A stretch of DNA of 64,000 nt. Origin: Bacteroidota bacterium (GTDB taxonomy: Bacteria > Bacteroidota > Bacteroidia > NS11-12g > UBA955). Position numbers and translations under genes: made by a program. Position 1 is the stretch's first letter; the number at the start of each line of letters is the position of its first letter. The stretch is taken from assembly GCA_027621365.1 (NCBI GenBank), contig JAQCBH010000007.1, positions 22,447-86,446 of the forward strand, in the 5' to 3' direction. Below, one piece after another: positions 1-64,000 of the stretch. The notes below the pieces were generated by a model that had not been told where the DNA came from, made no database searches, and saw only the letters and a list, made by a program, of their open reading frames with translations.

Positions 1-1122
1 GCTCACCCATCCGGGGCTCACAAAGGAATCGCAGGCTTGAACCGAAATGCTGGTGTCAAAACTCTTGTAAATGGTGACTTGGTAGCGAATGTTGGAATCG
101 CAACCGCGCCAGGTTTGGTACTTTTCGAAATAGGAGCCGTCGGCGTAATAAGCGATGCCGGCAGGAGAAACAAAACTGTCGCATCCGCTGACCGCGTAAG
201 CCTTGTTGACTTTGCCAATGGTCAGCTTGATGGTGATGACGGAGTCGCATCCATAGGCGTTGCTGATGATGTCGTTGTAAGTGCCCGAGAAGGTGTAAGT
301 CTTGCCGCTGGGGGCCGTGTAGGAACTGCAAGCAAATGCCGTTAGGGTTGAAGCGGTATTGCCACCGTTCAGGTTAGCCCCACTGACCCAGTTGGAGGAG
401 CTTCCGCTCAGAGCGAAGTTGTAGAGCGTGCCGTGGTTGGAGTTGCCCGAATAGTCGGTAGCCGTTTTCTTGCTACTGTTATTGCCGGAAGAGGTGCCCT
501 CGCTCAATTTGTAATAGGCCTTAACGCGGCTGGGAACTTTGCAAAATTCTTCGTTGTAGTGGGCCTTGATGAGAGAGTCAGAAAGTACCTGCTCATAAAA
601 GCGAACCTCATCAATGTCCCCATCAAAGGAATTGGCGTTGTCCACGCGCATACCGATGCGAAACGGGAAGGTAGTGGCGGTGTTTACGCTCGTTGGAATG
701 GAGCCGGAGGTGTCGAGTTTTCCGTCGACATAGAGACGAAAAGGAGCCGAAGAATTGCTGGGGTTGTAACTCACCCCAACATGGTGCCAGTTGCCGTCGT
801 TGACAACAGTTTGTCCCATCAATCCGGATCCACCAACTTCGATTCGAAGGCGGTTTCCGTACAATACATTCAAGGTGAATCGGCCACCGGTTGTGCTCGC
901 TCCGTAGTCGCAAATGACTTTTTGCTTGCCCCCATTGTTGGGGTCGCAATTGGCCGTAGTGCGTATCCAAGCCTCAATGGTTCGGGCACCGTTGCCGCTT
1001 ACTCCGGCATATTTGGTTTCGACGTAATCGTCGGTTCCATCAAAATTGAGGGAAATTTTTTGTGCTGATAAGGCCGTCACTCCACAGAGGGCCAACATCA
1101 ACCATCCTTTTCTCCAGCCCAT
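1..1122 (-). CDS. Secreted LamG/concanavalin A-like domain protein with Cys-containing GCDS repeats (3' end runs off the window)
   Basis: Not in the ORF track because there is no stop in the window. Manual translation from ATG at 1122 gives MGWRKGWLMLALCGVTALSAQKISLNFDGTDDYVE...TIEAWIRT...VNDGNWHHVGVSY (signal peptide plus LamG motifs), followed by repeated GCDS/ACDS/ACSS units. Confidence 0.85.
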   Translation of the reverse strand, partial: MGWRKGWLMLALCGVTALSAQKISLNFDGTDDYVETKYAGVSGNGARTIEAWIRTTANCDPNNGGKQKVICDYGASTTGGRFTLNVLYGNRLRIEVGGSGLMGQTVVNDGNWHHVGVSYNPSNSSAPFRLYVDGKLDTSGSIPTSVNTATTFPFRIGMRVDNANSFDGDIDEVRFYEQVLSDSLIKAHYNEEFCKVPSRVKAYYKLSEGTSSGNNSSKKTATDYSGNSNHGTLYNFALSGSSSNWVSGANLNGGNTASTLTAFACSSYTAPSGKTYTFSGTYNDIISNAYGCDSVITIKLTIGKVNKAYAVSGCDSFVSPAGIAYYADGSYFEKYQTWRGCDSNIRYQVTIYKSFDTSISVQACDSFVSPGWVS

Positions 1123-1174
1123 GATTATGCAAGTTACAGGGACGGAACCACATTTTTATATGAAGGCCCAAGCG

Positions 1175-2272
1175 CTAATTGAAATGCTGAAAATCAAAGC
1201 ATTGGTAAAGGTCTTCACCGCAGTTTTCAGAGCTGATCATGAGGCTTTGATCCAGTAGGTCTTTCGAGAAACTCGGTACGGCTTGAGATGGTAATGCATC
1301 ATGAGGAGATTGGTACAAATGAACCTCATCCACCAATTGATCTCGGAGCAATGAGCTTGCCAGCTCGGGGCCAGATTCCACCAAAATGGCGGCCATGTCA
1401 AAGCTGGTCCAAAGAGCTTGTGCCAATTCAGTTAGTGGAACTAGGCCATTGACAAATGCCAAGGGTAAGACTTCAACCGCGGGAGGTAATTCGGGAACTG
1501 AAGTATTACGGTCCGTCACCAAAACGATTCGGCTATGGGAGCGGGGGTAAAAGAGGCGCAAGTCTGGGTGCTTCAACAGTGACCCTTCTCGGTCAATGAC
1601 CACCACGCTCAGTTCGCGGGTTTCGTTTTCAAGGCGAACATTCAACACAGGATTGTCGATCAAAACCGTTTTGGCGCTGGTGAGTAGGGCATCAACCCTA
1701 TGGCGCAAGTGCTGATGAGCATGTTGACGGGATTCCAAGCAGCTGATGGGGGTTCCTGTACCCCGTTGAGCGGTCACAAAGCCGTTGCTGGATTCAGCCA
1801 TTTTCAGTTGGATATAGGGCCTTTTGTGAAGCTGATTCACCCAAAAAACCTTGTTGAGTTCGATCGCCTCCTTTAATGGCGTGTAATGAACGTCTACACC
1901 ATTTTTCTGCAACAATTCCAGGCCATTGACCTTGGGGTTAGGGTCTTTTGAGGCTACCCAAACCTCTGGAATTTTGTGCTTGAGAATCAAGTCGCAACAA
2001 GCCGGAGTTCGACCCACGTGCGAGCAGGGTTCCAAGGAAACAAAGAGCCGACATCGTTCAAGTTGGGCCCCGTTTTGCAGGGCCTCTTGAATGGCAAATA
2101 CCTCGGCATGAGACTGTCCCACTTCCGGGTGAAACCCTCTGCCTACCACTTGGTTAAGGTCATTCAATAGGAGGGCCCCTACCCGTGGATTGGGCCTAAC
2201 CCGATTGGGATCGGCCTGCTTAGCCAAAGCAATGGTTTCCAACAACCAAGGGTTTACGAGATAATCCTCCAT
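1175..2272 (-). CDS. ribD: Bifunctional riboflavin pyrimidine deaminase/reductase
   Basis: PNPRVGA, HAEV and LEPCSHVGRTPACC deaminase zinc motifs; reductase domain with DNP.LNVR and ILVESG. Confidence 0.95.
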   Translation of the reverse strand: MEDYLVNPWLLETIALAKQADPNRVRPNPRVGALLLNDLNQVVGRGFHPEVGQSHAEVFAIQEALQNGAQLERCRLFVSLEPCSHVGRTPACCDLILKHKIPEVWVASKDPNPKVNGLELLQKNGVDVHYTPLKEAIELNKVFWVNQLHKRPYIQLKMAESSNGFVTAQRGTGTPISCLESRQHAHQHLRHRVDALLTSAKTVLIDNPVLNVRLENETRELSVVVIDREGSLLKHPDLRLFYPRSHSRIVLVTDRNTSVPELPPAVEVLPLAFVNGLVPLTELAQALWTSFDMAAILVESGPELASSLLRDQLVDEVHLYQSPHDALPSQAVPSFSKDLLDQSLMISSENCGEDLYQCFDFQHFN

Positions 2273-2302
2273 AAATTTGCACCCGAAATTACCGAATTAT
2301 TC

Positions 2303-2887
2303 ATGTTTACAGGCATTGTGGGTTCGGGCCATATCGCCCGCGTAGAACGATCAGATGATCGAATCAAGTTGGGTCTTCTCGCTGAAGATCATTACCCAGA
2401 GTGTCAATTGGGTGATAGTGTAGCTGTCGATGGCATGTGTCTGACGGTCGAGGAAAAGCGAGACGGAGAGTTGATTTTCTTTGTGTCGTCTGAGACCATA
2501 GACAAGACCATAGTGCGCCATTACAAGGACGGTCGCATGGTGAACGTGGAGTTGCCCTTGAGGCCTCAAGATCGCATTGGCGGCCACCACGTTTTGGGCC
2601 ATGTAGATTGCACAGCCACGGTTCATTCTGTCGATCAATCTTCCGGCGGATGGTTCGTTCGCATTCAAATTCCTGAACCATTCCAACGCTACCTTGTTTA
2701 CAAAGGGTCTGTTGCCGTCAATGGGGTGAGTTTAACGGTCAATGCCATTCATGGCGACTTGATGGAGCTTTGCATCATTCCGGTGACGGTTCAAAAAACG
2801 AACTTTCAGTCCCTGCAGGCAGGACATGAAGTAAATATGGAATTTGACATTTTGGCCAAATACACAGAAAGGTTGCTCAACAAGTGA
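2303..2887 (+). CDS. ribE: Riboflavin synthase (alpha chain; ribC in E. coli nomenclature)
   Basis: N-terminal MFTGIV; GDSVAVDGMCLTV, GGHHVLGHVD and KGSVAVNGVSLTV. Confidence 0.96.
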   Translation: MFTGIVGSGHIARVERSDDRIKLGLLAEDHYPECQLGDSVAVDGMCLTVEEKRDGELIFFVSSETIDKTIVRHYKDGRMVNVELPLRPQDRIGGHHVLGHVDCTATVHSVDQSSGGWFVRIQIPEPFQRYLVYKGSVAVNGVSLTVNAIHGDLMELCIIPVTVQKTNFQSLQAGHEVNMEFDILAKYTERLLNK

Positions 2888-4125
2888 AATCGATTTTTGA
2901 TACCGTAGAAGTTGCCTTGAAGGCTTTTTCAAACGGAGATCCCATTGTAGTGGTCGACGATGAACACCGCGAAAATGAAGGGGATATTGTATTCGCTGGC
3001 GCTCAGTGCACTCCCGATAAGATCAATTTTTGTGTTCAAGAGGGCGGAGGCTTGGTCTGCGTCGCTTTGGGACCTGACAGGGCCCGTGAATTGGGGTTGA
3101 CCAAGGTTCCTTCCAACAAAAAAGACCCCTTGTCGACGGCCTTTTTGGATTCGGTTGATGCGGTACAAAGTCATGGGGTTAGCACAGGGATTTCGGCCTC
3201 CGATCGTTCCATCACCACACGTCTTTTAGCGGCTGCTGGAACTCAGACCAGCGATTTTAGCGTGCCTGGTCATGTGTTTCCCTTGCGGGCTGTCCCCGGC
3301 GGATTGTTGGCTCGTCGCGGGCACACAGAGGCAGCGGTTGACTTGTGCAAATTAACGGGTCAAGCCGAGGCTGCGGTGATTTGTGAAATTCTGGACAAGG
3401 ATGGAACCATGTTGCGACGCCAGGGCTTACGATCTTTTTCTGAGCGCCATGGTTTGAAGATGATTTCGATTGAGCAATTGCATGAGTACTTGGAACAACA
3501 TCAGTTGCCATCTCCTTCAACTGAAACGCTTCAGCTCTGTGAGCCGGTATCGGCCTCTAGTCTTCAGACGAAATACGGGGAATTCAGCATTCAGGTGTTC
3601 AAGTCAATCGCAACTGGGGTGGAGCACTCTGTACTGAGCCAAAAAATCAACTTGGAAGCAAAGCCAGTACTGCGCTTGCACAGCGAATGTCATACAGGAG
3701 ATGTGTTTGGTAGTTTGCGCTGCGATTGCGGCGAACAACTGCAATCAGCCTTGCAAAAGATCTCAGAAGTTGGCCACGGTTACTTGATATACCTAAAGGG
3801 CCAAGAAGGCCGTGGTATTGGTTTGGGGAATAAAATTGCCGCTTATTCGCTTCAAGAACAAGGTTTGAATACCTATGAGGCCAACTTGAAATTGGGGCAT
3901 CCCATTGATTCGCGCAGTTACGCCGAAGCGGCTGATATAGTCGCTCAATTGGACTTGGAAGGCTTTGTTCTCATGACCAACAATCCCGATAAAATGGCGG
4001 CAATGAAAAAAGCGGGTTTCAGTTTTGATGTGGAAACCATTCCTGTGCGCCCGAATGCCCACAACCTTCAGTATTTGACTGACAAAAAGAACTTGGGACA
4101 GCACCACATTACTTTTGAATCATGA
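2884..4125 (+). CDS. ribBA: Bifunctional DHBP synthase / GTP cyclohydrolase II
   Basis: RENEGD and RRGHTEA (RibB); RLHSECHTGDVFGSLRCDCGEQL, EGRGIGL and TNNPDK (RibA). GTG start overlaps the ribE stop. Confidence 0.96.
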   Translation: MKSIFDTVEVALKAFSNGDPIVVVDDEHRENEGDIVFAGAQCTPDKINFCVQEGGGLVCVALGPDRARELGLTKVPSNKKDPLSTAFLDSVDAVQSHGVSTGISASDRSITTRLLAAAGTQTSDFSVPGHVFPLRAVPGGLLARRGHTEAAVDLCKLTGQAEAAVICEILDKDGTMLRRQGLRSFSERHGLKMISIEQLHEYLEQHQLPSPSTETLQLCEPVSASSLQTKYGEFSIQVFKSIATGVEHSVLSQKINLEAKPVLRLHSECHTGDVFGSLRCDCGEQLQSALQKISEVGHGYLIYLKGQEGRGIGLGNKIAAYSLQEQGLNTYEANLKLGHPIDSRSYAEAADIVAQLDLEGFVLMTNNPDKMAAMKKAGFSFDVETIPVRPNAHNLQYLTDKKNLGQHHITFES

Positions 4126-4535
4126 TAGCCATTGTTAAAGCCGATTTTAACCAAGAAATCACGGGCCCTTTGTTGAAGGGTTGCGTCGACTACCTAAAAG
4201 AACAGCAGGCTCCCTTTGAGCTTTGGGAGGTTCCGGGAGCGGTCGAAACGGTAGCCTTGAGTAAAAAACTCATGGATACGGGCAGCTACAAGAGCATCAT
4301 TGTTTTGGGTGCCATTGTCGAGGGCGATACGGATCACTACGAGTATGTATGCAACTTCGTGACCCATGGCATTGCGACTTTGTCAGCATCGGCCCATATC
4401 CCAGTAGTATTTGGTGTATTGACCACCCAAACCGAAGAGTTGGCCCTAGAGCGCGCCTTACCAGAGCGCATGAACAAGGGCGCTGAGTTTGCCGAAACAG
4501 CCCTGACCATGATGGGCCTGTTTGCCAAGATTTAA
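4122..4535 (+). CDS. ribH: 6,7-dimethyl-8-ribityllumazine synthase
   Basis: IAIVKADFN, VPGAVE, GDTDHYEYV, PVVFGVLT and NKGAE motifs; ATGA overlap with ribBA. Confidence 0.95.
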   Translation: MIAIVKADFNQEITGPLLKGCVDYLKEQQAPFELWEVPGAVETVALSKKLMDTGSYKSIIVLGAIVEGDTDHYEYVCNFVTHGIATLSASAHIPVVFGVLTTQTEELALERALPERMNKGAEFAETALTMMGLFAKI

Positions 4536-4571
4536 TTGGAGTTTTGCCGGAATTTATCCTGTGATGGGAGG

Positions 4572-4613
4572 CAGGATTGCCTCGTTCGGCTATCGCCGAA
4601 CTCGGCGAACCTG
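4572..4613 (-). repeat. Split T-arm-like hairpin element, copy at tRNA-Leu(GAG)
   Basis: Minus strand reads CAGGTTC-GCC-GA-GTTCGGC-GATA-GCCGAAC-GA-GGC-AATCCTG. The flanks are nearly identical to 57044..57082. Confidence 0.8.
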
Positions 4614-4628
4614 AGGGGCGATCTTACC

Positions 4629-4750
4629 CAAGGCCCGGCTTCCTCGCGCAGCGAGGAAGTGGCCTTTCTTTTTTCCTCTCAGGCTCAACCCTTTGGCTTG
4701 GCCTTCGCTGAAAAAAGAAAGGCCCAGCAGCCTGCGGCTGCCGGGCCTTG
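4629..4750. repeat. Four-way cruciform (nested inverted repeats) directly 3' of tRNA-Leu(GAG)
   Basis: Outer arms CAAGGCCCGGC (4629-4639) / GCCGGGCCTTG (4740-4750); perfect 15-bp central arms GGCCTTTCTTTTTTC (4661-4675) / GAAAAAAGAAAGGCC (4710-4724); two side hairpins. Confidence 0.85.
4711..4749 (-). terminator. Intrinsic terminator of tRNA-Leu(GAG)
   Basis: Minus strand AAGGCCCGGCAGCC-GCA-GGCTGCTGGGCCTTTCTTTTTT, a GC-rich stem followed by a U tract. Confidence 0.75.
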
Positions 4751-4834
4751 TGCCCAGTACTGGATTCGAACCAGCACGTCCTTGCGAACACCACCCCCTC
4801 AAGATGGCGTGTCTACCAATTTCACCAACTGGGC
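4751..4834 (-). tRNA. tRNA-Leu(GAG)
   Basis: GCCCAGTTGGTGAAATTGGTAGACACG-CCATC-TTGAGGG-GGTGG, long variable arm, GCTGGTTCGAATCCAGTACTGGGCA. CCA is not encoded. Confidence 0.96.
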
Positions 4835-4868
4835 GTTTGCACCGAAGTGCCCCGGGTGAACGGGGTGG

Positions 4869-4876
4869 CAAATATA
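4869..4876 (-). promoter_or_regulatory. Bacteroidota -7 promoter element for tRNA-Leu(GAG)
   Basis: TATATTTG on the minus strand matches TAnnTTTG. The same GGGGTGGCAAATATA context occurs upstream of tRNA-Leu(CAG). Confidence 0.75.
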
Positions 4877-4918
4877 AAGCTTGAAGAGCAAAGGAAATTC
4901 CTTGGCTGGGAATAAAAA

Positions 4919-5608
4919 TTAGCGCCAGTAAAGCTTGTAGACTAGGGCCAATAGGGGAGCTACCAATGCGCCGCCAATCAAAAGACCCAAGCGAATGGGG
5001 TCTTGGCCCAAAGCATGGCTATTCAAAAGCAGAGCCCATAACAATCCGACGGCGGCACCACCCAAATGGCCTTCGTGTGAAACGCGAGCCAACTCGGCTT
5101 TCTTGGAAAACATAAGCCCGGTAGAAACCAGTCCAAATAAGGTGCCAAAGAGCCAGCCGGGAATGGCCACGGGCAAGAATAGCAAGGAAAGTCGCAGGTC
5201 AGGGGCCAGAAACAAGAGGAAATAGATGCATCCGACGACACCGCCTGAGGCACCAAGGGCCAAATAAACCGGGCGATCACGACGAAACAAAAGGGAATAT
5301 TGACCTGCCCCTAACACGGCGGTCCAAAAGACCAGGCTGGCCGCGAGGGCGCCAAAGGGTTGGGGTAGCAAGGATTCCAGCGTAGGGCCGAAAAAGTATA
5401 GGGTAAGCCCATTGAAGAGCAGGTGCATCGGGCCGCTGTGCACCAATGCATGGGTGAACAGGCGATAGCGCTGTTTGCGGTATCGGGAGTCTAGCAGCAA
5501 ATTGCCTACTATATTGGGATTGCCCATAGAGGCAATGAAGACCAAGACCAACAAGCCAATGTGCAGGTAGGTGAAGGGAGAATCGATCCAAATGGGTCCT
5601 AGGCGCAT
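4919..5608 (-). CDS. Rhomboid family intramembrane serine protease
   Basis: HALVHSGPMHLLFN, catalytic GASG and SHEGHLGGA. Start re-assigned to ATG 5608, which overlaps the upstream stop. Confidence 0.9.
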   Translation of the reverse strand: MRLGPIWIDSPFTYLHIGLLVLVFIASMGNPNIVGNLLLDSRYRKQRYRLFTHALVHSGPMHLLFNGLTLYFFGPTLESLLPQPFGALAASLVFWTAVLGAGQYSLLFRRDRPVYLALGASGGVVGCIYFLLFLAPDLRLSLLFLPVAIPGWLFGTLFGLVSTGLMFSKKAELARVSHEGHLGGAAVGLLWALLLNSHALGQDPIRLGLLIGGALVAPLLALVYKLYWR

Positions 5609-6324
5609 CAGGGTTGTATCAAAATTAGTCCGGATCCGGGGCCTTCGCGCTGCACCTTGAAAGAGGCTTGGCGCTTGCAAACCAAGTTCCCGGAATTGAA
5701 TAGATAGGCAAACAATTGCTTGTCGGGGCTGATGAAGGCATCGTGCACGGTGTAATGTCGAATGTAGGCATCGTCGCACCACAAGTCACGGGCATTCAAG
5801 GAGCTGCTTTGTTCCAAACTCCAGGACACGATGTTGGCGCGGCCCGAAACCGTCAATAGGCTCTGGTTGTCACTGCCTCCAAATAATTGTCCGGTTTGTA
5901 CCTTGAGCTCTTGGTTCATGATGCTGCCTTGAATGACCTGCAGCGCTGGAGTTCGCAAGGTGTCGAGGCACTGCACTTGGGCGGCATCGAGAATGTGCAA
6001 CAAAGACAGATTCAAAACATTCAAGGTGCACCGAGGGGCAGGATCTTCCGGTCTAAGAAAGCGGCCCTTGTTGGCATCGCGCAAGACCAGTCGTCCGTTA
6101 TTGATTTGGGCTTGAAGGCCGTCCAAACGATGGTTGAGATGGTCCCAAACCAGAAACTGCCCAGAGTCGGGATTGCAACACAGGTAAAGGTCGATTCTGT
6201 CATGTACTTCGAGCTCTTGGAACGGCTGCAGTTGCAGAAAGCAAAAGTCTCTGACCGGCTCATCGGTTTTGCGGCAGCCACCCAATAGGAGCAGGGCCAT
6301 TGCTATTAGCCAAAGTCGAGACAT
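5608..6324 (-). CDS. Lipoprotein with DUF2807 (GIN / auto-transporter adhesin head-like) domain
   Basis: Lipobox LLLGGC; FQELEVHDRIDL and LTVSGRA...LNARDL beta-solenoid pattern typical of DUF2807. Confidence 0.65.
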   Translation of the reverse strand: MSRLWLIAMALLLLGGCRKTDEPVRDFCFLQLQPFQELEVHDRIDLYLCCNPDSGQFLVWDHLNHRLDGLQAQINNGRLVLRDANKGRFLRPEDPAPRCTLNVLNLSLLHILDAAQVQCLDTLRTPALQVIQGSIMNQELKVQTGQLFGGSDNQSLLTVSGRANIVSWSLEQSSSLNARDLWCDDAYIRHYTVHDAFISPDKQLFAYLFNSGNLVCKRQASFKVQREGPGSGLILIQP

Positions 6325-6361
6325 GCTTACAAAGGTGGGGTTCAGCCCCTATATTTGACCC

Positions 6362-6970
6362 ATGCGCCTAGCTTTTCTCTGCATTTGTCTACTCGTGAGT
6401 CCTCTTGTGGCCCAGCCTGGATTGGAAGATGGCCCAGAAGCCCCGGCTAGAGAGGCGGCTCAGGCCATGCGTTCGCGTCAATTCATCAAGGCCGAATACA
6501 TTTACCGGAACATGTTGGCCTCCGATCCCACATCGAACACCACACGGCAATTGTTGAGTCATGCATTGATCATGCAGGGGCGTTACTTTGAGGCCGATTC
6601 GATCAACCGTTCCATCATTCTCAAAGACAGTATGGTGGCGGGTTCCTATTGGTACTTGGCGTTGAGCGCCGAGCGCCAAGATCAATACGATCGGGCGGTG
6701 TATCTGTTTGATCGGTATTTGGACAAAACCAAAGGGCAGTCTACTCAGAATCAATCGGCCTGGCTTCACATGGGCAGCAATTTGCGCCGCAAGATGCACC
6801 AACAAGGAATTGACGAAGAGGAATGGGGGTTGATGCAGCACTATTACAAACAGTATTTGAGTGGCAATCCGCCTGATCCTTATGTGGATTCTCTGTATGC
6901 CTTTTTGGATGAGGTGCGCCGCCGCCGCCCAGCACCTGGAACCCAACTGGTTTGGGACGAGGCTCAGTAA
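6362..6970 (+). CDS. Exported tetratricopeptide-repeat protein
   Basis: Signal peptide; helical TPR-like repeats (LSHALIMQGRYFEA, YLALSAERQDQYDRA). Confidence 0.65.
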   Translation: MRLAFLCICLLVSPLVAQPGLEDGPEAPAREAAQAMRSRQFIKAEYIYRNMLASDPTSNTTRQLLSHALIMQGRYFEADSINRSIILKDSMVAGSYWYLALSAERQDQYDRAVYLFDRYLDKTKGQSTQNQSAWLHMGSNLRRKMHQQGIDEEEWGLMQHYYKQYLSGNPPDPYVDSLYAFLDEVRRRRPAPGTQLVWDEAQ

Positions 6971-7058
6971 TCGAACTGCATACAAACGGGTATAGCCGTT
7001 TGCCTGGCATTGGGCTAGTACGGAAGGCCCTATCTTTGCGTTAACCATCGACCCTTTC

Positions 7059-8279
7059 GTGAACAAAAGCAAGATCATCAACGATCCCCTACACGGGTTT
7101 CTCGCCATTCCCACCTCCTTGTTGTACGATGTCATTCAACATCGCTACTTCCAACGCTTGAGGCGCATACGTCAGTTGGGCATGAGCGAATGGGTCTATC
7201 CAGGAGCCATTCACACCCGCTTTGGCCATGCTTTAGGGGCTTTGAATCTGACCTGGCAGGCTTTGGAATCTCTGCAGAAAAAGGGGGTGGAGATCAGCGC
7301 TGAGGAAAAGGAAGCCACGGCCTTAGCCATACTTCTGCACGACATCGGTCACGGCCCTTTTAGCCACACCTTGGAACACACCTTGATTCGCGAGGTCAAT
7401 CACGAAGACATTTCCCTTCGCATCATGCAGCGCATGAATGAAGAATTCAAGGGTGCCTTGGACTTAGCCATTCGAATTTTTCAGGGGCAGTACCCCGAGA
7501 AGCCCTTTTTGAGCGAATTGATTTCGGGCCAATTGGACATGGATCGATTGGACTACTTGCTTCGTGATAGTTTTTATACGGGCGTCAGCGAAGGCATTGT
7601 AGGAGCTGAACGCATTCTGCATATGCTCCATGTAGTTGATGGCCATTTGGCCGTTGAGGAAAAGGGCATTTACAGCGTTGAGAAATTCTTGATCGCTCGG
7701 CGATTGATGTATTGGCAAGTGTACTTGCACAAGACGGTCATTTCGGCCGATGCCTTGTTGGTAGCCATTTTGAAACGAGCCCGGGTATTGGCGGCTGAGC
7801 ATCACTCCTTGGGAATGTATCATCCGCTGTTGCATTTCCTATTCAGAGACGTGCACTTTGGCAACTTCGACGAGGAAGCATTGGATTTGTTCCTGCAGCT
7901 GGATGATATCGACATTGTGTCGTCCATCAAGCATTGGCAGTTCCACGAAGACCGCATCTTGTCCCTGCTTTCTCACGCTATGTTGCAGCGTCGCCTGCCC
8001 AAGGTGAAAGTTCAATTGCAGCCCTTTAGCGAAGGAGAATGGAACATTTACCGCAGCCAAGTTCAGAGTGAATTGGGATTGGCTGACGACGAAATTGACT
8101 ATTTCGTCTCCCGCGGTAAGCTGGAAAACAACGCCTACCGAAGCGAGGGAGGAGGCATTCGAATATTGCGCAAAGACGGCCGTGTTCAAGATGTCGCCGA
8201 AGCTTCAGACAATTACAACTTATCGGCCTTGGAAGAAACCGTGGTCAAGCATTACATCACCCATTTTGTAACCACGTGA
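7059..8279 (+). CDS. HD-domain phosphohydrolase (dNTP triphosphohydrolase-like)
   Basis: FQRLRRIRQLG, HTRFGHALG, LLHDIGHGPFSH, DMDRLDYLLRD and MYWQVYLHK. Confidence 0.92.
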   Translation: MNKSKIINDPLHGFLAIPTSLLYDVIQHRYFQRLRRIRQLGMSEWVYPGAIHTRFGHALGALNLTWQALESLQKKGVEISAEEKEATALAILLHDIGHGPFSHTLEHTLIREVNHEDISLRIMQRMNEEFKGALDLAIRIFQGQYPEKPFLSELISGQLDMDRLDYLLRDSFYTGVSEGIVGAERILHMLHVVDGHLAVEEKGIYSVEKFLIARRLMYWQVYLHKTVISADALLVAILKRARVLAAEHHSLGMYHPLLHFLFRDVHFGNFDEEALDLFLQLDDIDIVSSIKHWQFHEDRILSLLSHAMLQRRLPKVKVQLQPFSEGEWNIYRSQVQSELGLADDEIDYFVSRGKLENNAYRSEGGGIRILRKDGRVQDVAEASDNYNLSALEETVVKHYITHFVTT

Positions 8280-9103
8280 AACCCCGTCGTTTTCAACCCC
8301 TAAGACCTGCTCAAGCCTCGCACGAAGGTGTCAAAGCCAAGAAGGGTTTGGGCCAGCATTTTTTACGCGATGGAGGCATTGCCGCTGATATCGCTGATTT
8401 GGTATTGCCCGAATGCGACCAAGTGGTTGAAATTGGACCGGGTACTGGGGTGTTGACCCGATTGTTATACCCCAAATGGGCCGAGAAGCTCAGTTGTGTG
8501 GAGCTGGATTCAGAATCGGTGCTGCACTTGTCTCAGCAAAACTGGGCGGCCGGTCTTAAGGTGGTAGAAGGCGATTTTCTCGCTCTGAATTTGCGCGATT
8601 TGTTCGGCTCAGAACTTCCATGTTTGATCGGCAACTACCCCTATAACATATCGACACAAATTGCGTTTGCGGTCGTGGAAAGCCCTGTGCCCATATACCA
8701 ATTTGCCGGCATGTTTCAGCGCGAGGTCGCCTTGCGGTTGTGCGCAGGTCCCGGAAACAAAGACTATGGCATTACCTCGGTACTCTTGCAAGCCTATTAC
8801 GACTGCCAATATTGTTTCACGGTAGAGCCACATTCCTTTGAGCCACCGCCAAAGGTGCGCAGTGGGGTTATGACCTGCACCCGCAAAGCCGAGTGTCCAG
8901 ATGTATCCTACAAGGCGCTCAAATCGGTGGTGAAAATGGCCTTCAATCAACGGCGAAAAACCCTGTCAAATGCGTTAAAGCCTTTGCTGAGCACCCGAGA
9001 TGATTTTCAACTTCCCGAACATTGGGCCGGATTGAGAGCCGAACAGTTGGGCGTGGTGGATTTTTTGACCCTGGCTCGCATGTTTGAAGAATCAAATCAT
9101 TGA
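8276..9103 (+). CDS. rsmA: 16S rRNA m6,2A1518/1519 dimethyltransferase
   Basis: KAKKGLGQHFL, EIGPGTGVLT, GNYPYNIS, F.PPPKV.S and AFNQRRKTL. Confidence 0.96.
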   Translation: MKPRRFQPLRPAQASHEGVKAKKGLGQHFLRDGGIAADIADLVLPECDQVVEIGPGTGVLTRLLYPKWAEKLSCVELDSESVLHLSQQNWAAGLKVVEGDFLALNLRDLFGSELPCLIGNYPYNISTQIAFAVVESPVPIYQFAGMFQREVALRLCAGPGNKDYGITSVLLQAYYDCQYCFTVEPHSFEPPPKVRSGVMTCTRKAECPDVSYKALKSVVKMAFNQRRKTLSNALKPLLSTRDDFQLPEHWAGLRAEQLGVVDFLTLARMFEESNH

Positions 9104-9246
9104 CCTGTTGTCATTTGATCTTTTTCACCCCTCATTTTCATCCCATTTTTATTGCATTTGGACCTAAAAAATCCGTGAAAAAATCCATCAAATCCTGAGC
9201 GGTATGCCTATTTTTGCCTGACTTAAATCCTAATTAGGCTTAGAAG

Positions 9247-10707
9247 ATGACAATTACCCTCAATAGAGTTCTGCGCAACTCATTGTCTAAGAAAGTTTTA
9301 ACCGCATTTTCGCTGATTTTGGCTCCTGTTTTTGCTATGGCTGCCGATGTGGTTGAACCCCCCCAAGAATTCAATCCCATGGCATGGGACTGGAGCACCC
9401 TATTGACCTTGGCTTTGATGCTGTTGGTGATTTTGGTGATTGCCCGCGCCTTCGACATTGGAAGTTTGACCGAGAAAATTTCCGGCAAGCGTTTGGTGAG
9501 TCCCCACAAAATCAATGGATGGGTGGCCATCATTTTCTTGGTTTTGGGCTTGATTGGTGTTTGGTACGAAATGGTGTACCACGGCAAGCATGTTTTGTTG
9601 AACGACGCCGCTTCTGAGCATGGTGCCGTTTATGACAGCATGTTCATGTGGACCTTCGGCTTCACCTTCGTGGTATTCATCATTACGGAAGTGTTGTTGT
9701 TCTACTTCATGTTCCGTTATAGCTACGACGAGAACCGCAAGGCTTTGTATTACTTCCACAACAACAAATTGGAAGTGATTTGGACTGTGGTTCCTGCTAT
9801 CGTTTTGACTTTCTTGGTTTTGCGCGGTTTTAATACCTGGTCCAAAATCACCAGTGCTGATAACGAAGATGCTCAAGAAATTGAGGTATTTGCATACCAA
9901 TTCGGTTGGAAGGCCCGTTATGCCGGTGCTGATAACAAATTCGGAGACAATAGCTTCACCTTCATTTCAGGTAGTAACCCCTTGGGATTGGCCGTTGAGG
10001 GCTCTATAGATGAGTTGTCTCAGTCATTGACTGACGAAATCGCCGCCTTGGAAGCGTTGATCGCCTCTGCTGATGACTCAGCTGCGGTTTGGTCGGCTCG
10101 TTTGAAAGATTTCGAAGCCCAAGGTCGCCAGCGTGCTTATCCTGAGGCTTACAAAAAGATTCGCGAAATGGCCATGGATGCCGAGAGCGGTGCTTATGTA
10201 CGCAGCTTGGAAAAGGAAATCAAGCGCAAGAGTACCAACATCAAGCGCATTGCGAAGTTCCGCGCCGATCAGAATATGTTCAACAAGTCGGCTTATGACG
10301 ATAAGGTTGTAACCGAGATTGTTTTGGTGAAGAACCAGCCTTATGTGTTCAAGTTCCGTGCTCGTGACGTGATTCACTCGGCTTACATGCCTGAGTTCCG
10401 CGCCCAAATGAACTGCGTACCGGGTATGAGTACTCAGTTTGCGTTTACCCCCATCAAATCAACCGATGAGGCTCGCGCTGAAAAAGGCAATCCTGAATAC
10501 GATTACTACTTGTACTGCAACAAGATTTGTGGAGCAGCCCACTACAACATGAAAATCAAAATCACTGTGGTTGACAACCAAGCTCAATACGAGACTTGGT
10601 TGGCTCAACAAGCCCCAGTGGTGGCCCCTGTTGAGGCTCCAGCTGTAGAAGCTGATCCTGCCTCTGATACAACTTCACAAGCTACCCCCGCCGTAGCTTT
10701 TAACTAA
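9247..10707 (+). CDS. coxB: Cytochrome c oxidase subunit II
   Basis: HNNKLEVIWT, QFGW and CuA ligands DVIHS and CNKICGAAHYNM; large helical insertion in the cupredoxin domain. Confidence 0.93.
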   Translation: MTITLNRVLRNSLSKKVLTAFSLILAPVFAMAADVVEPPQEFNPMAWDWSTLLTLALMLLVILVIARAFDIGSLTEKISGKRLVSPHKINGWVAIIFLVLGLIGVWYEMVYHGKHVLLNDAASEHGAVYDSMFMWTFGFTFVVFIITEVLLFYFMFRYSYDENRKALYYFHNNKLEVIWTVVPAIVLTFLVLRGFNTWSKITSADNEDAQEIEVFAYQFGWKARYAGADNKFGDNSFTFISGSNPLGLAVEGSIDELSQSLTDEIAALEALIASADDSAAVWSARLKDFEAQGRQRAYPEAYKKIREMAMDAESGAYVRSLEKEIKRKSTNIKRIAKFRADQNMFNKSAYDDKVVTEIVLVKNQPYVFKFRARDVIHSAYMPEFRAQMNCVPGMSTQFAFTPIKSTDEARAEKGNPEYDYYLYCNKICGAAHYNMKIKITVVDNQAQYETWLAQQAPVVAPVEAPAVEADPASDTTSQATPAVAFN

Positions 10708-10730
10708 CAAACAACAATTCCAAAAAGAAT

Positions 10731-12614
10731 ATGAGCACAGCAGCATTGCACGCCGAGCACGAAGCGCACCACGAACACAAGGAGAGCTTCATCAGCAAGT
10801 ACGTGTTTTCAATGGACCACAAGATGATCTCGAAGCAATTCTTGATCACGGGTATTGTCATGGGAATGATCGGTATGATCATGTCCTTGTTGTTCCGTCT
10901 TCAATTGGCTTGGCCAGACGATCAATTCAGCATCATTGAAACCCTTTTGGGTAAATGGGGCGTTGATGGCAAATTGGACCCCAACTTCTACATGGGTCTG
11001 GTAACCATTCACGGTACCATCATGGTGTTCTATGTATTGACGGCTGGTTTGAGTGGTACATTCTCCAATCTGTTGATTCCCTTGCAGGTGGGTGCCCGCG
11101 ATATGGCATCTCCCTTCATGAACATGTTGAGCTACTGGTTCTTCTTCATGTCTTCTGTGGTTTTGTTGATCTCAGTAGGTGTAGAAACAGGACCTGCTTC
11201 AGGTGGTTGGACGGTTTACCCTCCTTTGAGCGCCTTGGATAAGGCCATGCCAGGTTCAGGCTTGGGTATGACCTTGTGGTTGGTGGCCATCGTATTGTTC
11301 ATTGTTTCCTCTTTGTTGGGTGGTATCAACTACATCTCTACGGTGTTGAACCAGCGCACCAAGGGCATGAGTATGAATCGATTGCCTTTGACCATTTGGG
11401 CCTTCTTTTTTACGGCTGTCTTGGGCTTGTTGTCCTTCCCCGTATTGTTGGGCGCCGGTTTGTTCTTGATTTTTGACCGTAGCTTCGGTACCAGCTTCTA
11501 CTTGTCTGACATTTATTTGGAGGGAGTAGGTGCTTTGGAAAACATCGGTGGTAGCCCCGTTTTGTACCAGCACTTGTTCTGGTTCTTGGGTCACCCTGAG
11601 GTATACATCATTTTGATGCCTGCCTTGGGTATCACTTCTGAGGTTATTTCCTGCAACGCCCGTAAGCCTATCTTCGGATACACGGCCATGATCATTTCCT
11701 TGTTGGGCATTTCTTTCTTGTCCTTCATTGTATGGGGTCACCACATGTTTATCACCGGTATGAACCCCTTCTTGGGATCTGTGTTCATGATCTTGACCTT
11801 GATCATTGCTGTTCCATCGGCGGTAAAAGCCTTTAACTATCTGACTACATTGTGGAAAGGAAACTTGCGTTTTACTCCCGCCATGTTGTTCTCCATTGGA
11901 TTGGTGTCATTCTTCATCTCAGGTGGTTTGACTGGTATCTACTTGGGTAACGCTGCTTTGGACATCCAAATGCACGATTCTTACTTCGTTGTGGCTCACT
12001 TCCACTTGGTAATGGGTTCGGCTGCCATCTTCGGTATGTTCGCCGGTATTTACCACTGGTTCCCCCGTATGTATGGTCGCATGATGAACAACACCTTGGG
12101 TTATTTCCACTTCTGGATCACCTTTATCTGTGCCTACTTGGTATTCTTCCCCATGCACTTCATGGGCTTGGCGGGTGTTCCTCGTCGTTACTACCAATTC
12201 ACATTGGTGGAGCAGTTCGACGTGTGGATTGACGTAAACAAATTGATCACTGTGTCAGCCATTGTGGCGGGTGCCGCTCAGTTGTTGTTCTTGTACAACT
12301 TCTTCGTGAGCGTTTTCCGCGGCAAGAAAGCTGCACAAAACCCATGGGGTGCCAACACCTTGGAGTGGTCATCGCCCATCGACGTGCGTTTGCACGGCAA
12401 CTGGCCTGGTGACTTGCCAACGGTTTACCGTGGTCCCTACGAATATAGCCGTCCTGATCGTGAGGAAGATTTCTTCCCACAGTATGTGCCTGATGAATCT
12501 GCCCCTGAGGTATTGGAGCCCGAAAAGGCTAAATCTGCTCCTGCCGAAAAAGAGGTTGAAGAGGAGAGCAGCGTGTTCTTCGCGGCCATCAAGCGAGTAT
12601 TTGGATTGGGATAA
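10731..12614 (+). CDS. coxA: Cytochrome c oxidase subunit I (type A1 heme-copper oxidase)
   Basis: DHK.I, TIHGTIM, WFLGHPEVY, WGHHM, HDSYFVVAHFH and PRRY. Confidence 0.97.
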   Translation: MSTAALHAEHEAHHEHKESFISKYVFSMDHKMISKQFLITGIVMGMIGMIMSLLFRLQLAWPDDQFSIIETLLGKWGVDGKLDPNFYMGLVTIHGTIMVFYVLTAGLSGTFSNLLIPLQVGARDMASPFMNMLSYWFFFMSSVVLLISVGVETGPASGGWTVYPPLSALDKAMPGSGLGMTLWLVAIVLFIVSSLLGGINYISTVLNQRTKGMSMNRLPLTIWAFFFTAVLGLLSFPVLLGAGLFLIFDRSFGTSFYLSDIYLEGVGALENIGGSPVLYQHLFWFLGHPEVYIILMPALGITSEVISCNARKPIFGYTAMIISLLGISFLSFIVWGHHMFITGMNPFLGSVFMILTLIIAVPSAVKAFNYLTTLWKGNLRFTPAMLFSIGLVSFFISGGLTGIYLGNAALDIQMHDSYFVVAHFHLVMGSAAIFGMFAGIYHWFPRMYGRMMNNTLGYFHFWITFICAYLVFFPMHFMGLAGVPRRYYQFTLVEQFDVWIDVNKLITVSAIVAGAAQLLFLYNFFVSVFRGKKAAQNPWGANTLEWSSPIDVRLHGNWPGDLPTVYRGPYEYSRPDREEDFFPQYVPDESAPEVLEPEKAKSAPAEKEVEEESSVFFAAIKRVFGLG

Positions 12615-12622
12615 TCCCGAAT

Positions 12623-13657
12623 ATGTCAGATTCACATAGAATCGACCGCATATACAGACGAATAGGTTTCATTACCTGTTCGTCTGTTTTTTTATTGTTC
12701 CTTTTTGGGGGTTTGGTTCGCGCTACTGGAAGTGGAATGGGCTGTCCCGACTGGCCTCGCTGTTTTGGATTATGGGCTCCGCCGACCTGCGACTGCGATT
12801 TGCCAGCCAATTACGAACAAGTATTTCTCGAGAAGAGATTGGCCAAGGTTCAGCGCTTTGCCCAAACTTTGGAGCGATTCGGTTTGACTCAACAAGCCCA
12901 AACCTTGCGCGAAAATCCCTATGTCGATCTTCCGGAAAAATTTGATCCCATCAAGGCCTGGATTGAATACATCAATCGATTGTTTGGGGTGTTGTCTGGA
13001 TTTGCGGCAACGGCATTTGTGTTTTTTGTGTTCCGTCACAAGGCCTTCTCTGCACAGAGACTATGGGTAGTGGCCGGATTCCTATTGTTGCTCATCAATG
13101 CCTGGCTGGGATCTATAGTAGTAGCGAGCAACTTGCTCCCCGGTATTGTTTCTCTGCACTATTTGTTGGCCTTTGCTTGTCTCTTTGCCTTCATGATGGC
13201 CATGCACAAGCAGCGAACTTTTCATTGGCCGGGTTTCAGAAGCAATTCCCTGCTTCAATGGGGACTTTTTATAGGTACTATGGCCGTTGTGTTGTTGGGT
13301 ACTTGGACCCGTGAACAGGTTGATTTGTTGAGACTGAACGGCATTCTCAGCGATGGTGGACATCTGAACATGGCCGACATGGACAATTTGTTCATCGTTC
13401 ATCGCTATTTACCAGTTTTGCTGGCCTTTTGGGTGGTGATGCACTTGCGCAAACTTCCTGGAGAAAGCCTAGGAACAGCCGAGTTTCCCTACTTGTTATT
13501 TGTCGGCATAAGCCTACTTCAAATAGGATTAGGCGCCATACACATTTGGTTTTTGGTACCGACCTGGGCCCAACTCTTTCATGTCGTATTGGGAAGCAGT
13601 TTGCCCGTTTTGGCTTTTTACTTGGCCCTTCATCATTCTAACACGGAAACAACATGA
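12623..13657 (+). CDS. ctaA: Heme A synthase (COX15/CtaA)
   Basis: GGLVRATGSGMGCPDWPRC and WIEYINRLFG; conserved His residues in transmembrane helices. Confidence 0.9.
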   Translation: MSDSHRIDRIYRRIGFITCSSVFLLFLFGGLVRATGSGMGCPDWPRCFGLWAPPTCDCDLPANYEQVFLEKRLAKVQRFAQTLERFGLTQQAQTLRENPYVDLPEKFDPIKAWIEYINRLFGVLSGFAATAFVFFVFRHKAFSAQRLWVVAGFLLLLINAWLGSIVVASNLLPGIVSLHYLLAFACLFAFMMAMHKQRTFHWPGFRSNSLLQWGLFIGTMAVVLLGTWTREQVDLLRLNGILSDGGHLNMADMDNLFIVHRYLPVLLAFWVVMHLRKLPGESLGTAEFPYLLFVGISLLQIGLGAIHIWFLVPTWAQLFHVVLGSSLPVLAFYLALHHSNTETT

Positions 13658-14532
13658 GCACTTCTACATTGAAAAGCTATTTCCAGTTGGTTAAGTTTCG
13701 CTTGACCTCTACCGTAGCCGCTACTTCTGCCTTCGGATACATGCTTGGCTGTCAGTTGAACAACCGAGATCACTGGAAGGATGCCTTTGAGTGGCCGGTA
13801 TTCTGGGCCGTATTGATCGGGGGCATGCTGGTGGTTTTTGCTTCGAATGGTCTGAATCAAATCATTGAGAAAGGCAATGATTCAAAGATGAGCCGCACCG
13901 CCACGAGGCCCATAGTAGAAGAACGCATTTCGCTCTCTCAGGCGCGAATTTTTTCTTGGGTGTCGGGCTTGTTGGGTTTGCTGCTGTTGGCCCTGTTTAC
14001 CCCCTTTGCCACTATGTGGCTGAGTATGCTTTCGCTGATTTTGTACGTGTTCGTTTACACGCCTATGAAAAAGGTGAATTCCTTGGCGGTTATGGTGGGA
14101 GCCATTCCAGGAGCCTTGCCTCCCTTGATTGGTTATACCGCAGCAGTGGGACGAATTGATGAGCCGGGTATGATGCTGTTCTTGGTGCAGTTTTTCTGGC
14201 AGTTCCCACACTTTTGGGCCATTGCATGGATGCTGCACGACGATTACCAAAAAGCCGGCTATTGGTTGTTGCCCTCTTCGGGTGGTCGAGACAAGCGCAG
14301 CGCCTACCAAATTCTAACCTACACGGTATTGCTCATATTGGTATCCATGATGCCCATTTACTATGGTTTGAGTGACGTGAAAGCCCTAAGCATGATACTG
14401 CCCGTAGGCGCTTTTGTTCTGTATCGGGCATGGAAACTTTTCGTCAGTTTGGCTGTTCCAGAAGCAAGAAAGCTGATGTTCGCCTCCTTGTTGTTTACAC
14501 CGGTCGTGTTCTTGGCCTATATAATTTTTTAA
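13654..14532 (+). CDS. cyoE: Protoheme IX farnesyltransferase (heme O synthase)
   Basis: NQIIE...D..M.RT..RP, VYTPMKK, GAIPGALPPLIG and FFWQFPHFWAI. Confidence 0.95.
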   Translation: MSTSTLKSYFQLVKFRLTSTVAATSAFGYMLGCQLNNRDHWKDAFEWPVFWAVLIGGMLVVFASNGLNQIIEKGNDSKMSRTATRPIVEERISLSQARIFSWVSGLLGLLLLALFTPFATMWLSMLSLILYVFVYTPMKKVNSLAVMVGAIPGALPPLIGYTAAVGRIDEPGMMLFLVQFFWQFPHFWAIAWMLHDDYQKAGYWLLPSSGGRDKRSAYQILTYTVLLILVSMMPIYYGLSDVKALSMILPVGAFVLYRAWKLFVSLAVPEARKLMFASLLFTPVVFLAYIIF

Positions 14533-14536
14533 TCGA

Positions 14537-15133
14537 ATGAACTCTAAAAAGAAAATCAAAGATCCCGAACCACTGGTCGCCCCAGGCAAGTTCAATTTGT
14601 GGTTGCTCATGTTGGCCAGCAGCATGCTTTTCGCCTCTTTGGTCAGCGCATTTATCGTGCACAAACCCGATGCGCAAGCCAAATCAACTTGGACCGCCTT
14701 TGATTTACCGATATTTTTCTTGGTTTCAGTTCTGATAGCCGTCATTTCTTCAGTCACCATTTTTGTGGCGTTCAAGGCCGCTAAAAACGACGAGTTGAAT
14801 ACCAATAAGACCTTCTTGGCTCTGACTTTGGGATTGGGTTTGGCTTTTTGTGTCACCCAGTATCTGGGTTGGAAGCAATTGGTAGCCTTAGACTTAACTT
14901 TGGTAAATGCCCGTCCGGAAGACATTTCAGCCTCTTATGTTTGGATGATTACCGGCGTTCACGTCTTGCACGTTTTGGGTGGAATTATTTTGCTCGGCCT
15001 GGCCTTGTCCAAGGCCTTTAAATTGGAAATTCACAAGAAAAGCATGACGCTCATGTCGATCGCGCACACCTATTGGCATTTTGTCGGACTTCTGTGGATT
15101 TTCCTCTATTTATTTCTTTATTTTGCACAGTAA
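14537..15133 (+). CDS. Cytochrome c oxidase subunit III family protein (first copy)
   Basis: KFNLWL.LASSMLFASL, TGVHVLHVLGG and YWHFVGLLW. Confidence 0.9.
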   Translation: MNSKKKIKDPEPLVAPGKFNLWLLMLASSMLFASLVSAFIVHKPDAQAKSTWTAFDLPIFFLVSVLIAVISSVTIFVAFKAAKNDELNTNKTFLALTLGLGLAFCVTQYLGWKQLVALDLTLVNARPEDISASYVWMITGVHVLHVLGGIILLGLALSKAFKLEIHKKSMTLMSIAHTYWHFVGLLWIFLYLFLYFAQ

Positions 15134-15141
15134 CATTTTTC

Positions 15142-15906
15142 ATGGCTAATCATACCCCTGCAGCATTTGAGAACCAGCCTATGTGGGCTGGAGGACGCTC
15201 TCCTTTCAACGTGAGCTACGGTAAGCTGATGATGTGGATTTTCCTCTTGTCAGACGCATTTACATTCTCCAGTCTTTTGGTTCAATACGGAGCCCAGCGT
15301 TTTTCTAACGTAGAATCAGCCGTCACCACCGTGTGGCCTGATCCTGCTTCGATTTTTAACCACTTCCCCTTCATGCACGGTTTGCATTTGCCCTTGCTGT
15401 TTGTGTCGGTGATGACTTTCATCTTGATTTTGTCATCTGTGACTATGGTATTGGCTGTAGAAGCCGGCCACCGCAACAGCAAAAAGGAGGTACAGACTTA
15501 CATGATTTACACCATCATTGGGGGTGTGGCATTTTTAAGTTGCCAGGCATGGGAGTGGTACACTTTCATTCATGAAGGCGCCCGCTTGTATGGCAATACC
15601 TTCGGTATTACCGAGCAAGGATATGAGCATTTGCACAGTGTGAGTTTTGGTGACCATTTTGAGTGGGCTTTGGGTGATAGAACTGACGGTCCTGTTCCCT
15701 TTGCGGCCTTGTTCTTCATTGTTACAGGTTTCCACGGTTTCCACGTATTCTCAGGTGTAGTGATCAACGTGGTGGTTTACATTATGACCGTTCGCGGAGT
15801 GTTCGAGCGCCGTGGCCATTACGAAATGATCGAGAAGGCCGGTTTGTACTGGCACTTTGTAGACTTGGTTTGGGTATTTGTATTTACCTTCTTCTATTTG
15901 ATTTAA
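15142..15906 (+). CDS. Cytochrome c oxidase subunit III family protein (second copy)
   Basis: SYGKLMMWIFLLSDAFTF, FFIVTGFHGFHV and GLYWHFVDLVWVFVF. Start set at ATG 15142. Confidence 0.92.
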   Translation: MANHTPAAFENQPMWAGGRSPFNVSYGKLMMWIFLLSDAFTFSSLLVQYGAQRFSNVESAVTTVWPDPASIFNHFPFMHGLHLPLLFVSVMTFILILSSVTMVLAVEAGHRNSKKEVQTYMIYTIIGGVAFLSCQAWEWYTFIHEGARLYGNTFGITEQGYEHLHSVSFGDHFEWALGDRTDGPVPFAALFFIVTGFHGFHVFSGVVINVVVYIMTVRGVFERRGHYEMIEKAGLYWHFVDLVWVFVFTFFYLI

Positions 15907-15923
15907 CCGCTTAAACGAACAAT

Positions 15924-16262
15924 ATGGATTTCCACGTTAAACCCGGCGAATACGATGCCATCAACTATATCCCTCACACCGAAAGTCACGGTACCAAAGA
16001 ATTGTGGCGCACGTTTTGGTTGTTGTTGGGCATCACGATCCTAGACTTTGTGATTTATTTCGTCATGCCTGCTACAGGTTTGAGAAACTTCATCTTCATT
16101 TTCTTCGGATTGGTAAAAGCCTATTACATTGTTGGTGCCTTCATGCACTTGAAGCACGAGAAAATCAATTTGGCTTTGATCATTTTGGTGCCAACCATTT
16201 TTATTGTTGGACTCATCATGGGTCTGTTGTACGAAGGAAACGCCCTCACCTGGGTCAAGTAA
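15924..16262 (+). CDS. Cytochrome c oxidase subunit IV family protein
   Basis: Three TM helices with KAYYIVGAFMHLKHE; expected position in the cox operon. Confidence 0.88.
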   Translation: MDFHVKPGEYDAINYIPHTESHGTKELWRTFWLLLGITILDFVIYFVMPATGLRNFIFIFFGLVKAYYIVGAFMHLKHEKINLALIILVPTIFIVGLIMGLLYEGNALTWVK

Positions 16263-16268
16263 TTCTGC

Positions 16269-16952
16269 ATGAGTAAAAAATATAACAGCAAGAAAGTGGC
16301 CGCATTCGCGGCCCTTGTTGTTTTACCGGCCTTAGGTATCTTCTTCTTTGCGCAACTCAAATGGGTGCACAAGGAGCTTCCTTACTATTTCATGGAGGAG
16401 TCATTGGATGGCCGCGATTCCATTCCTCAAACAGTCAGTGATATTGTATTGTACAACCAACACGGCCAGAAAATCACTTTGGATGATTTTGATTCGTGCA
16501 TCGTTTTGGTCAACATCTTTTTTGCCTCTTGCCCCGAGGTTTGTCCCCAAATGAACAAACAGTTGCAATCAGTGGCAGAAAAGTTTGGCAACAATCCCGA
16601 TGTGCGTTTTCTATCGGTGACCATTGATCCCGAACGCGATAGCATTCCTGTGTTGGCCACCTATGCTGAGACCTTTGATGCTGATTTGTTCAAACGTACA
16701 TTCGCTACAGGAAGCAAGCGCGAGATTTACGATTGGGCCATCAATGATTTGCATCTAGCTACCGAACAAACACCCGATGACGATTTCATTCACGATGACA
16801 AAGTGGTGATCTTGGATAAAAACCGTCACATTCGCGGTATTCTGCCTACTCGAGGAGAAACGAATACCGAACGAATGGAGCATATAAAAAGAATAAGCGA
16901 CGACATCAATAACCTATTGTATGAATACAGAAAACAAAACATGGATCTCTGA
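16269..16952 (+). CDS. SCO1/SenC copper chaperone
   Basis: FFASCPEVCP (CxxxC), SVTIDPERD and conserved His in FIHDD. Confidence 0.92.
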   Translation: MSKKYNSKKVAAFAALVVLPALGIFFFAQLKWVHKELPYYFMEESLDGRDSIPQTVSDIVLYNQHGQKITLDDFDSCIVLVNIFFASCPEVCPQMNKQLQSVAEKFGNNPDVRFLSVTIDPERDSIPVLATYAETFDADLFKRTFATGSKREIYDWAINDLHLATEQTPDDDFIHDDKVVILDKNRHIRGILPTRGETNTERMEHIKRISDDINNLLYEYRKQNMDL

Positions 16953-17475
16953 TAAAGGGTTCTTTTGGTTGGTATTGGTCATTTCATTGGCGGTACCAGC
17001 GGTAGTTACCCTGCTTCGATATATGCCTGAAGACTATCGCCCCACGGCCGATTTTGCCAAGCATTTGCCATTCGCCAACGCCGTGATCAACAGTTTTGTC
17101 AGTGTCATGTTGATCATGGGTTACAGGGCCATTCGGGTTCAAAAGAACAAAGGCATGCATCAGTTATACATGCTTTCTGCCTTTTCGGCTTCGGCTTTGT
17201 TCTTGATCAGTTATGTGGTGTACCATACGGTGATGCCCCATACCGAGTATTGTGGCGAAGGGTTCATGCGCAATTTGTATTTGTTCATTTTGCTCACGCA
17301 CATCGTTTTGGCTGCGGCTATATTGCCTTTGATCTTGTACACGATTTACTTTTCGACCTCGGGCCGATTTGAGCGTCACAAGAAGATCGCGAAATGGACT
17401 TTTCCCTTGTGGTTATATGTATCAGTTACCGGAGTTATTGTGTACATCATGATAAGTCCGTGCTATAATTTTTAA
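16921..17475 (+). CDS. DUF420 family membrane protein (oxidase assembly, CtaM-like)
   Basis: FLISYVVYH, ILLTHIVLA and HKKIAKWTFPLWLYVSVTGVIVY. Confidence 0.9.
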   Translation: MNTENKTWISDKGFFWLVLVISLAVPAVVTLLRYMPEDYRPTADFAKHLPFANAVINSFVSVMLIMGYRAIRVQKNKGMHQLYMLSAFSASALFLISYVVYHTVMPHTEYCGEGFMRNLYLFILLTHIVLAAAILPLILYTIYFSTSGRFERHKKIAKWTFPLWLYVSVTGVIVYIMISPCYNF

Positions 17476-17484
17476 CTTTGCTCC

Positions 17485-17733
17485 ATGAAACGGTTGGTTC
17501 TATTTGTTTTGTTCCATGTTGCTTCGGCTTTGACCTCCTTGCAGGCTCAGTGCCCGATGTGCAAAACGGCGCTCACATCCAATCGGGACATGAACGGGAA
17601 GTCAGAGGCTACTGTTGGCAATGGCATTAACAAGGGCATTTTGTTCTTGTTGGCTACCCCATACGTATTGGTGGGCACAGCCGGATTCTTCTACTACCAG
17701 AATTTCAAGAAAAAGAAAGCTCAACGTGGCTGA
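17485..17733 (+). CDS. Small exported/membrane-anchored protein with QCPMC (CxxC) motif
   Basis: Signal peptide, QCPMCK, GINKGILFLLATPY and a C-terminal TM helix; preceded by TAACTTTG. Confidence 0.75.
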   Translation: MKRLVLFVLFHVASALTSLQAQCPMCKTALTSNRDMNGKSEATVGNGINKGILFLLATPYVLVGTAGFFYYQNFKKKKAQRG

Positions 17734-18133
17734 AGAAAAAATCCAAAAGGCCGGTGCGCTTGCATTTGCGGCTTGTCGCTGTCCTCGTTGCGGCAAAGGG
17801 CCCGTTTTTAAGTATTCCATACTCAATCCAGCTAAGTTCTCAGAGGCGCATGATCATTGCCCCTCTTGCCATTTGCCCTTTGAACCCGAGACGGGATTCT
17901 TTTATGGGGCTATGTATTGGAGTTATGCTTTGATTGTGGGTATGTCGGTAACCTTTGCAGTTGCGCTTTGGTACTTGGGTTTGTTCGATTACGCCATGGG
18001 TATCATTCCAGTGAGCATATTGCTCATGCTGCCTATAGTGTTTCGATACAGCCGCATGCTGATGCTGTTCATTGTTTACCCCATCATGTACAAGGATATC
18101 TTTACGGGTAAGAAAAAGGCTTACACCGAATAA
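17726..18133 (+). CDS. DUF983 family zinc-ribbon membrane protein
   Basis: CRCPRCGKG...CPSC...EPETGFFYGAMY and RYSR. GTG start chosen at 17726. Confidence 0.85.
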   Translation: MAEEKIQKAGALAFAACRCPRCGKGPVFKYSILNPAKFSEAHDHCPSCHLPFEPETGFFYGAMYWSYALIVGMSVTFAVALWYLGLFDYAMGIIPVSILLMLPIVFRYSRMLMLFIVYPIMYKDIFTGKKKAYTE

Positions 18134-18166
18134 CAAAAAAGCCCGGCCTAGGCCAGGCTTTTTTGT
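18133..18166. terminator. Bidirectional intrinsic terminator between the cox operon end and recA
   Basis: ACAAAAAAGCCCGGCC-TA-GGCCAGGCTTTTTTGT between convergent genes. Confidence 0.8.
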
Positions 18167-18182
18167 CAATAGGAATTTTGAA

Positions 18183-19211
18183 TCAATTCTCTTCGCTAGG
18201 TTCTACGTCGAGAATATCGACATCAGCTCCCTTGGCTTTGATCTTGGCTTCGATTTCAGCCATCAATTCTGGATTGTCTTCCAACAGTTCCTTGACGGAG
18301 TCGCGACCTTGACCCAACTTGGTGCCGTCGTAGCTGAACCAACTACCGCTCTTTTGAACGATACTGGCATCAACACCCAAGTCCAGTACTTCACCGCTAC
18401 GGCTAACACCGCGACCGTACATGATGTCAAATTCCACCACTCGGAAGGGGGGAGCCACCTTGTTCTTGGCTACTTTCACACGAGTGCGGTTACCAATGAC
18501 TTCATCGGTGCCCTTGATTTGGGCCGCACGGCGAATATCCAAACGAATGGAGGCATAGAATTTCAACGCATTACCACCGGTAGTGGTTTCAGGGTTACCA
18601 AACATGACACCGATTTTCTCGCGCAACTGGTTAATGAAGATGGCTACGCAACCGGTTTTGTTGATCGTACCGGTGAGTTTACGCAGCGCTTGACTCATCA
18701 AACGAGCGTGCAAACCTACTTTGCTGTCGCCCATATCGCCTTCGATCTCGGCTCGGGGTACCAACGCGGCAACCGAGTCAATGACGATGACATCGATGGC
18801 ACCTGAGCGAATCAAGTTGTCGGCGATTTCCAGTGCCTGTTCCCCGTCATCGGGTTGGGAAATGAGCAAATTATCAATGTCTATGCCCAAGTTTTTGGCA
18901 TAAAACTTATCAAAAGCATGCTCCGCATCAATAAAGGCACAAATGCCTCCTTTCTTCTGAGCTTCAGCAATGGTATGCAAGGCAATGGTGGTCTTACCTG
19001 AACTTTCAGGACCGTAAATCTCAATGATTCGGCCGCGTGGGAAACCGCCCACTCCAAGGGCTAGGTCTAAGCTAAATGAACCGGTAGAAATGACCTCAAC
19101 GGCCACGTTCTGGTTCTCGTTCATCTTCATGACAATGCCCTTGCCATAGTTCTTCTCCAATCGCTCTATGGTCTGTTGGAGGGCTTTGAGTTTTTCTTTT
19201 TGTTCGCTCAT
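18183..19211 (-). CDS. recA: Recombinase RecA
   Basis: [30 protein letters not shown] and [16 protein letters not shown]. Confidence 0.99.
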
Positions 19212-19258
19212 CTCAATTATTACAACTTTTTAAAGGTACTTTTTGTTCGATTCGTTTT

Positions 19259-19287
19259 CAAAGGTAGAAAATGTGAAAATATATTTG
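19259..19287. promoter_or_regulatory. Divergent -7 promoter elements for recA (minus, 19259-19266) and radC (plus, 19280-19287)
   Basis: TACCTTTG on the minus strand and TATATTTG on the plus strand both match TAnnTTTG. Confidence 0.55.
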
Positions 19288-19353
19288 ACAAATGTATGTT
19301 AAAAATATTATCAACACCAAATTCTACTCATCCCAAAAAGGAGGTCTGCTTTG

Positions 19354-20004
19354 ATGCCTCGAGAGCGCCTTTTGGCCCATGGCAGAAGGGCTTTGAGCGA
19401 TCAAGAACTCCTGACTTTGCTCTTGGGTTCTGGCAATCGTTGCAAATCCGGAAGTCAATTGGCGGCTGAAATTCTCAATTCGTGCGGGAACAACTTGGAT
19501 GAGCTTGCTAAGCTCAGTGTAGAAGCTCTTTGCGCGATTCCAGGACTGGGTCAGGCCAAGGCCATGGGTTTGGCGGCTGCCTTTGAATTGGGTCTTCGCC
19601 GACAGGCGCCTATGGCATCCAAACCCAGTGTTCGTTCTTCGGCCGATGCCTACCGCATCATGCGTCCTCATTTGGTTGACCTTCACGCCGAGGCCTTTTT
19701 GGTTCTCTACATGAATAGAAGGCATGCGGTCATTCGACTGGAGACTTTGAGCACGGGAGGCATTAGCAGCACGGTGGTCGATGTTCGTCTTCTATTGAAG
19801 CGGGCACTGGAACTAGGGGCTACGTCCTTGATAGTGGGTCATAATCATCCGTCGGGGAATTTGAGCCCCAGTCCACAAGACCGTAGTTTGACCGATCAGT
19901 TGAACAAGGCCTCGCGATTTTTAGACTTTGAATTGCTCGATCATCTGGTAGTGACGGAGGCCGGTTATACGAGCTTTTCAGATGAGGGACTTTTAGGCAA
20001 CTGA
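19354..20004 (+). CDS. radC: RadC / JAB-domain protein
   Basis: PRERLL..G..ALSD.ELL, HhH motif IPGLGQAKA and JAB motif HNHPSG...PS..D...LLDHLV. Confidence 0.93.
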
Positions 20005-20060
20005 AGTCCAACAGAATGCACGAAAAAATCGCAGCAAAGGCTGTAAATTCGAACCTCGAT

Positions 20061-22931
20061 ATGCAATACAGCGCCCGCTACTCAAAGCCTTTCGCAGAGC
20101 GCCACAACGGCTCACACGGAGAGGACCTTCAGGCCATGTTGGAAACGGTTGGAGTTTCCAGTTTGGACGAGTTGATCAGCAAGACCATTCCTGCCAACAT
20201 TCGCTTGCCGAAAGAGTTGAACATTGGAGAGGCCTTGACGGAGAGTGAGTTTCTTGCTATGCTCAAAGGCAAAGCGGCTAAGAACAAGTTGTTCAAGCAC
20301 CACATTGGAATGGGCTATTACGATACCCTGACCCCCGGTGTGATTTTGCGCAACATCATGGAAAATCCAGGTTGGTACACGGCTTATACGCCCTACCAAG
20401 CAGAGATTGCCCAAGGTCGTTTGGAAGCCTTGTTGAACTACCAGACCATGGTCATTGACTTGAGCGGTATGGAGATTGCCAACGCTTCATTGTTGGACGA
20501 AGGTACGGCCGCAGCTGAGGCCATGAACATGTTCCGCGCCGCCGATAAAAAAGGCGTGGCTCATCGTTTCTTTGTCGATCAGCATACCTTCCCACAGACC
20601 CTGGATGTGTTGATCACCCGCGCTGAACCCGTTGGCGTGGAGATTGTGACCGGCGATTTCGCTACGGCCAATTTGGACGACACTTACTTCGGAGCCCTGA
20701 TTCAATACCCCAATAGCAACGGTAGCATCGAAGACGTTCGCGCCTTTGTGGCTGATTGCAAAACCAAGGGCATCAAAACTGTTTTTGCCTCCGATTTGAT
20801 GGCATTGACTTTGTTGACTTCACCCGGTGATTTGGGCGCTGACTGCGTAGTGGGAAATACCCAGCGCTTCGGTGTACCCATGGGCTTCGGTGGTCCTCAT
20901 GCAGCCTTCTTTGCCACCAAAGACGAATACAAGCGCCAGATTCCAGGTCGCATCATCGGTGTTTCAATTGACAAGCGCGGCGAACGTGCCTTGCGCATGG
21001 CCTTGCAAACCCGTGAACAGCATATAAAGCGCCAGAACGCTACCTCCAACATTTGCACAGCGCAGGTATTATTGAGCATCATGGCCAGTATGTACGGCGT
21101 GTACCATGGCCCCGACGGATTGAAAAAAATCGCCGGCCGCATACACGCTCAAACCCGTTTGTTGGAACAGGCCTTGACCCAGTTGGGATACACCCAATTG
21201 AACGGCCACTATTTCGATACCCTCAAGGTAGCCGCTGACGAACAAGCCGTTCGCAAAGTGGCGGAAGCACAGGGCCGCAACTTGCGCTATTTCGGAGATG
21301 GTCACGTGGGTATTTCCATTGACGAGACCTGCACCGAGAAAGACATTCAGGTATTGGCTGACATCTTCGCAGCCGCCAAAAACACCAGCGCATCGGCAGT
21401 GTACGCTTCAGGTGATAGCGTGGCTGTGAATTGGCCCGCTTGGGCTCAACGCCAGAGCAATTTCATGTTGCACCCTGTGTTCAACTCTTATCATATCGAG
21501 CACGACATGTTGCGTTACATCAAGTCTTTGGAAGCCAAAGATCTCAGCTTGTGCCACAGCATGATTTCCTTGGGTTCTTGTACCATGAAGTTGAATGCAA
21601 CCACAGAGATGATTCCCGTTACCTGGCCTGAATTCAACTCTCAGCACCCCTTCGTGCCTGTTGATCAGGTAAAAGGATACTTGGAGATGATCGAAGAACT
21701 GAATCAAGACCTGTCTGAAATCACCGGTTTCGACCGCATGAGCATGCAGCCTAACTCAGGTGCTCAGGGTGAATACGCCGGTTTGATGGTCATTCGCGAA
21801 TACTTCAAAGACCGCGGCGAAGCTCACCGCAACATAGCCTTGATTCCGTCTTCTGCTCACGGAACCAACCCCGCTTCTGCCGTCATGGCAGGAATGAAGG
21901 TGGTGGTTACCGCATGCGACGAACTTGGAAACATTGACATTGCCGATTTGCGCGCCAAAGCCGAAGAGCACAAGGACAACTTGGCTTGCTTGATGGTGAC
22001 TTATCCTTCGACACATGGAGTATACGAGGCCGGCATTCGCGAAATCACTCAGATCATTCACGACAACGGCGGTCAGGTGTATATGGACGGAGCCAACATG
22101 AATGCTCAGGTGGGATTGACTTCTCCCGGCATGATTGGGGCTGACGTTTGCCACTTGAACTTGCACAAGACCTTCTGCATTCCTCACGGTGGGGGTGGAC
22201 CTGGTATGGGCCCCATCGGTGTGGCTAAGCATTTGACTCCTTATTTGCCTTCTCACGCGGTTATTCCAACCGGTGGTGACAAGGCCATGCACGCGGTTTC
22301 TGCAGCCCCTTATGGTTCAGCGAGCATCCTTTTGATCTCGTATGCCTACATCAAAATGATGGGTGGCGACGGATTGAAAGCTGCCACCGAGATCGCCATC
22401 TTGAATGCCAACTACATGAAGGCGCGTTTGGAGAAAGAGATTCCCATTTTGTACAAAGGCGAGAACGGATTCTGCGCCCACGAAATGATCTTGGATACCC
22501 GCGTGTTCAAACAAAGCTGTGGCATTGAAGCCGAAGATTTTGCCAAGCGTTTGATGGATTACAATTTCCACGCTCCAACCTTGAGCTTCCCTGTGGCCGG
22601 TACCTTGATGATCGAGCCTACCGAGAGCGAAAGCAAGGCAGAGTTGGATCGTTTCTGCGATGCCATGTTGAGCATTCGCGAAGAGATTCGCGCCATTGAA
22701 AACGGCCAAGCCGATGCTCATGACAACTTATTGAAGTCTGCGCCTCACTGTGCCGATGAAGTCATTTCCAGCGATTGGAATCACAGCTTCAGCCGTGAGC
22801 AGGCAGCCTTCCCATTGCCCTATGTGAAAGCCAACAAATTCTGGCCTACCGTGTCTCGTGTGAACAACACCCACGGTGACCGCAATTTGGTTTGCGCTTG
22901 CCTACCTTTGGAAGCCTACGCCGAGGCCTAA
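20061..22931 (+). CDS. gcvP: Glycine dehydrogenase (decarboxylating), glycine cleavage P protein
   Basis: [32 protein letters not shown] and PLP lysine in [18 protein letters not shown]. Confidence 0.98.
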
Positions 22932-22950
22932 TCTTCGCGTAGCAGCGACC

Positions 22951-24516
22951 ATGCATCGACTGCGCCATTTTTCTTGGCCCATTGGGCTTTTGATTCTCTA
23001 CTACCTCTGGGGTTTGTTGACCCTGGACAAGTTGGGGGTGCATTACGATGAACTCACCCAGCGCTACATTGGCATTCAAACCAACAAGTACCTCATTGGC
23101 AAAGCTAGTCGTGCAGACATAGAGGAACACAAGTTCTTTGGTCCGGTCTTCGAGTCGTTCTGCTATTTGAGCGAGCAAGCCTTGGGCCCAGGAGCTAGCA
23201 TGCGCTCCAAGTTGCTGCTGCGCCGTTTTTGGATTTGGTCCCTTTTTGTCTGGGCACTCGTCGCGTTCTACCGCATCTTGTTGAAGCGATTCGATCGCTC
23301 TGCGGCCTTCTGGGCGGTGGCCTTGATCGCGCTATGGCCCCCATTATGGGCCCATGCTCACGTGAACTCGAAAGACGTGGTCTTTCTTTCCCTTCAGGTT
23401 TTGGCGGTTTCCTCTTTGATCCGCTACCGTGAAGGCTCGGGTTCCCGGACCTTGCATTTTTGGCTATTTGCCTTGCTCTCTGCCTGGGCGGCGAGCATAC
23501 GCCTGGTCGGCGTATGCCTACTGGGGCTTGCGCCCCTGCTGCTGGCCCGCGCAGGTTCCCAGGAACCAGGCAGCTCCAGCCATCGGGCCAGCCGCCGCCC
23601 CGCCCTGGCCCTATTCGGTACCTCCCTCTTTTTCTTGCTACTCAGTTTCCCCGTGCTCTGGTCCACTCCCTGGAACCGTCTGGGCGAGATGTTGAGTTAT
23701 GCTACCCAAAACCCATGGCCCAATCCCAGTTTGTTCCTGGGAAAACAGTTGTACCCCGAATCATTTACCCGTTGGTATCTGCCCGTTTGGATGCTCTTTA
23801 CCTTGCCGTTAGGCTTGCTGTTGGTGGCAGGGTGGGGTTCGTATTTGGGAATTCGAGCCTTGTCAAAAAGCAAGAAGTTGTCTTTTACCGATGCCCTCTT
23901 TTTGGCTTGGTTCGCTGTACCCTTTGTTTTGGTTATGGTGCTGAATCCAGTCCTGTACAACAACTGGCGGCATTTCTATTTCTTGGTCATTCCCCTGGCT
24001 TATGTGGCCGCCTATGGCATTCAGGAATGGAACGCTCGTTTGGGCTCCAAAAAGTTGAATTTGCTATTGGGCATTTACACCTTGAACCTGGGTTTGGTAG
24101 CCTTGATTCAACCAGGTTTGGCGGCCGTGCGCATGAACGATTTGTATAGCAAGGGTGTGCACGTTTGGATAGGGGAGTCAAAGCCTTACATGACCCAAGA
24201 TTACTGGGGTTTGTGTACCCAAGATGCCTTGAAAAAGCTGGATGAGGTCTCCCCGCAGAAGCAATTGAAGATTGCGTGCAAGACGGAATTGGTCGAGCTC
24301 AGTTCTCATTTGTGGTCCATTGAACGGGTGGTTCAAGTGCCTGTCGAGCGCGCTCGCTACTACTTTGATTACAACCGAGAAGGATCTTGGTCTTGGCCTG
24401 AATTGGGATTCAAGGAGAAGGGCATGGGATTGCTGTTGATGGAGTTTTACAACGGCTCAGAATCAGTGTTGCGGGTCTACGACTTGGAGCAAAAGAGCGA
24501 AAAAATCCAGCTGTAG
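22951..24516 (+). CDS. Multi-pass GT-C (ArnT/PMT-like) glycosyltransferase
   Basis: Early YDE acidic motif after the first TM helix, H..NSKD, LYNNWRHFYF, many TM helices and a periplasmic C-terminus with DYWG. Confidence 0.7.
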   Translation: MHRLRHFSWPIGLLILYYLWGLLTLDKLGVHYDELTQRYIGIQTNKYLIGKASRADIEEHKFFGPVFESFCYLSEQALGPGASMRSKLLLRRFWIWSLFVWALVAFYRILLKRFDRSAAFWAVALIALWPPLWAHAHVNSKDVVFLSLQVLAVSSLIRYREGSGSRTLHFWLFALLSAWAASIRLVGVCLLGLAPLLLARAGSQEPGSSSHRASRRPALALFGTSLFFLLLSFPVLWSTPWNRLGEMLSYATQNPWPNPSLFLGKQLYPESFTRWYLPVWMLFTLPLGLLLVAGWGSYLGIRALSKSKKLSFTDALFLAWFAVPFVLVMVLNPVLYNNWRHFYFLVIPLAYVAAYGIQEWNARLGSKKLNLLLGIYTLNLGLVALIQPGLAAVRMNDLYSKGVHVWIGESKPYMTQDYWGLCTQDALKKLDEVSPQKQLKIACKTELVELSSHLWSIERVVQVPVERARYYFDYNREGSWSWPELGFKEKGMGLLLMEFYNGSESVLRVYDLEQKSEKIQL

Positions 24517-24600
24517 TTTTGGCCGAACCGGCAGAAACCCGCGGGCTTTCTATGCAGCAGAACCGATAAAAATACCTAACCGCAAGTATCTCGCCCTTGG

Positions 24601-25053
24601 CTACATCCACCGGGCCTCGTAGCGGCGTTCCTCGCCTTCGTGGGAGAGGTGCAGGGCCAATCGGTTTATGGGCTCCAAAAGGGATTCGCCTACCTGGGGC
24701 CATTCGATCATCCACAGGGAATCGGGATCGTGCAAGCCCTCTTCAATACCGGCGTCCCAGAGTTCGGATTCCGATTCAATTCGGTACCAATCGCTGTGCA
24801 TGAGGGTCAAGCCACTGGGCAAATCGTAGGCATTCACCAGGCCGAAAGTGGGACTGCTGACTGTACCTTCGTATCCCAGTGCGGTGCAGAGTTTTTTCAC
24901 CAGAGTGGTTTTGCCAGCCCCCAAGTCTCCCTCAAAACTGATTACCCGAATGGGGTCTTCGGTCTCTTCTGACTCGTCGATCAGGGCCAAAATTTCTTCC
25001 ACGACCAAATCAACGGCCTCTTCGGGAAGGACAAAAGAAAATTCTGCGGCCAT
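24601..25053 (-). CDS. tsaE: tRNA threonylcarbamoyladenosine biosynthesis ATPase
   Basis: GDLGAGKTTLVK, VSSPTFGLVN.Y, H.D.YR and IEWP. Confidence 0.95.
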   Translation of the reverse strand: MAAEFSFVLPEEAVDLVVEEILALIDESEETEDPIRVISFEGDLGAGKTTLVKKLCTALGYEGTVSSPTFGLVNAYDLPSGLTLMHSDWYRIESESELWDAGIEEGLHDPDSLWMIEWPQVGESLLEPINRLALHLSHEGEERRYEARWM

Positions 25054-25054
25054 C

Positions 25055-25450
25055 TTAGAAATCGGCATCAACCACCTCGAAGATATACTCGTGCCTTTGG
25101 TTGGAGGGCACTTTGCTCACCGATGTAACAGAACGGGTCCAGTTTTCGGCTTTGTGCACCCCTTTGGTGCAAGAATCTCCTTTCAGGGTTTTGATCTCCC
25201 AATAAAGAAATTGTTGTCCAGGGTCTTCATCTGGGCTGAGCACACCTCCCATTTGGTTGGTGGTGGCCAATTGAATCTGCTCGCCAGGTTGAACGGTGTC
25301 TTGTACGGCCTGTTCGAAAATGCCCACGAATTGCGTCGAAACAGCAATGGGCTGCTGGCTGGCATTCTTGAAGAACCAAAAGCGGTCTGTGTTTCCTTCG
25401 CAGGCTACCAAGGCCAGTGAAGCGATGGCTATAAGGACGAGATTTCTCAT
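25055..25450 (-). CDS. Hypothetical lipoprotein
   Basis: MRNLVLIAIASLALVAC lipobox; ATGA overlap with the porX stop. Confidence 0.7.
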   Translation of the reverse strand: MRNLVLIAIASLALVACEGNTDRFWFFKNASQQPIAVSTQFVGIFEQAVQDTVQPGEQIQLATTNQMGGVLSPDEDPGQQFLYWEIKTLKGDSCTKGVHKAENWTRSVTSVSKVPSNQRHEYIFEVVDADF

Positions 25451-27000
25451 GTTCGGGGTGTAAGGGTGACCAATGGGCACATCATTTCTTCCAGCGAAAT
25501 GCCTCCATGTTGGAAGGTGTTTCGGTAGTAATTGACGTAGTGGTTGTAGTTGTTGGGGTAGGCGAAAAAGTCGTTGTCTTTGGCGAAGACGAAGGCAGAA
25601 CTCAAGTGCTGCAAGGGCAAATACAGGTCGGCGGGTTTGCGAACCTCGTACACTTCTTTGGCATTGTAACTGAGGTTTTTGCCCTGCTTGTAGCGCAGGT
25701 TGGTATTGACGTTTTTATCGCCGACAATCTTCACGGGGTCTTTGACACGAATGCTACCGTGATCGGTGGTGATGATGACTTTGCAGGGTTTGGTGCTGAG
25801 CCATTGCAAGGCTTCCCACAAGGGGGAATGCTTGAACCAAGTGGCCATGACGTTGCGGTAAGCGGCCTCGTCTTCGGCCAATTCCCGCACGATTCGGTTG
25901 TCGGTTCGGGCGTGACTGAAGGCATCGACAAAGTTGTAGACGATGACATTCAGTTTGTTGTTCAACATGTTGGGAACATGGTCGGCCATTTCCTTGGCGT
26001 TTTGCAGGTTGGTGACCTTGGTGTACGAGAATTTGATGTCCCGGCGCAATCGCTTGAGCAAGTCGGCCAAGAAGGCTTCTTCGTGCAGGTTTTTGCCGCC
26101 TTCGTCTTCGTCGTTGCTCCACATTTTGGGGAATCGCTTCTCAATTTCCTGGGGCAGCAATCCGCTGAAAATGGCGTTGCGGCAGTATTGGGTCGTGGTC
26201 GGCAAGATGGACAAGTACAAATCTTCGTTGCGCACCCGGTAGCGATCTTGCATGATATCGCCAATGGCTTTCCATTGGTCGAAGCGCAGGTTGTCCATCA
26301 ATATGACAAATACGGGAACATCGCCATCTAACTCGGGGTTGATGCTTCGGCGAAACAGGTTGTGGCTCATGATGGGGCCATCGTCACCCGTCGGATGAAG
26401 AAAGCCAGCAAACTGATCTTGAATGAAACGGGCAAAGTTTCGGTTGGCATCCAACTTTTGGGTTTCCAAGATCTCTATCATGGAGCCCTCGTTGGTCTTG
26501 TCGAACTCCATTTCCCAAAACACCAATTTCTTGTAAACCTCTTTCCACTCGTCAAAGCGCAAACGATCGCTGACGGTCATCCCAATTTGCATGAACTCGC
26601 GCTGGTAGCCTTGGGTGGTTTTTTGACCTACCAATCGCTTCTCATCCAAGTTTTTCTTGATGGACAGCAGAATCTGGCTAGGGTTCACCGGCTTGATCAA
26701 ATAATCGGCGATTTTGGAACCAATGGCTTCTTCCATGATGTGTTCCTCCTCGCTTTTGGTGATCATGATAACCGGAATCTCGCTCTTGAGTTGTTTGATC
26801 TGAGCCAAGGCATCCAAGCCCGAAATGCCGGGCATGTTTTCGTCCAAAAAAATCAAATCAAACGATTCGGCTTTCACCGCATCAATGGCGTCGCGACCGC
26901 TGCTCACGGGGTGCAGTTCGTAACCCTTGCCCTCCAAGAAGAGAATATGGGGTTTCAGCAAGTCAATTTCGTCGTCGGCCCAGAGAATTCGCGGTTTCAT
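25447..27000 (-). CDS. porX: T9SS response regulator PorX (receiver + PglZ alkaline-phosphatase domain)
   Basis: ILWADDEIDLLKPH, LDENMPG, DNLRFDQW, SILPTTTQYCRNAIFSG, TTDHG and FQHGGISLEEM. Confidence 0.93.
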   Translation of the reverse strand: MKPRILWADDEIDLLKPHILFLEGKGYELHPVSSGRDAIDAVKAESFDLIFLDENMPGISGLDALAQIKQLKSEIPVIMITKSEEEHIMEEAIGSKIADYLIKPVNPSQILLSIKKNLDEKRLVGQKTTQGYQREFMQIGMTVSDRLRFDEWKEVYKKLVFWEMEFDKTNEGSMIEILETQKLDANRNFARFIQDQFAGFLHPTGDDGPIMSHNLFRRSINPELDGDVPVFVILMDNLRFDQWKAIGDIMQDRYRVRNEDLYLSILPTTTQYCRNAIFSGLLPQEIEKRFPKMWSNDEDEGGKNLHEEAFLADLLKRLRRDIKFSYTKVTNLQNAKEMADHVPNMLNNKLNVIVYNFVDAFSHARTDNRIVRELAEDEAAYRNVMATWFKHSPLWEALQWLSTKPCKVIITTDHGSIRVKDPVKIVGDKNVNTNLRYKQGKNLSYNAKEVYEVRKPADLYLPLQHLSSAFVFAKDNDFFAYPNNYNHYVNYYRNTFQHGGISLEEMMCPLVTLTPRT

Positions 27001-27058
27001 TGAGTAAATATGCGTTAAAAATCGTGCCAAAGATTCGGATTTTTTGCAACTTTGATCC

Positions 27059-27724
27059 ATGAGTTCGCACCACGTCGTTCGGGACCTTCAAGAGCCGGCC
27101 TTGATTTTGGCAAATGGAGCTCCTTGTGGGGAAGAACTCTTGGGGCAACTCTTGGAATGGAGCCCCTTTACTCTTGTGTTGGATGGGGCCATTGAACGCG
27201 CCAGTCAATTGGGCATACGAGTCGATGCCTGGTTGGGTGATTTTGATTCAGGATCGGAACAAACCTATGCGGAGTTATCTGCTTTGCAACCCGTGGTCAA
27301 AATTGAGGCCCCCAATGCCGATAAAACCGACTTGGAAAAAGGGGTGGAGTGGTTGATTGCTCAGGGCCACAAGGCGGTGAATATCGTTTGGGCTACGGGC
27401 AAACGCGCCGATCATACGGTCAACAACATGATGGGATTGGCTGCCTATTCCCATCAGATCAACTGGTCCATTTTGGATGATCACTCGCGGGTCTTTGAAG
27501 CACCGAATCCCTTTCGAAAATGGTATCCAGGGGGCACGGCCTTATCACTGATTCCCGTGGGGGAAGTCAAGGGGGTCTGCAGCGAAAATTTGGAGTGGGA
27601 ATTGGACCAATTGGATTTGTCCTATCCGCAGAGAAGTGGATCATCGAACCGGGTCAAAGCCGACGGATTCGTCACCGTAGAACGCCAATCTGGGCACTTG
27701 CTGCTCATGGAATGCTGGGATTAA
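27059..27724 (+). CDS. thiN: Thiamine diphosphokinase
   Basis: MSSHHVVRD.QEPAL, LGDFDS, KTDLEKG, ATGKRADH and GSSN. Confidence 0.9.
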   Translation: MSSHHVVRDLQEPALILANGAPCGEELLGQLLEWSPFTLVLDGAIERASQLGIRVDAWLGDFDSGSEQTYAELSALQPVVKIEAPNADKTDLEKGVEWLIAQGHKAVNIVWATGKRADHTVNNMMGLAAYSHQINWSILDDHSRVFEAPNPFRKWYPGGTALSLIPVGEVKGVCSENLEWELDQLDLSYPQRSGSSNRVKADGFVTVERQSGHLLLMECWD

Positions 27725-27725
27725 T

Positions 27726-28493
27726 ATGAAAATACTGTCGTACAACGTCAATGGCATTCGTGCCGCCTTGAGCAAGGATTTGCTCTCGTATTTGAAAGAG
27801 GCCAACGCCGATGTGGTCTGTTTGCAAGAAATCAAGGCCATGCCGGAGCAGATTGATCCCGATGCTTTTGGGCCTCTGGGTTATCACCTACAGTGGTATC
27901 CTGCCCAGAAAAAGGGCTACAGCGGGGTGGCCATTCTCAGCCGTCAAAAGCCGCTGGCCGTGCATGAAGGCTGTGGGCATGAGCTTTTTGATGCCGAAGG
28001 TCGAGTGCTGCGTTGCGATTTTGAAGAAGGTTCGGTTATTTCTGCTTATTTCCCCTCAGGAACAAGCGGGGATGAACGACAAGGCGTGAAATACGAATTT
28101 TTGGAACACTTTCATGGCTATTGCCAAGGTTTGCTCCAGAGCGGAGTAGAGCGTTTGGCCATAGCCGGTGATTACAATATTTGCCATCAGGCCATTGATA
28201 TTCACGATCCTGTATCGAATAAAAACAGCACCGGTTTTTTGCCTGAAGAGCGCCAATGGATGGACGCTTGGTTTCAGTCAGGTTTCGTGGATTCGTTCCG
28301 GCACTTGCATCCAGAGCCTCATCGCTATACCTGGTGGAGTTACCGAGCTGGAGCACGTTCGAAGAACAAGGGTTGGAGAATTGACTACATCAGCCTCAGC
28401 TCCAAATGGGCTGAGAAATTGCGCAGTTCAGGCATAGACGATTTCGCTGTACACAGCGATCACTGCCCCTTATGGGCGGTACTGGATCAATAG
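27726..28493 (+). CDS. xth: Exodeoxyribonuclease III
   Basis: SYNVNGIRA, CLQEIK, GYSGVA, GDYNICH, GWRIDY and SDHCP. Confidence 0.96.
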   Translation: MKILSYNVNGIRAALSKDLLSYLKEANADVVCLQEIKAMPEQIDPDAFGPLGYHLQWYPAQKKGYSGVAILSRQKPLAVHEGCGHELFDAEGRVLRCDFEEGSVISAYFPSGTSGDERQGVKYEFLEHFHGYCQGLLQSGVERLAIAGDYNICHQAIDIHDPVSNKNSTGFLPEERQWMDAWFQSGFVDSFRHLHPEPHRYTWWSYRAGARSKNKGWRIDYISLSSKWAEKLRSSGIDDFAVHSDHCPLWAVLDQ

Positions 28494-29650
28494 TTCAAAG
28501 TGCCCCACTCGCCGATCAAGCTCAGGCGATGCTCGCTTGGGCCTTCGACGCGTCCTATGATCTGTGCCTCCACACCGAAGGAACGGCTAACATTGATGAT
28601 GCTTTGGGCCACAGAAGGGTCGCAGTACAATTCCATGCGATGACCCATATTGAAGACCTGGAACATTTCTCTCCATTCGGTTTGGCTTTCGGATTGGATC
28701 ATTCGAAACAGGGGAGGAATGGGCAAGAACTGGTCTTTGATGATGTGAACGTTTTCGGCGAAGTGCAAAACTTTGGTTTGGCCGCCGCCGCTGCAATGCA
28801 CCATGCCATGTATGCCGCTGCGGCACTCTTCAAGCACTTTTTTGATGATTGGAGCGTAGGTTCGGGTAGGAGAAAGGACCAATTTTCCGGCATCGATGGG
28901 GCTTCCCTCGACGGCATCGGTCAAACGTTTGCTGCCGCAATAGGTCACAGACTCAGGCAGCTGGTTGTCGTAACTTTCGGGGTACTTGCTGCGGTAATCA
29001 GAGTGGAATACATCGTGGCGGGCACTGGTCAATCCGTTGGAGCCCATACCACCGTTGTAATGCGATTCGTAGCTGGCTTGGCCGTAACTGGCAAGGCCCA
29101 CGATGACTTGGCCAGGGGCAATGTTGGCGTTGTCAATGATTTCAGAGCGTTTGGCTCGGGCCACCAAGGTAGAGTCTACAATGATGGTGCGCACCAAGTC
29201 TCCAACGTCGGCCGTTTCGCCTCCAGTGGTGTGAATGTCTACCCCGTGCTCGCGCATGGTTTGGCAAAAGGCCTCACTGCCTTCAATCAAAGCCGAAATG
29301 ACCTCGCCCGGAATGAGGTTTTTATTGCGACCAATGGTGCTGGATAGTAAAAATGGGCCAGTGCTTCCAGCGCAGAGCAGGTCATCGGTGTTCATGACGA
29401 TGGCATCTTGGGAAATACCCGCCCAAACGCTCATGTCTCCGGTTTCTTTCCAATACAAATAGGCCAAGCTGCTTTTGGTGCCGGCACCGTCGGCGTGAAC
29501 GATCAAACAATCATCGGGGTTGCCGCTCAAATGGTCAGGAATGACCTTGCAAAAGGCTTTGGGCACTAGGCCTTTGTCCAACTTGGAAATGGCCTTGTGA
29601 ACGTCTTCTTTTTGGGAGGAAACACCGCGCTGTGCGTACTTATCGCTCAT
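28487..29650 (-). CDS. purM: Phosphoribosylformylglycinamidine cyclo-ligase (Bacteroidota-type AIR synthetase)
   Basis: Y..RGVSS.KEDVH, HADGAGTKS, GGETADVGD, GSNGLTSARH and FNMGHRME. Confidence 0.93.
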   Translation of the reverse strand: MSDKYAQRGVSSQKEDVHKAISKLDKGLVPKAFCKVIPDHLSGNPDDCLIVHADGAGTKSSLAYLYWKETGDMSVWAGISQDAIVMNTDDLLCAGSTGPFLLSSTIGRNKNLIPGEVISALIEGSEAFCQTMREHGVDIHTTGGETADVGDLVRTIIVDSTLVARAKRSEIIDNANIAPGQVIVGLASYGQASYESHYNGGMGSNGLTSARHDVFHSDYRSKYPESYDNQLPESVTYCGSKRLTDAVEGSPIDAGKLVLSPTRTYAPIIKKVLEECRSGIHGMVHCSGGGQTKVLHFAENVHIIKDQFLPIPPLFRMIQSESQTEWREMFQVFNMGHRMELYCDPSVAQSIINVSRSFGVEAQIIGRVEGPSEHRLSLIGEWGTLNY

Positions 29651-30728
29651 GGTGCAAAGATAGGGCTTGCAGGATGGAATCGGCCAGCCGCTTGTTGACG
29701 CCAGGCTCACCAAGGCGGTCTCGCAAAACGGCGTATTCTTGTTTTTGTTGGAGCCAGCTTGGACCCTCTGGTGCCAAGCGTTTCAATTGGGATTGAATGC
29801 TTGTTACATGGCAGTGTCCTTGAATGAGCTCGGGGACGATTTCGGATTGGGCGACCAAATTCACCAGCGATATGTACGGTACTTTGATCAGCCATTTGGC
29901 AGCCCAATAAGTCAGGGCAGATGTTCGGTACAGAACCACTTGAGGGACCCCGAACAAAGCGGTCTCCAAGGTAGCAGTACCCGAAGTGACCAAGGCCAGC
30001 TGGGCCTCTTGGAGCAAGTTGTAGGTTTGGTCCATTTGCAGCTCAATGGTTGAATTCTTGAGGATACCTCGGTACAATTCAATGGGCAATGCCGAAGTGC
30101 CAGCAACGACGGGAGTCAGCTCCGGCATGGCCTTAGCAGCCTCTATCATCAGGGGCAAGAGAGACTCCACTTCTTGCTTGCGGCTTCCAGGGAGCAGAGC
30201 AAGTAGCGGTTTGGATGCTGAAGTCTGTTCGGGTATTTGATCCATCAAAGGATTGCCGATGTAGGTGCAGTTTACCCCTCTTTGACCAAACCATTCGGCC
30301 TCAAAAGGCAAGATGCCGTACAGGGCTGTCAAGCTTTTTAAATCTTGGGCGCGCTTTTCGTTCCAGGCCCAGGCTTTGGGTGCGATGTAAAAGTGGGTTT
30401 GTCCTTTGAAGGATCGGAGGCGTTTCAAGACCCTCATATTGAACCCGGGATTGTCTATGAATACAACCGCATCGGGATTTTCTCGTTCGATGTCCTGTAC
30501 GGCCGCTGTTAAAAATTGGCGCAAGGATCGCAGGTTTTTGATGACCTCCCAAAGCCCCATGTAGGCCCTTTGGCGGTAGTCGCTGAGCAAACGAGCCCCA
30601 GCTTTCTCCATCAAGGGCCCTCCCCAAGCCACAATCTCCAAATCGGGTCGTTGTAGCTTCAACTCGGTGACCAAATGGCTACCGTGCAAATCGCCGCTGG
30701 CTTCACCGGCAAGGAGAAAGAGTTTCAT
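29640..30728 (-). CDS. lpxB: Lipid-A-disaccharide synthase
   Basis: AGEASGDLHG, ID.PGFN, ILPFE, LLPGSRKQEV and SGTATLE. Confidence 0.95.
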   Translation of the reverse strand: MKLFLLAGEASGDLHGSHLVTELKLQRPDLEIVAWGGPLMEKAGARLLSDYRQRAYMGLWEVIKNLRSLRQFLTAAVQDIERENPDAVVFIDNPGFNMRVLKRLRSFKGQTHFYIAPKAWAWNEKRAQDLKSLTALYGILPFEAEWFGQRGVNCTYIGNPLMDQIPEQTSASKPLLALLPGSRKQEVESLLPLMIEAAKAMPELTPVVAGTSALPIELYRGILKNSTIELQMDQTYNLLQEAQLALVTSGTATLETALFGVPQVVLYRTSALTYWAAKWLIKVPYISLVNLVAQSEIVPELIQGHCHVTSIQSQLKRLAPEGPSWLQQKQEYAVLRDRLGEPGVNKRLADSILQALSLHHER

Positions 30729-31027
30729 TAGAATCGTTGAAGTTCAATCAGGACGGCCCACAGGGTGCAGGCGATGCTGGCAATCATCCAACCGCGGTTG
30801 AAATACAGCCATTCATCTTTTCGAATGAGCAGAAAAAACAAGCCAATGTTGGTGGCAATGCCCAGTTGAAACATGCTGTTGTAGTACCACTCCATGTGGC
30901 TAATGGCCCAAATAAAATTGCCAAATTGCACCCCTTGTGCAACGGCAACTCCGGCGCCAATAAGAGGGGGTACCATGAGTCCCAAGATGAGGCCCAGAAT
31001 GAATTGGGGAATATTGAATTTCATCAT
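30728..31027 (-). CDS. Small membrane protein of unknown function
   Basis: Three hydrophobic segments; overlaps both the surE stop and the lpxB start, consistent with an operon. Confidence 0.65.
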   Translation of the reverse strand: MMKFNIPQFILGLILGLMVPPLIGAGVAVAQGVQFGNFIWAISHMEWYYNSMFQLGIATNIGLFFLLIRKDEWLYFNRGWMIASIACTLWAVLIELQRF

Positions 31028-31815
31028 ATGCGGTCCAAACCCCATTGATTCAGGGTTCCTATGCGGTTGTGATCGGTAAGGTCAAATTGGGTGGGTACGA
31101 CCGAGGCGTAGCCTTGACTCAAGGCATATTCATCGGTGTCTTGGCCATGGTCTTCATTGATGAATTGGCCGGTCATCCAGTAGTAATCGCGACCAAAGGG
31201 ATCGACTCGTTTGTCAAAGTCTTCCTTCCATTTGGCTGAAGCTTGTCGGCATACCTTGATGCCTTTGATTTCGCCTTTGGGCATGTTGACGTTCAGCAAG
31301 GTGCCATAGGGCAGTTCGCGGTTGAGGTATTCGCTTACCAATTTGCGAATGACCGATTTGGCGGGTTCGAAATCGGCGTCCCAGGTGTAGTCGCACAAGG
31401 AAAAGCCGATGGCCTTCATGCCATCGATAGAGGCTTCTACGGCAGCACTCATGGTACCGCTGTAAATGACATTGATGGAGGCATTGCTGCCGTGATTGAT
31501 GCCGCTGAGCATGATGTCGGGGCGGCGATCCAAGAGTTTGTCGATGGCGATTTTCACGCAGTCAACGGGAGTGCCGCTGCACTGATAGGTGCGCAAACTG
31601 TGCTGTTGGAGCGGTACACTGCAGTCGAAGTTGTGAGTTTCTACCAAGCGAATGGGTTGATTGATGGTGATGGCATGTCCCATAGCGCTTTGGGGCTTGT
31701 CAGGAGCAACCACCAATACATCGCCAAATTCCAAGGCTACTTCTACCAGGGCGCGAATGCCTGGAGCAGTGATGCCGTCATCGTTGCTAACCAAAATCAA
31801 GGGGCGAAGACTCAT
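31024..31815 (-). CDS. surE: 5'/3'-nucleotidase SurE
   Basis: ILVSNDDGITAPGI, GTPVDCVK and SGINHGSN...YSGTMSAAVE. Confidence 0.96.
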   Translation of the reverse strand: MSLRPLILVSNDDGITAPGIRALVEVALEFGDVLVVAPDKPQSAMGHAITINQPIRLVETHNFDCSVPLQQHSLRTYQCSGTPVDCVKIAIDKLLDRRPDIMLSGINHGSNASINVIYSGTMSAAVEASIDGMKAIGFSLCDYTWDADFEPAKSVIRKLVSEYLNRELPYGTLLNVNMPKGEIKGIKVCRQASAKWKEDFDKRVDPFGRDYYWMTGQFINEDHGQDTDEYALSQGYASVVPTQFDLTDHNRIGTLNQWGLDRI

Positions 31816-31841
31816 GAAACAAAAGTAGGCATTTGAAAAAG

Positions 31842-31873
31842 CAAAAAGGGCTCCCAATTGGGAGCCCTTTTTG
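31842..31873. terminator. Intrinsic terminator of the Oar-like receptor gene (perfect 32-bp palindrome)
   Basis: CAAAAAGGGCTCCCAATTGGGAGCCCTTTTTG, 17 bp after the stop codon. Confidence 0.85.
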
Positions 31874-31890
31874 GTAGAGGTTTAGAATCT

Positions 31891-34800
31891 TTAGAAGATG
31901 TATCGAGCACCCAATTGCATGGCCCAAGTGGAACTTGTGCTTACGATATCGCGGAAGCTGCTAGTCACCAACTGGTTGTTCACCAAGTTGAAGTTGTAAG
32001 TGTTGTCAGCCGAATTGTATTTCAAAACAGCTCCGTTGTTTACGGTCAACATTTGGCGAACGCCCCAGCTGCTGTTGAGCAAGTTGCCTACGTTCAAAAT
32101 GTTGGCGCTCAACTGCAATTTGTGGTTGTTGCCTTTGATGTTCTTGGCGATGTCTTGGTAGATGGCCAAATCCAATTGATTGAACCAAGGCATGATGGCC
32201 TGATAGCGCTCGGTGTATTCACCAACGTGCTGGCTCAAATAAGGATCTTGAGCAACGAAAGCATCCCAAGCGGCAGCCTGCTCAGAGGCAGAAGCAATGA
32301 CGTCACCGGCTGAGTTCTTAATGTCTTTGAAGTTGATGTCAGAACCTTTGTGAACAAAGATCAAGTCGTTGGTCAAGCCATCGTTGTTGATGTCGTTGCT
32401 GTAAGTATAGTTGTAACGACCCTGATTGTACCCTTCATATACCACTGAGAATGTGGTAGCCAACATATCGTTCCATTCTTTTTTATAGGAAAGACCACCC
32501 ACCAAACGATTAGGCGTAGAATATTGCGAAATTCCCAAAGCAGGAGTGTTCTGATTGGTCATGCCTCCAATGGCGTTGTTGCTCCAAGCCGAAGCCGCTT
32601 GAGAACCAGGATTAGCGGTGATGTCATAGGTGTTGTTCATAGAGTAGCTCAAGAACGCGTTCATGCCGTTTTCCCAAGTTTTGGAAGCGGTAGCAGAAAT
32701 GCTCAAACCGTGGCCTTGGTTGGTGTTCGCCAATACCATGGCGTTGCGAACGGAACCTGTGTAAGAGCGAGAGGAGCGATCTTTATAGGCTTCAACTTCG
32801 TAAGCGGTTCCAGTGAAGAAGGTGGTATCGCCTCCTTTGAAGTTGGCATCGAATTGGTAAATGTCGTTGACAGACTTGCTGTAAATTACGTCAGCTGTGA
32901 AGTCGATGTCACCGGGCAATTTGGTGTCAATACCAAAGCTGGTGCGCCAAACTTGTGGGAACTTGAAGTTTTGATCAACCAAGGCAAAAGAAGCACCATT
33001 GGGCAAGTTGGCAGGAGTTTGGGGTAGGTTGGCCACATAGGCATATGGATCAGGGTTGAATTGAGACACACCAGCTGCATCTAAGGCAGCTTTGTTGGTC
33101 AACTCAACAGTAGCTTGCAAGCCATAAGCGTTGGTAGGCTGGTTGGTGTACCATACAAAAGGCAAGCGACCGGTGAAGATGCCGGTACCACCGCGCACTA
33201 CCAATGATTTGTCACCCTTTACGTCGTAGTTGAATCCTACACGAGGAGAGATCAACAAGCTTGCTTCAGGCCATTTGGCAGGGTTGTACAAGTAGTCTTC
33301 ACCTGTGGGGGTTTTGAAGGTGGCTGAGTCGTAGAATTTAGAGAAACCGTCATTGGCCAAAGGCGTAGTGAGGTAAACGGGGCGGTCAACGCGTATGCCG
33401 GCCGTTACTTTCAAATTGCGGTTTACACGGTATTCGTCTTGAGCGTATACAGCCAACTGACCAAAACCCAATTCAGCGACAGGGTTTTTCTCGCCGTTGT
33501 AGCCATAGGTTACAGCATATACAGAAGGTTGCATATCGTTCAGGAACTGATTCAATGAATCGTAGCGGTAGTAACTGGTGCCATAGCGCAAGAAGCTATT
33601 TCCAACATACATGTTGTCGTAGGCAATACCTGCGGTTACGGTGTGCTGGTTCAAGTTCATGGTGATGTTGTCGATGATGGAAGTCGTGTTGTTGACTACC
33701 TTGTTGTTCCAAGAGAACAATTCGTATCCGAAGGCGATGTATTGGTCGCCGTCCTTCTTGATGTCGACAAAGGGGAAGGGCTCAGAGCCGCTGTTGCGGG
33801 CATCGGTAACATTAGTGCGGGTAACCAACAGTTGGTTATTTACGCGCTTGTTCAAGTTGCTCTTCAATTCCAAAGAAATAGACCCAACGGTATTCAAGAA
33901 ACCGTACAAAGTATTTTCGTAGCTCATGGCGTTTTGAGACCAGCGGTTAGATGAAGAACGAGGGTTTGGAGCAGATCTACCATTGGTTACCTGTTGGTTG
34001 GTGTTTTCTACATAGTTGTAGCGAGCAGTCAACTTGTGCTTGTCGCTCAAGTTCCAATCCAAACGACCCAAAATCTTGTAGTTGGAAACAGAGAAGTTAC
34101 CCAAGCCCGCGTAAGGACCAGTTTCGTAACCGTATTTGTCTTTTAGGTGCTGCTGAACAGCGATCAAGTCGCTTTCCAATACGCGAGACAAATTGGGATT
34201 GTTGGGGTCAGAGTTGGCGTTGGTAGGTTCCCACAACAAACCAGGGAAACTGCGGTCTTCTTGCTCATAACTCAAGAAGTAAAACAATTTGTCTTGCTTG
34301 ATGGCGCCGCCAACACGGAAGCCCAAAATGTTAGAAGTTGACTCAGGAATGTTGGTCAATTCGACATCGCCAATTTTGGTGCCGTTGAAATTTTGGTTTC
34401 GAACAAAAGAATAGATAGAGGCTGAAGTAACGTTAGAACCGCTTTTTGTAATGGCGTTCACGCCAGCACCCGTAAAGTTGCTTTGACGAACGTCAAAAGG
34501 AGAAACGTTAACTTGAACCGCCTCGATGGCATCCAATGAAATGGGTTGAGCATCACCACCAGGCATGTTGTTCGTGCTCAAACCAAAGTTGTTGTTGAAG
34601 TTGGCACCGTCAATGGTGATGTTGTTCATACGGCCGTCGCGACCATTGAACGAACTATTACCGCCCGCTTGTGGTGTCAAGCGTGTAAAATCGTTGATGG
34701 AACGTCTAATGGTTGGCAACGTATTCAAGGTTTGGCCGCTGATGTTGAAGCTGGCTCCTGTCTGAGTGCCTTTGCGATTGCTTGTAATGGTTACTGAACC

Positions 34801-35136
34801 GATGCTGCCGCCGTCTTGAGAAAGGTCGACATCCAAACGATACGTTTCACCCAGCTGCAAGAAAATATTGCTAAAGGTGACTGATTTTCCGCCTGCGTCA
34901 GACACAGTCACGGTGTACGGACCCCCTGCTTGCAGGTTGGTTAAATCGTAAACGCCTCCTGTTCTTGACTCGCCATTGTATTTGGCGTTGGTCGTTGTGA
35001 GAACAGCAGAAATGCTGGCACCTTCCACACTGTTAGTGCCATTGCTGATGACACCACCCATGTGAGCTGTTGTAACTTGAGCCCAAGCCGTCATGCTTGA
35101 GGCGAAAGTCAACAGCACTAATCCTAGTTTTTTCAT
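31891..35136 (-). CDS. Oar-like TonB-dependent outer-membrane receptor with N-terminal carboxypeptidase-regulatory-like domain
   Basis: Signal peptide, GGPYTVTV, NNITIDGANFNNNFGL, PISLDAIE, FTGAGVNAITKSG and C-terminal QLGARYIF. Confidence 0.92.
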   Translation of the reverse strand: MKKLGLVLLTFASSMTAWAQVTTAHMGGVISNGTNSVEGASISAVLTTTNAKYNGESRTGGVYDLTNLQAGGPYTVTVSDAGGKSVTFSNIFLQLGETYRLDVDLSQDGGSIGSVTITSNRKGTQTGASFNISGQTLNTLPTIRRSINDFTRLTPQAGGNSSFNGRDGRMNNITIDGANFNNNFGLSTNNMPGGDAQPISLDAIEAVQVNVSPFDVRQSNFTGAGVNAITKSGSNVTSASIYSFVRNQNFNGTKIGDVELTNIPESTSNILGFRVGGAIKQDKLFYFLSYEQEDRSFPGLLWEPTNANSDPNNPNLSRVLESDLIAVQQHLKDKYGYETGPYAGLGNFSVSNYKILGRLDWNLSDKHKLTARYNYVENTNQQVTNGRSAPNPRSSSNRWSQNAMSYENTLYGFLNTVGSISLELKSNLNKRVNNQLLVTRTNVTDARNSGSEPFPFVDIKKDGDQYIAFGYELFSWNNKVVNNTTSIIDNITMNLNQHTVTAGIAYDNMYVGNSFLRYGTSYYRYDSLNQFLNDMQPSVYAVTYGYNGEKNPVAELGFGQLAVYAQDEYRVNRNLKVTAGIRVDRPVYLTTPLANDGFSKFYDSATFKTPTGEDYLYNPAKWPEASLLISPRVGFNYDVKGDKSLVVRGGTGIFTGRLPFVWYTNQPTNAYGLQATVELTNKAALDAAGVSQFNPDPYAYVANLPQTPANLPNGASFALVDQNFKFPQVWRTSFGIDTKLPGDIDFTADVIYSKSVNDIYQFDANFKGGDTTFFTGTAYEVEAYKDRSSRSYTGSVRNAMVLANTNQGHGLSISATASKTWENGMNAFLSYSMNNTYDITANPGSQAASAWSNNAIGGMTNQNTPALGISQYSTPNRLVGGLSYKKEWNDMLATTFSVVYEGYNQGRYNYTYSNDINNDGLTNDLIFVHKGSDINFKDIKNSAGDVIASASEQAAAWDAFVAQDPYLSQHVGEYTERYQAIMPWFNQLDLAIYQDIAKNIKGNNHKLQLSANILNVGNLLNSSWGVRQMLTVNNGAVLKYNSADNTYNFNLVNNQLVTSSFRDIVSTSSTWAMQLGARYIF

Positions 35137-35292
35137 AAAAATGATTTTAGAGTTTGTAGCAAAAGAAAGCTTGATTTTCAATGCCCTAATGAACAAATTC
35201 TCAACAAATTGTTATGCAGCAACTAATGACTGTGTAATTCGCAAATAAATTAGGGGCTTGGCAACATAGTTCGTCGTGGTTCAGAGAATTAT

Positions 35293-36669
35293 ATGATTGA
35301 GTGTTTTACCTTTAGAACCTCAACAAGAACGGTGGGTAAATCGATTCGTAAATATTTAGTCGGACTGATTTTGGGACTGGTGTCCCAAACGGTATGGTCT
35401 TTTACTGATCAGCAGAAACATTCGATATTGTTAGATTTTCAGACCTTCTACCTGTCTGAATTTGGTCATACTGCTCAGGTGACATTGATCGACGTGATCG
35501 AAGCTGGTGATTCTCTGTTGATCAATCCCAATGGAACCCACTATGTCTATTCCTTTAAAGAGAGCCGTCCTGGATTTCTGCGTTTGGATAAATCCACCTT
35601 TCATGGTCACAACTTTGGCCGAAAATTGTTTTGGTTCGAAAACCAATTGTACGCCTTAGGTGGTTATGGTTTTTGGGTCGATCATTCCAAACTCATTCGC
35701 TTCAATTGGAGCACTAGAGAATGGGACCTGATTCTCACAAAAGGGCCCTCTCCAGGAGGGAGTCCATTGTTGTGTTTTGAACGCAACGACTCGCTGTTTT
35801 GCATTCGAAGTATTTTCAGAGGCCAAGAAGGTGATTTTCCTCGCATCGTGAGCCAAATGTGGGTGCTTGATTTGCGCAAATTGCAATGGACCAATTATGC
35901 CTTTGATCCAAACATTGGTTTGGAGTCTTCTGATTATCGTTTATCGGCTGAGAATGAAAATTGGTTCGTTGGAACCACGATGCCCAGATCCCAAGAAGTC
36001 ATCGTCAACAAGCAAACCGGTAAATTCTATTTGAATAACAGTGGGCCGCCGCTAATGGCCATACCAGAGCTGGGACTTTCGGGCGTGAATTTGATGAATA
36101 ATGAAAAGGCTATGTCCTACATATTGGGAGATAGTTTGATCATTTTGTATGAAGATTCGTTTCCATATGCTCGAGCCGATTTGTCCACTTTCGTCTTCGA
36201 ATACTGCAGGGAGGAGAGCGTAGATCTGAATGATCTCAGTCGCTCCTTGAACCCCGAAAACGACGGAATGGAGCAAATGTCTTTTGTCTCTGAACGATTA
36301 ATCTACTGGTTGGGGTTGATTCTGTTGCTTTTTTTGTATGTCCTTGAAAAGCGGTTCAATCGTAAAGCCAACAAAAGTGAATTTCAATTCAATCAAGGAT
36401 TTGTTGATCGTAAGTCTCAACCGGTGTTATCGCCAGAAGATGAAATAGCCGTTGGCATTCACAATAATGGGAGTCGGCATTATAGCCAAGATGAATTGGA
36501 TGACCTCTTTCATATCCAAGAGTTTGATTACGATAGTCGAAAGCTCAAGCGCAGCCGTATAATAGCTGAATTGAATAAGAAGCATGAGGGACTTTTAGAG
36601 AGAAAAAGAGATCCGTCAGATAAACGAAAGTTTCTCTATGTTGTCAATCACTTGAAATTCAAAGGATGA
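35293..36669 (+). CDS. Hypothetical membrane protein: Kelch-like extracytoplasmic domain, TM helix and C-terminal winged-helix-like domain
   Basis: Signal-like N-terminus, LYALGGYGFW Kelch-like motif, TM LIYWLGLILLLFLYVL and C-terminal RKRDPSDKRKFLY. Confidence 0.6.
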   Translation: MIECFTFRTSTRTVGKSIRKYLVGLILGLVSQTVWSFTDQQKHSILLDFQTFYLSEFGHTAQVTLIDVIEAGDSLLINPNGTHYVYSFKESRPGFLRLDKSTFHGHNFGRKLFWFENQLYALGGYGFWVDHSKLIRFNWSTREWDLILTKGPSPGGSPLLCFERNDSLFCIRSIFRGQEGDFPRIVSQMWVLDLRKLQWTNYAFDPNIGLESSDYRLSAENENWFVGTTMPRSQEVIVNKQTGKFYLNNSGPPLMAIPELGLSGVNLMNNEKAMSYILGDSLIILYEDSFPYARADLSTFVFEYCREESVDLNDLSRSLNPENDGMEQMSFVSERLIYWLGLILLLFLYVLEKRFNRKANKSEFQFNQGFVDRKSQPVLSPEDEIAVGIHNNGSRHYSQDELDDLFHIQEFDYDSRKLKRSRIIAELNKKHEGLLERKRDPSDKRKFLYVVNHLKFKG

Positions 36670-36670
36670 C

Positions 36671-39517
36671 CTATATTCTTTGAAGATTAAGTGAGAATAC
36701 ATATCGATTTTCTTGAAGTGCATCAAATCCAGATGAAGCTTGAGCATAGAACTTGTCCTGGTACATGCGATTGAAATGTTCTAAGCGCTCTTGCACCAAT
36801 TCCGAACCCAATTGTGTTCCGTGCGATCGTTTGAAAGAGGGGCCCGGCCCAGTGTTAGAAATTTCTATGCTGACAGAATTTTGGTCTGAATTTTGAGCAA
36901 CATTTAGCCTTAGTTCTCCTTTGCTTGAATCCAAAAGCAACCCATGTTTGATGGCATTTTCAATAACGGGTTGAAACAGCAATGGCGGAATGCTCCATGC
37001 TTTAAGATCAACTTTAGGGTCAAGGGTTTTTTTGAACTTGAATTTTTTATCACTGAAACGCAATGACTCGATTTGAATGTACTTGCGACAGAATTCCAGT
37101 TCTTTTTCAAGGGTGGACAATTCTTGCAAATTGGTTTCCAAAAACAATCGGTTGATTTCTGCGATTTTCCCTGTAACCTCTATGGCTTTTTTGTTTTCTT
37201 GATTGGCAATTAAAGATTGAATCAAACTCATGCTGTTGTGCAAGAAATGGGGATTCATGTTGCTTTTCAGCGTTTTCCAACGAAGCGCGATCAGCTGATT
37301 CTCTGTGCTTTTTGATAAATTTCTAACATTCACCAGAGTTGAACCGATGACCAAAACCATGATGAGGGAAATGGCCAAAGCACCATTTTTGGAATTGGTT
37401 TTCACAAAGGCGCATTGCGATCCAAATTGATGGTTCAAATACAAGGCGTAATCACCATATGGAATTCCTGGAATCCAATTCCCTTCTTGTCCGGAGCGTA
37501 CCTGCCTATGAATGATAGAGTCTTGGTTGTTTTTCAAACATACGCTCAAAAGGCTGTGGTATTGAGTCCAATATACAGGGTGAATAAATCGAATGTTGAC
37601 ATCGTTTAATGGTTGTATAGCAAGGGGCGCCCTGTCGAGAATATCTCTTTCTCCATCTTGATGCTCTACGAAAAACGCAATTGAATTTTTCGCAATTGCC
37701 TTGTTTAACAAGGGAATTGACCTCCAAAATCCTGATTGGAAATACCAAAGTTGAGATACATTAATGGCAGAGTTTTGAATTGATTGGGTAGATAAGTGGC
37801 CAATGTATTGTTGGTCAATTATTTGTGCGCTCCCGTTTTTTGATACACTGATTTGATACAGGTGAGAAGTGGACAGGATCCAGAACCCCCTAGAATTTCC
37901 AAAGAGTTTAAATTCTTGATTAGGAAGGACAAAGTCTTCAATGTTCAATTCGAAGAGAAATTTCAATTGATTCTTGATAAACTGGTAAACTTTCCAATTT
38001 TGACCCACTTGGGCAATGATGAGGTTATTTGAAATGGCAATGGGAGTATTGGCGTTGATTCCCAATTGGCCTAAGGGACTACTTTGTTGATTTTCGAGGT
38101 CAACTATATGCAAAGAGCCATTGAACTCTTGGGAAAAGACATACTCTTCTGTGCTGATGAATTGAGCCGTTTGTTTGGAGCTATTGGACCATTTTTTCAG
38201 TACTTTGGTGTTGATATCGATCGAAGACCATTCGCCATAGGGGCGATGCAATATCAATGAATAGCCGGCGGCTATGAGTTTGTTGAATTGGTTTTCAGAT
38301 ACATTAAAAAAGGGCTGAAAAGTATGTTTGGTGTTGTTCCATTCGTACAACCAATCTTTTGTCAATGCAAACGTTCGATTGGCTGTAGTCTGAATGTCCA
38401 ATATGCTTTCTGGAAATACTTGGGTGTTCCATTTGGAATGTTCGCTGTTTTTGAAAAAGAGCTGCTGTTCGTTCCAAATACACACTAAGCCTTGATCGGT
38501 ATAGATATTACCAAATGGGATTTTGTGAATACCATCGGGGAACATCAAGGCAAAGCATCCCTTTCCTAAACTTGATACCCATAATACATGTTGAGCGGCG
38601 TCATAGTTCAGGCCCCAGAAGAAGGGTTCTTTTGATACGCTAGATAGGTTGATGTTTGCAACCGACGGATTGTGCCTTACTAAGGCACCGCGCTCCAAAT
38701 TGTGCACATTTCCAACAGCAAGATAGATCTGATCCACAACCTGTTCTATGCTCCAAACGGTCCAATTGCTTTCTTTGTTCCTTCCTAAGTTGAATCGGGT
38801 GGATTGGTCTTTTTTGTTAATGACATAATAAGAGCCTTCAGAGCCTAGATACAAAAATGAATCGGTGGCTTTCTGGCTGAGAATCGAATGGGTAATGGAC
38901 CAGGGGGATTGATTTTTCCATTTGGCTCGTTGACCATTCTCATTTTTTTTGAATTGTATCCACCTATTTCTTGGGTATGTACAGGCATGGTAGGTTCCAT
39001 TCCAAAAAAAGAAACTGCTGATTTGCTCATTGCTTTCGCAGGCAGGAGTCATGCGCAAAGTGTCCAAGCCTTTTATTTGAAATACGCCATTTGAGCTAAG
39101 GCAATAGAGCTCATTGTTCACCCAGTGCAAGGCCCGAGTTTTGTTTAAGGCGATATGTTTGGATAGTTGACCGTCACCATTGAATAGATAAAGACCACTC
39201 TCAAAACTGATGACTGCCGTGTAGGATTTTTTGTTGTACTCATAAAAAGCAACATCCCATGTGGAAATGTTCTTCATCTTGGAGCTAATAGCCGTTGAGG
39301 CAGAATTGGAACTTGGGAAAATCTGCAATCCTTGCTTGTGACAGACCCAAACGGCTCCTTCAGAATCGACGCGACATTGGCGAGTCAAGTCAGTATTTAG
39401 ACCTTTAATGCTATTCAGTTCCGCACTCTCCAAAGGCAATTGTTGGGCTTGCGTTTTCAAAACCAAGCTCAACAGCAGAATGAAGACGAAACCGATTTTA
39501 TTGGCCAAATTTTTCAA
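36671..39517 (-). CDS. LytS/YehU-type sensor histidine kinase with large beta-propeller-like periplasmic domain
   Basis: LKSNMNPHFLHNS H-box, ELEFCRKYIQIE.LRF, IPPLLFQPVIENAIKHG and one TM helix before the kinase core. Confidence 0.9.
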   Translation of the reverse strand: MKNLANKIGFVFILLLSLVLKTQAQQLPLESAELNSIKGLNTDLTRQCRVDSEGAVWVCHKQGLQIFPSSNSASTAISSKMKNISTWDVAFYEYNKKSYTAVISFESGLYLFNGDGQLSKHIALNKTRALHWVNNELYCLSSNGVFQIKGLDTLRMTPACESNEQISSFFFWNGTYHACTYPRNRWIQFKKNENGQRAKWKNQSPWSITHSILSQKATDSFLYLGSEGSYYVINKKDQSTRFNLGRNKESNWTVWSIEQVVDQIYLAVGNVHNLERGALVRHNPSVANINLSSVSKEPFFWGLNYDAAQHVLWVSSLGKGCFALMFPDGIHKIPFGNIYTDQGLVCIWNEQQLFFKNSEHSKWNTQVFPESILDIQTTANRTFALTKDWLYEWNNTKHTFQPFFNVSENQFNKLIAAGYSLILHRPYGEWSSIDINTKVLKKWSNSSKQTAQFISTEEYVFSQEFNGSLHIVDLENQQSSPLGQLGINANTPIAISNNLIIAQVGQNWKVYQFIKNQLKFLFELNIEDFVLPNQEFKLFGNSRGFWILSTSHLYQISVSKNGSAQIIDQQYIGHLSTQSIQNSAINVSQLWYFQSGFWRSIPLLNKAIAKNSIAFFVEHQDGERDILDRAPLAIQPLNDVNIRFIHPVYWTQYHSLLSVCLKNNQDSIIHRQVRSGQEGNWIPGIPYGDYALYLNHQFGSQCAFVKTNSKNGALAISLIMVLVIGSTLVNVRNLSKSTENQLIALRWKTLKSNMNPHFLHNSMSLIQSLIANQENKKAIEVTGKIAEINRLFLETNLQELSTLEKELEFCRKYIQIESLRFSDKKFKFKKTLDPKVDLKAWSIPPLLFQPVIENAIKHGLLLDSSKGELRLNVAQNSDQNSVSIEISNTGPGPSFKRSHGTQLGSELVQERLEHFNRMYQDKFYAQASSGFDALQENRYVFSLNLQRI

Positions 39518-40184
39518 TCAATAATTTCCTGCCGCTTTTCGAAAGACCAATTTGATGCCCTGTTTTTAGATTAGCTATATTTCCCTTGAAGCTGTCGATT
39601 TGGAATCCCGGCACCAAAAAGGAGCGATGCAATCGATAAAAATGATCGGGCAATAATGGTGTAAGAACTTTCAAAGTCTTACTGGCCAAGTAGGAGCGTT
39701 CGGCAGTGTGGATTTTGGAATAAGCCCCCGAAGCTTCAATGAACAAAATATCCTGAAAGAGAATGATTACATTATGGCCTCCATCGCGAATAATCAGCGA
39801 ATCATCGAGGGGTAGTTTGGGTTGAATTTTGGATTCAATCCTCGTCAAAAAGGCGCTGAATTGATCCACCTCCAGGGGTTTTGTGAGGAAGTCTAACACA
39901 TCCAACCGTAGAGCCTCAATGGCATATTGTGAATGTGCGGAGACTACGACAGTCGGAATGGAAGGCGCCAATTTTCTCAGGTCAAGGCCACTTTCTCCTT
40001 GCAATTCAATATCGACAAATATCAGATCAGGGTCAAAGGATTCCAAGGTTTCCAAGGTTTCTTTGATGGAGCTACAAGTGACAACGGGCCCAAACAAGTC
40101 GCTGCCAAATTCTTGAATGAAGTAGGACAGCACAGTTCTACCTGAGGGTTCGTCATCCAATATGAGGGCCTTGATTTTGGGCAT
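39498..40184 (-). CDS. LytTR family response regulator
   Basis: ILDDE, DLIFVDIEL and DFLTKP receiver motifs; ILFIEASGAYSKI and FYRLHRSFLV LytTR motifs. Confidence 0.93.
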   Translation of the reverse strand: MPKIKALILDDEPSGRTVLSYFIQEFGSDLFGPVVTCSSIKETLETLESFDPDLIFVDIELQGESGLDLRKLAPSIPTVVVSAHSQYAIEALRLDVLDFLTKPLEVDQFSAFLTRIESKIQPKLPLDDSLIIRDGGHNVIILFQDILFIEASGAYSKIHTAERSYLASKTLKVLTPLLPDHFYRLHRSFLVPGFQIDSFKGNIANLKTGHQIGLSKSGRKLLIEKFGQ

Positions 40185-40330
40185 ATATTCAAATTGAGTT
40201 TATTTCGTTTAATCAAACAATTGGTTTTTGGTAAACGTGTTGGTATCTTGCGTTGAACCGAAAAATTATATTCTTAAATATTTCAAAACCAATAATTTAA
40301 GATATTAATCAAATAAATTCATTTACGAGT

Positions 40331-41470
40331 ATGGCACGTCCACTTAAAAAATTAGTCATTCATGATCTGGTAAAGTTGAGGGGAGATCTAATTGCGAGAG
40401 AGGGCTATTCTCCTCATTCTACCAAGCAATATGAATCCTTTTCCAGCCAAATTTTTTTAAAAACGGGAGTGCTTCTAAGTGTTTCCACGTTGCAGCGGTT
40501 CTTCGATGAGAAAACAGCAGTGTTGCCGAGCAGCAGCACCCTAGATACGTTGACTTGCTACATGGGTTTCGTAGACTATGCTGATTGGGTAAGGGGTCAA
40601 CAGTTCGGTCAACGATTTCTGACATATCTGGCCAAATTGTCTCAAGGAGAAGGTGCCAAGTCCATGAATGCCATTTCAAATTCTGAGGTATGGACCTCTG
40701 AAAATCAAACCTGGTTTCAAACGGGTTTGCTGATCACACCCGTGGCTCATTGGGATGAATTGTTCTCAGAGGCTCAATCCAGAATGAAAACTTGGGAAGA
40801 TCTGTACCTCTCAGGTCTGGTATTGGCTCTTAGTATGAGAAATGGACAAATCGATGTCACTTCTTTACCCGAGAATGTCATCAATCATCCCTTTTTCATG
40901 GATCGCATTACGACCTACTTCATTGATGAGGAAAGACCCAATTGGTATTTGGCTCTGATGCCCCGGGCTGAAGAATGTCCAGAGAAATTTTGGCTGACCT
41001 CTGACAAAAAAGCGATTGATTTTTCGTTGAACCATCTTCGGGATTCGCAGTTAATGGCTCCTTCGCTTAGAGAATGGGATCGACTCATGCAGATGACAGA
41101 CAAAATGTCCAATGTTCCCATTGCTCGTTTAGCAGCTTGTTATTCTCAAATTGATGCCGATAGAAAGACCATGTTATTGGACTTTATTGATTCCTGGTTC
41201 GGTTCCATTTCTCATGATGATCAGTTGAGAGCCACTCAATTTTTGATTCGCCAATTGCAGCGCGCCGATTGGCCAATAATCAAAGAAATTTTAGATCCGT
41301 ATACCCAGCAATTCAAGCCTCGAAACTCCCAGCAAACGATTGAATGGAAGCATTTCAATAGTCTGGTAAGTGCCTTAGAGAATCGAATTTTGGAACCGGC
41401 TATTTTTTACCATTTGCACAATTCGGAGATGAATCGGTTTCACTGGAACCGAATCAAGAATAGCCCCTAA
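40331..41470 (+). CDS. Hypothetical protein with N-terminal HTH-like DNA-binding domain
   Basis: LSVSTLQRFF...PSSSTLDTL..YMGF.DY.DW resembles an XRE-like HTH; the remainder is helical and unrecognised. Confidence 0.55.
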   Translation: MARPLKKLVIHDLVKLRGDLIAREGYSPHSTKQYESFSSQIFLKTGVLLSVSTLQRFFDEKTAVLPSSSTLDTLTCYMGFVDYADWVRGQQFGQRFLTYLAKLSQGEGAKSMNAISNSEVWTSENQTWFQTGLLITPVAHWDELFSEAQSRMKTWEDLYLSGLVLALSMRNGQIDVTSLPENVINHPFFMDRITTYFIDEERPNWYLALMPRAEECPEKFWLTSDKKAIDFSLNHLRDSQLMAPSLREWDRLMQMTDKMSNVPIARLAACYSQIDADRKTMLLDFIDSWFGSISHDDQLRATQFLIRQLQRADWPIIKEILDPYTQQFKPRNSQQTIEWKHFNSLVSALENRILEPAIFYHLHNSEMNRFHWNRIKNSP

Positions 41471-42324
41471 GCCAATCGCAAAGCTTGCCAAATCAAGGTC
41501 ACTATCAATATCGATAGACTGACCCACTGCAAACCGATGGGCCTTTCTTTATTGATGATCCAAGCTCCAAATATCGAGAGCACAGGTGTGACTACACCGG
41601 CTATAGCGGTAGATTCAGTGCCGTGTTCGGCATACGACTGTACCGTTGTTAATACGGCTAACGCGGTAATTATGCCGGTGAGCAATGGCCATTTTGCTTC
41701 CTTGAAGGCATTTGATTTTTTCCAAAGCAAAAGGGAGGCAGAACCAAAGGCTATGCAGGCCTCTACCCAGGCCGCAGTAGGGATCGCTCCTATTTGAGAA
41801 GTGACCGATTCGTACCACGAATAGGACAGGCCCCAGCTGCAAGAAGCCAAACAGGCCCAAAGAATGGGAAGCGTTGGGGCTTTGGGATCTTGATTTCTTT
41901 GGAATTGGAACGAGAGTAAAATTCCGGCAATCATCAGCGATAGAATGGCCAAATTTTCTAGTGGCATCCATCGGCTGTTATGTTGGAAAAACCAGAAGAC
42001 ATAGGTGACAACGGGTGTCAATGCTACTACAGGGATGATGATATGAAGGGCTCCGTCTTTTAAGGACTTTCCAAAGGCCCACAACCCGAGCCAACCTAGA
42101 AGTCCAACTCCAATGATTCGGAAATCGTGTTGGATGGCATGAGAAAATGATAGACTCCATTCATTTAAATTGGGAGTTACAACCAACACCACGCATCCTA
42201 ACAACAGGGTGGAGGTCCAGGATCGAATGGCCGTATTGACAGAGACAGAATTGTACTGCTGGGCTTGCTTCCACGCTAAATCGACGAGTGCGAACAGTAG
42301 GTTCGCCAACAAGGCCCACTTCAT
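41467..42324 (-). CDS. EamA/DMT family transporter
   Basis: About 10 TM helices in two repeats; PVLSIFGAWIINKERP. Start set at ATG 42324. Confidence 0.75.
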   Translation of the reverse strand: MKWALLANLLFALVDLAWKQAQQYNSVSVNTAIRSWTSTLLLGCVVLVVTPNLNEWSLSFSHAIQHDFRIIGVGLLGWLGLWAFGKSLKDGALHIIIPVVALTPVVTYVFWFFQHNSRWMPLENLAILSLMIAGILLSFQFQRNQDPKAPTLPILWACLASCSWGLSYSWYESVTSQIGAIPTAAWVEACIAFGSASLLLWKKSNAFKEAKWPLLTGIITALAVLTTVQSYAEHGTESTAIAGVVTPVLSIFGAWIINKERPIGLQWVSLSILIVTLIWQALRLA

Positions 42325-42362
42325 GGCCACAAAGGTAGAGCCAAGCCTTAACTTCGCTGCAC

Positions 42363-43217
42363 ATGAGACTGGAAAATGGGCAGATTCGAGTGGAATTATC
42401 CAAGCGTGGGGCCGAACTGCAGGTTTTAAGCAAACAGGGTGGACCGAATCGCCTTTGGCAAGTGGATGAGCACTATTGGAACCGAGTGGCTCCCTTGTTG
42501 TTCCCCATAGTGGGTAAGCTCAAAAACGATTGCTCTCTGGTACCTGAAGGAACCATCCAATTGCGTCAACACGGTTTCGCCCGCGATTGTGATTTTGACA
42601 TTCGGTATCAAAGTGAGGAACAGGTGATACTGACATTGGCAGATGATGCTCAAACCCGTCAGGGTTTTCCTTTTTCCTTTGAACTGGAAGTGGAATACAA
42701 GCTTCAATTCGATCGATTGATGGTTCAATACAGGGTCATCAATACAGGAAATGGTCACTTACCGTTTTCGATTGGTGCGCATCCCGGTTTTGCCCTCGAG
42801 GGCCCATTGGAAGAACACCGATTGGTTTTTGGAGAGCCCCTCACTGCCGAGCGTTATTGGATTGAAAACGGCTTGTATACCGGCGCCTCAAGTCCATGTT
42901 TGAACCAGCAGAAGGAACTGTCGTTGAAAACCGAAGATTTCCAGCAGGATGCTATCGTGTTCAAGAACTGTGGAGTTAGTTCCGTACGTCTCGAACACAA
43001 CAGTGGTCCCTTGGTTGAAATGCAATTGCCATCGGCTGATGACTTTCCCTACTGGGGTTTTTGGACCAAGCCAGGCGCGCCCTTCTTTTGCTTGGAACCC
43101 TGGGCTGGATTGGCCGATTCGGTTGGCAGCTCTAGGAGCTTCTTTGAAAAAGAGGGCATTCGGGTATTGAAGCCCAATGAACGTCAATCGTTCAGTTATT
43201 CTTTGAAGCCCTTTTGA
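42363..43217 (+). CDS. Aldose 1-epimerase family protein (LacX-like)
   Basis: APLLFPIVG.L, HGFARD, FSIGAHPGF and FFCLEPWAG. Confidence 0.92.
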   Translation: MRLENGQIRVELSKRGAELQVLSKQGGPNRLWQVDEHYWNRVAPLLFPIVGKLKNDCSLVPEGTIQLRQHGFARDCDFDIRYQSEEQVILTLADDAQTRQGFPFSFELEVEYKLQFDRLMVQYRVINTGNGHLPFSIGAHPGFALEGPLEEHRLVFGEPLTAERYWIENGLYTGASSPCLNQQKELSLKTEDFQQDAIVFKNCGVSSVRLEHNSGPLVEMQLPSADDFPYWGFWTKPGAPFFCLEPWAGLADSVGSSRSFFEKEGIRVLKPNERQSFSYSLKPF

Positions 43218-43232
43218 TCTAATTTTACAGCC

Positions 43233-43667
43233 ATGGAATTGTTGTTATCCATTTGGCCCATGTTGATCGGTGCCATCGTCTACTTCGCCATCGTGATTCG
43301 CATACGCAACAAACACGAAAAGGGCTTGCTTTGGCTGAGCGATGAGGCTCGGGGTCGTTTGATCACCGATTTGAAGCCCATTCGCAACCTGTCCACCTAT
43401 TTGTTGTTGGGCATAGTCGTGATTTTTGTGCTCGTAGTATCCATGATGGACAATGGATATTCCCACTTATACTCGATTCTGTATTTGCTCTTGATTCTAG
43501 GCATTCAGGTGCCCATGGGCTTCTACCAGAAAAAGTTACTGGCCGAAAAAGGCTACGACGAGCGTTATGTCAAACTCACGGGTGAATTGGTTTGGATGCG
43601 CTTGTTGGCCATTGGCATCATGGGTTTGGCCCTGACGCTCAATGCCTTGAACTTGGACATTATTTGA
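43233..43667 (+). CDS. Hypothetical membrane protein
   Basis: Four hydrophobic helices; fills the gap between flanking genes. Confidence 0.65.
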   Translation: MELLLSIWPMLIGAIVYFAIVIRIRNKHEKGLLWLSDEARGRLITDLKPIRNLSTYLLLGIVVIFVLVVSMMDNGYSHLYSILYLLLILGIQVPMGFYQKKLLAEKGYDERYVKLTGELVWMRLLAIGIMGLALTLNALNLDII

Positions 43668-44649
43668 GGTCGATAAAACTCGACTTAGCAAAGCTAGCGG
43701 ACCGTTGCCACTTGCCGTTGGCAATGACGGGATGAGGGCAATGGTAATGGAATTTGGGTTTGTGGTAAGGAGGTAGAAAAGACCAATCCAAGGTCGTCTC
43801 AATGGTCTTCAAATGGGTATGAACCAAAACCAGTGCCTCGCCCAGAACAGCGTCAGGCGTTTTCCAAACAAAGAAATCGGTCAATGGCCAACCCAATTGA
43901 GCAGAAACTGCCGCTTCGATAGACTCAATGGAGAGTTTGATACCCCCAGAATTGACCACAAAATCGGCCCGGCCCAGCCAGGTGAATCCGTCGGCTTCGG
44001 CCCGCACGCGATCCCTTGTTTCTAGCCATTGATGGCCAGTGGTAGGGCTTTTTACAAACAGGAGCTCCTCTTCCACTTTCCAATCATAGCCCTTAAGAAC
44101 GCGGTAAATGCCATGAGAGTCGCCGATGATTCGACCGGCAAAGTGGCTATAGGTTTCGCTCATACCGAAGGTGTGAATGAATCGAACGGGTAGCAAGTCG
44201 GGCTCAGTCAGTCGAGCCTCTAAGGCAGGATCGAGTGGGCCTCCACCCAACAAAACCGTATGAAACCCAAGCAACCGATGAATGCCTTGCGGAGACTGTA
44301 CCACATGGTGAAGTTGCATAGGTGTCAATGAGACGATGGAAAACTGACCTTCCAAATGGGGCACAGAAGTGGCCTCTCGCACCTCTATGGGTGTTTTCCA
44401 AACTTCGGCCCTCACGGCTTGCATGAGGCCACCTGCTTTGTCGAGAGGCAGAACACAAAGCTGACTCAAATCTTGACAACCATTGAAAAAAGCAGCCAAA
44501 GTTTGCTCGGCGCTCCAAATCATGTGTTCTCGCTTCCAAACCATGGGGTTGGGCTTTCCCGTTGAGCCTGAGGTGTGCATGGTGAACGATTCTTCGCCCG
44601 AATGCCAGGCTTTGAGGAATTCAGCATGCAAGGTTCGATTGGAGGCCAT
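43660..44649 (-). CDS. menE: O-succinylbenzoate-CoA ligase-like AMP-binding enzyme (short Bacteroidota type)
   Basis: HTSGSTGKP, LLGGGP, TFGMSETYSH, T.D.V and WLGRADFVVNSGGIK. Confidence 0.75.
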   Translation of the reverse strand: MASNRTLHAEFLKAWHSGEESFTMHTSGSTGKPNPMVWKREHMIWSAEQTLAAFFNGCQDLSQLCVLPLDKAGGLMQAVRAEVWKTPIEVREATSVPHLEGQFSIVSLTPMQLHHVVQSPQGIHRLLGFHTVLLGGGPLDPALEARLTEPDLLPVRFIHTFGMSETYSHFAGRIIGDSHGIYRVLKGYDWKVEEELLFVKSPTTGHQWLETRDRVRAEADGFTWLGRADFVVNSGGIKLSIESIEAAVSAQLGWPLTDFFVWKTPDAVLGEALVLVHTHLKTIETTLDWSFLPPYHKPKFHYHCPHPVIANGKWQRSASFAKSSFIDLK

Positions 44650-44722
44650 ACTGCAAATGTACGCAGTGTCATATTTGCTTTGAGAATCGGACCTTTATTC
44701 CGTCAATGGGTATTTTTGCGAA

Positions 44723-46102
44723 GTGATTAAAATCCAATCCTTGTTTTTCACTCTTTTGGCGGCGATGGCATTTGCCTCTCTTCATGCCCAGACCAGCGTT
44801 CCCAACTACATCGATACCGACCAAAATTGGACGGCTGCAGGCAGCCCTTACACCTTGTCGGCCAATACCTATTTGGCTGATGGAGCGTTCATTCGAATTG
44901 AACCGGGCGTAACTGTGGTTGCGAGCAAGGCTTTGCAATTCATCATTGACGGCCGATTGGAAGCTGTAGGAAAGCCTGATTCCATGATTCACTTGGAGGG
45001 ATTTCAAGTTCGTTTGCAGGCCAAAGCGGCAGGCTATGATTTGACCGCCGATACCGGTGCCCAGTTCAAATTCTGCCATTTTTATGGGCAAGCAAATTCC
45101 GGTACTTACAGTATTTACAACGAGTGCTCAGGTGTAGATATCGAGCATTGCCGCATGGAAGATGCCTATTACGGCGTGTACAACCGATTCAGCAGCAAAT
45201 TGGGCATCGTGCAAGTCTTGCATTCCTGTTTCCCATCGAGTTCCAAGTATGGATATCCCATCTATACCTCGGGACAAGGAATGCTGAACGTGGAATACGA
45301 TACTTTTGAGAACCAATATTCTGTTTACGGATATGGTACCGACATTCAATTCAATCGCAACTGGGTGAAGGGAACGGGTAGTGTTACCGTCTCTGTTTAC
45401 GGCTCTTTGGAAATGGAGTGCAATCGTTTTGAAAACATGGCTACGGGCTTTCAACTCAATTGCTGGGGATACTACGATACCTTGAAAGTTCAAGCTACCG
45501 GCAATACGTTTGACAGTTGTGGCGGTAGTTTTTACCCCATGATGAGCATCAGCGGGTCAACACCTGATAGCAGCAAACCCATCATCGCCCATTTGAATCG
45601 CAACAACTTCTTGCGCTATTCCGGTACTGGGCAAAAAATCAAGTTTACGGGAACCAATAAAAACCCGGCAGCCGGTTGGGATTTTGATTTTTCCAATAAC
45701 TATTGGAACAGTCAGGATACCCAGCAAATTGCCGATTGGATTCACGATTACAGCGATGATATCATGGTTTGGGCCAAGGCCCACGCCGATAATCCTGTGG
45801 CCTTGTTGATCGACGATTGTGGCGATCACACCGCTCAGGTGGCGTTGAAATTGGATGACATTCAAGTAAGAATCTATCCCAATCCGAGCAGCGATGAGAC
45901 CATTGGAATAATCGTCAACGGTGGTTTTGATTCTTATATGCTGATCAATTCACAAGGTCAGGTTGTGGGTGCAGGTTCTGGATCGATTCAGTCTCGTTCC
46001 GAGTTGCAGTGGCCTGCTAGCTCCGGCATTGGAATCTACCACTTGGTATTGACCAAAGAGGGTCGCTCCATCAGCCAAACCCTCATTCGCCAGGCCCATT
46101 AA
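44723..46102 (+). CDS. T9SS-secreted protein with beta-helix-like region and type A C-terminal sorting domain
   Basis: Signal peptide, WT..GSPY, Asn-rich beta-helix-like repeats and C-terminal IYPNPS...GIYHLVL...QTLIR. Confidence 0.8.
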   Translation: MIKIQSLFFTLLAAMAFASLHAQTSVPNYIDTDQNWTAAGSPYTLSANTYLADGAFIRIEPGVTVVASKALQFIIDGRLEAVGKPDSMIHLEGFQVRLQAKAAGYDLTADTGAQFKFCHFYGQANSGTYSIYNECSGVDIEHCRMEDAYYGVYNRFSSKLGIVQVLHSCFPSSSKYGYPIYTSGQGMLNVEYDTFENQYSVYGYGTDIQFNRNWVKGTGSVTVSVYGSLEMECNRFENMATGFQLNCWGYYDTLKVQATGNTFDSCGGSFYPMMSISGSTPDSSKPIIAHLNRNNFLRYSGTGQKIKFTGTNKNPAAGWDFDFSNNYWNSQDTQQIADWIHDYSDDIMVWAKAHADNPVALLIDDCGDHTAQVALKLDDIQVRIYPNPSSDETIGIIVNGGFDSYMLINSQGQVVGAGSGSIQSRSELQWPASSGIGIYHLVLTKEGRSISQTLIRQAH

Positions 46103-47370
46103 CCGGCATAAGCCACCAAACATTCGAGCAAGGCCTCGAGGTCTGATTCGTTGTTGTAGTAGTGCGTGGAAACGCGCACACAATCGATGTCATTTTCGCC
46201 CACATGCCGTAAAATAATGTGCTGCTTGCGGGCTTCTTGAACGAATTCAACGTTTGATTTGTCTTTCAGCCTAAAGGAGATTTGGGCTCCTCTTGAGCGC
46301 GCCTCCAGCGGTGTCAGCATATCGAGTTTAACGGGGAGGGCCATCAATTTTTCTTGCAAGGTGCTGGCCAAGCCCATGCTGCGCTGTTCGATACGAGCGG
46401 GACCCATGGTATGGTAAAACTCCAAGGCGGCGGTTGCTCCTTCTATGAGCGCCCCAGAGAAGCTACCGTAGCTGAATCGCGAGGCAGAATCGACCAATTC
46501 TCCCAAAGCAGGGGGTTGGGTATTCATGTTGAAGGTATCCAGCGAGTAAGCGGCCACATGGGTGCAGCGGGTCTCGGCCAATCGTTCTTTTTTGATGTAC
46601 AAATAGCCCGTTCCCAAGGGGCCTAGGGCCCATTTGTGCAGGCAGCCAGCATAGTAATCGCAACCTATTTCGTGCAAGTTGAATTGCAACATTCCCAGCG
46701 GGTGCGCTCCATCCAATACCGAATAGATACCTTTCATCTTGGCCAGTCGACATATGTCCTGGACGGGCAGAATTTGGCCAATGGTGCAAGGCACATGGGG
46801 AACAGCAATCACGCGGGTGCGGGGACCAATGGCCGATTCGATGGCCTCCATGGTTTGGTCGGCCGTGGGTTTCAAGTCCACGACTTTGATGCTCAATCCT
46901 TCCAAACGGGCTCGGTGAAGCCAAGCGGCGCATCCACCGACATGCTCGTGGCTGGTCAAAATGATTTCGTCCCCTTTTTTCAAGGGAATGCCCCAGCAAA
47001 TGTGGTTGATGCCCTCGCTGACGTTTTTGGTGATGGCCACTTCGTCGTGATCGGCGCCAATGGTTTCCGCCAGAAGTTTTTCCAACTTGTCATTGTGACC
47101 GGGATAACGGGCGTGAATGGCAGAATCTTGCAGAGAATCTATGCTGGCTTGCAAGACGGGATAAGGGCTTACCCCCATGGTGCCGTTGTTCAAAAACACG
47201 GTCTTTCTGTCCAAGGGAAAGAGGCTTCGAATGCGGTCCCAGTCGTCAGAATCGGTCGCCAATTGGGCCTCTAGCATGCTGCGTTTGTTGTTGGTTAACA
47301 AAGAATTACCCTGAAGAGCAAGGGGAGCGGCCGTGGCCGTCCAAGCCAAGAATCGTCTGCGATTGAGCAT
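46099..47370 (-). CDS. Class V PLP-dependent aminotransferase/lyase (cysteine desulfurase / isopenicillin N epimerase-like) with Tat signal
   Basis: MLNRRRFL twin-arginine motif, FLNNGTMG, LDGAH, HKWALGPLGTG and RVSTHYYN. Confidence 0.85.
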   Translation of the reverse strand: MLNRRRFLAWTATAAPLALQGNSLLTNNKRSMLEAQLATDSDDWDRIRSLFPLDRKTVFLNNGTMGVSPYPVLQASIDSLQDSAIHARYPGHNDKLEKLLAETIGADHDEVAITKNVSEGINHICWGIPLKKGDEIILTSHEHVGGCAAWLHRARLEGLSIKVVDLKPTADQTMEAIESAIGPRTRVIAVPHVPCTIGQILPVQDICRLAKMKGIYSVLDGAHPLGMLQFNLHEIGCDYYAGCLHKWALGPLGTGYLYIKKERLAETRCTHVAAYSLDTFNMNTQPPALGELVDSASRFSYGSFSGALIEGATAALEFYHTMGPARIEQRSMGLASTLQEKLMALPVKLDMLTPLEARSRGAQISFRLKDKSNVEFVQEARKQHIILRHVGENDIDCVRVSTHYYNNESDLEALLECLVAYAG

Positions 47371-47478
47371 GGTCCAAACTAGAGAAAAAAGAGGAAATGG
47401 TCTTAGTGAGGGGCAACTATTTTTTGTTTGTAGCACTACACTTTTGCAAGTTTGTCAGGGAATAGGCAATTTTGGAAC

Positions 47479-48573
47479 ATGAAGGTATTGGGAATCATGA
47501 GTGGGACGAGCATGGATGGAGTTGATCTGGCTCTTTGCGATGTGCAGCAAGATCCAAACGGTTGGAAGGCAGAAATCCTCACCGCTGTTACCATACCTTA
47601 TAATGAGACTTGGCGTGTTCGATTGAGTCAATTGCGCTATCAATACGGCGAAGTGTTGGCCAAGACCGATGTGTTTTACGGGCGTTATTTGGGTGATTTG
47701 GCTCGGGTCTTTCACGAATCGAGCGGTCACAATGTTGACCTTGTAGCTTCGCATGGGCATACCATTTTTCACAATCCCGACAAAGGCTTGACCACCCAAA
47801 TTGGCGATGGGGCAACCTTGAGTCATTACGCTCAGCGCCCCGTAGTTTCCAATTTCAGACGAGGAGATGTGGCCGCCGGTGGTCAAGGAGCTCCGTTGGT
47901 TTCAATTGGCGATCAATTGCTCTTTGGGGACTATGAATTTTGCTTGAATTTGGGTGGATTCTCCAACATTTCGGCCTGCGTGAATGACAAGCGGGTGGCC
48001 TTTGATGTCTCTCCCTGCAACATTGTGCTCAACCGATTGGCTCGTGAGTTGGATGTTTCCTACGATGAGGGAGGGGCCATCGCTGAAAGGGGTCAGGTGA
48101 TATACCCCTTGTTGGATGAGCTGAACGCCATTGATTATTACCATCAGAATTACCCCAAAAGCCTCGGTCGAGAGTGGATCAACAAGCATTTCTGGCATGT
48201 GGTGCGGGAATACGATCAACACCCGACAGAAGACCGCATGAAAACCTTGGTCTTGCATTCGGCGGCCCAAGTGGGTAAGGCCATTAAGCGGCTGCAGGCC
48301 GATGGCGTTTGTCAGCCCGGTTCAGGACGCATGTTGGTTACGGGTGGCGGAGCATACAACAAAACCTTGGTCGATTTCTTAAAATCAGAATGCCCTTGCG
48401 AGGTTGTGGTTCCCGACTCCAACCTAGTCGAATACAAAGAGGCCTTGATTTTTGCCTTGCTCGGCGCCATGCGTGTCAGCAACCAGCCCAATATATTGGC
48501 ATCGGCAACTGGAGCAACGCACAATGTCATCGGCGGATCATTGGACGGGGATTTTTCCTCCCTGTTGCGGTAG
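47479..48573 (+). CDS. anmK: Anhydro-N-acetylmuramic acid kinase
   Basis: GIMSGTSMDGVD, ASHGHTIFH, GGQGAPLV, LNLGGFSN, PKSLGREW and TGGGAYN. Confidence 0.95.
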   Translation: MKVLGIMSGTSMDGVDLALCDVQQDPNGWKAEILTAVTIPYNETWRVRLSQLRYQYGEVLAKTDVFYGRYLGDLARVFHESSGHNVDLVASHGHTIFHNPDKGLTTQIGDGATLSHYAQRPVVSNFRRGDVAAGGQGAPLVSIGDQLLFGDYEFCLNLGGFSNISACVNDKRVAFDVSPCNIVLNRLARELDVSYDEGGAIAERGQVIYPLLDELNAIDYYHQNYPKSLGREWINKHFWHVVREYDQHPTEDRMKTLVLHSAAQVGKAIKRLQADGVCQPGSGRMLVTGGGAYNKTLVDFLKSECPCEVVVPDSNLVEYKEALIFALLGAMRVSNQPNILASATGATHNVIGGSLDGDFSSLLR

Positions 48574-48609
48574 AGCCGCGCAGAATGCGGAACTTTGCAG
48601 CACAAATAG

Positions 48610-49854
48610 TTGCAAAAAGTGAAACTGGACAAGCTTATCGAGAAATTTGAAGGCAAGCAGCCTGAAATTGTATTCAACTGGAAAGATGCCGAAACAGAGG
48701 CCGAGGGTTGGGTAGTCATCAACTCTTTGAGAGGAGGAGCTGCTGGCGGAGGAACCCGCATGCGCAAAGGCTTAAATCAACACGAGGTAACCTCTTTGGC
48801 CAAGACCATGGAGGTCAAATTTACCGTTGCAGGTCCAGCCATTGGAGGGGCAAAATCTGGCATCAATTTCGATCCCACCGATCCCCGCAAAAAGGGGGTG
48901 TTGGAGCGCTGGTACAAGGCGGTGAAGCCTCTCTTGAAAAACTACTACGGAACAGGTGGGGATTTGAACGTCGATGAGATTCACGAGGTCATTCCCATGA
49001 CCGCTGATTTGGGTGTTTTGCATCCGCAGGAGGGAGTTGTGAACGGTCACTTTCAACAGTATAGCAGCGAAGACAAGCTCAAAGCCATTTCCCGTTTGCA
49101 ACAGGGAGTGTTGCTGCCCATTGCCGATGAGCGTTTGACGCCTGCCTTGGAAAAGGGTTATACCATCGCTGACATGATCACCGGATGGGGCGTGGCCGAA
49201 GCCGTTCGCCTCTACTACGAGATTTGGGGCGGTTTCACCAACAATAAATTGGCCATCATTCAAGGCTGGGGCAACGTAGCCGCTGCCGCTGCTTTCTATT
49301 TGACCAAATACGGAATTCGCATTGGCGGTATCATTGACCGCGAGGGCGGTATCATCGATCCCAAAGGATTGGGTCACGAGGAAATCGTCGAACTGTTTTT
49401 GAGCCGCAAAGGCAATGCTTTGAACACTCCGAATATGTTGTCGTTTGAGGAAGTGAACGAGCGCATTTGGGACCTTCCCGCTGAGATTTTCATTCCCGGG
49501 GCCGCCTCTCGTTTGGTGACCGAAGACCAGGTCAAGCGCCTGGAAAAATCGGGCATTGAAGTCGTGAGCTGTGGCGCCAATGTGCCCTTCGCTGATTCAG
49601 AAATATTCATGGGCCCGATCTCTCAATTGATCGATTCCAAAATGGCCGTCGTGCCCGACTTCATCGCCAACTGCGGCATGGCTCGTGTATTTGCTTACCT
49701 GATGAGCCAAGAGGCCGAACTCAACGATGTAGCTATCTTCAAAGACGTGTCGAACACGATTCGTTCGGCCATGATGCGCCTTCACCAATTCAACCCCAAA
49801 ACCACAGGTTTGAGCTCCAAAGCCTTGGAAATGAGCCTAACCGAACTCGTGTAA
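48610..49854 (+). CDS. Glu/Leu/Phe/Val dehydrogenase family protein
   Basis: GGGTRM, LAKTMEVK, GGAKSGI, IQGWGNVA, CGANVPF and PDFIANCG. Start is TTG 48610 or GTG 48619. Confidence 0.9.
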   Translation: MQKVKLDKLIEKFEGKQPEIVFNWKDAETEAEGWVVINSLRGGAAGGGTRMRKGLNQHEVTSLAKTMEVKFTVAGPAIGGAKSGINFDPTDPRKKGVLERWYKAVKPLLKNYYGTGGDLNVDEIHEVIPMTADLGVLHPQEGVVNGHFQQYSSEDKLKAISRLQQGVLLPIADERLTPALEKGYTIADMITGWGVAEAVRLYYEIWGGFTNNKLAIIQGWGNVAAAAAFYLTKYGIRIGGIIDREGGIIDPKGLGHEEIVELFLSRKGNALNTPNMLSFEEVNERIWDLPAEIFIPGAASRLVTEDQVKRLEKSGIEVVSCGANVPFADSEIFMGPISQLIDSKMAVVPDFIANCGMARVFAYLMSQEAELNDVAIFKDVSNTIRSAMMRLHQFNPKTTGLSSKALEMSLTELV

Positions 49855-49855
49855 T

Positions 49856-51097
49856 ATGCAGTATTCTTCTATAGCCGAACGCTTCAGTGCCTATGCGCGC
49901 ATTGATACCCAGAGCGATCCCGATTCGCCTTCCCAACCCAGCACCGAAAAGCAAAAAAATCTGTCGCGTGTGTTGGTGAAAGAACTGTTGGATTTGGGAT
50001 TGAGTGACGCCGAATTGGACGAGCACGGGTATGTCTATGCTACCCTGCCTTCCAACGTGGATCACGACGTTCCCGTCATTTGCTGGTGCGCTCACGTCGA
50101 CACCTCTCCCGATTGCACGGGGGCCGGCGTGAAGCCCTTGATTCACCCCAATTACCAGGGCCAAGACATTGCGTTGCCCGACGATCCTACTCAGGTGATT
50201 CGACCTTCTGAGCATCCTTATTTGTTGGAGCGAATCGGCGATGATTTGATCACTGCTTCTGGAACGACCTTGTTGGGGGCTGACGACAAAGCGGGTGTGG
50301 CGGCCATTATGCATGCCGTTGAACACTTGGTGAACAATCCCAGCTTGAAGCACGGCAAGATTCGCATCTTGTTCACGCCTGATGAAGAAATCGGTCGTGG
50401 GGTTGACAAAGTGAACATTGAAAAATTAGGGGCTGACTACGGATATACCTTAGATGCGGGCGAACGCGGATGCTACGAAGAGGAAACCTTTTCAGCAGAC
50501 GGAGCCAAAGTGCATTTTTACGGCATCTCGGCTCACCCCGGATACGCCAAAGACAAATTGGTCAATGCGCTGAAAGTAGCCGGTGATTTCCTGGCCCGTT
50601 TGCCCCGCACGGAGTGGTCTCCTGAGACGACCAGCAATCGTCAAGGTTTTGTTCACCCCGTAAGCATGGGTGGAGTAGCTGAACACGCTTGGGTTTCCTT
50701 CATCGTACGCGATTTCAATACCGCTGAATTGGCCGCTCACGAAGCTCGTTTGACAGCCTTGGCCGAAGCCATAATCGCTGAATGGCCCGGCGCTCGTTTT
50801 GAAGTCGAAGTCAGCGAGCAATACCGCAACATGAAGGACATGGTCTCTTTGACGCCTGCCATTTCCCGCAACGCCTTACAGGCCATAGAAGAGGCGGGTA
50901 TCAAGCCTCAATTGACCAGTGCCCGTGGTGGAACCGATGGCTCTCGTTTGAGTTTCATGGGTCTTCCTTGCCCCAATATTTTCACCGGTGAAATGGCCTT
51001 TCACGGCAAGCATGAATATGTCTTCGCCCAAGACATGGAAAAGAGTGCTGAGGTGCTTGTGAATTTGGCTCGCATCTGGACAGAAAATCCCAAATAA
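49856..51097 (+). CDS. pepT: Peptidase T (tripeptide aminopeptidase)
   Basis: AHVDTSPD, LLGADDKAG, FTPDEEIGRG, RGGTDGSRLSFMGLPCPN and FHGKHE. Confidence 0.96.
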   Translation: MQYSSIAERFSAYARIDTQSDPDSPSQPSTEKQKNLSRVLVKELLDLGLSDAELDEHGYVYATLPSNVDHDVPVICWCAHVDTSPDCTGAGVKPLIHPNYQGQDIALPDDPTQVIRPSEHPYLLERIGDDLITASGTTLLGADDKAGVAAIMHAVEHLVNNPSLKHGKIRILFTPDEEIGRGVDKVNIEKLGADYGYTLDAGERGCYEEETFSADGAKVHFYGISAHPGYAKDKLVNALKVAGDFLARLPRTEWSPETTSNRQGFVHPVSMGGVAEHAWVSFIVRDFNTAELAAHEARLTALAEAIIAEWPGARFEVEVSEQYRNMKDMVSLTPAISRNALQAIEEAGIKPQLTSARGGTDGSRLSFMGLPCPNIFTGEMAFHGKHEYVFAQDMEKSAEVLVNLARIWTENPK

Positions 51098-51101
51098 CTC
51101 C

Positions 51102-51109
51102 TATATTTG
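51102..51109 (+). promoter_or_regulatory. -7 promoter element for tRNA-Pro
   Basis: TATATTTG, 10 nt upstream of the mature tRNA 5' end. Confidence 0.75.
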
Positions 51110-51119
51110 CAGCCCCGTT

Positions 51120-51193
51120 CGGGATGTAGCGCAGCCCGGTAGCGCACTTGCATGGGGTGCAAGGGGTCGCTGGTTCGAATCCAGTCATCCCGA
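51120..51193 (+). tRNA. tRNA-Pro(GGG)
   Basis: CGGGATGTAGCGCAGCCCGGTAGCGCA-CTTGC-ATGGGGT-GCAAG-GGGTC-GCTGGTTCGAATCCAGT-CATCCCGA. CCA is not encoded. Confidence 0.96.
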
Positions 51194-51197
51194 CGAT

Positions 51198-51306
51198 CGA
51201 CAAGCCCCTGGCGAAAGCCAGGGGTTTTTTTTGGGTTGGCGCGTGAATGCCTGTGGCATTCCAAAGCGCCAACCCATAAAACCGCCGCGCAGCGGCGGGC
51301 TTGTCG
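51198..51306. repeat. Four-way cruciform directly 3' of tRNA-Pro
   Basis: Outer arms CGACAAGCCC (51198-51207) / GGGCTTGTCG (51297-51306); central arms TGGGTTGGCGC (51232-51242) / GCGCCAACCCA (51266-51276); side hairpins TGGC-GAAA-GCCA and GCCGC-GCA-GCGGC. Confidence 0.85.
51202..51232 (+). terminator. Intrinsic terminator of tRNA-Pro
   Basis: AAGCCCCTGGC-GAAA-GCCAGGGG followed by T8. Confidence 0.85.
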
Positions 51307-51324
51307 TTCAGGCCACCTCCTCAA

Positions 51325-51362
51325 GGATGGCCAAGGCCTATAAGGCCGAAGGCAATCCAGTC
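51325..51362 (+). repeat. Hairpin plus T-stem copy element, variant at tRNA-Pro
   Basis: GGATGGCC-AA-GGCCT-ATA-AGGCC-GA-AGGC-AATCCAGTC. The last 9 nt duplicate AATCCAGTC from the T-arm of tRNA-Pro. Confidence 0.65.
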
Positions 51363-51408
51363 GAGATTCTCTGTTGCCCTACTTCCCAGCCCGCAGTATC
51401 TTTACACC

Positions 51409-52344
51409 ATGCAAGCCTTGAACATTCTCTTCATTGGGGGCTCCAAGCGGGTTTCTGCCGCTCGGGCATTCAAGGCGGCTGGAGCAGATTTGGGATTTGA
51501 GGTGAACATCGTGGCCTACGAAATGGGCCGCGGATTGCCCATTGAATCGGAGGCCAAAGTTTTGCAAGGATTGCGGTTTTCTGATCCAGAAATATTGGCA
51601 GATTTGCGAAAGGTCGTGGCTGATTATAAGATCGATATAGCCATGGCTTACCACGATCACGCCGTGGGTTTGTTGGCCCAATTGACTGATACCACTTTTG
51701 TTCCGACCTGTAGTTTGGAACGCTGCGAGACCTTCTTTTCCAAGAAAGCCTCCAACCAATATTTTGACAGCATTGGGATGCCTGTAGCGGGTTATCCTTT
51801 GGGAGTTCCCGCCATTGCCAAGCCCGATAAAGGATCTGCTTCCCAAGGGCTTTTGCGCTTTTATGAGCAGTCCGAATTGGAGACATTTTTGGCTGGTCCT
51901 GAGTCTTCAAACTACGAAATTCAGCGCCTGATTACCGGCCAAGAGTATTCGGTCGACGGATACATTTATAAGGACGGTTCAGGCCACTTTTTTGCTGCGC
52001 GCAAGCGTTTGGAAACCCTTGGGGGGGAGGCCGTGCGCAGTTTGACCGTCGAACACGAGGGCATCACTAAGGCTTGCGAGACATTGGCTGGGCAAGAAGG
52101 AATTGGCGGGGCTATTACCGTGCAATTCATTGAAGATGCCCAAACTGGTGAGCTCTATACCATGGAGGTCAATCCTCGTTTTGGAGGGGCTATGCTGACG
52201 ACCTGGGGCGCTGGTGTTCCCTGGTTCCACATGGTCATTTGCGATGCCAAATCATTGCCACATCCGGCCGTGAATTTTCAACCCAACACCTTGATGGTGC
52301 GCAGTTTTCAAGAGCATTTTTTTGCCAACCATGACGCGAACTAA
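51409..52344 (+). CDS. ATP-grasp domain protein (short carbamoyl-phosphate-synthase-like; polysaccharide-locus type)
   Basis: IAKPDKGSASQG, GQEYSVD, TVQFI and EVNPRFGGA. Confidence 0.85.
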   Translation: MQALNILFIGGSKRVSAARAFKAAGADLGFEVNIVAYEMGRGLPIESEAKVLQGLRFSDPEILADLRKVVADYKIDIAMAYHDHAVGLLAQLTDTTFVPTCSLERCETFFSKKASNQYFDSIGMPVAGYPLGVPAIAKPDKGSASQGLLRFYEQSELETFLAGPESSNYEIQRLITGQEYSVDGYIYKDGSGHFFAARKRLETLGGEAVRSLTVEHEGITKACETLAGQEGIGGAITVQFIEDAQTGELYTMEVNPRFGGAMLTTWGAGVPWFHMVICDAKSLPHPAVNFQPNTLMVRSFQEHFFANHDAN

Positions 52345-53359
52345 GACCTTCATTATCGCCGAAATTGGCGTGAATCACAACGCCGATTTTGATCTGGCTG
52401 TTCAAATGATAGAGGCGGCTGCTGCTTGCGGTGTCGATGCGATCAAATTCCAAACGGCTATACCTGAGTTGGTTCAGACGCGCGAGGCGCCCAAGGCTGA
52501 ATACCAAAAGGTGACCACTGGCAATGCCGATGAAAGCCAACTCGAGATGTCGCGCAAATTCCATTTTGCGCACGATGCGTTTCCTAAGTTGAAGGCTGAA
52601 GTTGAAAAGCACGGTGTGCAATTCTTATCGACGGCTTTTGATTTGAAAAGCTTGGATTACTTGACCTCGATGGGCGAGACGGTGTACAAGATTCCTTCGG
52701 GCGAGATTACCAATTTGCCCTACTTGCGAGCCATCGCTCAGCGCGCTAGTCAGGTCTACATTTCAACAGGAATGGCCACTTTTGAGGAGGTCGAAGCGGC
52801 GGTAAACGCCTTGTTAGAGGCCGGACAAAAGCGGGAGCAAATCACCGTTCTGCAATGCAACACCGAGTATCCTTCACCTTTTGAAGACGTCAATTTGAAC
52901 GCCATGGTGGAGATGGGTCGAAGTCTTGGTCTAGCCTACGGATTAAGCGATCATACCCCCGGTATTGAGGCCTCTCTAGCGGCTGTAGCCATAGGAGCGA
53001 CCTTGATAGAAAAACACTTTACCACTGATCGCAGCTTGCCTGGTCCGGATCAGCATGCTTCTTTGATTCCCGCAGAGTTTGAGGCCTTGGTGAAAGGAAT
53101 ACGCCGTGTAGAATTGGCGATGGGTTCTAATGAAAAGAAGCCGAGCCCCAGCGAGGCTAAGAACAAATTCATTGCTCGCCGTTCCGTGTTTGCGGCTGTT
53201 GATTTGCCCGCAGGTACGGTGTTGAGCATGGATAACTTGGTCGTTTTGCGCCCCGAGGGAGGCATTTCGCCCATGCGAATCGATGAATTGATAGGCCGCA
53301 CATTGAATTGCGACCTTTCCGCCCAAACGGCCATTTCTTGGGATCATTTGGAGGGCTGA
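52331..53359 (+). CDS. neuB: N-acetylneuraminate/nonulosonate synthase family protein with SAF domain
   Basis: IIAEIGVNHN, DAIKFQT, KIPSGEITN.PYL, CNTEYP, GLSDHT, IEKHFT.DR...GPDQ and ARRS. Confidence 0.92.
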   Translation: MTRTKTFIIAEIGVNHNADFDLAVQMIEAAAACGVDAIKFQTAIPELVQTREAPKAEYQKVTTGNADESQLEMSRKFHFAHDAFPKLKAEVEKHGVQFLSTAFDLKSLDYLTSMGETVYKIPSGEITNLPYLRAIAQRASQVYISTGMATFEEVEAAVNALLEAGQKREQITVLQCNTEYPSPFEDVNLNAMVEMGRSLGLAYGLSDHTPGIEASLAAVAIGATLIEKHFTTDRSLPGPDQHASLIPAEFEALVKGIRRVELAMGSNEKKPSPSEAKNKFIARRSVFAAVDLPAGTVLSMDNLVVLRPEGGISPMRIDELIGRTLNCDLSAQTAISWDHLEG

Positions 53360-53991
53360 TGAGGGCGCTGCTGTTTGATCTGGATAACACCCTTTACCCG
53401 GAGGCTAATTATTTCCGAGCCATTTTTTCGCAGTTTTCGCAAAACGAAGGGCTGGATTTTGAAAGATTTGCATTTCTATTCAATGATTTTGACCACATTC
53501 GATTTACGCAGCGGGACATTTTTCGCTACGCTTTGAACCAAGCGGGCGAGTTTTCTGAGACTCGACACCAAGCTCTGTTTGAGTTGTTTGTGGGTATCAA
53601 ATGTGAACTGAAATCATACGATGGCGTACAAGAACTAATAGACTGGGCCCTCGCTGAAAACGTGCGCATCGGTGTATTGACCAACGGTCATATTGAGGCT
53701 CAGTCCAACAAATGGAATGGCTTGGCATTATCGGGCAAAGAACACATTCACTTTGCACCAGCCCGGCTTTTGGGCGCCGATAAACCTTCATCTCTAAGCT
53801 TCGAAGAAATGATGATTCAGATGGGTTGCCGAGCCGAGGAAACGCTCTTCATTGGCGACCGCTTTACCAACGACATAGAATGGGGATTGAATCAGGGTGG
53901 GAAGGGAGCCCTGGTGAATGCTCACGAGAAAGGCGAAGGAGTGCCTTCGTTTGAGTCATTTGAGCCATTGTTGGATTGGGTGAAGCGTTAG
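53359..53991 (+). CDS. HAD-superfamily hydrolase
   Basis: FDLDNTLY motif I, LTNG motif II, KP and FIGDRFTND motifs III/IV. Confidence 0.88.
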   Translation: MRALLFDLDNTLYPEANYFRAIFSQFSQNEGLDFERFAFLFNDFDHIRFTQRDIFRYALNQAGEFSETRHQALFELFVGIKCELKSYDGVQELIDWALAENVRIGVLTNGHIEAQSNKWNGLALSGKEHIHFAPARLLGADKPSSLSFEEMMIQMGCRAEETLFIGDRFTNDIEWGLNQGGKGALVNAHEKGEGVPSFESFEPLLDWVKR

Positions 53992-54029
53992 AATCTGTAA
54001 ATGTCCAAAGCCTGTAAATGGTGCAAAGT

Positions 54030-56153
54030 CTAGGGCTTTCGGCCACTCAAATTCCATCTAATACCGATAAACAAGCGCCTTCCTTGGTTGGGCGCGTAGA
54101 TGTAGGCGGGATCAAAGGTCAATCCAAAAGGATTTTCCGGGCTCACGAGAGCCTTTCCATCCGAATCGAATTCTACTAGCCTATCGAAGGGATCATGGCT
54201 GCGAGCAATGAGAAACGGATTGCCCTTATTGGGTGTCCAATTCAATAGGTTCTTTGCACCGCCATAGAATTCAATCTGGCCATTAAAGGTCTTGGTGAAC
54301 TGCACATTTTGAATGCTCCACCAAGGTGATTGATCTTTTCGAGGATCCCATGGGCTAAGCAAGGGCAGTAGCATGGGGCTGTAGACATTACCGGTGTAGT
54401 CGATTGATATTCCCAAAGTGCGAATCGGGTAGGACAAGTTCCAAGTGGCGGTGAACCTCTCCGTGAACATTTGCCGTTGGCGTTTGCCCTTATCAGAGGA
54501 AGATACGTCCATGATTGTTGCCCCCAGAGTAAACTTGATACCAGACTTCGAAAGACATTCCGTTTGCAATGAAAGTCCTGTTGATCGAGCTGTTCCTTTG
54601 AGGTTGTCATAGATGATTTTGTTGGGATCTGTCGTTAAATCAGCGATGATTTTGTTATCGAAATGGGTATAGAAAATGGCGGCATCCACTCCAAGGAGGG
54701 TTCCATTTTGATTGTGCATTCGCTTGGTGAAATTGATAGTGCCGTTCCAAGACCTTTCCGGTTTTAATTGCGATAGAAATACAACCTTCCTCGCCCCAGT
54801 AAGGGAGGCATGGTCTTCTGTGAAAACTTGGGCAATTCTGTATCCGTTGCCAATCCCACAGCGCAACACTTGTTGGCCATTCGGAGATTTCCATTTAAAG
54901 TTGAGCCGAGGGCTGACAATGTTTCCATGAATGGAATTCCTGTCGTAGCGAAGGCCCGTTAACAAGACTTTTCCCGTGCCCAAGTTCCATTCGTGTTGAC
55001 CAAACAAACCAGGCAAATGGGTGATTTGAGCGAGGTTGAACGATTGACCTAATGAATCGAAGAGGGTTGTCACCACTGTATTGTCGTCGTAGAATGTGTA
55101 GCGATAAGTGATGCCAGCCAGAAAATGATGTTGGTTCAGGGTTTTGTTCCAAGTGCATTGAGCAAATCCCACTCGCTGTTGAGCATTGAACAACAGATTC
55201 CCGTAAGCGCTGTTCTGTTGGTGGCCATTGGCGCTGAAGCTAAGCATCACATCCTCTTGAAAAGGCAGCTGGTATTGACCAAAGAACTCCCACCGACGGG
55301 TATCGATACTTTCTCCATAAATGCTATCACTTCCTCGGAATTCAGGTGTCCACTGCTGTTGACCGCCCCAGCGTTCTTCATTCACATAGCGAGCAGCGAC
55401 AGTGAGCAAACGACCCTCTCTGCGTTCCATGCTCCATTTGTTGAACAAGGATATACGGTCTTGCAGGGTGACATCGGTAAAGCCATCTGAATTGTGGTCA
55501 ATGGGGTTTTGGTAGTAGAAACGGTTCAATCCTACCAGCGAATGCAGTCTACTGCCCATTTTGGTGGCCCATCCTACATCCAAATTGCTTTCTGCCCAAG
55601 TGTTCGAAATGATGTCTACCTGAAGGGGTACGGTATTTTCTGCTTTTTTCGTGATGATGTTGATCAGGCCCCCTACAGCCTCGCTTCCATATAGGGTAGA
55701 GGCTGGCCCTTTGATGACTTCGACACGATCAATGATGGACTGAGGCATACTGGATAGGCCATATACGGTTGATAATCCGCTAACGATGGGCATTCCATCC
55801 ACCAGAACCATGGTGTAGGGACCTTCCAGCCCATTGATATGGACATCTCCGGTATTGCAAATGCTGCAGTTAATCTGGGGTCTCACCCCGTTGATTCCCT
55901 GCAGGGCTTCAAAGACAGATGGCGTAGGATTGGCCTTGAAATATTGGGCAGTAAAAACTTCAACAGGTACAGGATTTTCAAGTTTTGACATAGCCCTAAG
56001 AGTTCCCGTTACTACGACCTCTTCAAAAATGGAAGCCTTGGAAAGGCTGTCAGATTCCTGCGCAAAAGTGCTGTTGATCAGTCCTATTCCAAGGACCGAC
56101 ATCCAGCATTTGGCTCCACTGAATTGGCAAAATAGTTGTTGGATTGGGCGCAC
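54030..56153 (-). CDS. TonB-dependent receptor with CxxC plug (probable metal uptake)
   Basis: EEVVVTGT, GVRPQINCSICNTGDVHINGLEGPYT, RVEVIKGPASTLYGSEAVGG and C-terminal GRRLFIGIRW. Start uncertain (GTG 56153 or ATG 56102). Confidence 0.88.
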   Translation of the reverse strand: MRPIQQLFCQFSGAKCWMSVLGIGLINSTFAQESDSLSKASIFEEVVVTGTLRAMSKLENPVPVEVFTAQYFKANPTPSVFEALQGINGVRPQINCSICNTGDVHINGLEGPYTMVLVDGMPIVSGLSTVYGLSSMPQSIIDRVEVIKGPASTLYGSEAVGGLINIITKKAENTVPLQVDIISNTWAESNLDVGWATKMGSRLHSLVGLNRFYYQNPIDHNSDGFTDVTLQDRISLFNKWSMERREGRLLTVAARYVNEERWGGQQQWTPEFRGSDSIYGESIDTRRWEFFGQYQLPFQEDVMLSFSANGHQQNSAYGNLLFNAQQRVGFAQCTWNKTLNQHHFLAGITYRYTFYDDNTVVTTLFDSLGQSFNLAQITHLPGLFGQHEWNLGTGKVLLTGLRYDRNSIHGNIVSPRLNFKWKSPNGQQVLRCGIGNGYRIAQVFTEDHASLTGARKVVFLSQLKPERSWNGTINFTKRMHNQNGTLLGVDAAIFYTHFDNKIIADLTTDPNKIIYDNLKGTARSTGLSLQTECLSKSGIKFTLGATIMDVSSSDKGKRQRQMFTERFTATWNLSYPIRTLGISIDYTGNVYSPMLLPLLSPWDPRKDQSPWWSIQNVQFTKTFNGQIEFYGGAKNLLNWTPNKGNPFLIARSHDPFDRLVEFDSDGKALVSPENPFGLTFDPAYIYAPNQGRRLFIGIRWNLSGRKP

Positions 56154-56161
56154 TTCACGTT

Positions 56162-56204
56162 CAAAGTTAGAATAATCAAACAAAACAATTAGAATATGCT
56201 AATT
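56162..56204 (-). promoter_or_regulatory. -7 promoter (TAACTTTG, 56162-56169) overlapped by tandem palindromic operator candidates
   Basis: GTTAGAATAATCAAAC (56166-56181) and AATTAG-AATATG-CTAATT (56187-56204) share TTAGAATA with a 22-bp offset. Confidence 0.5.
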
Positions 56205-56345
56205 ATTTTTGGTTTGAAGCCATGAAAAGTCTTGGATCTGGGTGGAAAAGGCGACTATGGTATATGGAAATGGCAAGGGGGATCCCAGGCCATTTTTTCG
56301 CATTTTTAGAAATAATGAGGTTGCTTAGAGGAACACACTCAGTAA

Positions 56346-56367
56346 ATGTCGTGCAGATGTCGTGTAG
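56346..56367 (+). promoter_or_regulatory. 11-bp tandem direct repeat upstream of the XRE gene (operator candidate)
   Basis: ATGTCGTGCAG ATGTCGTGTAG, about 30 bp upstream of TATTTTTG (56398-56405). Confidence 0.45.
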
Positions 56368-56409
56368 GAATCAGAGATGTTGAAAGTGGGCTATGGCTAT
56401 TTTTGTACC

Positions 56410-56796
56410 ATGCAAATGGGCAGTGAGATCAAAAAGGCGCGAAAGCAAAAAGGGCTTACTCAAGCTGAGTTGGCGGAGCATTCTGGGTTGACCGAACGAA
56501 CCATTCAACGCATAGAAAACCACGAGGTTGAACCTTCTGCATACTCATTAGGAAAGTTGAGTGTGATACTGGAAGTTGATTTCCAAAACATGAAGGACAG
56601 TATCCAAAAGAGGCAGAATTACGGGTTGTATGGCTTTGTAATTGTTTATTCGGCCGCCATGATTTTCCGAGTGTTTTCTTCTACAACAGATTGGCCCTTT
56701 TGGTGGGAGTTCATCATTTGGCTTTCGGTGATTATAGGTGTTCTAAGTAAGCAGATCTACATTCCCTATTACCTGAAAAATTCGAAAAAAAATTAA
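56410..56796 (+). CDS. XRE-family HTH protein with two C-terminal TM helices
   Basis: IKKARKQKGLTQAELAEHSGLTERTIQRIENHEVEP followed by two hydrophobic helices. Confidence 0.85.
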   Translation: MQMGSEIKKARKQKGLTQAELAEHSGLTERTIQRIENHEVEPSAYSLGKLSVILEVDFQNMKDSIQKRQNYGLYGFVIVYSAAMIFRVFSSTTDWPFWWEFIIWLSVIIGVLSKQIYIPYYLKNSKKN

Positions 56797-56868
56797 ACTG
56801 CGTGTTTTCTGTGGTGGTACTGCCATTGAACGTTCGCGGTAATAACTAGCTGATATTTCTTCAAGAGC

Positions 56869-57082
56869 AGACAGGATTGCCTCGGCGGCGAAGCCGCCTG
56901 ATGCTATACCCGAATGAACCTCTGTTATCGCTAAGGTGAATTACCAGGAAGATTAGACAGGATTGCCTCGGCGGCTGCGCCGCCTGATGCTGTTTTCGAA
57001 TGAAGCTGTGTTATTGGTAAGGACAACAATCTGTGAGATTAGACAGGATTGCCTCGGCGGCTAAGCCGCCTCAGCGAACCTG
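56869..57082. repeat. 2.5 tandem copies of an 86-bp hairpin-containing unit
   Basis: AGACAGGATTGCCTCGGCGGC-NNN-GCCGCCT starts at 56869, 56955 and 57041, with loops GAA, TGC and TAA. The linkers are diverged but related. Confidence 0.92.
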
Positions 57083-57101
57083 TTAGGCCGAATTCCGAGC
57101 C

Positions 57102-57213
57102 CAAAGCCACCGCGCTTTCGCGCCGTGCTTTTTTCATTCCCTTTGGCTTGCTCACACGGGGTGTGGCTCGCGTCGGGAATGAAAAAAGCCCTTGGCCATA
57201 GCCAAGGGCTTTG
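57102..57213. repeat. Four-way cruciform directly 3' of tRNA-Leu(CAG)
   Basis: Outer arms CAAAGCC (57102-57108) / GGCTTTG (57207-57213); perfect 15-bp central arms GCTTTTTTCATTCCC (57127-57141) / GGGAATGAAAAAAGC (57175-57189); two side hairpins. Confidence 0.85.
57182..57212 (-). terminator. Intrinsic terminator of tRNA-Leu(CAG)
   Basis: Minus strand AAAGCCCTTGGC-TATG-GCCAAGGGCTTTTTT. Confidence 0.85.
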
Positions 57214-57222
57214 TGTTCTTAG

Positions 57223-57304
57223 TGCCCAGAACAGGACTCGAACCTGCACGCTTTGCGGCGCTGCCACCTGAAGACAGTGCGTCTACCAATTTCGCCATCT
57301 GGGC
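57223..57304 (-). tRNA. tRNA-Leu(CAG)
   Basis: GCCCAGATGGCGAAATTGGTAGACGCA-CTGTC-TTCAGGT-GGCAG, variable arm, GCAGGTTCGAGTCCTGTTCTGGGCA. CCA is not encoded. Confidence 0.96.
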
Positions 57305-57330
57305 AAGCGACAACCTTTCGGTTGGGGTGG

Positions 57331-57338
57331 CAAATATA
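57331..57338 (-). promoter_or_regulatory. -7 promoter element for tRNA-Leu(CAG)
   Basis: TATATTTG on the minus strand. Confidence 0.75.
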
Positions 57339-57417
57339 CAAAGGAATTGACTTGGATTAGGCGATTTCATTCATCATGAAAAGAGCTTGTCAATTCTGTA
57401 AATTGCTGGCGAGATTC

Positions 57418-57873
57418 ATGTCCAAATCAGCCTTCATCGCCAGTAGAGTTCACGCTCTGTTTTTTGGTCCCAACTGGACTGAAACCAGTTTGTCAGAGTT
57501 GATACAGAACCACACGTTTGCTCAGTTTTTAAATACGAAATTGGGAAGGAATTCAGCCGCAGCCGTCTTGTTTCATATTCATTACTATCAGCGAGCGCAA
57601 TTGACTGTGCTTCAAGGAGGCCCTTTACACGCAAAAGACTCTGAGAGTTTTGATCATCCCAAATGGGAAGATGAATCAGATTGGTTACCGTTTGTTTCAA
57701 CGGTCATTGATACCGGTAGGGAATTGGAATTAAAAATGGCTCAAATGCCGGAGTCCGTATGGTCAGAACCCTTCGTCAAAGCCGAATACGGCAGCTATGA
57801 AGTCAACCTATTTGGCATGTTGGAACACAGCTATTACCACTTCGGGCAACTCAGGCTGGCAATGAAGCCTTAA
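57418..57873 (+). CDS. DinB/DUF1572 family protein
   Basis: G.NWT, NSAAAVLFHIHYY and GMLEHSYYHFGQL (DinB HxxxH motif). Confidence 0.85.
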   Translation: MSKSAFIASRVHALFFGPNWTETSLSELIQNHTFAQFLNTKLGRNSAAAVLFHIHYYQRAQLTVLQGGPLHAKDSESFDHPKWEDESDWLPFVSTVIDTGRELELKMAQMPESVWSEPFVKAEYGSYEVNLFGMLEHSYYHFGQLRLAMKP

Positions 57874-60680
57874 CCCGCCTTTTCTTCAGCGGCCTTGATG
57901 ACAGCATCGGCCTTTAGCGAGGCTTCCATTTCCAAGGCGTTGGCTTTTTCATTGGCATCGGCTTCCAATTTGGCTGCGGCCTCGATGGCTTTTTCACGAG
58001 CGGCCTTAGCTTTTTTATCGGTCTCTTTGACCGCCTTTTCGCCGGCCTTTTGAGCAGCGGCTTTGGCCAAGGGGTTGCCCGCTTGAGAGACCAATAAATC
58101 AGCCTGTTTTTGAGCCTCGTTCATGGCGGTCTCATAGGCTTTTTCAGCTAGTGATCTCTGCTTGTCGGCCAAGGCAGAAGCCTCACTGCGAATGCGGTCG
58201 GCTTGTTTAGAGGCCTCGGCTTTGATGCGATCGGCCTCTTTTCGGGCGGCGTTTAGGGCTTCATTGACGACTTGGTCTTTCTTTTCCTTGGCCTGGTCAA
58301 CATAGGGTTGAGCCATTTGAATACCCAGGGCCTTAAAATCTACTTTCATAACCGGATCTGCGGTAGTGCCACCAATGAAGAACGGAAGGGTCTTGCCTTT
58401 GTAGCGTATGGTACCACCAAAGGCTAAGCTGTGATCCAAGCCCACGGCTCCTTTTACGCTCATGAGTGCGCCTTCAGGCATGGTCAATTTGAGGGAATCT
58501 TTCATGGCCAGTTTACCTTGAACGATTTCGAATCCGACCTTGGTGGGGCTCAATTGCCAAGCACTAGCGTTCAACTTCAAAGGTTCGGTAGCGGTGGCCA
58601 TCCATTTAGGTACATTCAGCATGCCTTTAAACAATTCGAATACCCCATTGGCATTTGTGCTTGAAAAGTCAGGCTGCATGTCAGGTGTCAGGTTGGAGCT
58701 GAGGTTAAAGCCCAAGTTGGCCAAGCCATCAATATTCTTCAATATGGGGGCATAAGACTGTATCAAACTCAAGTGTTCGGCCAGGGCTGAGGGGTTGATC
58801 TTGAGAATATTCAATCCAAGAGCGGCTTCTGGTTTTCCTCCTAAAGCATACGCGTAGCGGGTGTTGTTCAAACTGAATTGGCTGCCCATCCATTCTGCAC
58901 TCAATGGGTTGATAGTCAATGTGCCGTCTTGCAAACGAATATCGGCTTGGCAGTTTTCCAGTTCGTAGGAGTCGTAAACGAGTTTATCGATGGTGGCTTT
59001 GGCTACCAAGTCCAAATTCTTAGGGAGAACGGGCAGAGCGGAAGCCGTGTCAGGTTCGACACGACCAGCCAATGCTCCGTCTTCGGCTTGTGCTTCCGAT
59101 ACAGTTGCACCAGGCTCAGTTGTGCTCGAAAGAGCAGCCATCCATTCATTGGCATCGATGCTCTTGCTAACCATGTTCAATCGACCGTGCAGGGTCTCGT
59201 CGTTGAGCATGTAACCCAAGGCGTTGGACACCTGAGCCGAGCCTTGCAAACGGCTTTTGCCCCAGGTCATGTCCAGTGATGATAAATCAAATTGTTTAGG
59301 ATTCAAACTAGCCTTCAATTCGGTCAACGCAAATGCCAAACCTGAATACTGGGTCTGAATGCCCTTGGCTTCCAAACTTCCTTCTGCTTTTAAGTCGGCG
59401 ACAGCCCCTGAGTTGAGCTCGCTGTAATGCCCATCAAAAGATGCGTGAATGGCTAGCCATCCCTTTAGGTCTTTGGCTTCGGTAGGCAGGAACTGAGACC
59501 ACTTGGATAGGTCGGTTTCCACATCCATTTTGCCCTTGGCATAGGGATTGGATTCAGGGTGGCTCATGTACAACCGCATGCCGAAAGGGCTGCCGTTGAG
59601 GTTCAAGGCCAATTGTTTCAATTCGACGATGGAATGGTCCACAATGCCGTCGGCGTTTTCAAAGTGAAAGTCTACTTGAATGCCGTTTACCGCACCAGGT
59701 AAACCCGGATATTGGACTGAGGCATTCTCTACGAGCAATTTTAAATCGGTAGCCGGCATCAAATCATCGGTCATTTGGCCTTTCAGGGCCAATGAAAAGG
59801 CTGCTTTTCCAGAGGTCTTTACACCAGAAAAATCTTTTATGTAGGCTCCAGGAACCGCTGACAAATAGGCTTTGAAATTACTGCCTTTGGCCTCTGCAGC
59901 GATATCCATGTCAATGTTGTTCTCGTTCAATTGCACCCATCCTTTGGCGGTTAAGGGCAGTTCATTCAACAGAATTTCTTTTACGTCAAATCCAAAGCGG
60001 AACTTGTCCATGTCCATGTTTAAGACGGTTTCGGTTTGTACGGCTACCGATTGAAGAAGGGTCATGCCTCCGTAAGACATGTCCAGACTTTTGCAACTAA
60101 GTTCCGTTTCGAGATCAAATTGTACATCTTCCATTGCACCCGAAGCCAAAAGATCCAAGCCTTTCAATGCCATATGGTAGTCCATAGTAGCGTCGTCATA
60201 AACCAGGCTAGTATTGTTCATGGTAATTCGTTGCAGAGACAATGACACTGGGGCGCCTGTGGTGGTATCAATGGCTCCTGTGTCGGGCATAGTGATGTCG
60301 TAATTGGCCTTGCCGCTTTCTAAATAGACGATGTGAGTGCGTAGTCCCTCGGTTTGGATGCTACCGATCTCATAGTGATCGGAAAACAAAGACTTGAGGT
60401 TGATGGTCAATTGAAGTTCGTCGGCGTGCAACAATTCAACGCCATCAAAAGAGTCTTGCCCTACAATATTCAGATCCTGAACACCTACACTGACGTTGGG
60501 GAATTGGCGCAAGAAACTCAAGTGCAAATTGGGATCAAATGACAGGTCGGCTTGTAAGTTTTGATTCGCAGATTTTGTAACCGCTTCTACGATTTTCCCC
60601 TTGAACAGCAAAGGCAACAGAAGCAGCAATAAAAACAGGGTAGCTAGGCTGAGGCTCAGGCGAACGATCCACTTTTTCAT
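57870..60680 (-). CDS. AsmA family (bridge-like lipid transfer) protein with C-terminal Ala/Lys/Glu coiled coil
   Basis: N-terminal TM anchor, LSFLRQFPNVSV, long beta-rich body and a helical tail (AKAAAQKAGEKAVKE). Confidence 0.85.
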   Translation of the reverse strand: MKKWIVRLSLSLATLFLLLLLLPLLFKGKIVEAVTKSANQNLQADLSFDPNLHLSFLRQFPNVSVGVQDLNIVGQDSFDGVELLHADELQLTINLKSLFSDHYEIGSIQTEGLRTHIVYLESGKANYDITMPDTGAIDTTTGAPVSLSLQRITMNNTSLVYDDATMDYHMALKGLDLLASGAMEDVQFDLETELSCKSLDMSYGGMTLLQSVAVQTETVLNMDMDKFRFGFDVKEILLNELPLTAKGWVQLNENNIDMDIAAEAKGSNFKAYLSAVPGAYIKDFSGVKTSGKAAFSLALKGQMTDDLMPATDLKLLVENASVQYPGLPGAVNGIQVDFHFENADGIVDHSIVELKQLALNLNGSPFGMRLYMSHPESNPYAKGKMDVETDLSKWSQFLPTEAKDLKGWLAIHASFDGHYSELNSGAVADLKAEGSLEAKGIQTQYSGLAFALTELKASLNPKQFDLSSLDMTWGKSRLQGSAQVSNALGYMLNDETLHGRLNMVSKSIDANEWMAALSSTTEPGATVSEAQAEDGALAGRVEPDTASALPVLPKNLDLVAKATIDKLVYDSYELENCQADIRLQDGTLTINPLSAEWMGSQFSLNNTRYAYALGGKPEAALGLNILKINPSALAEHLSLIQSYAPILKNIDGLANLGFNLSSNLTPDMQPDFSSTNANGVFELFKGMLNVPKWMATATEPLKLNASAWQLSPTKVGFEIVQGKLAMKDSLKLTMPEGALMSVKGAVGLDHSLAFGGTIRYKGKTLPFFIGGTTADPVMKVDFKALGIQMAQPYVDQAKEKKDQVVNEALNAARKEADRIKAEASKQADRIRSEASALADKQRSLAEKAYETAMNEAQKQADLLVSQAGNPLAKAAAQKAGEKAVKETDKKAKAAREKAIEAAAKLEADANEKANALEMEASLKADAVIKAAEEKAG

Positions 60681-60754
60681 AAATAATTCACAATTCTACA
60701 GCAAAGGCTGGGCCCTTTTTTTGCGATTACTCCAAAAACCGCCCAAGGGCGAGA

Positions 60755-61636
60755 TTATTTTCTGCTTTTTCTGAATTCTTCAGGGGTAACACCCGCGTGT
60801 TTTTTGAAAAATCGCACGAAATAACTGTTGTCTTCGAAGCGCAGCAACGAGGCGATTTCCGATACGTAGCGGTCGGAGTTGATCAACATTCGTTTGGCCT
60901 CCAACACGACGCGGTCTCGAATGAGGTCTCCGGCTGAACGACCCAATACCTGTTGGGTCAGGGCGTTCAAATGATTGGGCGATATATAGAGAAGTTCGGC
61001 GTAATCGCGAGGCAAACGTCGAGTGGTGTAATGGGCGTCAATCAACAATTCGAACTGTTGAACAACGGCCCGAGCATGGTTCAAGGGGCTTTCGCCTGAA
61101 TCAGGGAACAAATACCGAGAACTTTCGCTCAATAGCTGTACCGTGTATGCTCGAATCAAATCCAGGCGAAAGGATCCAATGCCATTGTATTCGGTCAGGA
61201 GCTTTTCAAACAACTGCCCAAATTCGAATTGCAGTGTCTCAGGTAAGGAAAATACTTGTTCCCGCCCCAACCTTCCGAACAATGGGAATTGAGCCAAATA
61301 CGAGGGTCTCAGAAAGACTGCCGAAAAGAAGGAATCGCTGAAGTTTAGAATGTATCCGCGGGCATGGTCATGGAAGTCCCAAGTGTGCACCTGGCCTTTG
61401 GCCATGAAATAGATTTGGCCCTTTGATGCCGAGTGATGTTGAAAGTCTAGGGTATGGCTTCCGCTGTCTTCGGTGAAGTAGACGATTTGGTAAAATTCAT
61501 GACGATGCGGGAACACAAGCCCAGGCCCGTGATCCCGCATGAAGTCTTCCAGGCGAACTACAACCAACTCTTGCAGGGAATTCCCATGCCCGAGCAGGTG
61601 GCAGATGTCAACAGATAGAATCGACTTGTGCGGCAC
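60755..61636 (-). CDS. AraC family transcriptional regulator
   Basis: PHRHEFY cupin motif, YAELLYISPNHLN and LRFEDNSYFVRFFKKHAGVTPEEFRK. Confidence 0.93.
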   Translation of the reverse strand: MPHKSILSVDICHLLGHGNSLQELVVVRLEDFMRDHGPGLVFPHRHEFYQIVYFTEDSGSHTLDFQHHSASKGQIYFMAKGQVHTWDFHDHARGYILNFSDSFFSAVFLRPSYLAQFPLFGRLGREQVFSLPETLQFEFGQLFEKLLTEYNGIGSFRLDLIRAYTVQLLSESSRYLFPDSGESPLNHARAVVQQFELLIDAHYTTRRLPRDYAELLYISPNHLNALTQQVLGRSAGDLIRDRVVLEAKRMLINSDRYVSEIASLLRFEDNSYFVRFFKKHAGVTPEEFRKSRK

Positions 61637-61645
61637 AAGCCGAAG

Positions 61646-62842
61646 TTAGTCAGTACCGGCCAATATTTTATTCCAGTACAACCATGGCAATACGCGGCGC
61701 TTGAGTAGGTACATGCTCCAGCGCTCTTTGCTTTGATCGAAGGGGAAGGTTTCCATGGGGTTGCCATCGTAGTCGAACTCGGCCAAGACCAATTTGCCAT
61801 AACCGGTAACCAAGGGGCAGCTGGTGTATCCAGTGTAGTTGCCGTTCAAAGTGGCACCGCCGCGAACGGCCAACAGGTTCTCCACCAGAACAGGGGCTTG
61901 TTTGCGAATGGCTGCACCGGTTTTAGAGGTGGGCAATCCGCTGGCATCTCCCAAAGTGAAAACGTTGGAAAATTTGGGGTGTTGAAGGGTGTGCTTGTCT
62001 ACGTCTACCCATCCGCCGGCATTGGCCAATGGGGATTTTTTAATGAAGTTGGGGGAGCTTTGGGGTGGCGTCACGTGAATGATGTCGTAATCAACCCAGG
62101 TTTCTTCCCCTTGGTTGTCACCAGCCATGGCCACAAATTTGGCCTTCTTGTTGGGGCCATCAATTTCTTCCAAACGCTGCATGAAATTCAAACCCACATG
62201 GCCGCGTTCGGCCACATTAAGCAAGGTTTTTTCGTACTTGGGAACGGCAAACAATTTGCCAGCGCCACTCCAATACTGAATATCAATGTCATTGAGAACG
62301 CCATTCTTTCTCCAATAATCAGAGGCCATGTACATGATTTTATGAGGGGCGCCGCCGCACTTGACAGGGGTATGGGGATTGTGAAAAATAGCTTTGCCCT
62401 TCTTGAGATTCTTGATCATCTCAAAGGTGTAAGGAGCCGTTTGGAAACTGTAGTTGGAGCTCACACCGTCGTGACCCAATGCCTCGGGCAGGCCTTTTAC
62501 AGAGGCCCAATCCAATTGAATTCCGGGAGCCACAACCATGTAATCATAGGTGTATTGATGGCCAGCCGTGGTGCTTAAGCTATTGTTTTCTGGGTCGAAG
62601 CTTTCGACGGCCTCTTGAATCCATTTGGCCCCTGCAGGAATGACACTGCTTTCGCTTCGCTCGGTGTCTTGAATGTTGAAAGCACCGCTGCCCACCAAGG
62701 TCCAGGCCGGCTGGTAATAATGCTTGTCAGAAGGGTCGATGATGGCGATGTCCAGACTCTTGTCTTTGATCAACAATTGGGCGGCCACCGAAATGCCGGC
62801 GTTTCCTCCGCCAACAATCAAGATATGATGATGTGTGCTAAT
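61646..62842 (-). CDS. sqr: Sulfide:quinone oxidoreductase (type II-like); start codon atypical
   Basis: ILIVGGGNAG, HYYQPAWTLVG, KCGGAPHK and YTSCPLVTGYGKLVLAEF (both active-site Cys), SKTGAA. The ORF track starts at TTG 62821, but coding-like sequence extends to ATT 62842. Confidence 0.88.
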   Translation of the reverse strand: MSTHHHILIVGGGNAGISVAAQLLIKDKSLDIAIIDPSDKHYYQPAWTLVGSGAFNIQDTERSESSVIPAGAKWIQEAVESFDPENNSLSTTAGHQYTYDYMVVAPGIQLDWASVKGLPEALGHDGVSSNYSFQTAPYTFEMIKNLKKGKAIFHNPHTPVKCGGAPHKIMYMASDYWRKNGVLNDIDIQYWSGAGKLFAVPKYEKTLLNVAERGHVGLNFMQRLEEIDGPNKKAKFVAMAGDNQGEETWVDYDIIHVTPPQSSPNFIKKSPLANAGGWVDVDKHTLQHPKFSNVFTLGDASGLPTSKTGAAIRKQAPVLVENLLAVRGGATLNGNYTGYTSCPLVTGYGKLVLAEFDYDGNPMETFPFDQSKERWSMYLLKRRVLPWLYWNKILAGTD

Positions 62843-63006
62843 AGATTTCTAGTTAACAAATTGCATGTTAGTGGTTTTCAATAAGAGGATTCATGACCTT
62901 TTGGCTACGTTGAAGATTTTCTTACACACATTCCGTAAAAAAGTCCATCGTAAGGGCTGTGCTGACAATACCATGAGTTTTACTATCTTCGATTGCAACA
63001 ACAACT

Positions 63007-63420
63007 ATGTATACCGGATTGCTACACCTGCACAACCTGCTTCGCTGGGTTATCGTAGTGACCTTGATTTGGTCGCTTTGGAACGCCTACAAGGGCAAGA
63101 ATGGAAAAGAAACCTTGATCATGATGATCTCGGCTCACATCACCTTGCTGGTCGGATTGTACCAGTGGATGGTCGGAGGCCTTGGCATGGCGAACATGAG
63201 TGCCATGAGCAATGCGGCCGCTCGTTTTTGGGCGATTGAGCATCCCACAATGATGATCACGTCGATTGTGTTCATCACCCTGGGACATCGCAGTGCCAAA
63301 GCGGGTGATACCAATAAAACCAAACGTTGGTTGATCATCGCCCTGATCGTGATTTTGTTGGCCATGCCTTGGCCGTTCCGCGAGGCGATTGGTCGCCCAT
63401 GGTTCCCTGGAATGCACTAA
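63007..63420 (+). CDS. Conserved His-rich membrane protein (cytochrome b-like)
   Basis: MYTGLLHLHNLLRW, SAHITLLVGL, IEHPTMM and PWPFR; four TM helices. Confidence 0.75.
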   Translation: MYTGLLHLHNLLRWVIVVTLIWSLWNAYKGKNGKETLIMMISAHITLLVGLYQWMVGGLGMANMSAMSNAAARFWAIEHPTMMITSIVFITLGHRSAKAGDTNKTKRWLIIALIVILLAMPWPFREAIGRPWFPGMH

Positions 63421-63454
63421 TCGGCTCGGCCCGATTTTTGATAAGAAGAGCAGC

Positions 63455-64000
63455 ATGAAACATGCTGCTCTTCGTTTTTTGGCCTTTTTTGGATTGGCTT
63501 TTGCCGCGGGTTGGTTGGGTTCTTATGTTCAGCGCAGTGGGTCCTCGCATTCTGCTGTTCAATTGCAAATTGCAGATTCTGGTGCGGCTTCGGCTCGCTT
63601 GGCCAATCTGAGTTCGGCCCCTACCTCCTTTCAAGAAGCTTCAGCCCTGTCGACGCCCACAGTGGTGTTCATCAAGAATGAAAGTACCGCCCAGTACAGC
63701 AGTCCTTTGGGTTGGTTCTGGGATTTTGACCCCTTTGGCAGCCGCGGTCCTAGCATGAGCACAGGAAGTGGTGTCATCGTGTCAGCCGACGGCTACATTG
63801 TCACCAACAACCATGTCATTCAAGGAGCTGAAAAGTTGACAGTGGTTCTCAATAGCCCCAAAAAAGAATACGTGGCCAAAGTAGTTGGAGCCGATGCGGG
63901 CAGTGATTTGGCCTTGTTAAAGATTGAAGCTGAGCAATTGCCGACCATTCGTTTTGCCAACAGCGATGAGCTGGCTGTAGGTGATTGGGTATTGGCGGTG
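63455..64000 (+). CDS. DegP/HtrA (Do family) serine protease (3' end runs off the window)
   Basis: Manual translation gives a signal/TM segment, STGSGVIVSADGYIVTNNHVI, DLALLKI and L.VGDWVLAV. Confidence 0.92.
   Translation, partial: MKHAALRFLAFFGLAFAAGWLGSYVQRSGSSHSAVQLQIADSGAASARLANLSSAPTSFQEASALSTPTVVFIKNESTAQYSSPLGWFWDFDPFGSRGPSMSTGSGVIVSADGYIVTNNHVIQGAEKLTVVLNSPKKEYVAKVVGADAGSDLALLKIEAEQLPTIRFANSDELAVGDWVLAV

Follow-up and report, generated by a model that had tools for sequence, protein, structure and literature searches.

tRNA genes are classic docking sites of mobile DNA. CIMEs, cis-mobilisable remnants of integrative elements, carry attachment-site repeats at their ends and no recombinase of their own; they are kilobase-sized deletion derivatives of a known parent, and each occupies a single site. 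MITEs and REP/BIME sequences are short intergenic repeats without coding capacity that occur in many copies, fold strongly and frequently double as terminators. Bidirectional intrinsic terminators are G+C-rich hairpins between A- and T-tracts. By the Islander definition (PMC4383910), genomic islands in tRNA and tmRNA genes (2-200 kb) leave an intact gene, the insert and a cognate 3′ fragment that is displaced but keeps the orientation of the gene; their repeat can start in the T-loop (T-loop sublocation), tmRNA genes are also used, and tandem arrays and empty sites in relatives occur. Finally, structure is conserved over sequence in folded single-stranded attachment sites, i.e., integron attC and the attP of filamentous phages used by Xer (the latter described in PMC3091885, a Microviridae paper concerned with dif sites and not tRNAs).

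The window analyzed here, a 64,000-nucleotide stretch of a Bacteroidota genome, contains copies of an element that shares all the island features listed above, but at about 165-190 bp, without an integrase or any other gene, it is tens to hundreds of times smaller; moreover, it is almost wholly base-paired and the T-arm copy at its far end is split by a hairpin. Like CIMEs, it is bounded by repeats, lacks a recombinase and would rely on one in trans, but it has no known parent and is found at many tRNA types across a phylum. It has the general properties of MITEs and REP/BIME, but not terminal inverted repeats at its true ends (the outer stem by the tRNA and the left half of the second module are not mutual inverted repeats), nor a short target duplication (its direct repeat comprises 17-22 tRNA bases or more), nor a partner transposase, and it is strictly tied to tRNA-like 3′ ends. 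Its two terminator hairpins are of the bidirectional kind, but they are wired together by the complementarity of their flanks around a third, long hairpin, and are accompanied by a conserved tip and a T-arm mimic. The imperfect hairpins with fixed mismatches on one strand recall folded attachment sites, by analogy only, since neither an integron integrase nor a dif-like core was identified and the target is the tRNA T-loop. A full-text literature search found no description of such an element. The Islander pipeline (PMC4383910) rejects candidates of less than 2 kb and those lacking an integrase gene, which would explain why the element has been missed so far, and insertion-mapping pipelines of this type may have passed over an entire class of miniature occupants.

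A four-way junction and a second hairpin 3′ of tRNA genes

Exactly three tRNA genes are found in the window by ARAGORN, tRNA-Leu(GAG) (4750..4834, minus strand), tRNA-Pro(GGG) (51120..51194, plus strand, also matched by Rfam RF00005) and tRNA-Leu(CAG) (57222..57304, minus strand, also matched by Rfam), and each is followed by the non-coding element, with no ORF inside (covariance model R1: 4572-4748, 47.9 bits; 51196-51360, 62 bits; 57044-57217, 51.5 bits). The tRNA-anchored, two-part structure proposed in the first-pass annotation is real at all three. The 112-122 nt 3′ of each tRNA have as their minimum-free-energy fold a four-way junction, consisting of an outer stem, a terminator hairpin (T1), a long central stem in which the T-tract is paired and which is capped by a tip, and a second hairpin (T2), and the model R1 covers the same junctions. 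At Leu-GAG (4630..4749, minus strand) these are outer stem 4742-4749/4630-4637, T1 4727-4741, central stem 4710-4724/4661-4675, tip 4676-4709 and T2 4639-4659; at Pro (51198..51306, plus strand) outer stem 51198-51205/51299-51306, T1 51206-51223, central stem 51227-51242/51266-51281, tip 51243-51265 and T2 51282-51298; and at Leu-CAG (57102..57213, minus strand) outer stem 57208-57213/57102-57107, T1 57190-57207, central stem 57175-57189/57127-57141, tip 57142-57174 and T2 57109-57126. Fold energies are -76.6, -74.4 and -62.6 kcal/mol (Leu-GAG, Pro, Leu-CAG), with z-scores of -6.84, -8.36 and -7.29 and 0/200 shuffles equally stable. The hairpin of the second module (module 2), folded alone, is weaker (z-scores -4.65, -1.98 and -1.80, same order). 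The sequence CAAGCCAAAGGG does occur in both Leu copies, as reported earlier.

A generic search for multibranch folds 3′ of tRNAs was unspecific (48/82 regions pass). When terminator-like sites were instead scored for both flank complementarities, only 12 of 689 genome-wide had them, compared to none in the control; 11 of these fall in seven loci 3′ of a tRNA gene or tRNA 3′ fragment and the remaining one is a coding false positive. The junction structure thus exceeds chance and is atypical of terminators in general, and the concern that similar nested repeats might be just as common at ordinary terminators does not hold. The initial impression that the copies are built from different sequences has to be given up, as the three align as one homologous family; the accompanying idea that pairing is kept by compensatory change is borne out by 90% of cells paired vs 58% in shuffles and by 51/52 pairs altered on both sides, and the four linked helices thereby provide a clear example from nature of compensatory evolution at very high speed. 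From 18 copies in a plain MAFFT alignment RNAalifold predicted T2 only, and the structure was mapped from single folds.

T1 is a terminator: in all three copies it is a G+C-rich hairpin followed by a U-tract, a description that applies to this component and not to the whole element. T2 is probably one too. Both lie between an A-rich and a T-rich tract and should therefore be able to terminate in both directions, and as these tracts and their extensions are crosswise complementary, one strand can fold into the four-way junction around the long central hairpin. Of the terminator/antiterminator role suggested at first, the terminator half therefore survives as T1 and probably T2, with no sign of an antiterminator.

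A family common across Bacteroidota

The genome holds about 11 loci, each either at the edge of a contig or directly 3′ of a tRNA gene, the tmRNA gene (this copy was found by a repeat scan) or a tRNA 3′ fragment that has been displaced; likewise, all profile matches at E < 1e-5 that reach beyond a generic terminator border the edge of a contig or lie 3′ of a tRNA or a tRNA 3′ fragment. Of 26 loci in other genera, 21 begin 0-4 nt 3′ of a tRNA; three border the edge of a contig and have a tRNA-like or tmRNA-like 3′ end immediately before them, another comes after a tRNA-like 3′ fragment, and the last is the downstream member of a tandem pair at a tmRNA gene. Covariance model matches were obtained in 94/125 genomes of the taxonomic family, 92/151 of the order (about 60%) and 11/150 elsewhere in the phylum, with up to 12 per genome, i.e., a wide but patchy distribution, sporadic outside the order. 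A 27-base motif of module 2 was located in 92 stretches, and among the 80 matches listed 76 are titled as Bacteroidota groups. Rfam 15 at the gathering threshold matched the tRNA only (best other match 35.4 bits, threshold 55), and no family was matched by the element at E-value thresholds either. The family is unannotated and anchored at tRNA 3′ ends, in line with what had been anticipated from the window, and is common across Bacteroidota. The same tRNAs are occupied across genera (Met-CAT in four, Ser-GGA in several), which also fits long vertical retention of something useful and to that extent counts against integration.

A second tRNA 3′ end and signs of insertion

Module 2 (Leu-GAG 4572..4613, minus strand; Pro 51323..51362, plus strand, the hairpin itself at 51323-51360; Leu-CAG, first copy, 57044..57082, minus strand) closes with GGCAATCC(T/A)G in all three copies. 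It reads as a copy of the T-arm of the adjoining tRNA in which a conserved mini-hairpin separates position 57 from position 58; this mini-hairpin contains tandem G·A mismatches and is capped by a C-GNA-G triloop. At Leu-GAG the order is the T-stem 5′ strand and TTCG, the inserted hairpin with tandem G·A, then AAT and the T-stem 3′ strand. Module 2 passes directly into a duplicate of the tRNA 3′ end, which begins within the T-loop, around position 58. The end of the Pro module, AATCCAGTC, duplicates 9 bases of the tRNA-Pro T-loop and T-stem; the Leu-GAG copy in the window (4562..4578, minus strand, from T-loop AATCC) is decayed, and its orthologue in genome G003 reads AATCCAG, same as the tRNA. 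Copies are perfect over 17 bases in G003, where a second full element follows, and over 22 bases in G116, where a plain terminator follows; 15/17 bases match in G052, and among other classes the copy is perfect over 17 bases at locus L123 and near-perfect at L117 and L121. As in tRNA islands, there is thus downstream of the intact tRNA or tmRNA gene a displaced 3′ fragment of cognate sequence that points the same way as the gene. The 5′ strand of module 2, which pairs with the T-stem copy, varies by tRNA type, and the element lineages are fitted to their own tRNA. The short motif GGCAATCC(T/A)G, noted earlier at the end of the hairpin, shows no enrichment of its own in the window (11 matches vs 11.35 expected), and its 8-base core occurs 280 times in the genome, mostly within genes; it copies the T-loop and T-stem of the tRNA itself.

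Comparison of orthologous tRNAs, as had been recommended, provides an empty site in relatives: the element is present at tRNA-Met of G116, and in five sister species the same tRNA is directly followed by a plain terminator, homologous to the one 3′ of the repeat in G116. The element was thus acquired whole, and together with the tRNA 3′-end direct repeats these filled and empty sites show that it behaves as inserted DNA. In this genome, integrase-bearing islands leave displaced fragments starting in the T-loop, and the element comes after those fragments. Module-2 units are also amplified: Leu-CAG carries a tandem array (56869..57071, minus strand; Tandem Repeats Finder, 86-base period, 2.4 copies, 82% matches), L125 has one extra unit and arrays at other loci contain 3-7. 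Unit boundaries differ between loci, so that the amplification at least is better explained by local slippage than by precise integration. Further in favor of insertion, copy number differs among close strains: besides the extra unit of L125, module 2 of Pro is a strain-variable insertion point, where at 51360 the G002 locus has 77 extra bases flanked by a 10-base repeat and contigs in two metagenome runs have 954 other letters between 51360 and 51384. The element has practical consequences as well, in that it breaks metagenome assemblies at tRNA genes, provides many tRNA operons with their terminators and multiplies the tRNA attachment site, at which the insertion of further DNA is observed.

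Explanations for the element

The explanation we favor, though with no more than even confidence, is that of an integrase-less miniature integrated element carrying two bidirectional terminators. The layout of intact gene, insert and displaced 3′ fragment matches that left when DNA recombines into a tRNA or tmRNA gene at its T-loop, with the element supplying a replacement tRNA 3′ end, T1 and T2, and module 2 at the far end. A tyrosine recombinase that is supplied in trans and acts on the T-loop might perform the integration or, alternatively, it might proceed by homologous knock-in with the two tRNA-gene parts as homology arms; the mini-hairpins could be recognition sites, and the terminators may have been retained because an insert at this place must end tRNA transcription and shield the gene. 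The conserved mini-hairpin, with its G·A mismatches and GNA triloop, presumably marks a protein still to be found. Against this explanation, a classical attachment site has a continuous T-arm, and we know of no described integrase site in which the T-arm is split by a hairpin.

The mobile or recombination element imagined from the window alone thus gains from the inserted DNA, but not from any linked enzyme. As first noted, no cognate enzyme is encoded in the window. The genome (G000) has four PF00589 tyrosine recombinases, two Xer-like and two island integrases, on other contigs or in a separate 16-kb island and none in the element. No recombinase or transposase was linked to the element: the genes 3′ of module 2 are heterogeneous, 74 ORFs at motif-found loci included no recurrent enzyme in Pfam, and a 92-aa ORF between two terminator copies at tRNA-Gly of G001 matched nothing in Pfam. 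The 27-base motif was found in no viral contig and blastn against phage and plasmid collections gave no match to the element, which thus has no known autonomous parent. Among the assembled contigs of DNA runs, neither an excised circle nor an attP junction was seen.

It seems to us improbable that tRNA operons carry here a 3′ module selected by the host, i.e., a double bidirectional terminator or insulator, perhaps with a processing signal, which would act as RNA, be vertically inherited and have spread among tRNA loci by duplication and gene conversion. In its favor, both strands of T1 and T2 read hairpin then U-tract, covariation is strong, and the element occurs in 61% of the searched genomes of the order and recurs in several genera at identical tRNAs. 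In the outer stem, T1 and central stem, G·T exceeds A·C by 44:12 (p = 2e-5), as expected under selection on the sense single strand, but the bias is absent from the tip, T2 and module 2 (47:51), and outside the order the occurrence is sporadic. Sister species make do with a plain terminator at the same tRNA, and a terminator needs neither a second tRNA 3′-end copy nor tandem arrays; moreover, given the good U-tract of T1, most transcripts should stop before the rest of the module.

Rather doubtful, and less probable than the host module, is a single-stranded DNA element moved by an HUH/Y1 enzyme in the style of IS200/IS605 derivatives or REP/RAYT, with the tip and module-2 hairpins as subterminal recognition hairpins on one strand. 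GNA triloops and tandem G·A are especially stable in DNA. The hairpins are strand-specific (148.6 bits forward vs 42.8 reverse, for one copy), the tip and module-2 hairpins have motifs in common, and C-GNA-G triloops with tandem G·A alongside are present in 33/73 rows for T2 and in 61/73 for module 2, the module-2 count being biased by the finding of about a third of the rows via the motif itself. The targeting via folded single-stranded DNA proposed at first would be in keeping with the C-G-closed GNA triloops, which are indeed typical of T2 and module 2, but the excess of G·T over A·C that would mark single-strand selection is confined to the outer stem, T1 and central stem and is lacking in T2 and module 2. 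The three high-copy genomes of genus g9 have 3-5 Y1_Tnp genes each, and at L144 one weak Y1_Tnp ORF adjoins an array; however, none of the g9 genes adjoins an element, and PF01797 is absent from G000, G033 and G039 despite 6-12 model matches in these genomes. To our knowledge, this type of enzyme makes no long direct repeats.

Least of all do we believe in a passive by-product of hairpin-driven template switching and slippage at tRNA terminators, without mobility or function, as it would suit the central stem arms that are swapped between close species yet still complementary (Cys and Pro orthologues), the varying array-unit boundaries and the perfect inverted repeat formed by the two halves of the tRNA-Gly element, but not the homology of tip, T2 and module 2 among a dozen tRNA types and several orders, the whole-element acquisition or the absence of the structure from ordinary terminators of the same genome. 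A few further identities were set aside, i.e., an integron attC (the resemblance to core sites is limited to the AAC...GTT ends of the outer stem), a CRISPR array (the 86-base repeat has “spacers” that resemble one another), an opposite-strand small RNA gene (no promoter-like element recurs at a fixed position), a tRNA-like cloverleaf for the junction (its arms have the wrong sizes) and a Casposon-type target duplication.

Returning to the integrase-less miniature element, a more specific and, in our view, fairly unlikely version would make it a self-contained recombination cassette without its own enzyme, whose pseudo T-arm then becomes a secondary landing pad for islands. The full tRNA copy on one side and the copy of the tRNA tail on the other would be two homology arms that are adjacent in any recipient tRNA gene, so that host recombination could knock the element in after DNA uptake; alternatively, the split T-arm, as folded single-stranded DNA, may mimic a tRNA-gene target accepted by a housekeeping recombinase. 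After integration, the pseudo T-arm would let further islands insert and leave the tRNA intact. The 77-base and 954-letter insertions at 51360 suggest the secondary landing pad, as do an integrase-like ORF directly 3′ of module 2 at L156 and island-type genes 3′ of module 2 at L128, L182, L199 and L200.

Fold and covariation of the element

Behind each of the three tRNA genes of the window, i.e., tRNA-Leu(GAG) (4750-4834, minus strand), tRNA-Pro(GGG) (51120-51194, plus strand) and tRNA-Leu(CAG) (57222-57304, minus strand), the minimum-free-energy fold of the following 112-122 nt is a four-way junction (z-scores of -6.84, -8.36 and -7.29, respectively, with 0 of 200 shuffles as stable), just as the first-pass annotation had described it. 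Its parts are an outer stem, the terminator hairpin (T1), a long central stem and a further junction hairpin (T2). The central stem starts with the T-tract of the terminator in all three copies, and after a linker each continues into a further hairpin (module 2) whose 3' end reads GGCAATCC(T/A)G. Folded alone, module 2 is significant at Leu(GAG) (z = -4.65) and marginal at the other two (-1.98 and -1.80). An 86-base tandem array of module 2 lies downstream of the Leu(CAG) element, and just past it, in a low-G+C patch and convergent with the tRNA, is a gene whose 139-aa product has a helix-turn-helix domain of Xre type (56377-56796, plus strand; HTH_3, E = 3.8e-13). About 10 bases upstream of all three tRNA genes (4835-4860, 51095-51119 and 57305-57335) we also see TATATTTG, which fits the Bacteroidota -7 promoter element.

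The copies of the element can be aligned and have in common the tip of the central hairpin, a T2 hairpin of C-GNA-G type and the core of module 2. The earlier view that primary sequences differ while pairing is kept is thus half right: the pairing is maintained by covariation, and the sequences align as one family. The structure used has 52 pairs, four of them (in module 2) added by hand and the others taken from individual folds; in ten copies it leaves 77% of cells paired vs 64.9% in shuffles (the observed value was reached by 0 of 500) and 39-49% when partners were slid by one to three columns. From this alignment a covariance model of 171 positions (R1) was built, and in the alignment of 114 of its matches from many genomes 90.1% of cells are paired vs 57.7% in shuffles and 33-46% in slid controls, with changes on both sides in 51 of the 52 pairs, this alignment being fitted to the model and leaning towards the structure. 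Despite this fitting, the covariation can safely be taken as real, because of the effect size and the independent single folds. Between this genome (G000) and a relative (G003), the tRNA-Ser(GGA) element is 60% identical; 18 of 50 pairs have changed on both sides and still pair, and in six the pairing is lost or only one partner has changed. At tRNA-Cys and tRNA-Pro, species of the same genus have different central-stem arms that have been swapped out with complementarity kept, while T1, T2 and the tip are almost identical.

Placement in the genome and insertion behind tRNA genes

The assembly of G000 comprises 2.13 Mb in 35 contigs with 36 tRNA genes, the window being on contig C19. Complementarity of both flanks was found at 12 of 689 terminator-like sites genome-wide (control, 0), and 11 of these 12 represent seven loci behind tRNA genes or 3' fragments of tRNAs, which bears out the proposed anchoring at tRNA 3' ends; the remaining site was discarded as a coding false positive. 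A looser scan with inspection by eye added the loci at Val(TAC), Arg(CCT), Leu(GAG) and the tmRNA gene, together with a degenerate copy at His and, at Gly(GCC), a variant that is a perfect inverted repeat. A sequence profile from 18 aligned copies found no further full copies in G000, its leftover matches spanning only the generic terminator portion. Two copies sit behind displaced tRNA 3' fragments, not whole genes. One such fragment lies ca. 16 kb downstream of tRNA-Ser(TGA), beyond an island-like stretch outside the window (C18, ca. 14.3-30.5 kb) that carries two tyrosine integrase genes (C18:15363-15860 and 26979-27392), and is followed by two tandem copies of the element. Contigs C1, C11, C33 and C7 start or stop inside or just after an element, which suggests that these repeats limit the assembly of such genomes. 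Many tRNAs in three assemblies of the same genus are likewise no more than 150 bases from the end of a contig. Downstream of tRNA-Val(GAC) (C5, ca. 120800-121000, minus strand), two copies of a direct repeat of ca. 40 bases, not related to the element family, come after a plain terminator and run into the end of a convergent gene.

That the element is inserted DNA, as had been surmised, is seen at tRNA-Met(CAT) of genus g7, where one species (G116) carries it and five sister species (G122, G130, G136, G137 and G139) have a plain terminator directly after the tRNA. In G116 a perfect 22-base copy of the tRNA tail (TCCTGCTCCCGCTACTAAAGAA) lies at the far side of the element, followed by a plain terminator homologous to that of the five empty sites. 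The end of module 2 is no arbitrary motif: it repeats the T-loop AAT and the T-stem 3' strand of the upstream tRNA and continues with the acceptor 3' strand, likewise duplicated. This tail copy is partly decayed in the window (9 bases at Pro, shorter at both Leu genes). It is perfect over 17 bases at the tRNA-Ser(GGA) element of G003, where a second complete element follows, and matches at 15 of 17 bases in G052, where the terminator beyond resembles the T1 region of the element itself; in other classes of the phylum, one locus (L123) has a perfect 17-base copy and two (L117 and L121) near-perfect ones. On its 5' side, module 2 has the corresponding 5' strand of the T-stem, with TTC still after it in many copies, and both Leu copies of the window read T-stem, TTCG, inserted hairpin, AAT, T-stem. 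Module 2 is thus a copy of the T-arm into which, at about position 57/58, a mini-hairpin has been inserted. Of 73 copies of this hairpin, 61 carry a C-GNA-G triloop and 50 tandem G·A mismatches, fractions that are biased upwards since about a third of these rows were retrieved by the motif itself, and the loop-adjacent pair swaps between G-C and C-G among subfamilies.

Closely related strains also differ in the number of units. The Pro element of G002 has gained a 77-base partial unit after module 2, between 10-base repeats, and a metagenome contig closely related to G001 contains one additional unit. In two metagenome runs from different studies, a contig links position 51360 to 51384 via 954 other letters, inserted at the exact end of the Pro module 2. 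Other genomes hold arrays of three to seven units, and as unit boundaries differ (81, 128 and 179 bases), local amplification seems likelier for these arrays than a series of precise integrations; at three loci, complete units have a complete tRNA tail between them. At tRNA-Gly(GCC), two perfectly inverted terminator copies enclose ca. 290 bases in G001 (L017, 73-351, minus strand), including an ORF of 92 aa without a match in Pfam, and only ca. 40 bases in G000 and G002. At tRNA-Met(CAT) of G001 (L021), the element extends through T1 into the first part of the central stem and then gives way to sequence resembling, by eye, the C-terminal DNA-binding part of a protein, at which point the contig ends.

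Origin of the element

The best-supported reading is that of a miniature tDNA insert without an integrase. Such an insert would have recombined in the T-loop of a tRNA gene, taken the place of the tRNA tail and supplied its own terminators, and the native tail would stay behind on its far side. Subfamilies are matched to the type of tRNA they follow, in that module 2 pairs by its left strand with the T-stem copy, and this fit argues for elements dedicated to one tRNA each and disfavors a transposon that duplicates any target it hits. Gain could proceed via a tyrosine recombinase acting in trans or by homologous knock-in, in which the donor tRNA and tail copy would pair with adjacent parts of the recipient tRNA gene; both routes fit and are indistinguishable here. 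The four tyrosine recombinases of G000 (two Xer-sized and two in the tRNA-Ser(TGA) island) are all encoded outside the window, in agreement with the earlier remark that no cognate enzyme is found there. Of 74 ORFs lying downstream of module 2, most are housekeeping genes and a few are of island type (RhuM, an MmeI-type restriction enzyme, DUF4143 ATPases and a DDE transposase). At one locus (L156), the ORF that begins directly after module 2 encodes an integrase N-terminal domain, and the tRNA and the element are 5.3 kb apart; therefore, the element can sit within a tandem array of ordinary islands. Searches of phage, plasmid and viral contig collections did not recover it.

A host terminator or insulator module is the first rival to this reading. 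Among 73 non-overlapping copies, G·T outnumbers A·C by 44 to 12 (p = 2e-5) in the outer stem, T1 and central stem, an excess which means selection on the sense single strand; for T1 as a terminator this is trivial, but it holds for the two stems closing the junction too. In the tip, T2 and module 2 the ratio is 47 to 51, so that the parts bearing GNA triloops give no such sign. C-GNA-G triloops with sheared G·A pairs are a hallmark of very stable DNA mini-hairpins and offer a lead towards a possible DNA-level role; of the earlier argument to this effect the triloops themselves stood, but no sign of single-strand selection was seen in the parts carrying them. A second rival is a single-strand-DNA element moved by a Y1 enzyme: three to five Y1_Tnp genes (IS200-like or RAYT-like, 155-196 aa) occur in each of three high-copy genomes of genus g9 (G011, G095 and G097), and none in G000, G033 and G039. 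The miniature insert is also better supported than passive palindrome turnover.

In line with the unannotated family inferred in the first-pass annotation, no Rfam family corresponds to the element, and our full-text literature search did not find a description of one. It is alike in kind to tDNA-integrated elements but is not a member of any described family. According to PMC4383910, the standard island-mapping pipeline drops candidates that are smaller than 2 kb or without an integrase, cut-offs that would hide miniature inserts of this class.

Distribution

Within the taxonomic family, R1 matches (at most 12 in any genome) occur in 94 of 125 genomes and 13 of 15 genera. They are also present in 92 of 151 genomes of the order, where one family accounts for 63 of 84 and the other for 28 of 66, and in 11 of 150 genomes sampled from the rest of the phylum. 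Nine of the 11 loci in this last sample are real elements by a tRNA or tRNA 3' fragment; two are plain terminators. Of the 26 loci in further genera of this family, 21 start 0-4 nt past a tRNA (Ser, Met or Ala), one is a second tandem copy behind a tmRNA gene, one follows a tRNA-like 3' fragment and three, with the 3' end of a tRNA-like or tmRNA-like sequence just upstream, are located where a contig begins or ends. A 27-base module-2 motif (GGGATCACGASCGNAGSGAGTARTCCC) was located in 92 stretches among species-representative genomes. Record titles for 80 of these name Bacteroidota groups in 76 cases (Flavobacteriales, Bacteroidales, Saprospiraceae and others), a single Rhizobium-labelled assembly in three and a record labelled metagenome assembly only in one. 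A tRNA lies within 260 nt upstream of 55 of the 80 (tRNA-Ser in 50 of them), and most of the remaining stretches show a fragment of a tRNA, a preceding tandem copy or the edge of a contig.

What the first reader, a model, noticed from the sequence alone, without database searches (positions are those of the whole stretch)
4572..4613. Split T-arm mimic: a tRNA T-loop sequence interrupted by a GA-flanked hairpin
Seen in sequence: the minus strand here reads CAGGTTC-GCC-GA-[GTTCGGC GATA GCCGAAC]-GA-GGC-AATCCTG. At 57044-57082 it reads CAGGTTC-GCT-GA-[GGCGGC TTA GCCGCC]-GA-GGC-AATCCTG. Removing the insert gives CAGGTTCG/AATCCTG, a canonical T-arm. The inner hairpins differ in sequence, while the flanks and the symmetric GA/GA internal loop (possible tandem sheared G.A pairs) are conserved 52 kb apart. 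Established: tRNA T-loops are common crossover points for site-specific integration. Inference: this is the scar or the recognition site of an element that inserts into tRNA T-loops. From memory only, the reverse complement GGATTGCCTCG resembles the start of widespread bacterial palindromic repeats; this is not verified.
Basis: partly seen in the sequence, partly recalled or inferred. Interest (0 to 1): 0.7.

Follow-up and report, generated by a model that had tools for sequence, protein, structure and literature searches.

The report
Hairpin marking insertions at tRNA genes
The split T-arm look-alike is real: it is the local, worn form of a conserved hairpin that marks the far end of short non-coding DNA modules inserted into the T-loop of tRNA genes in many Bacteroidia, a kind of small element that seems not to have been described.

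Summary
Both sites read as described, and each starts 138 or 141 nt downstream of a tRNA-Leu gene. The motif is not a REP-like repeat: the genome holds only these two loci.

Comparison shows that the GA-flanked insert is the enlarged tip of a conserved hairpin, H: N-GG-W-TC-RCC-GA[0-21 nt]GA-GGY-AAT-CC-N. H occurs across the class, in 21 of 401 sampled genomes.

In 24 of 39 loci H starts 122-144 nt after a co-oriented tRNA or tmRNA gene. It lies behind a palindromic double-terminator module. In the freshest copies an exact copy of that tRNA's own 3' end, from A58 on, follows H, and then the native terminator.

Sister genomes show empty and filled sites at the same tRNA. The modules hold no gene.

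Best reading (0.55): H is the att-type junction or recognition hairpin of miniature, integrase-less modules. They integrate into the T-loop through a recombinase acting in trans, not yet identified, that reads a folded T-arm mimic. The window's two copies are old relics with degenerate tails, one amplified three times in tandem.

Main rival (0.25): a structured RNA.

The strand, any expression and the enzyme are unresolved.

The parts
4750..4834 (-). tRNA-Leu(GAG). The gene carries no encoded CCA. Site 1 lies at its 3' flank.
   Evidence: ARAGORN; sequence.
4709..4749 (-). T1: the tRNA terminator, a 14-bp stem followed by a T run. Its first 10 nt (4740-4749, AAGGCCCGGC) also form the P1 5' strand.
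   Evidence: Terminator scan; P1 complement.
4630..4672 (+). T2: a terminator read on the + strand (stem 4638-4660, then a T run). It ends the converging rib operon. Positions 4630-4639 are the P1 3' strand, complementary to 4740-4749.
   Evidence: sequence.
4614..4629 (-). Linker GGGTAAGATCGCCCCT between P1 and H. It matches the linker GGGTAAGACCGCC at the tRNA-Leu(GAG) locus of genus g11, which has the same neighbouring genes.
4572..4613 (-). Hairpin H at site 1, the reported motif. The outer stem is CAGG/CCTG and the lower stem GGTTCGCC/GGCAATCC. GA/GA sits at 4602-4603 and 4582-4583. The apical hairpin is GTTCGGC-GATA-GCCGAAC (4584-4601).
   Evidence: R2 29.4 bits.
4561..4578 (-). Tail AATCCTGCCTCCCATCAC. 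It stands where fresh copies carry the displaced tRNA 3' end. Here only AATCC and the final CAC resemble it (1/12 after AATCC).
57222..57304 (-). tRNA-Leu(CAG), the sister paralog of tRNA-Leu(GAG). Site 2 lies at its 3' flank.
57185..57212 (-). T1 of site 2 (12-bp stem, then a T run).
57108..57137 (+). T2 of site 2. The hairpin at 57108-57127 has 7 bp, one mismatch and a GAAA loop when read on the minus strand. On the + strand a T run follows it.
   Evidence: Read from the sequence. The terminator scan, which needs perfect stems, did not flag it.
57044..57082 (-). Hairpin H at site 2, unit 1. It has CAGG/CCTG, GGTTCGCT/GGCAATCC, GA/GA and the apical hairpin GGCGGC-TTA-GCCGCC.
   Evidence: R2 26.5 bits.
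56959..56986 (-). Unit 2: CA-GGCGGC-GCA-GCCGCC-GAGGCAATCCT. It lacks the GGTTCGC half.
   Evidence: R1 45.6 bits.
56873..56900 (-). Unit 3: CA-GGCGGC-TTC-GCCGCC-GAGGCAATCCT.
   Evidence: R1 41.7 bits.
56869..57071 (.). Tandem array with an 86-nt period, 2.4 copies and 82% matches. Copy number varies: 1 unit in G002, and one contig of run X6 skips 172 nt.

Best explanation
The motif is the local form of a conserved hairpin, H. H marks the distal junction of short (about 160-190 nt), non-coding modules inserted into the T-loop of tRNA and tmRNA genes in Bacteroidia.

A fresh module reads, in order:
- the tRNA up to G57;
- a replacement 3' end, from A58 to the discriminator plus C;
- P1 5' strand, T1 terminator, a central hairpin, T2 terminator and P1 3' strand, which together form an imperfect palindrome of about 130 nt;
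- a C-rich linker of 15-23 nt;
- the 5' half of H (N51-GG-A-TC-ACC-GA..GA-GGT);
- the displaced original 3' end (AATCC...);
- the native terminator.

H is therefore a T-arm mimic in which G57 is replaced by a 3-bp extension plus a tip of variable length.

Inferred mechanism: site-specific recombination with the crossover in or next to AATCC of the T-loop and T-stem. It is done by a recombinase supplied in trans and not identified. This enzyme reads H as a folded hairpin, which is why the tip length is free, as in integron attC sites. Repeated insertion or local duplication gives tandem arrays.

In this genome both copies, behind tRNA-Leu(GAG) and tRNA-Leu(CAG), are old. The tails have decayed, no native terminator follows, the tip has grown to a 6-7 bp genus-specific hairpin, and site 2 was amplified three times in tandem. 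Today they most likely sit passively in the zone between converging terminators. They may still serve as recombination-prone borders of variable gene blocks: the rib operon at site 1, and the TonB-dependent receptor gene plus HTH gene at site 2.
For: Shown:
1. Family and fold. The pattern GGWTCRCYGA-N0-24-AGGYARTCC hits 9 of 125 family genomes, 14 of 191 order genomes and 21 of 401 class genomes. The reversed pattern gives 0, 0 and 3 hits. On 34 sequences 97.4% of cells pair against 85.7% in shuffles. 5 of 9 pairs change on both sides, and slid controls stay at 60.5% or below.
2. Place. 28 of 39 loci have a co-oriented tRNA or tmRNA within 400 nt upstream, and 24 lie at 122-144 nt. The tRNAs are Leu, Ser, Pro, Val, Arg and Cys, plus tmRNA.
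3. Junction. The 12 nt after AATCC equal the neighbouring tRNA's 3' end in 11-12 of 12 positions in 5 loci. In G090 the match is 17/17, followed by a second terminator.
4. Gain and loss. G181 is empty while G182 and G183 are filled, with a 17-18-nt direct repeat and the native flank after it. G022 is empty, G090 holds one module and G011 holds 4.6 units at the same tRNA-Leu(GAG) locus.
5. L179 has successive units with unrelated T1 and T2 sequences but the same plan.
6. No gene lies inside the modules. Integrase domains appear in the flanks of 1 of 29 loci (59 of 77 ORFs scanned). None appears among the 54 of 55 window ORFs scanned.
7. The tip length runs from 0 to 21 nt while the lower stem is constant.
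8. tDNA islands are known to regenerate the target and leave a displaced fragment, and T-stem-region attP sites are common (PMC4383910, abstract and passages).

Inferred: the recombinase, the folded-site recognition, and the relic status of the window copies.
Against: - No recombinase has been linked to the modules, and no excised circle or larger autonomous relative carrying H was found. One viral hit of 5 is real, but it is host flank.
- More than 10 different tRNA species are targets, so each module must carry a matching 3' end. That is awkward for a 160-nt element without its own enzyme.
- In G090 the module's T1 closely resembles the native terminator T0 and the terminator of the empty site in G022. 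This also fits a local duplication.
- H, P1 and the central hairpin keep their structure through compensatory changes, which is what a functional RNA would show.
- The tRNA-Leu(GAG) module seems inherited vertically in g1, g9 and g11: the same neighbouring genes (Rhomboid/DUF2807) and, in g1 and g11, the same linker. A dead scar should have decayed over that time.
- In the window itself no direct repeat of the tRNA end survives. In G003 the terminator of the empty site 2 is homologous to G000's T1, so the borders of the g1 insertions cannot be drawn.
Confidence: 0.55

Rival explanations
1. The module, or the linker plus H, is a structured non-coding RNA tied to tRNA loci. It could be a 3'-trailer-derived RNA on the tRNA strand. 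It could also be a small RNA on the opposite strand made of H, a G-rich single strand and the T2 terminator. In this reading the T-arm mimic recruits a tRNA-binding or tRNA-processing protein, and DNA mobility is secondary or absent.
For: - H covaries.
- P1 covaries: the median complementary run is 10 nt against 4.9 in shuffles, and in 19 of 25 loci 0 of 200 shuffles reach the observed run.
- GA/GA is kept whenever a tip stem exists, and the loops are mostly GNA or GNNA on the tRNA strand.
- Position 8 of the stem changes C-G to U-G to U-A on the tRNA strand.
- The mismatch at stem position 5 is C.A on the tRNA strand and U.G on the other strand in all variants.
- T2 lies just 3' of H on the opposite strand.
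- The locus is retained in g1, g9 and g11.
Against: - The distribution is patchy, with empty sites in sister genomes (14 of 125 family genomes with model R2).
- Exact duplicates of the tRNA 3' end and the displaced native terminators are a DNA-insertion signature.
- T1 should stop tRNA-strand transcription before H.
- The strand signals conflict.
- No Rfam family matches.
- No expression data are available.
Confidence: 0.25
2. The modules arise locally at each tRNA gene. Replication slippage or unequal crossing-over duplicates the tRNA 3' end together with its bidirectional terminator, and the array then drifts. Nothing moves between loci.
For: - T1, T0 and the tail of T2 resemble each other in G090, and resemble the terminator of the empty site in G022.
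- L097 and L127 show a duplicated T1-T2 block with a degenerate copy of the tRNA 3' end.
- Near-identical tandem units occur in G011, L182 and G000 site 2.
- A run X6 contig and G002 show copy-number change by whole units.
Against: - The same 19-nt core, GGATCACC-GAA-GGTAATCC, with the same replacement of G57, stands behind Leu, Ser, Pro, Val, Arg and Cys tRNAs and tmRNA in many families. Independent local origin cannot give that.
- The units of L179 differ in T1 and T2 sequence.
Confidence: 0.1
3. A CRISPR-like orphan mini-array, or a REP/BIME-type dispersed palindromic repeat.
For: - The repeats of about 28 nt consist of a hairpin plus a conserved 3' tail.
- In G001 three identical repeats are separated by unrelated spacers of 27 and 48 nt.
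Against: - No Cas1 in the genome, which is 94% complete.
- Spacer lengths are irregular, and in G000 the spacers are 82% alike.
- The genome holds only two loci.
- Homologs in other genera are single hairpins at tRNA junctions.
Confidence: 0.03

Closest known systems
Genomic islands integrated in tRNA/tmRNA genes by tyrosine integrases (the Islander principle; T-stem-region attP class)
   Same: - The target is the 3' part of a tRNA or tmRNA gene.
- The inserted DNA restores the gene.
- A displaced 3' fragment marks the far end.
- Tandem arrays occur at one tDNA.
- Crossover in the T-arm region is a common class: 1836 of 3919 islands (PMC4383910, passages).
   Different: - The insert is about 160-190 nt with no gene and no integrase.
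- It has a fixed plan of a palindromic double terminator, a linker and the hairpin.
- The junction forms a T-arm mimic with an extended loop.
- Many different tRNA species are used.
- Islander's filters require an integrase gene, so inserts like these would not be listed.
Integron attC sites and other folded single-strand recombination sites (CTX phage attP). This comparison is recalled, not tested.
   Same: An imperfect hairpin with conserved lower-stem mismatches and a central part of free length. Non-coding or small cassettes can stack in arrays next to one fixed site.
   Different: - There are no R/L box consensus sequences.
- No IntI or Xer link has been shown.
- The target is a tRNA T-loop.
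- Single-strand recognition is only inferred from the variable tip.
CIMEs, MITE-like non-autonomous derivatives and accretion arrays of integrative elements. This comparison is recalled, not tested.
   Same: They keep att sites but lack recombination genes, depend on an enzyme in trans, and form tandem arrays at one site.
   Different: CIMEs are kb-sized deletion derivatives of a known ICE. Here no parent element is known, and the size and plan are constant across families.
tRNA T-arm
   Same: A stem N51-G52-G53 / C61-C62-N63, the flanks TTC/ATC and AAT, and a 3' continuation into acceptor-strand sequence in fresh copies.
   Different: G57 is replaced by RCC-GA[..]GA-GGY, and T54 is A in most genera. 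No tRNA body lies upstream: ARAGORN and Rfam find none, and the unit-versus-tRNA alignment is not significant.

Membership tests
tDNA-integrated genomic island (Islander type) | Intact tRNA/tmRNA gene plus a displaced copy of its 3' end bounding the insert | tested here: inconclusive
   Met in relatives: 11-12/12 in 5 loci and 17/17 in G090. Not met in the window copies: 1/12 and 3/12.
tDNA-integrated genomic island (Islander type) | Integrase gene inside the insert | tested here: not met
   The modules are 160-190 nt and hold no ORF. No integrase was found among the 54 window ORFs scanned. Integrase domains appear in the flanks of 1 of 29 loci.
tDNA-integrated genomic island (Islander type) | Empty and filled sites among relatives | tested here: met
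   G181 against G182 and G183. G022 against G090 and G011. In g1, G003 lacks site 2 and G001 lacks site 1.
Integron attC | R''/L''...L'/R' boxes (RYYYAAC / GTTRRRY, recalled) and a nearby intI | tested here: not met
   The H consensus NGGWTCRCCGA..GAGGYAATCCN has no such boxes. No integrase was found in the window.
Integron attC | Recognition as folded single-stranded DNA | not testable with these tools
   Only indirect: the tip varies from 0 to 21 nt while the lower stem is fixed.
REP/BIME-type palindromic repeats | Tens to hundreds of dispersed copies per genome | tested here: not met
   4 copies in 2 loci in 2.13 Mb. R1 and R2 find nothing more.
CRISPR array | cas genes, regular repeat-spacer period and unique spacers | tested here: not met
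   No Cas1. The spacers are 27, 48 and about 58 nt, and those of G000 are 82% alike.
tRNA gene or pseudogene | Cloverleaf body with a 7-nt T-loop | tested here: not met
   ARAGORN and Rfam call only the 3 true tRNAs. Local alignment of the units to tRNA-Leu scores no better than shuffles.
Known RNA families (Rfam 15) | Match to a curated covariance model | tested here: not met
   Gathering-threshold and E-value scans of the window sites and of 4 related loci return only tRNAs and noise.

The most novel reading that the evidence does not exclude
H modules are an undescribed class of miniature, gene-less mobile elements of Bacteroidia. They home to position 57/58 of tRNA and tmRNA T-loops. They carry a replacement tRNA 3' end and a bidirectional terminator, and they are recombined through a folded T-arm-mimic hairpin, like an attC site, by a host or helper recombinase. 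Arrays of such sites behind a tRNA could then act as an integron-like landing pad where gene blocks are gained and lost. Candidates seen here are the P-loop NTPase cassette in G460, and the rib operon and the TonB-dependent receptor/HTH blocks that border H in this window.
Probability: 0.3. Interest if true: 0.85.

Novelty: new variant of a known kind. Interest (0 to 1): 0.74.

Why it matters
tRNA genes are the classic landing sites of genomic islands, yet island finders require an integrase gene and kilobase size. Here a compact, conserved, non-coding module uses the same site and leaves the same footprint. It is spread over many families of Bacteroidia and more than ten tRNA species.

If the modules are mobile, they are a new kind of non-autonomous element with a structure-specific att site that copies the target's own T-arm. 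They would point to a recombinase able to act on folded tRNA-like DNA.

If instead they are RNA genes, they are a widespread unannotated tRNA-linked RNA with a T-arm mimic.

Either way they explain recurrent 85-180-nt tandem arrays behind tRNA genes and give a precise marker (H) for annotation. The question can be tested directly with strand-specific RNA-seq and junction PCR in any cultured carrier.

Tried and rejected
- **Exact 12-mer in 41 relatives.** All 12 hits outside G000 lack the hairpin and lie in unrelated sequence, so they are chance matches.
- **GTDB-wide scan for the g1 form.** 2 of 12 hits are true, both from the same genus.
- **Metagenome scan.** 4 of 52 hits are true. One further hit has a hairpin but a GC-rich, coding-like context.
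- **Viral scans.** 0 of 4 and 1 of 5 hits are true. The true one lies next to a tRNA 3' half and looks like host flank.
- **Model R1 (hairpin plus tail).** It finds strong hits only in genus g1 and missed the wider family, because it modelled the genus-specific tip.
- **CRISPR idea.** Dropped: no Cas1.
- **Degenerate tRNA copies.** Smith-Waterman scores of the units against tRNA-Leu are no better than shuffles: 117, 96, 290 and 15 of 300 shuffles reach the observed scores.
- **Expression.** One RNA run (X20) holds 7% of the words. Its 6 contigs cover parts of the TonB-dependent receptor (TBDR) gene, the HTH gene and the tRNA region but not the array. This says nothing either way.
- **Strand.** Folding energies are alike on both strands.
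- **Williams 2002.** The paper could not be read. It is known only from the reference list of PMC4383910 and from recall.
- **Literature.** Full-text searches for the 19-mer in 4 spellings found 0 papers. Searches for miniature, non-autonomous or integrase-less tRNA elements found 0 and 0 papers. A broader search listed 15 of 24 papers, none on this.
- **16S rRNA.** A likeness of GGAUCACC to the 16S rRNA 3' end was considered, from recall. It was dropped because g1 has GGUUCGCC.

Full report
**1. The observation**

The two stretches read exactly as reported. The shared flanks are far above chance. GAGGCAATCCTG with up to 1 mismatch occurs 5 times against 0.29 expected, and 0 of 100 shuffles reach 5. 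CAGGTTCGCYGAG occurs twice against 0.16 expected.

Both strands fold into a long imperfect hairpin. It has an outer stem of 4-5 bp, a 3x3 or 1x1 internal loop, GCC/GGC, a 2x2 GA/GA (or UC/UC) loop, and an apical stem of 6-7 bp. The z-scores run from -4.3 to -5.4.

Two further units at site 2 keep only the apical hairpin and the tail GAGGCAATCCT. They form an 86-nt tandem array.

The whole genome (2.13 Mb, 35 contigs, 94% complete) holds the exact 12-mer only at these four places.

**2. Surroundings**

Both sites lie on the strand of a tRNA-Leu gene and downstream of it. tRNA-Leu(GAG) is at 4750-4834 and tRNA-Leu(CAG) at 57222-57304. The hairpin starts 138 and 141 nt after the tRNA 3' end.

In between lie a tRNA terminator (T1) and a second hairpin with a T run on the opposite strand (T2). 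T2 ends the converging genes (T2 of site 2 by eye). At site 1 those genes are ribD, ribE, ribBA and ribH. At site 2 they are an HTH/membrane protein gene next to a TonB-dependent receptor gene.

No integrase or transposase is among the 54 of 55 window ORFs scanned. There is no Cas1 in the genome and no Rfam match.

The two tRNA-Leu genes are sister paralogs without encoded CCA. The other three tRNA-Leu genes carry CCA and have no such motif.

**3. Same genus (g1)**

- Site 1 is present in G002 and G003, with the tail AATCCAG, which is the T-stem of tRNA-Leu(GAG).
- G001 lacks site 1, and at that place the whole rib block is missing too.
- At site 2, G002 has one unit.
- G001 has three units with another apical stem (AACCGC-GAA-GCGGTT), the tail GAGGCAGTCCT and unrelated spacers of 27 and 48 nt.
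- G003 has neither T2 nor the motif.
- A metagenome contig (L112) has three 85-nt units at site 1. All three include the GGTTCGCC half.
- One contig of run X6 bridges 56868 to 57041, skipping two units.

So the apical stem covaries, the flanks are kept and the copy number changes.

Exact-pattern scans of the GTDB species genomes, metagenomes and viral contigs found this g1 form only in this lineage: 2 of 12, 4 of 52 and 0 of 4 hits were true. A model of the hairpin plus tail scored above 41 bits only in g1 among 125 family genomes.

**4. The wider family**

Looking downstream of the orthologous tRNA-Leu pair in other genera showed a 90-nt tandem array in G011. Its hairpin is TGGATCACC-GAA-GGTAATCCAG. 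This has the same flanks as the g1 motif without the apical insert.

The pattern GGWTCRCYGA-N0-24-AGGYARTCC then gave:
- 12 hits in 9 of 125 family genomes;
- 19 hits in 14 of 191 order genomes;
- hits in 21 of 401 genomes sampled across the class, in 19 of 200 genera.

The reversed-pattern control gave 0, 0 and 3 hits. About 5 of the class hits look like chance, being in coding or unrelated context.

The tip varies:
- none (a GAA loop);
- GA-CC-NNN-GG-GA;
- GA-GC-AAA-GC-GA;
- an 8-bp palindrome;
- the 6-7-bp stems of g1.

The lower stem GGATCACC/GGTAATCC stays fixed or changes by compensation: A-U to G-C at one pair, and C-G to U-G to U-A at another.

On 34 sequences 97.4% of cells pair, against 85.7% in shuffles and 60.5% or less in slid controls. 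5 of 9 pairs change on both sides.

A covariance model (R2) finds 14 of 125 family genomes at E up to 0.01. It misses known variants, so this is a lower bound.

**5. What H marks**

Of 39 loci tabulated, 28 have a co-oriented tRNA or tmRNA within 400 nt upstream, and 24 lie at 122-144 nt. The tRNAs are Leu(GAG, CAG), Ser(GGA, CGA, TGA), Pro(TGG, CGG), Val(GAC, TAC), Arg(ACG) and Cys, plus tmRNA.

In 5 loci the 12 nt after AATCC match the neighbouring tRNA's own 3' end at 11-12 positions (G474, G460, G442, G512, G399). In G090 the full 17 nt match, and a second terminator follows.

The base before GG equals tRNA position 51 in 22 of 27 loci, position 50 in 9 of 27 and position 49 in 0 of 27. 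After CC, position 63 matches in 21 of 27.

So H is a T-arm mimic whose 3' half continues into a displaced tRNA 3' end that starts at A58.

The roughly 130 nt between tRNA and H have one plan. The nucleotides right after the tRNA pair with a stretch that ends 15-23 nt before H. The median exact run is 10 nt against 4.9 in shuffles, in 19 of 25 loci 0 of 200 shuffles reach the observed run, and the sequences differ between loci. This pairing encloses T1, a central hairpin with a GCTTGC-like loop, and T2.

**6. Gain and loss**

In genus g21, G181 has tRNA-Val followed directly by its terminator. G182 and G183 have about 330 nt inserted there (two units). The insert is bounded by AATCCTACATCGCCCAC and its copy, and the sequence after the copy matches G181's flank.

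In genus g9 the same tRNA-Leu(GAG) locus is empty in G022. It holds one fresh module in G090, modules in G088 and G094, and 4.6 units in G011. G096 gave no match.

L179 has successive units with unrelated T1 and T2 sequences.

Flanking genes are ordinary. Integrase domains occur near 1 of 29 loci (59 of 77 ORFs scanned).

In G460 about 2.2 kb between two H-bounded modules holds a P-loop NTPase ORF.

**7. Reading**

The footprint is that of site-specific integration into tDNA: a restored target gene, a displaced 3' fragment starting in the T-loop, empty and filled alleles, and stacking at one site (PMC4383910, abstract and passages). Here, however, the insert is a gene-less module of about 160-190 nt.

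The free tip length with a fixed lower stem argues that H is read as a folded hairpin, not as a duplex with fixed spacing. This is an inference. The likeness to attC is recalled.

I therefore take H as the att-type junction or recognition site of miniature non-autonomous modules moved by an unidentified recombinase (0.55).

The main rival is a structured RNA (0.25). It is favoured by the covariation in H and P1, by GA/GA and the GNA loops, and by apparent vertical retention at the tRNA-Leu(GAG) locus in g1, g9 and g11. That locus has the same Rhomboid/DUF2807 neighbours, and g1 and g11 share the linker. The two readings can both be true.

Strand signals conflict. U-G intermediates and GA/GNA features fit the tRNA strand. 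The constant C.A (which is U.G on the other strand) and the position of T2 fit the opposite strand.

Purely local duplication (0.1) cannot explain one core behind many tRNA species. It is still suggested by the likeness of T1 to the native terminator and by L097 and L127.

**8. The window copies**

Both are old. Their tails match the tRNA ends in only 1/12 and 3/12 positions, no native terminator follows, the tip is enlarged and site 2 is amplified.

H borders blocks that differ among congeners. These are 1066-4660 (the rib operon plus H, absent in G001) and 53928-57181 (the TonB-dependent receptor gene, the HTH gene, the array and T2, absent in G003). No repeat was found at the far borders.

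**9. Novelty**

No paper in the held library contains the 19-mer in any of four spellings. Three topic searches gave nothing on such elements. Supplements and non-held journals were not searched.

I rate it a new variant of a known kind, tDNA-targeting integrative DNA. The strand, any expression and the enzyme are still unknown.

Noticed in passing
window 1066-4660: The whole riboflavin block (ribD 1175-2272 on the minus strand, ribE 2303-2887, ribBA 2884-4125, ribH 4122-4535), together with H, is missing at this place in congener G001. There about 180 nt join the LamG-like gene to T2 and the tRNA. I did not check whether G001 has rib genes elsewhere.
   Followed up: partly
window 53928-57181: This 3.2-kb stretch holds the TonB-dependent receptor gene (54030-56183, minus strand), the HTH/membrane protein gene (56377-56796), the H array and T2. 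It is present in G000 and G002 and absent in G003. G001 has only the array and T2.
   Followed up: partly
G000 contig C18:14251-27392: tRNA-Ser(TGA) is followed within about 1 kb by a 422-aa tyrosine recombinase, with a second one of 409 aa some 12 kb on. This is probably an integrated element at tRNA-Ser. No H was found there.
   Followed up: no
window 4750-4834 and 57222-57304; G000 C1, C31, C34: tRNA-Leu(GAG) and tRNA-Leu(CAG) lack an encoded CCA and share acceptor stems. The three other tRNA-Leu genes encode CCA. In related genera the CAG and GAG genes stand in tandem, 16-77 nt apart. In this genus they are 52 kb apart.
   Followed up: partly
L097 and L127 (metagenome contigs), about 130-300 nt after tRNA-Leu(CAG): The T1-T2 block is duplicated in tandem. 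A degenerate copy of the tRNA 3' end (..CCTGTCATCGGCAC or ..ACTGTCCTCGGCAC) lies between the copies.
   Followed up: partly
L181/L196 (G460 contig C10, about 44.1-46.7 kb): Two H-bounded modules behind tRNA-Val(GAC) enclose about 2.2 kb with a 407-aa P-loop NTPase ORF (STAND/NACHT-like by eye) that has no Pfam hit at 1e-6. This looks like a cargo cassette without an integrase.
   Followed up: partly
L148 (G034 contig C31), downstream of tRNA-Leu(GAG)-tRNA-Leu(CAG): A repeat of about 250 nt that includes a tRNA 3' fragment with a normal T-arm (GGGATTCGATTCCTGTTCTGAAC). This is an ordinary att-type footprint at the same tRNA pair in the sister family.
   Followed up: no
Modules in L174, L176, L181, L186, L187, L190, L193, L199: The central hairpin of the module has a recurrent palindromic core, RRGCTTGCYY or AAACTTGTTT. 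This is a second conserved sequence feature beside H, and it is unexplained.
   Followed up: no
L168 (G181), 860 nt from tRNA-Val: An H copy lies away from any tRNA gene, at the end of a 144-aa ORF that looks truncated. A degenerate fragment of the tRNA-Val 5' half follows it. H can therefore also occur outside the standard position.
   Followed up: partly

Follow-up and report, generated by a model that had tools for sequence, protein, structure and literature searches.

tRNA genes are the main landing sites of mobile DNA, and partial tRNA copies are usually taken as island scars. Williams is said to have described, in 2002, a T-loop sublocation of tyrosine-integrase islands in tRNA and tmRNA genes. 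Intrinsic terminators that are bidirectional or face to face also occur behind tRNA genes. REP/BIME sequences are intergenic palindromic repeats that are moved by RAYT transposases and dispersed in hundreds of copies. Casposons insert at tRNA 3' ends with 14-15-bp target-site duplications. Integrons have attC sites with R''/L''/L'/R' boxes and the GTTRRRY motif, ORF-bearing cassettes, and IntI.

The Islander database, in the part of its publication used here (PMC4383910), lists islands in tRNA and tmRNA genes that are bounded by attL/attR partial-tRNA repeats. In the tycheposon islands of Prochlorococcus, partial tRNAs separate stacked elements, according to the sections of the preprint used here (bioRxiv 10.1101/2020.12.28.424599). 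For Methanopyrus, the relevant portion of PMC5217627 reports only a short palindrome after tRNA genes, and a 2026 preprint on tRNA mimics deals, in the portion used here, with other RNAs and not with the distal-element family described below.

In this work, we analyzed a window (the whole stretch of DNA that was examined) of 64,000 nucleotides from an uncultured aquatic Bacteroidota bacterium (GCA_027621365.1, JAQCBH010000007.1:22447-86446), whose 2.13-Mb assembly is 94% complete (genome G000). An initial annotation of this DNA had described an array of three hairpin units with an exact 86-bp period downstream of tRNA-Leu(CAG). We found that the array belongs to a larger module, copies of which follow about a dozen tRNA and tmRNA loci, a point that is absent from the initial annotation. 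The array itself is a modest local event, and its value lies in exposing a conserved family of modules that bear tRNA tails. The module family appears to be undescribed, as a full-text search of the literature, supplements aside, returned no description of it.

RESULTS

Three units and two linkers behind tRNA-Leu(CAG)

The pattern AGACAGGATTGCCTCGGCGGC-NNN-GCCGCCT has three exact matches in the window (56869-56899, 56955-56985, and 57041-57071) and no fourth match at up to 3 mismatches, with 0.00 matches expected from 100 dinucleotide shuffles. TRF reported 56869-57071 with a period of 86, 2.4 copies, 82% matches, and no indels. Pattern match and TRF together confirmed the three exact units that had been annotated at 56869, 56955, and 57041. 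A search of the whole genome showed that the exact unit is unique to the array locus, and the reading of the unit as a dispersed repeat was rejected.

The 31-nt units are identical except for their loops, which are GAA, TGC, and TAA in units 1, 2, and 3. When repeats 1 and 2 were compared, 28 of the 28 non-loop unit positions were identical, as against 39 of 55 positions in the linkers. The hypergeometric P value for zero core mismatches, given 16 mismatches in 83 positions, is 5.8e-4, a thin statistic that comes from one repeat pair plus the third unit. The annotated pattern of invariant stems with a different loop in every copy was therefore borne out. The linkers are homologous and equal in length, as had been proposed; their length is 55 nt under the 31-nt unit definition, not the annotated length of about 49. 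On the tRNA strand, each unit ends in AATCCTGTCT, and the corresponding sequence in tRNA-Leu(CAG) is AGTCCTGTTCT. This resemblance, too, had been pointed out, and it proved to be cognate in the reassignment test described below.

No ORF of at least 50 amino acids was found in 56797-57048, and no integrase, gene, or cassette was seen between the units. The units are not intrinsic terminators, since a T-run is absent from unit 1 and interrupted in unit 2. The motif GTTAGGC occurs once, at 57082-57088 (GTTGGGC in the sister species G001), and is absent from the tRNA-Leu(GAG) and tmRNA elements; the stems are only 6-7 bp long. Repeated (A)GGA motifs were observed adjoining the array hairpins.

The array belongs to a larger module

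The features of the tRNA-Leu(CAG) locus and of two paralogous modules in the window are as follows, where R1 and R2 are covariance models, R2 having been built from 13 distal elements.

56869..56899, minus strand: unit 1; exact pattern match, loop GAA on the plus strand
56900..56954, minus strand: linker 1; 55 nt, 39/55 identical to linker 2
56955..56985, minus strand: unit 2; exact pattern match, loop TGC
56986..57040, minus strand: linker 2; 55 nt, homologous to linker 1
57041..57082, minus strand: complete distal element (unit 3, loop TAA, plus the partner strand CAGCGAACCTG); fold, R1 and R2 hits, pair counts
57083..57107, no strand assigned: spacer; GTTAGGCCGAATTCCGAGCCCAAAGCC begins at 57082
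57108..57141, plus strand: stem A with T-run, terminator-like; fold and alignment A2, stem covarying in G001 and G002
57128..57188, no strand assigned: stem B; T-run and CATTCCC pair with GGGAATG and A-run, inner hairpin 57150-57169
57175..57221, minus strand: stem C with U-run, terminator of tRNA-Leu(CAG); fold, hairpin/U-run part 57175-57209
57222..57304, minus strand: tRNA-Leu(CAG); ARAGORN, Rfam tRNA 49.5 bits
4566..4749, minus strand: module behind tRNA-Leu(GAG) (4750-4834); four-way junction z = -7.0, R2 48.5 bits
51195..51366, plus strand: module behind tRNA-Pro(GGG) (51120-51194); z = -8.2, R2 36.6 bits at C19:73751-73812

The module is non-coding and about 185 nt long. It comprises two face-to-face terminators clamped into a four-way junction, followed by a spacer and a distal element. 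Read from the distal end, the order is distal hairpin, spacer, hairpin A, stem B, terminator hairpin C, and tRNA. A GC hairpin directly followed by a U-run is found in stem A on the plus strand and in stem C on the minus strand. The first bases after tRNA-Leu(CAG) pair with the bases after stem A to form the outer helix, and stem B shows compensatory changes in G002. The spacer aligns, with a deletion, to the junction of a duplication in two related contigs (...TTAGTGCCGA(G/T)GACAG..CCGAGCCC; L030 and L033, see below).

The distal element consists of a GC hairpin, GAGGC, and then a copy of the T-loop end, the 3' strand of the T-stem, and the first acceptor bases of the tRNA. The complete distal element at tRNA-Leu(CAG) scored 71.1 bits with R1 (C19:79486-79532) and 45.2 bits with R2 (C19:79484-79546). 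Unit 1, which on the tRNA strand is a 6-bp GC hairpin plus GAGGC plus AATCCTGTCT, is the outer half of this element without its 5' partner strand. Linker 1 carries on the tRNA strand a decayed A-run at its end, adjoining the hairpin. Linker 2 reads ..ATTCGAAAACAGCA on that strand before the hairpin, and the sequence before stem A is AATGAAAAAAGCA. Each 86-bp repeat duplicates the outer half of the distal element along with some module sequence that has decayed. Since linker 2 retains module-like sequence and the units are halves of distal elements, the array can be read as a local amplification in an amplification-prone family. Units 1 and 2 lack the 5' strand of the lower helix, yet they are conserved as strongly as unit 3; selection on the full hairpin therefore fails to explain their conservation.

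Both paralogous modules in the window fold as four-way junctions closed by an outer helix. In the Leu(GAG) module, the distal element occupies 4572-4613, stem A 4639-4659, and stem C 4721-4747. Its distal element, found by a 10-nt flank scan 140 nt behind the tRNA, has a third version of the stem (GTTCGGC/GCCGAAC). In the Pro(GGG) module, the outer helix pairs 51198-51206 with 51298-51306, stem C lies at 51205-51224, and stem A lies at 51282-51298; the distal element at 51323-51362 ends in AATCCAGTC, which is identical to the tRNA's own 9 nt. The plus-strand terminator, stem A, is present at the tRNA-Pro locus despite the lack of a convergent gene. Alignment A2 shows a shared layout over about 190 nt across the Leu(CAG), Leu(GAG), and tmRNA loci, and alignment A3 likewise shows a shared layout. 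In a MAFFT alignment of 14 modules, stems C, B, and A are misregistered, so that RNAalifold recovered nothing but the inner hairpin of stem B and the distal helix.

Fold and covariation of the distal hairpin

Both unit 3 and the Leu(GAG) copy run on into ..GCGAACCTG; this stretch pairs with CAGGATTGC.., so that the hairpin is extended. Read along the tRNA strand, the base of this hairpin resembles a T-arm (CAGG TTCG ... AAT CCTG) that is interrupted by GCY-GA-(variable hairpin)-GA-GGC, with GCC-GA in the reading across three loci. In the eight full copies of alignment A1, 92% of the cells were paired, compared with 82% after shuffling (0 of 500), and four of the five apical pairs had changed on both sides. 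Three versions of the apical stem were found across loci and species, each of them self-complementary. For the lower helix, alignment A4 (13 elements from nine kinds of tRNA or tmRNA) had 82.7% pairing compared with 72.1% after shuffling (0 of 500); four of the eight pairs had changed on both sides, and slid controls gave 22-52%. The structural constraint suggested in the initial annotation thus found support both in the core, which is tighter than the linkers (P = 5.8e-4), and in the stems, which covary between loci and species. On the other hand, template switching at near-palindromes could keep stems complementary without selection.

In the tmRNA element, the outer stem has changed from CAGG/CCUG to UGGA/UCCA. 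The tail copy of the Leu(GAG) element reads CCTG in G000, as against the cognate CCAG in G002 and G003, and CCTG restores the pairing with CAGG. Since the change from CCAG to CCTG gains pairing and loses tRNA identity, we take the fold to be what is constrained and regard the tail copy as historical.

The evidence on the strand is conflicting: an invariant U.G pair (8 of 8 copies in A1) favors the plus strand, whereas a tandem G.A/A.G motif, whose GA is present on each side in 8 of the 11 loci of alignment A4 as judged by eye, favors the minus (tRNA) strand. On the plus strand the same motif would be U.C/C.U. An inverted tail copy before the distal hairpin was rejected as a general feature, as it is clear at tRNA-Leu(CAG) only.

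Modules at other tRNA loci and their cognate tails

We listed the 260 nt behind all 37 tRNA and tmRNA genes of G000 and read them by eye for the module architecture. The module was found behind Leu(CAG), Leu(GAG), Pro(GGG), Cys, Met (of a Glu-Met pair), Arg(CCT), Ser(GGA), and Val(GAC), and also at the original flanks of tRNA-Ser(TGA) and tRNA-Ser(GCT), which now lie beyond inserted islands. An nhmmer profile of alignment A2 had further matches elsewhere in the genome, and the R1 model found a third locus, that of tmRNA, in G000, G002, and G003. The tmRNA element lies about 130 nt behind the gene in G002 and G003; in G000, contig C12 begins with it, and this contig adjoins the end of the tmRNA-bearing contig C33. 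At eight loci, GAGSC lies 153-166 nt from the end of the tRNA (for Leu(CAG), the first of its three units was taken); at Val(GAC), whose module has an internal repeat, the distance is 244 nt. The modules share non-tRNA sequence between loci, namely GCCCTCC..AGG, GCGAAC, and GAGSC.

By eye, the listed modules end in GAG(G/C)C, A(A/G)T(T)CC, and then cognate bases. The tail copies after the hairpin read, for example, CAATTCC.CCAAC at tmRNA, AATCCAG at Leu(GAG) in G002 and G003, and AATCCTGT.CT at Leu(CAG). Over 10 loci, the exact prefixes shared with the locus's own tRNA summed to 40, a value reached by 0 of 5000 random reassignments of the 37 tails. The prefix lengths were 9 for Met, 6 for Pro, 5 for Leu(CAG) and Arg, 3 for Cys, Ser(GGA), and Ser(TGA), and 2 for Val, Leu(GAG), and tmRNA. 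The cognate signal comes mainly from five loci. Some of the tail copies are short, with just 2-3 nt after CC at Val, Ser, and the G000 Leu(GAG) locus. No cognate signal was obtained with anchored exact matches on mis-registered tails, and a 12-nt global alignment was not discriminating. In the pseudo T-arm, the 3' halves are cognate and the 5' halves are not.

The genome also carries tRNA-associated insertions of a larger kind. At tRNA-Ser(TGA), an island of about 16 kb contains two matches to the integrase family, and the tRNA tail is directly repeated there from the T-loop end onward. On a different contig, the 3' end of tRNA-Ser(GCT) recurs as a 23-nt copy. The four PF00589 (tyrosine recombinase) matches in G000 are all on other contigs, two of them inside the Ser(TGA) island interval. 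Contig C18 encodes two integrases of about 410-420 aa, at C18:15363 and C18:26979.

Alleles among close relatives

The genus is represented by four species genomes (G000-G003), and a metagenome scan with the conserved flank added four contigs (L030-L033); sequencing-run data were assembled contigs only. At tRNA-Leu(CAG), G000 has three units, G002 has one unit with flanks as in G000, and G003 has none. G001 has three units at irregular spacing with another self-complementary stem (AACCGC/GCGGTT, compared with GGCGGC/GCCGCC in G000). The gene directly upstream of the array is an HAD gene in G001 and an HTH gene in G000. Contigs L032 and L033 carry one unit each, and L031 is G001-like, its end interrupting the array. 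L030 has two units, the first of which is a decayed hybrid of units 1 and 2 of the G000 type, with a broken stem and a changed flank; in the inter-unit stretch of this contig one position of linker 2 differs. Run X4 represents a one-unit allele, in which the sequence before unit 1 is joined to a TGC-loop unit and that unit is joined to the terminal flank. The TGC loop of unit 2 is kept in the one-unit alleles of G002, L033, and run X4. The only RNA contig, which comes from a relative (23 other letters and 19 gaps over 324 nt), spans 57110-57432 and not the units.

A second duplication, of about 180 bp and adjoining the tRNA, was found in L030, L033, and run X6. At the junction, a more complete tRNA tail copy, covering the last 14-17 nt, leads into the flank that normally follows the tRNA. 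The proposal that material is added at the tRNA-proximal side therefore holds for these three sequences, with the correction that the added pieces are modules of about 180 bp and not 86-bp units. Copy number was to be compared among relatives, and it is not invariant, with 0, 1, 2, or 3 units. The Leu(GAG) element is missing from G001. As G003 has no array and G001 has no Leu(GAG) element, the element is dispensable at any single locus.

Distribution and independent arrays

In G000, the R2 model gave 13 hits, and all those that can be placed adjoin tRNA-type genes or their displaced flanks. At E <= 0.01, R2 matched 38 of the 125 genomes of the family, in 9 of 15 genera, including 12 of 12 genomes in one genus; at E <= 0.001, it matched 28 of the 151 sampled genomes of the order, including 6 of 66 in the sister family. 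In the genus with 12 of 12, the element shares the strand of tRNA-Met, follows it at a distance of about 120 nt, and has CCTGTTC as its tail copy.

Related arrays, which had been predicted to exist elsewhere, were found at other tRNA loci and in other genera, and tandem sets proved to be common. The tRNA-Cys locus of G002 has three distal elements with a 73-bp period (one element in G000), and the apical stem differs between these units in a compensatory manner. Two copies with a 135-bp period occur at tRNA-Met in genome G106, and further tandem sets were found in G022 (three copies), in G151 (three copies), and at the tRNA-Ser(TGA) flank of G000 (two copies). The point at which the repeat restarts varies by array and lies inside stem A, inside stem B, or after CTAA. 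Since the repeat junctions differ among arrays, generic unequal recombination fits better than a fixed crossover site.

Orthologous tRNA-Met genes were compared at 28 loci, of which 26 had downstream DNA. The module with a distal element was present in 5 of these 26 (G000, G106, G095, G019, and G034, from four genera), and 20 had only a plain terminator homologous to stem C; the G001 locus is truncated. No precise insertion boundary was discernible among the 26 loci, as the flanks are too diverged.

DISCUSSION

On balance, with somewhat more than even confidence, we favor the explanation that unequal recombination amplified a structurally constrained element derived from a tRNA tail. Short identical repeats, each a hairpin with a tail copy, would misalign between sister chromosomes or during replication of hairpin-rich DNA. 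Whole periods would then be gained or lost, which could give the 0, 1, 2, or 3 units of the relatives and the independent arrays at other tRNAs. The whole-period differences between alleles, the hybrid unit of L030, and the variable restart points fit unequal recombination or replication slippage. Selection on the folded single strand, more likely the tRNA-sense strand, may hold the unit core while the loops and linkers drift; the constancy of the core fits the family-wide conservation of GAGSC-AAT-CC plus hairpin, and it fits the compensation from CCAG to CCTG. The tail copy would be historical, a duplication of the tRNA 3' part at the origin of the module by an att-type or target-site-type event, and may have evolved since then as one arm of a helix. 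Tentatively, the module may be a transcription insulator around the tRNA gene. The distal hairpin, equally tentatively, could mark read-through RNA for processing or protection, or it could offer T-loop-crossing integrases a secondary docking site. Because the distal element lies behind a strong terminator on the tRNA strand, an RNA role there needs read-through.

It was proposed that the units may be empty cassettes or repeated integration scars. In its fullest form, this explanation holds that every unit was left as a scar by its own site-specific integration at the tRNA and consists of a displaced 3' fragment and an element arm, the elements having since been deleted. The tail copies are indeed in tRNA orientation downstream of the gene, and G000 has a real island of about 16 kb at tRNA-Ser(TGA) and a displaced 23-nt Ser(GCT) 3' end. 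The fresh tRNA-proximal addition in L030, L033, and run X6, with its fuller tail copy and normal flank, is also what such integration would leave, and the non-cognate 5' halves and cognate 3' halves of the pseudo T-arm are as in an attR hybrid. In the part of the tycheposon preprint used here, elements stack with partial tRNAs between them (10.1101/2020.12.28.424599). However, the linkers are homologous (39/55) and equal in length, which indicates that one unit was copied rather than that three elements decayed to the same remnant. The tail copies stop after 5-10 nt, short of the tRNA end, and the bounded segment has no integrase and no ORF of at least 50 amino acids (56797-57048). A displaced copy that reaches the tRNA 3' end and continues into the original flank is not seen in the three units, which stop at about 10 nt; such a full-tail junction occurs only in the separate tRNA-proximal duplication of L030 and L033. 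Furthermore, neither unit type was found in viral contigs (0 hits), conservation of the module at the orthologous tRNA-Met locus extends over four genera, and a generic element could not restore about 12 different tRNAs. No relative was found in which genes replace the linkers, as the initial annotation had envisaged. We therefore consider separate integration scars unlikely.

The array may instead be a functional RNA, either a multi-hairpin small RNA or 3' untranslated region (UTR) element, such as a protein sponge, or the precursor of species of about 86 nt. On the plus strand, the array is situated between the stop codon of a gene and a conserved terminator, here and at tRNA-Leu(GAG), and is therefore predicted to be transcribed as a 3' UTR. 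The covarying stems, the free loops, the conserved tandem G.A motif, and the (A)GGA motifs that recur beside the hairpins would all suit an RNA. The identity of the upstream gene argues otherwise: it varies by species (HTH in G000 and HAD in G001), and at tRNA-Pro there is no convergent gene, which suggests that the element goes with the tRNA and not with an mRNA. In G002 and G003, the element begins 15-20 nt after the stop codon, with no room for a promoter, and on the plus strand the G.A motif becomes U.C/C.U. No Rfam family matched the array at its gathering score, and the 94%-complete genome has no CsrA gene. Taken together, the array seems quite unlikely to be a functional RNA. A neutral, decaying tandem duplication by slippage in hairpin-rich intergenic DNA is very unlikely, since the unstable copy number, the decayed first unit of L030 (broken stem, altered flank), and the missing array in G003 and Leu(GAG) element in G001, all of which would agree with it, are set against the conservation of core over linker (P = 5.8e-4), compensatory stem changes in the element at three loci and in four species, and a family present in 38 of 125 genomes with arrays that recur at other tRNAs.

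Several narrower readings were rejected. For a GGA-rich sponge of the CsrB/RsmZ type, PF02599 (CsrA) had no match in the 94%-complete genome, and the controls matched. CRISPR-like or casposon-like addition was discarded because Cas1 (PF01867) was not found in the genome and the linkers are homologous (39/55) rather than unrelated spacers; for a hairpin element of the IS200/REP type, the Y1 transposase (PF01797) had no match in the genome. A phage or plasmid origin of the units was dropped, with 0 hits for both unit types in viral contigs. In a search of Rfam 15, only tRNA passed the gathering threshold, and other matches were far below it. A pseudo-tRNA, suggested by a period of 86 bp that is close to the length of a class II tRNA, was dismissed, as Rfam/Infernal at E <= 1 found the real tRNA only. 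Similarly, the unit hairpin is not a copy of a variable arm, as no class II tRNA in the genome has such an arm, and the TonB-receptor and HTH genes were not inserted at a unit, as their far end (53991-54030) has no unit-like sequence.

The origin of the family as a whole is a wider question than that of the array. The combination of non-cognate 5' halves with cognate 3' halves would look like an attR hybrid or like an element end next to a target-site duplication. On the other hand, stem B and the outer helix are complementary to locus-specific flanks, and these flanks occur at "empty" tRNA-Met loci too, which speaks for a local inverted duplication or a long co-evolution. The shared non-tRNA sequence and the locus-specific complementarity are not jointly explained by mobility alone or by local duplication alone. 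As a tentative proposal, held with well under even confidence, the modules may be structured non-coding elements, forming a class that extends across the order, which place themselves directly behind tRNA and tmRNA genes through a duplicative event that is directed by the T-loop and copies the tRNA tail. They would be retained as a four-way-junction module in which a T-arm mimic acts as folded RNA or single-stranded DNA, and the arrays would be the trace of repeated rounds. An event that copies the tRNA's own tail would account for the cognate tails at a dozen tRNAs.

If the module is functional, it would be a new piece of tRNA-locus architecture, whether insulator, processing signal, or decoy docking site. 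If it is a miniature mobile unit, its mode of copying the target tail would go beyond what known integrases explain. Programs that find islands by partial-tRNA-repeat boundaries may mis-call such modules.

Set beside integron cassette arrays, the locus gives a mixed picture, with one GTTAGGC motif and linkers free of ORFs. The array resembles REP/BIME sequences in having short GC-rich hairpins with conserved flanks in tandem intergenic clusters; however, there are only about 13 copies per genome, they lie behind tRNA-type genes, and no Y1 transposase was found. As with casposons, a duplicated tRNA 3' segment flanks an insertion that starts right after the tRNA, and a target-site duplication of the casposon type would explain cognate copies at many tRNAs. 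Unlike casposons, the insert here is shorter than 200 bp and has no terminal inverted repeats, and the genome has no Cas1. The tycheposons, as far as the sections of the preprint used here describe them, share tRNA-proximal growth, older material outward, partial-tRNA separators, and several tRNAs and tmRNA as seeds; those sections describe kilobase elements with integrases and cargo, whereas the repeats here are 73-180 bp of structured non-coding DNA.

Face-to-face terminators are matched by stems C and A, which are convergent and each have a U-run on their own strand. Here, however, an outer helix together with a U-run/A-run stem locks the pair into a four-way junction, beyond which lies a T-arm-like hairpin bearing a copy of the tRNA tail. 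Integrase islands share the downstream copy of the tRNA 3' part, which is in the same orientation, starts at the T-loop end, and is cognate, and they too affect both tRNA and tmRNA genes. In contrast to these islands, the segment here is 153-166 nt at eight loci and 244 nt at Val(GAC), is non-coding, and contains no integrase or cargo. The copy, of only 5-10 nt, forms part of a hairpin that covaries, and the same module is found on about 12 tRNAs and is conserved across genera.

Probable integrated segments at tRNA-Ser genes

Outside the window, the genome that contains it (G000) carries on contig C18 a segment of about 16 kb that begins at tRNA-Ser(TGA) and ends at a displaced copy of the tRNA tail.

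C18:14251-30518, the ~16-kb segment from tRNA-Ser(TGA) to the displaced tail copy
C18:30504-30518, the displaced tRNA-Ser(TGA) tail copy, ATCCTCTCTCTCCGC

Two matches to the tyrosine recombinase/integrase profile PF00589 (15363-15860 and 26979-27392) were found inside this segment, and beyond it lies the original tRNA-Ser(TGA) flank, which carries a doubled module (the ~185-nt folded non-coding DNA behind tRNA and tmRNA genes). The segment looks like an island integrated at tRNA-Ser(TGA). For tRNA-Ser(GCT) of G000 (C2:1478-1500 and C31:53661-53750), an exact 23-nt copy of the 3' end is present on a different contig, followed by a module, and probably marks the distal boundary of a second island at this tRNA.

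Genes and tRNA arrangement at the Leu(CAG) array

Two genes lie upstream of the three-unit array behind tRNA-Leu(CAG).

Within window 54030-56796, minus strand, TonB-dependent receptor gene
Within window 54030-56796, plus strand, XRE-type HTH gene with a hydrophobic tail

In G000, both genes are placed between a HAD hydrolase gene and the array, and no repeat was found at the boundary of the receptor/HTH segment (window 53991-54030). The HTH gene is also immediately upstream of the unit or units in G002, another species of the genus, and in the metagenome contigs L030, L032 and L033. The tRNA-Leu region of two further species (G001 and G003) is adjoined by the HAD gene. In other genera of the family (L019-L026), tRNA-Leu(CAG) and tRNA-Leu(GAG) stand in tandem, 15-60 nt apart; in the genus of G000, the two tRNA-Leu genes (window 4750-4834 and 57222-57304) are separated by 52 kb and have one module each.

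Duplications and other tandem repeats behind tRNA genes

The module behind tRNA-Val(GAC) in G000 (C5, ~120760-121047) contains CCGCCGCTAAATTAACCCTGGTTGGCCTTGGCGTGGTCGG twice, ahead of GAGCC|AATCCGTT, and the doubling is a further internal duplication. In locus L024 of genome G011, a unit of ~93-110 nt is repeated four times in tandem about 500 nt 3' of the tRNA-Leu pair, and on the tRNA strand the units contain CCCCTCCGTAAG.. and ..GGTAATCC. These copies resemble a diverged distal-element array of the family described here; none was scored at E <= 0.1 by R2, the covariance model built from 13 distal elements. Downstream of tRNA-Met in L106 (G005) and L103 (G028), a different repeat occupies a similar location: many tandem copies of a ~16-nt unit, CCTGAGACGCAYCAYG, bordered by the palindrome GACGCATCATGATGCGTC.

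Several G000 contigs end in or beside modules (the end of C33, the start of C12, C7:18-77, C26:17928-17990 and the end of C1), and the end of C33 and the start of C12 abut inside the tmRNA module. Modules may repeatedly cause the assembly to break, owing to repeats or to variation between strains.
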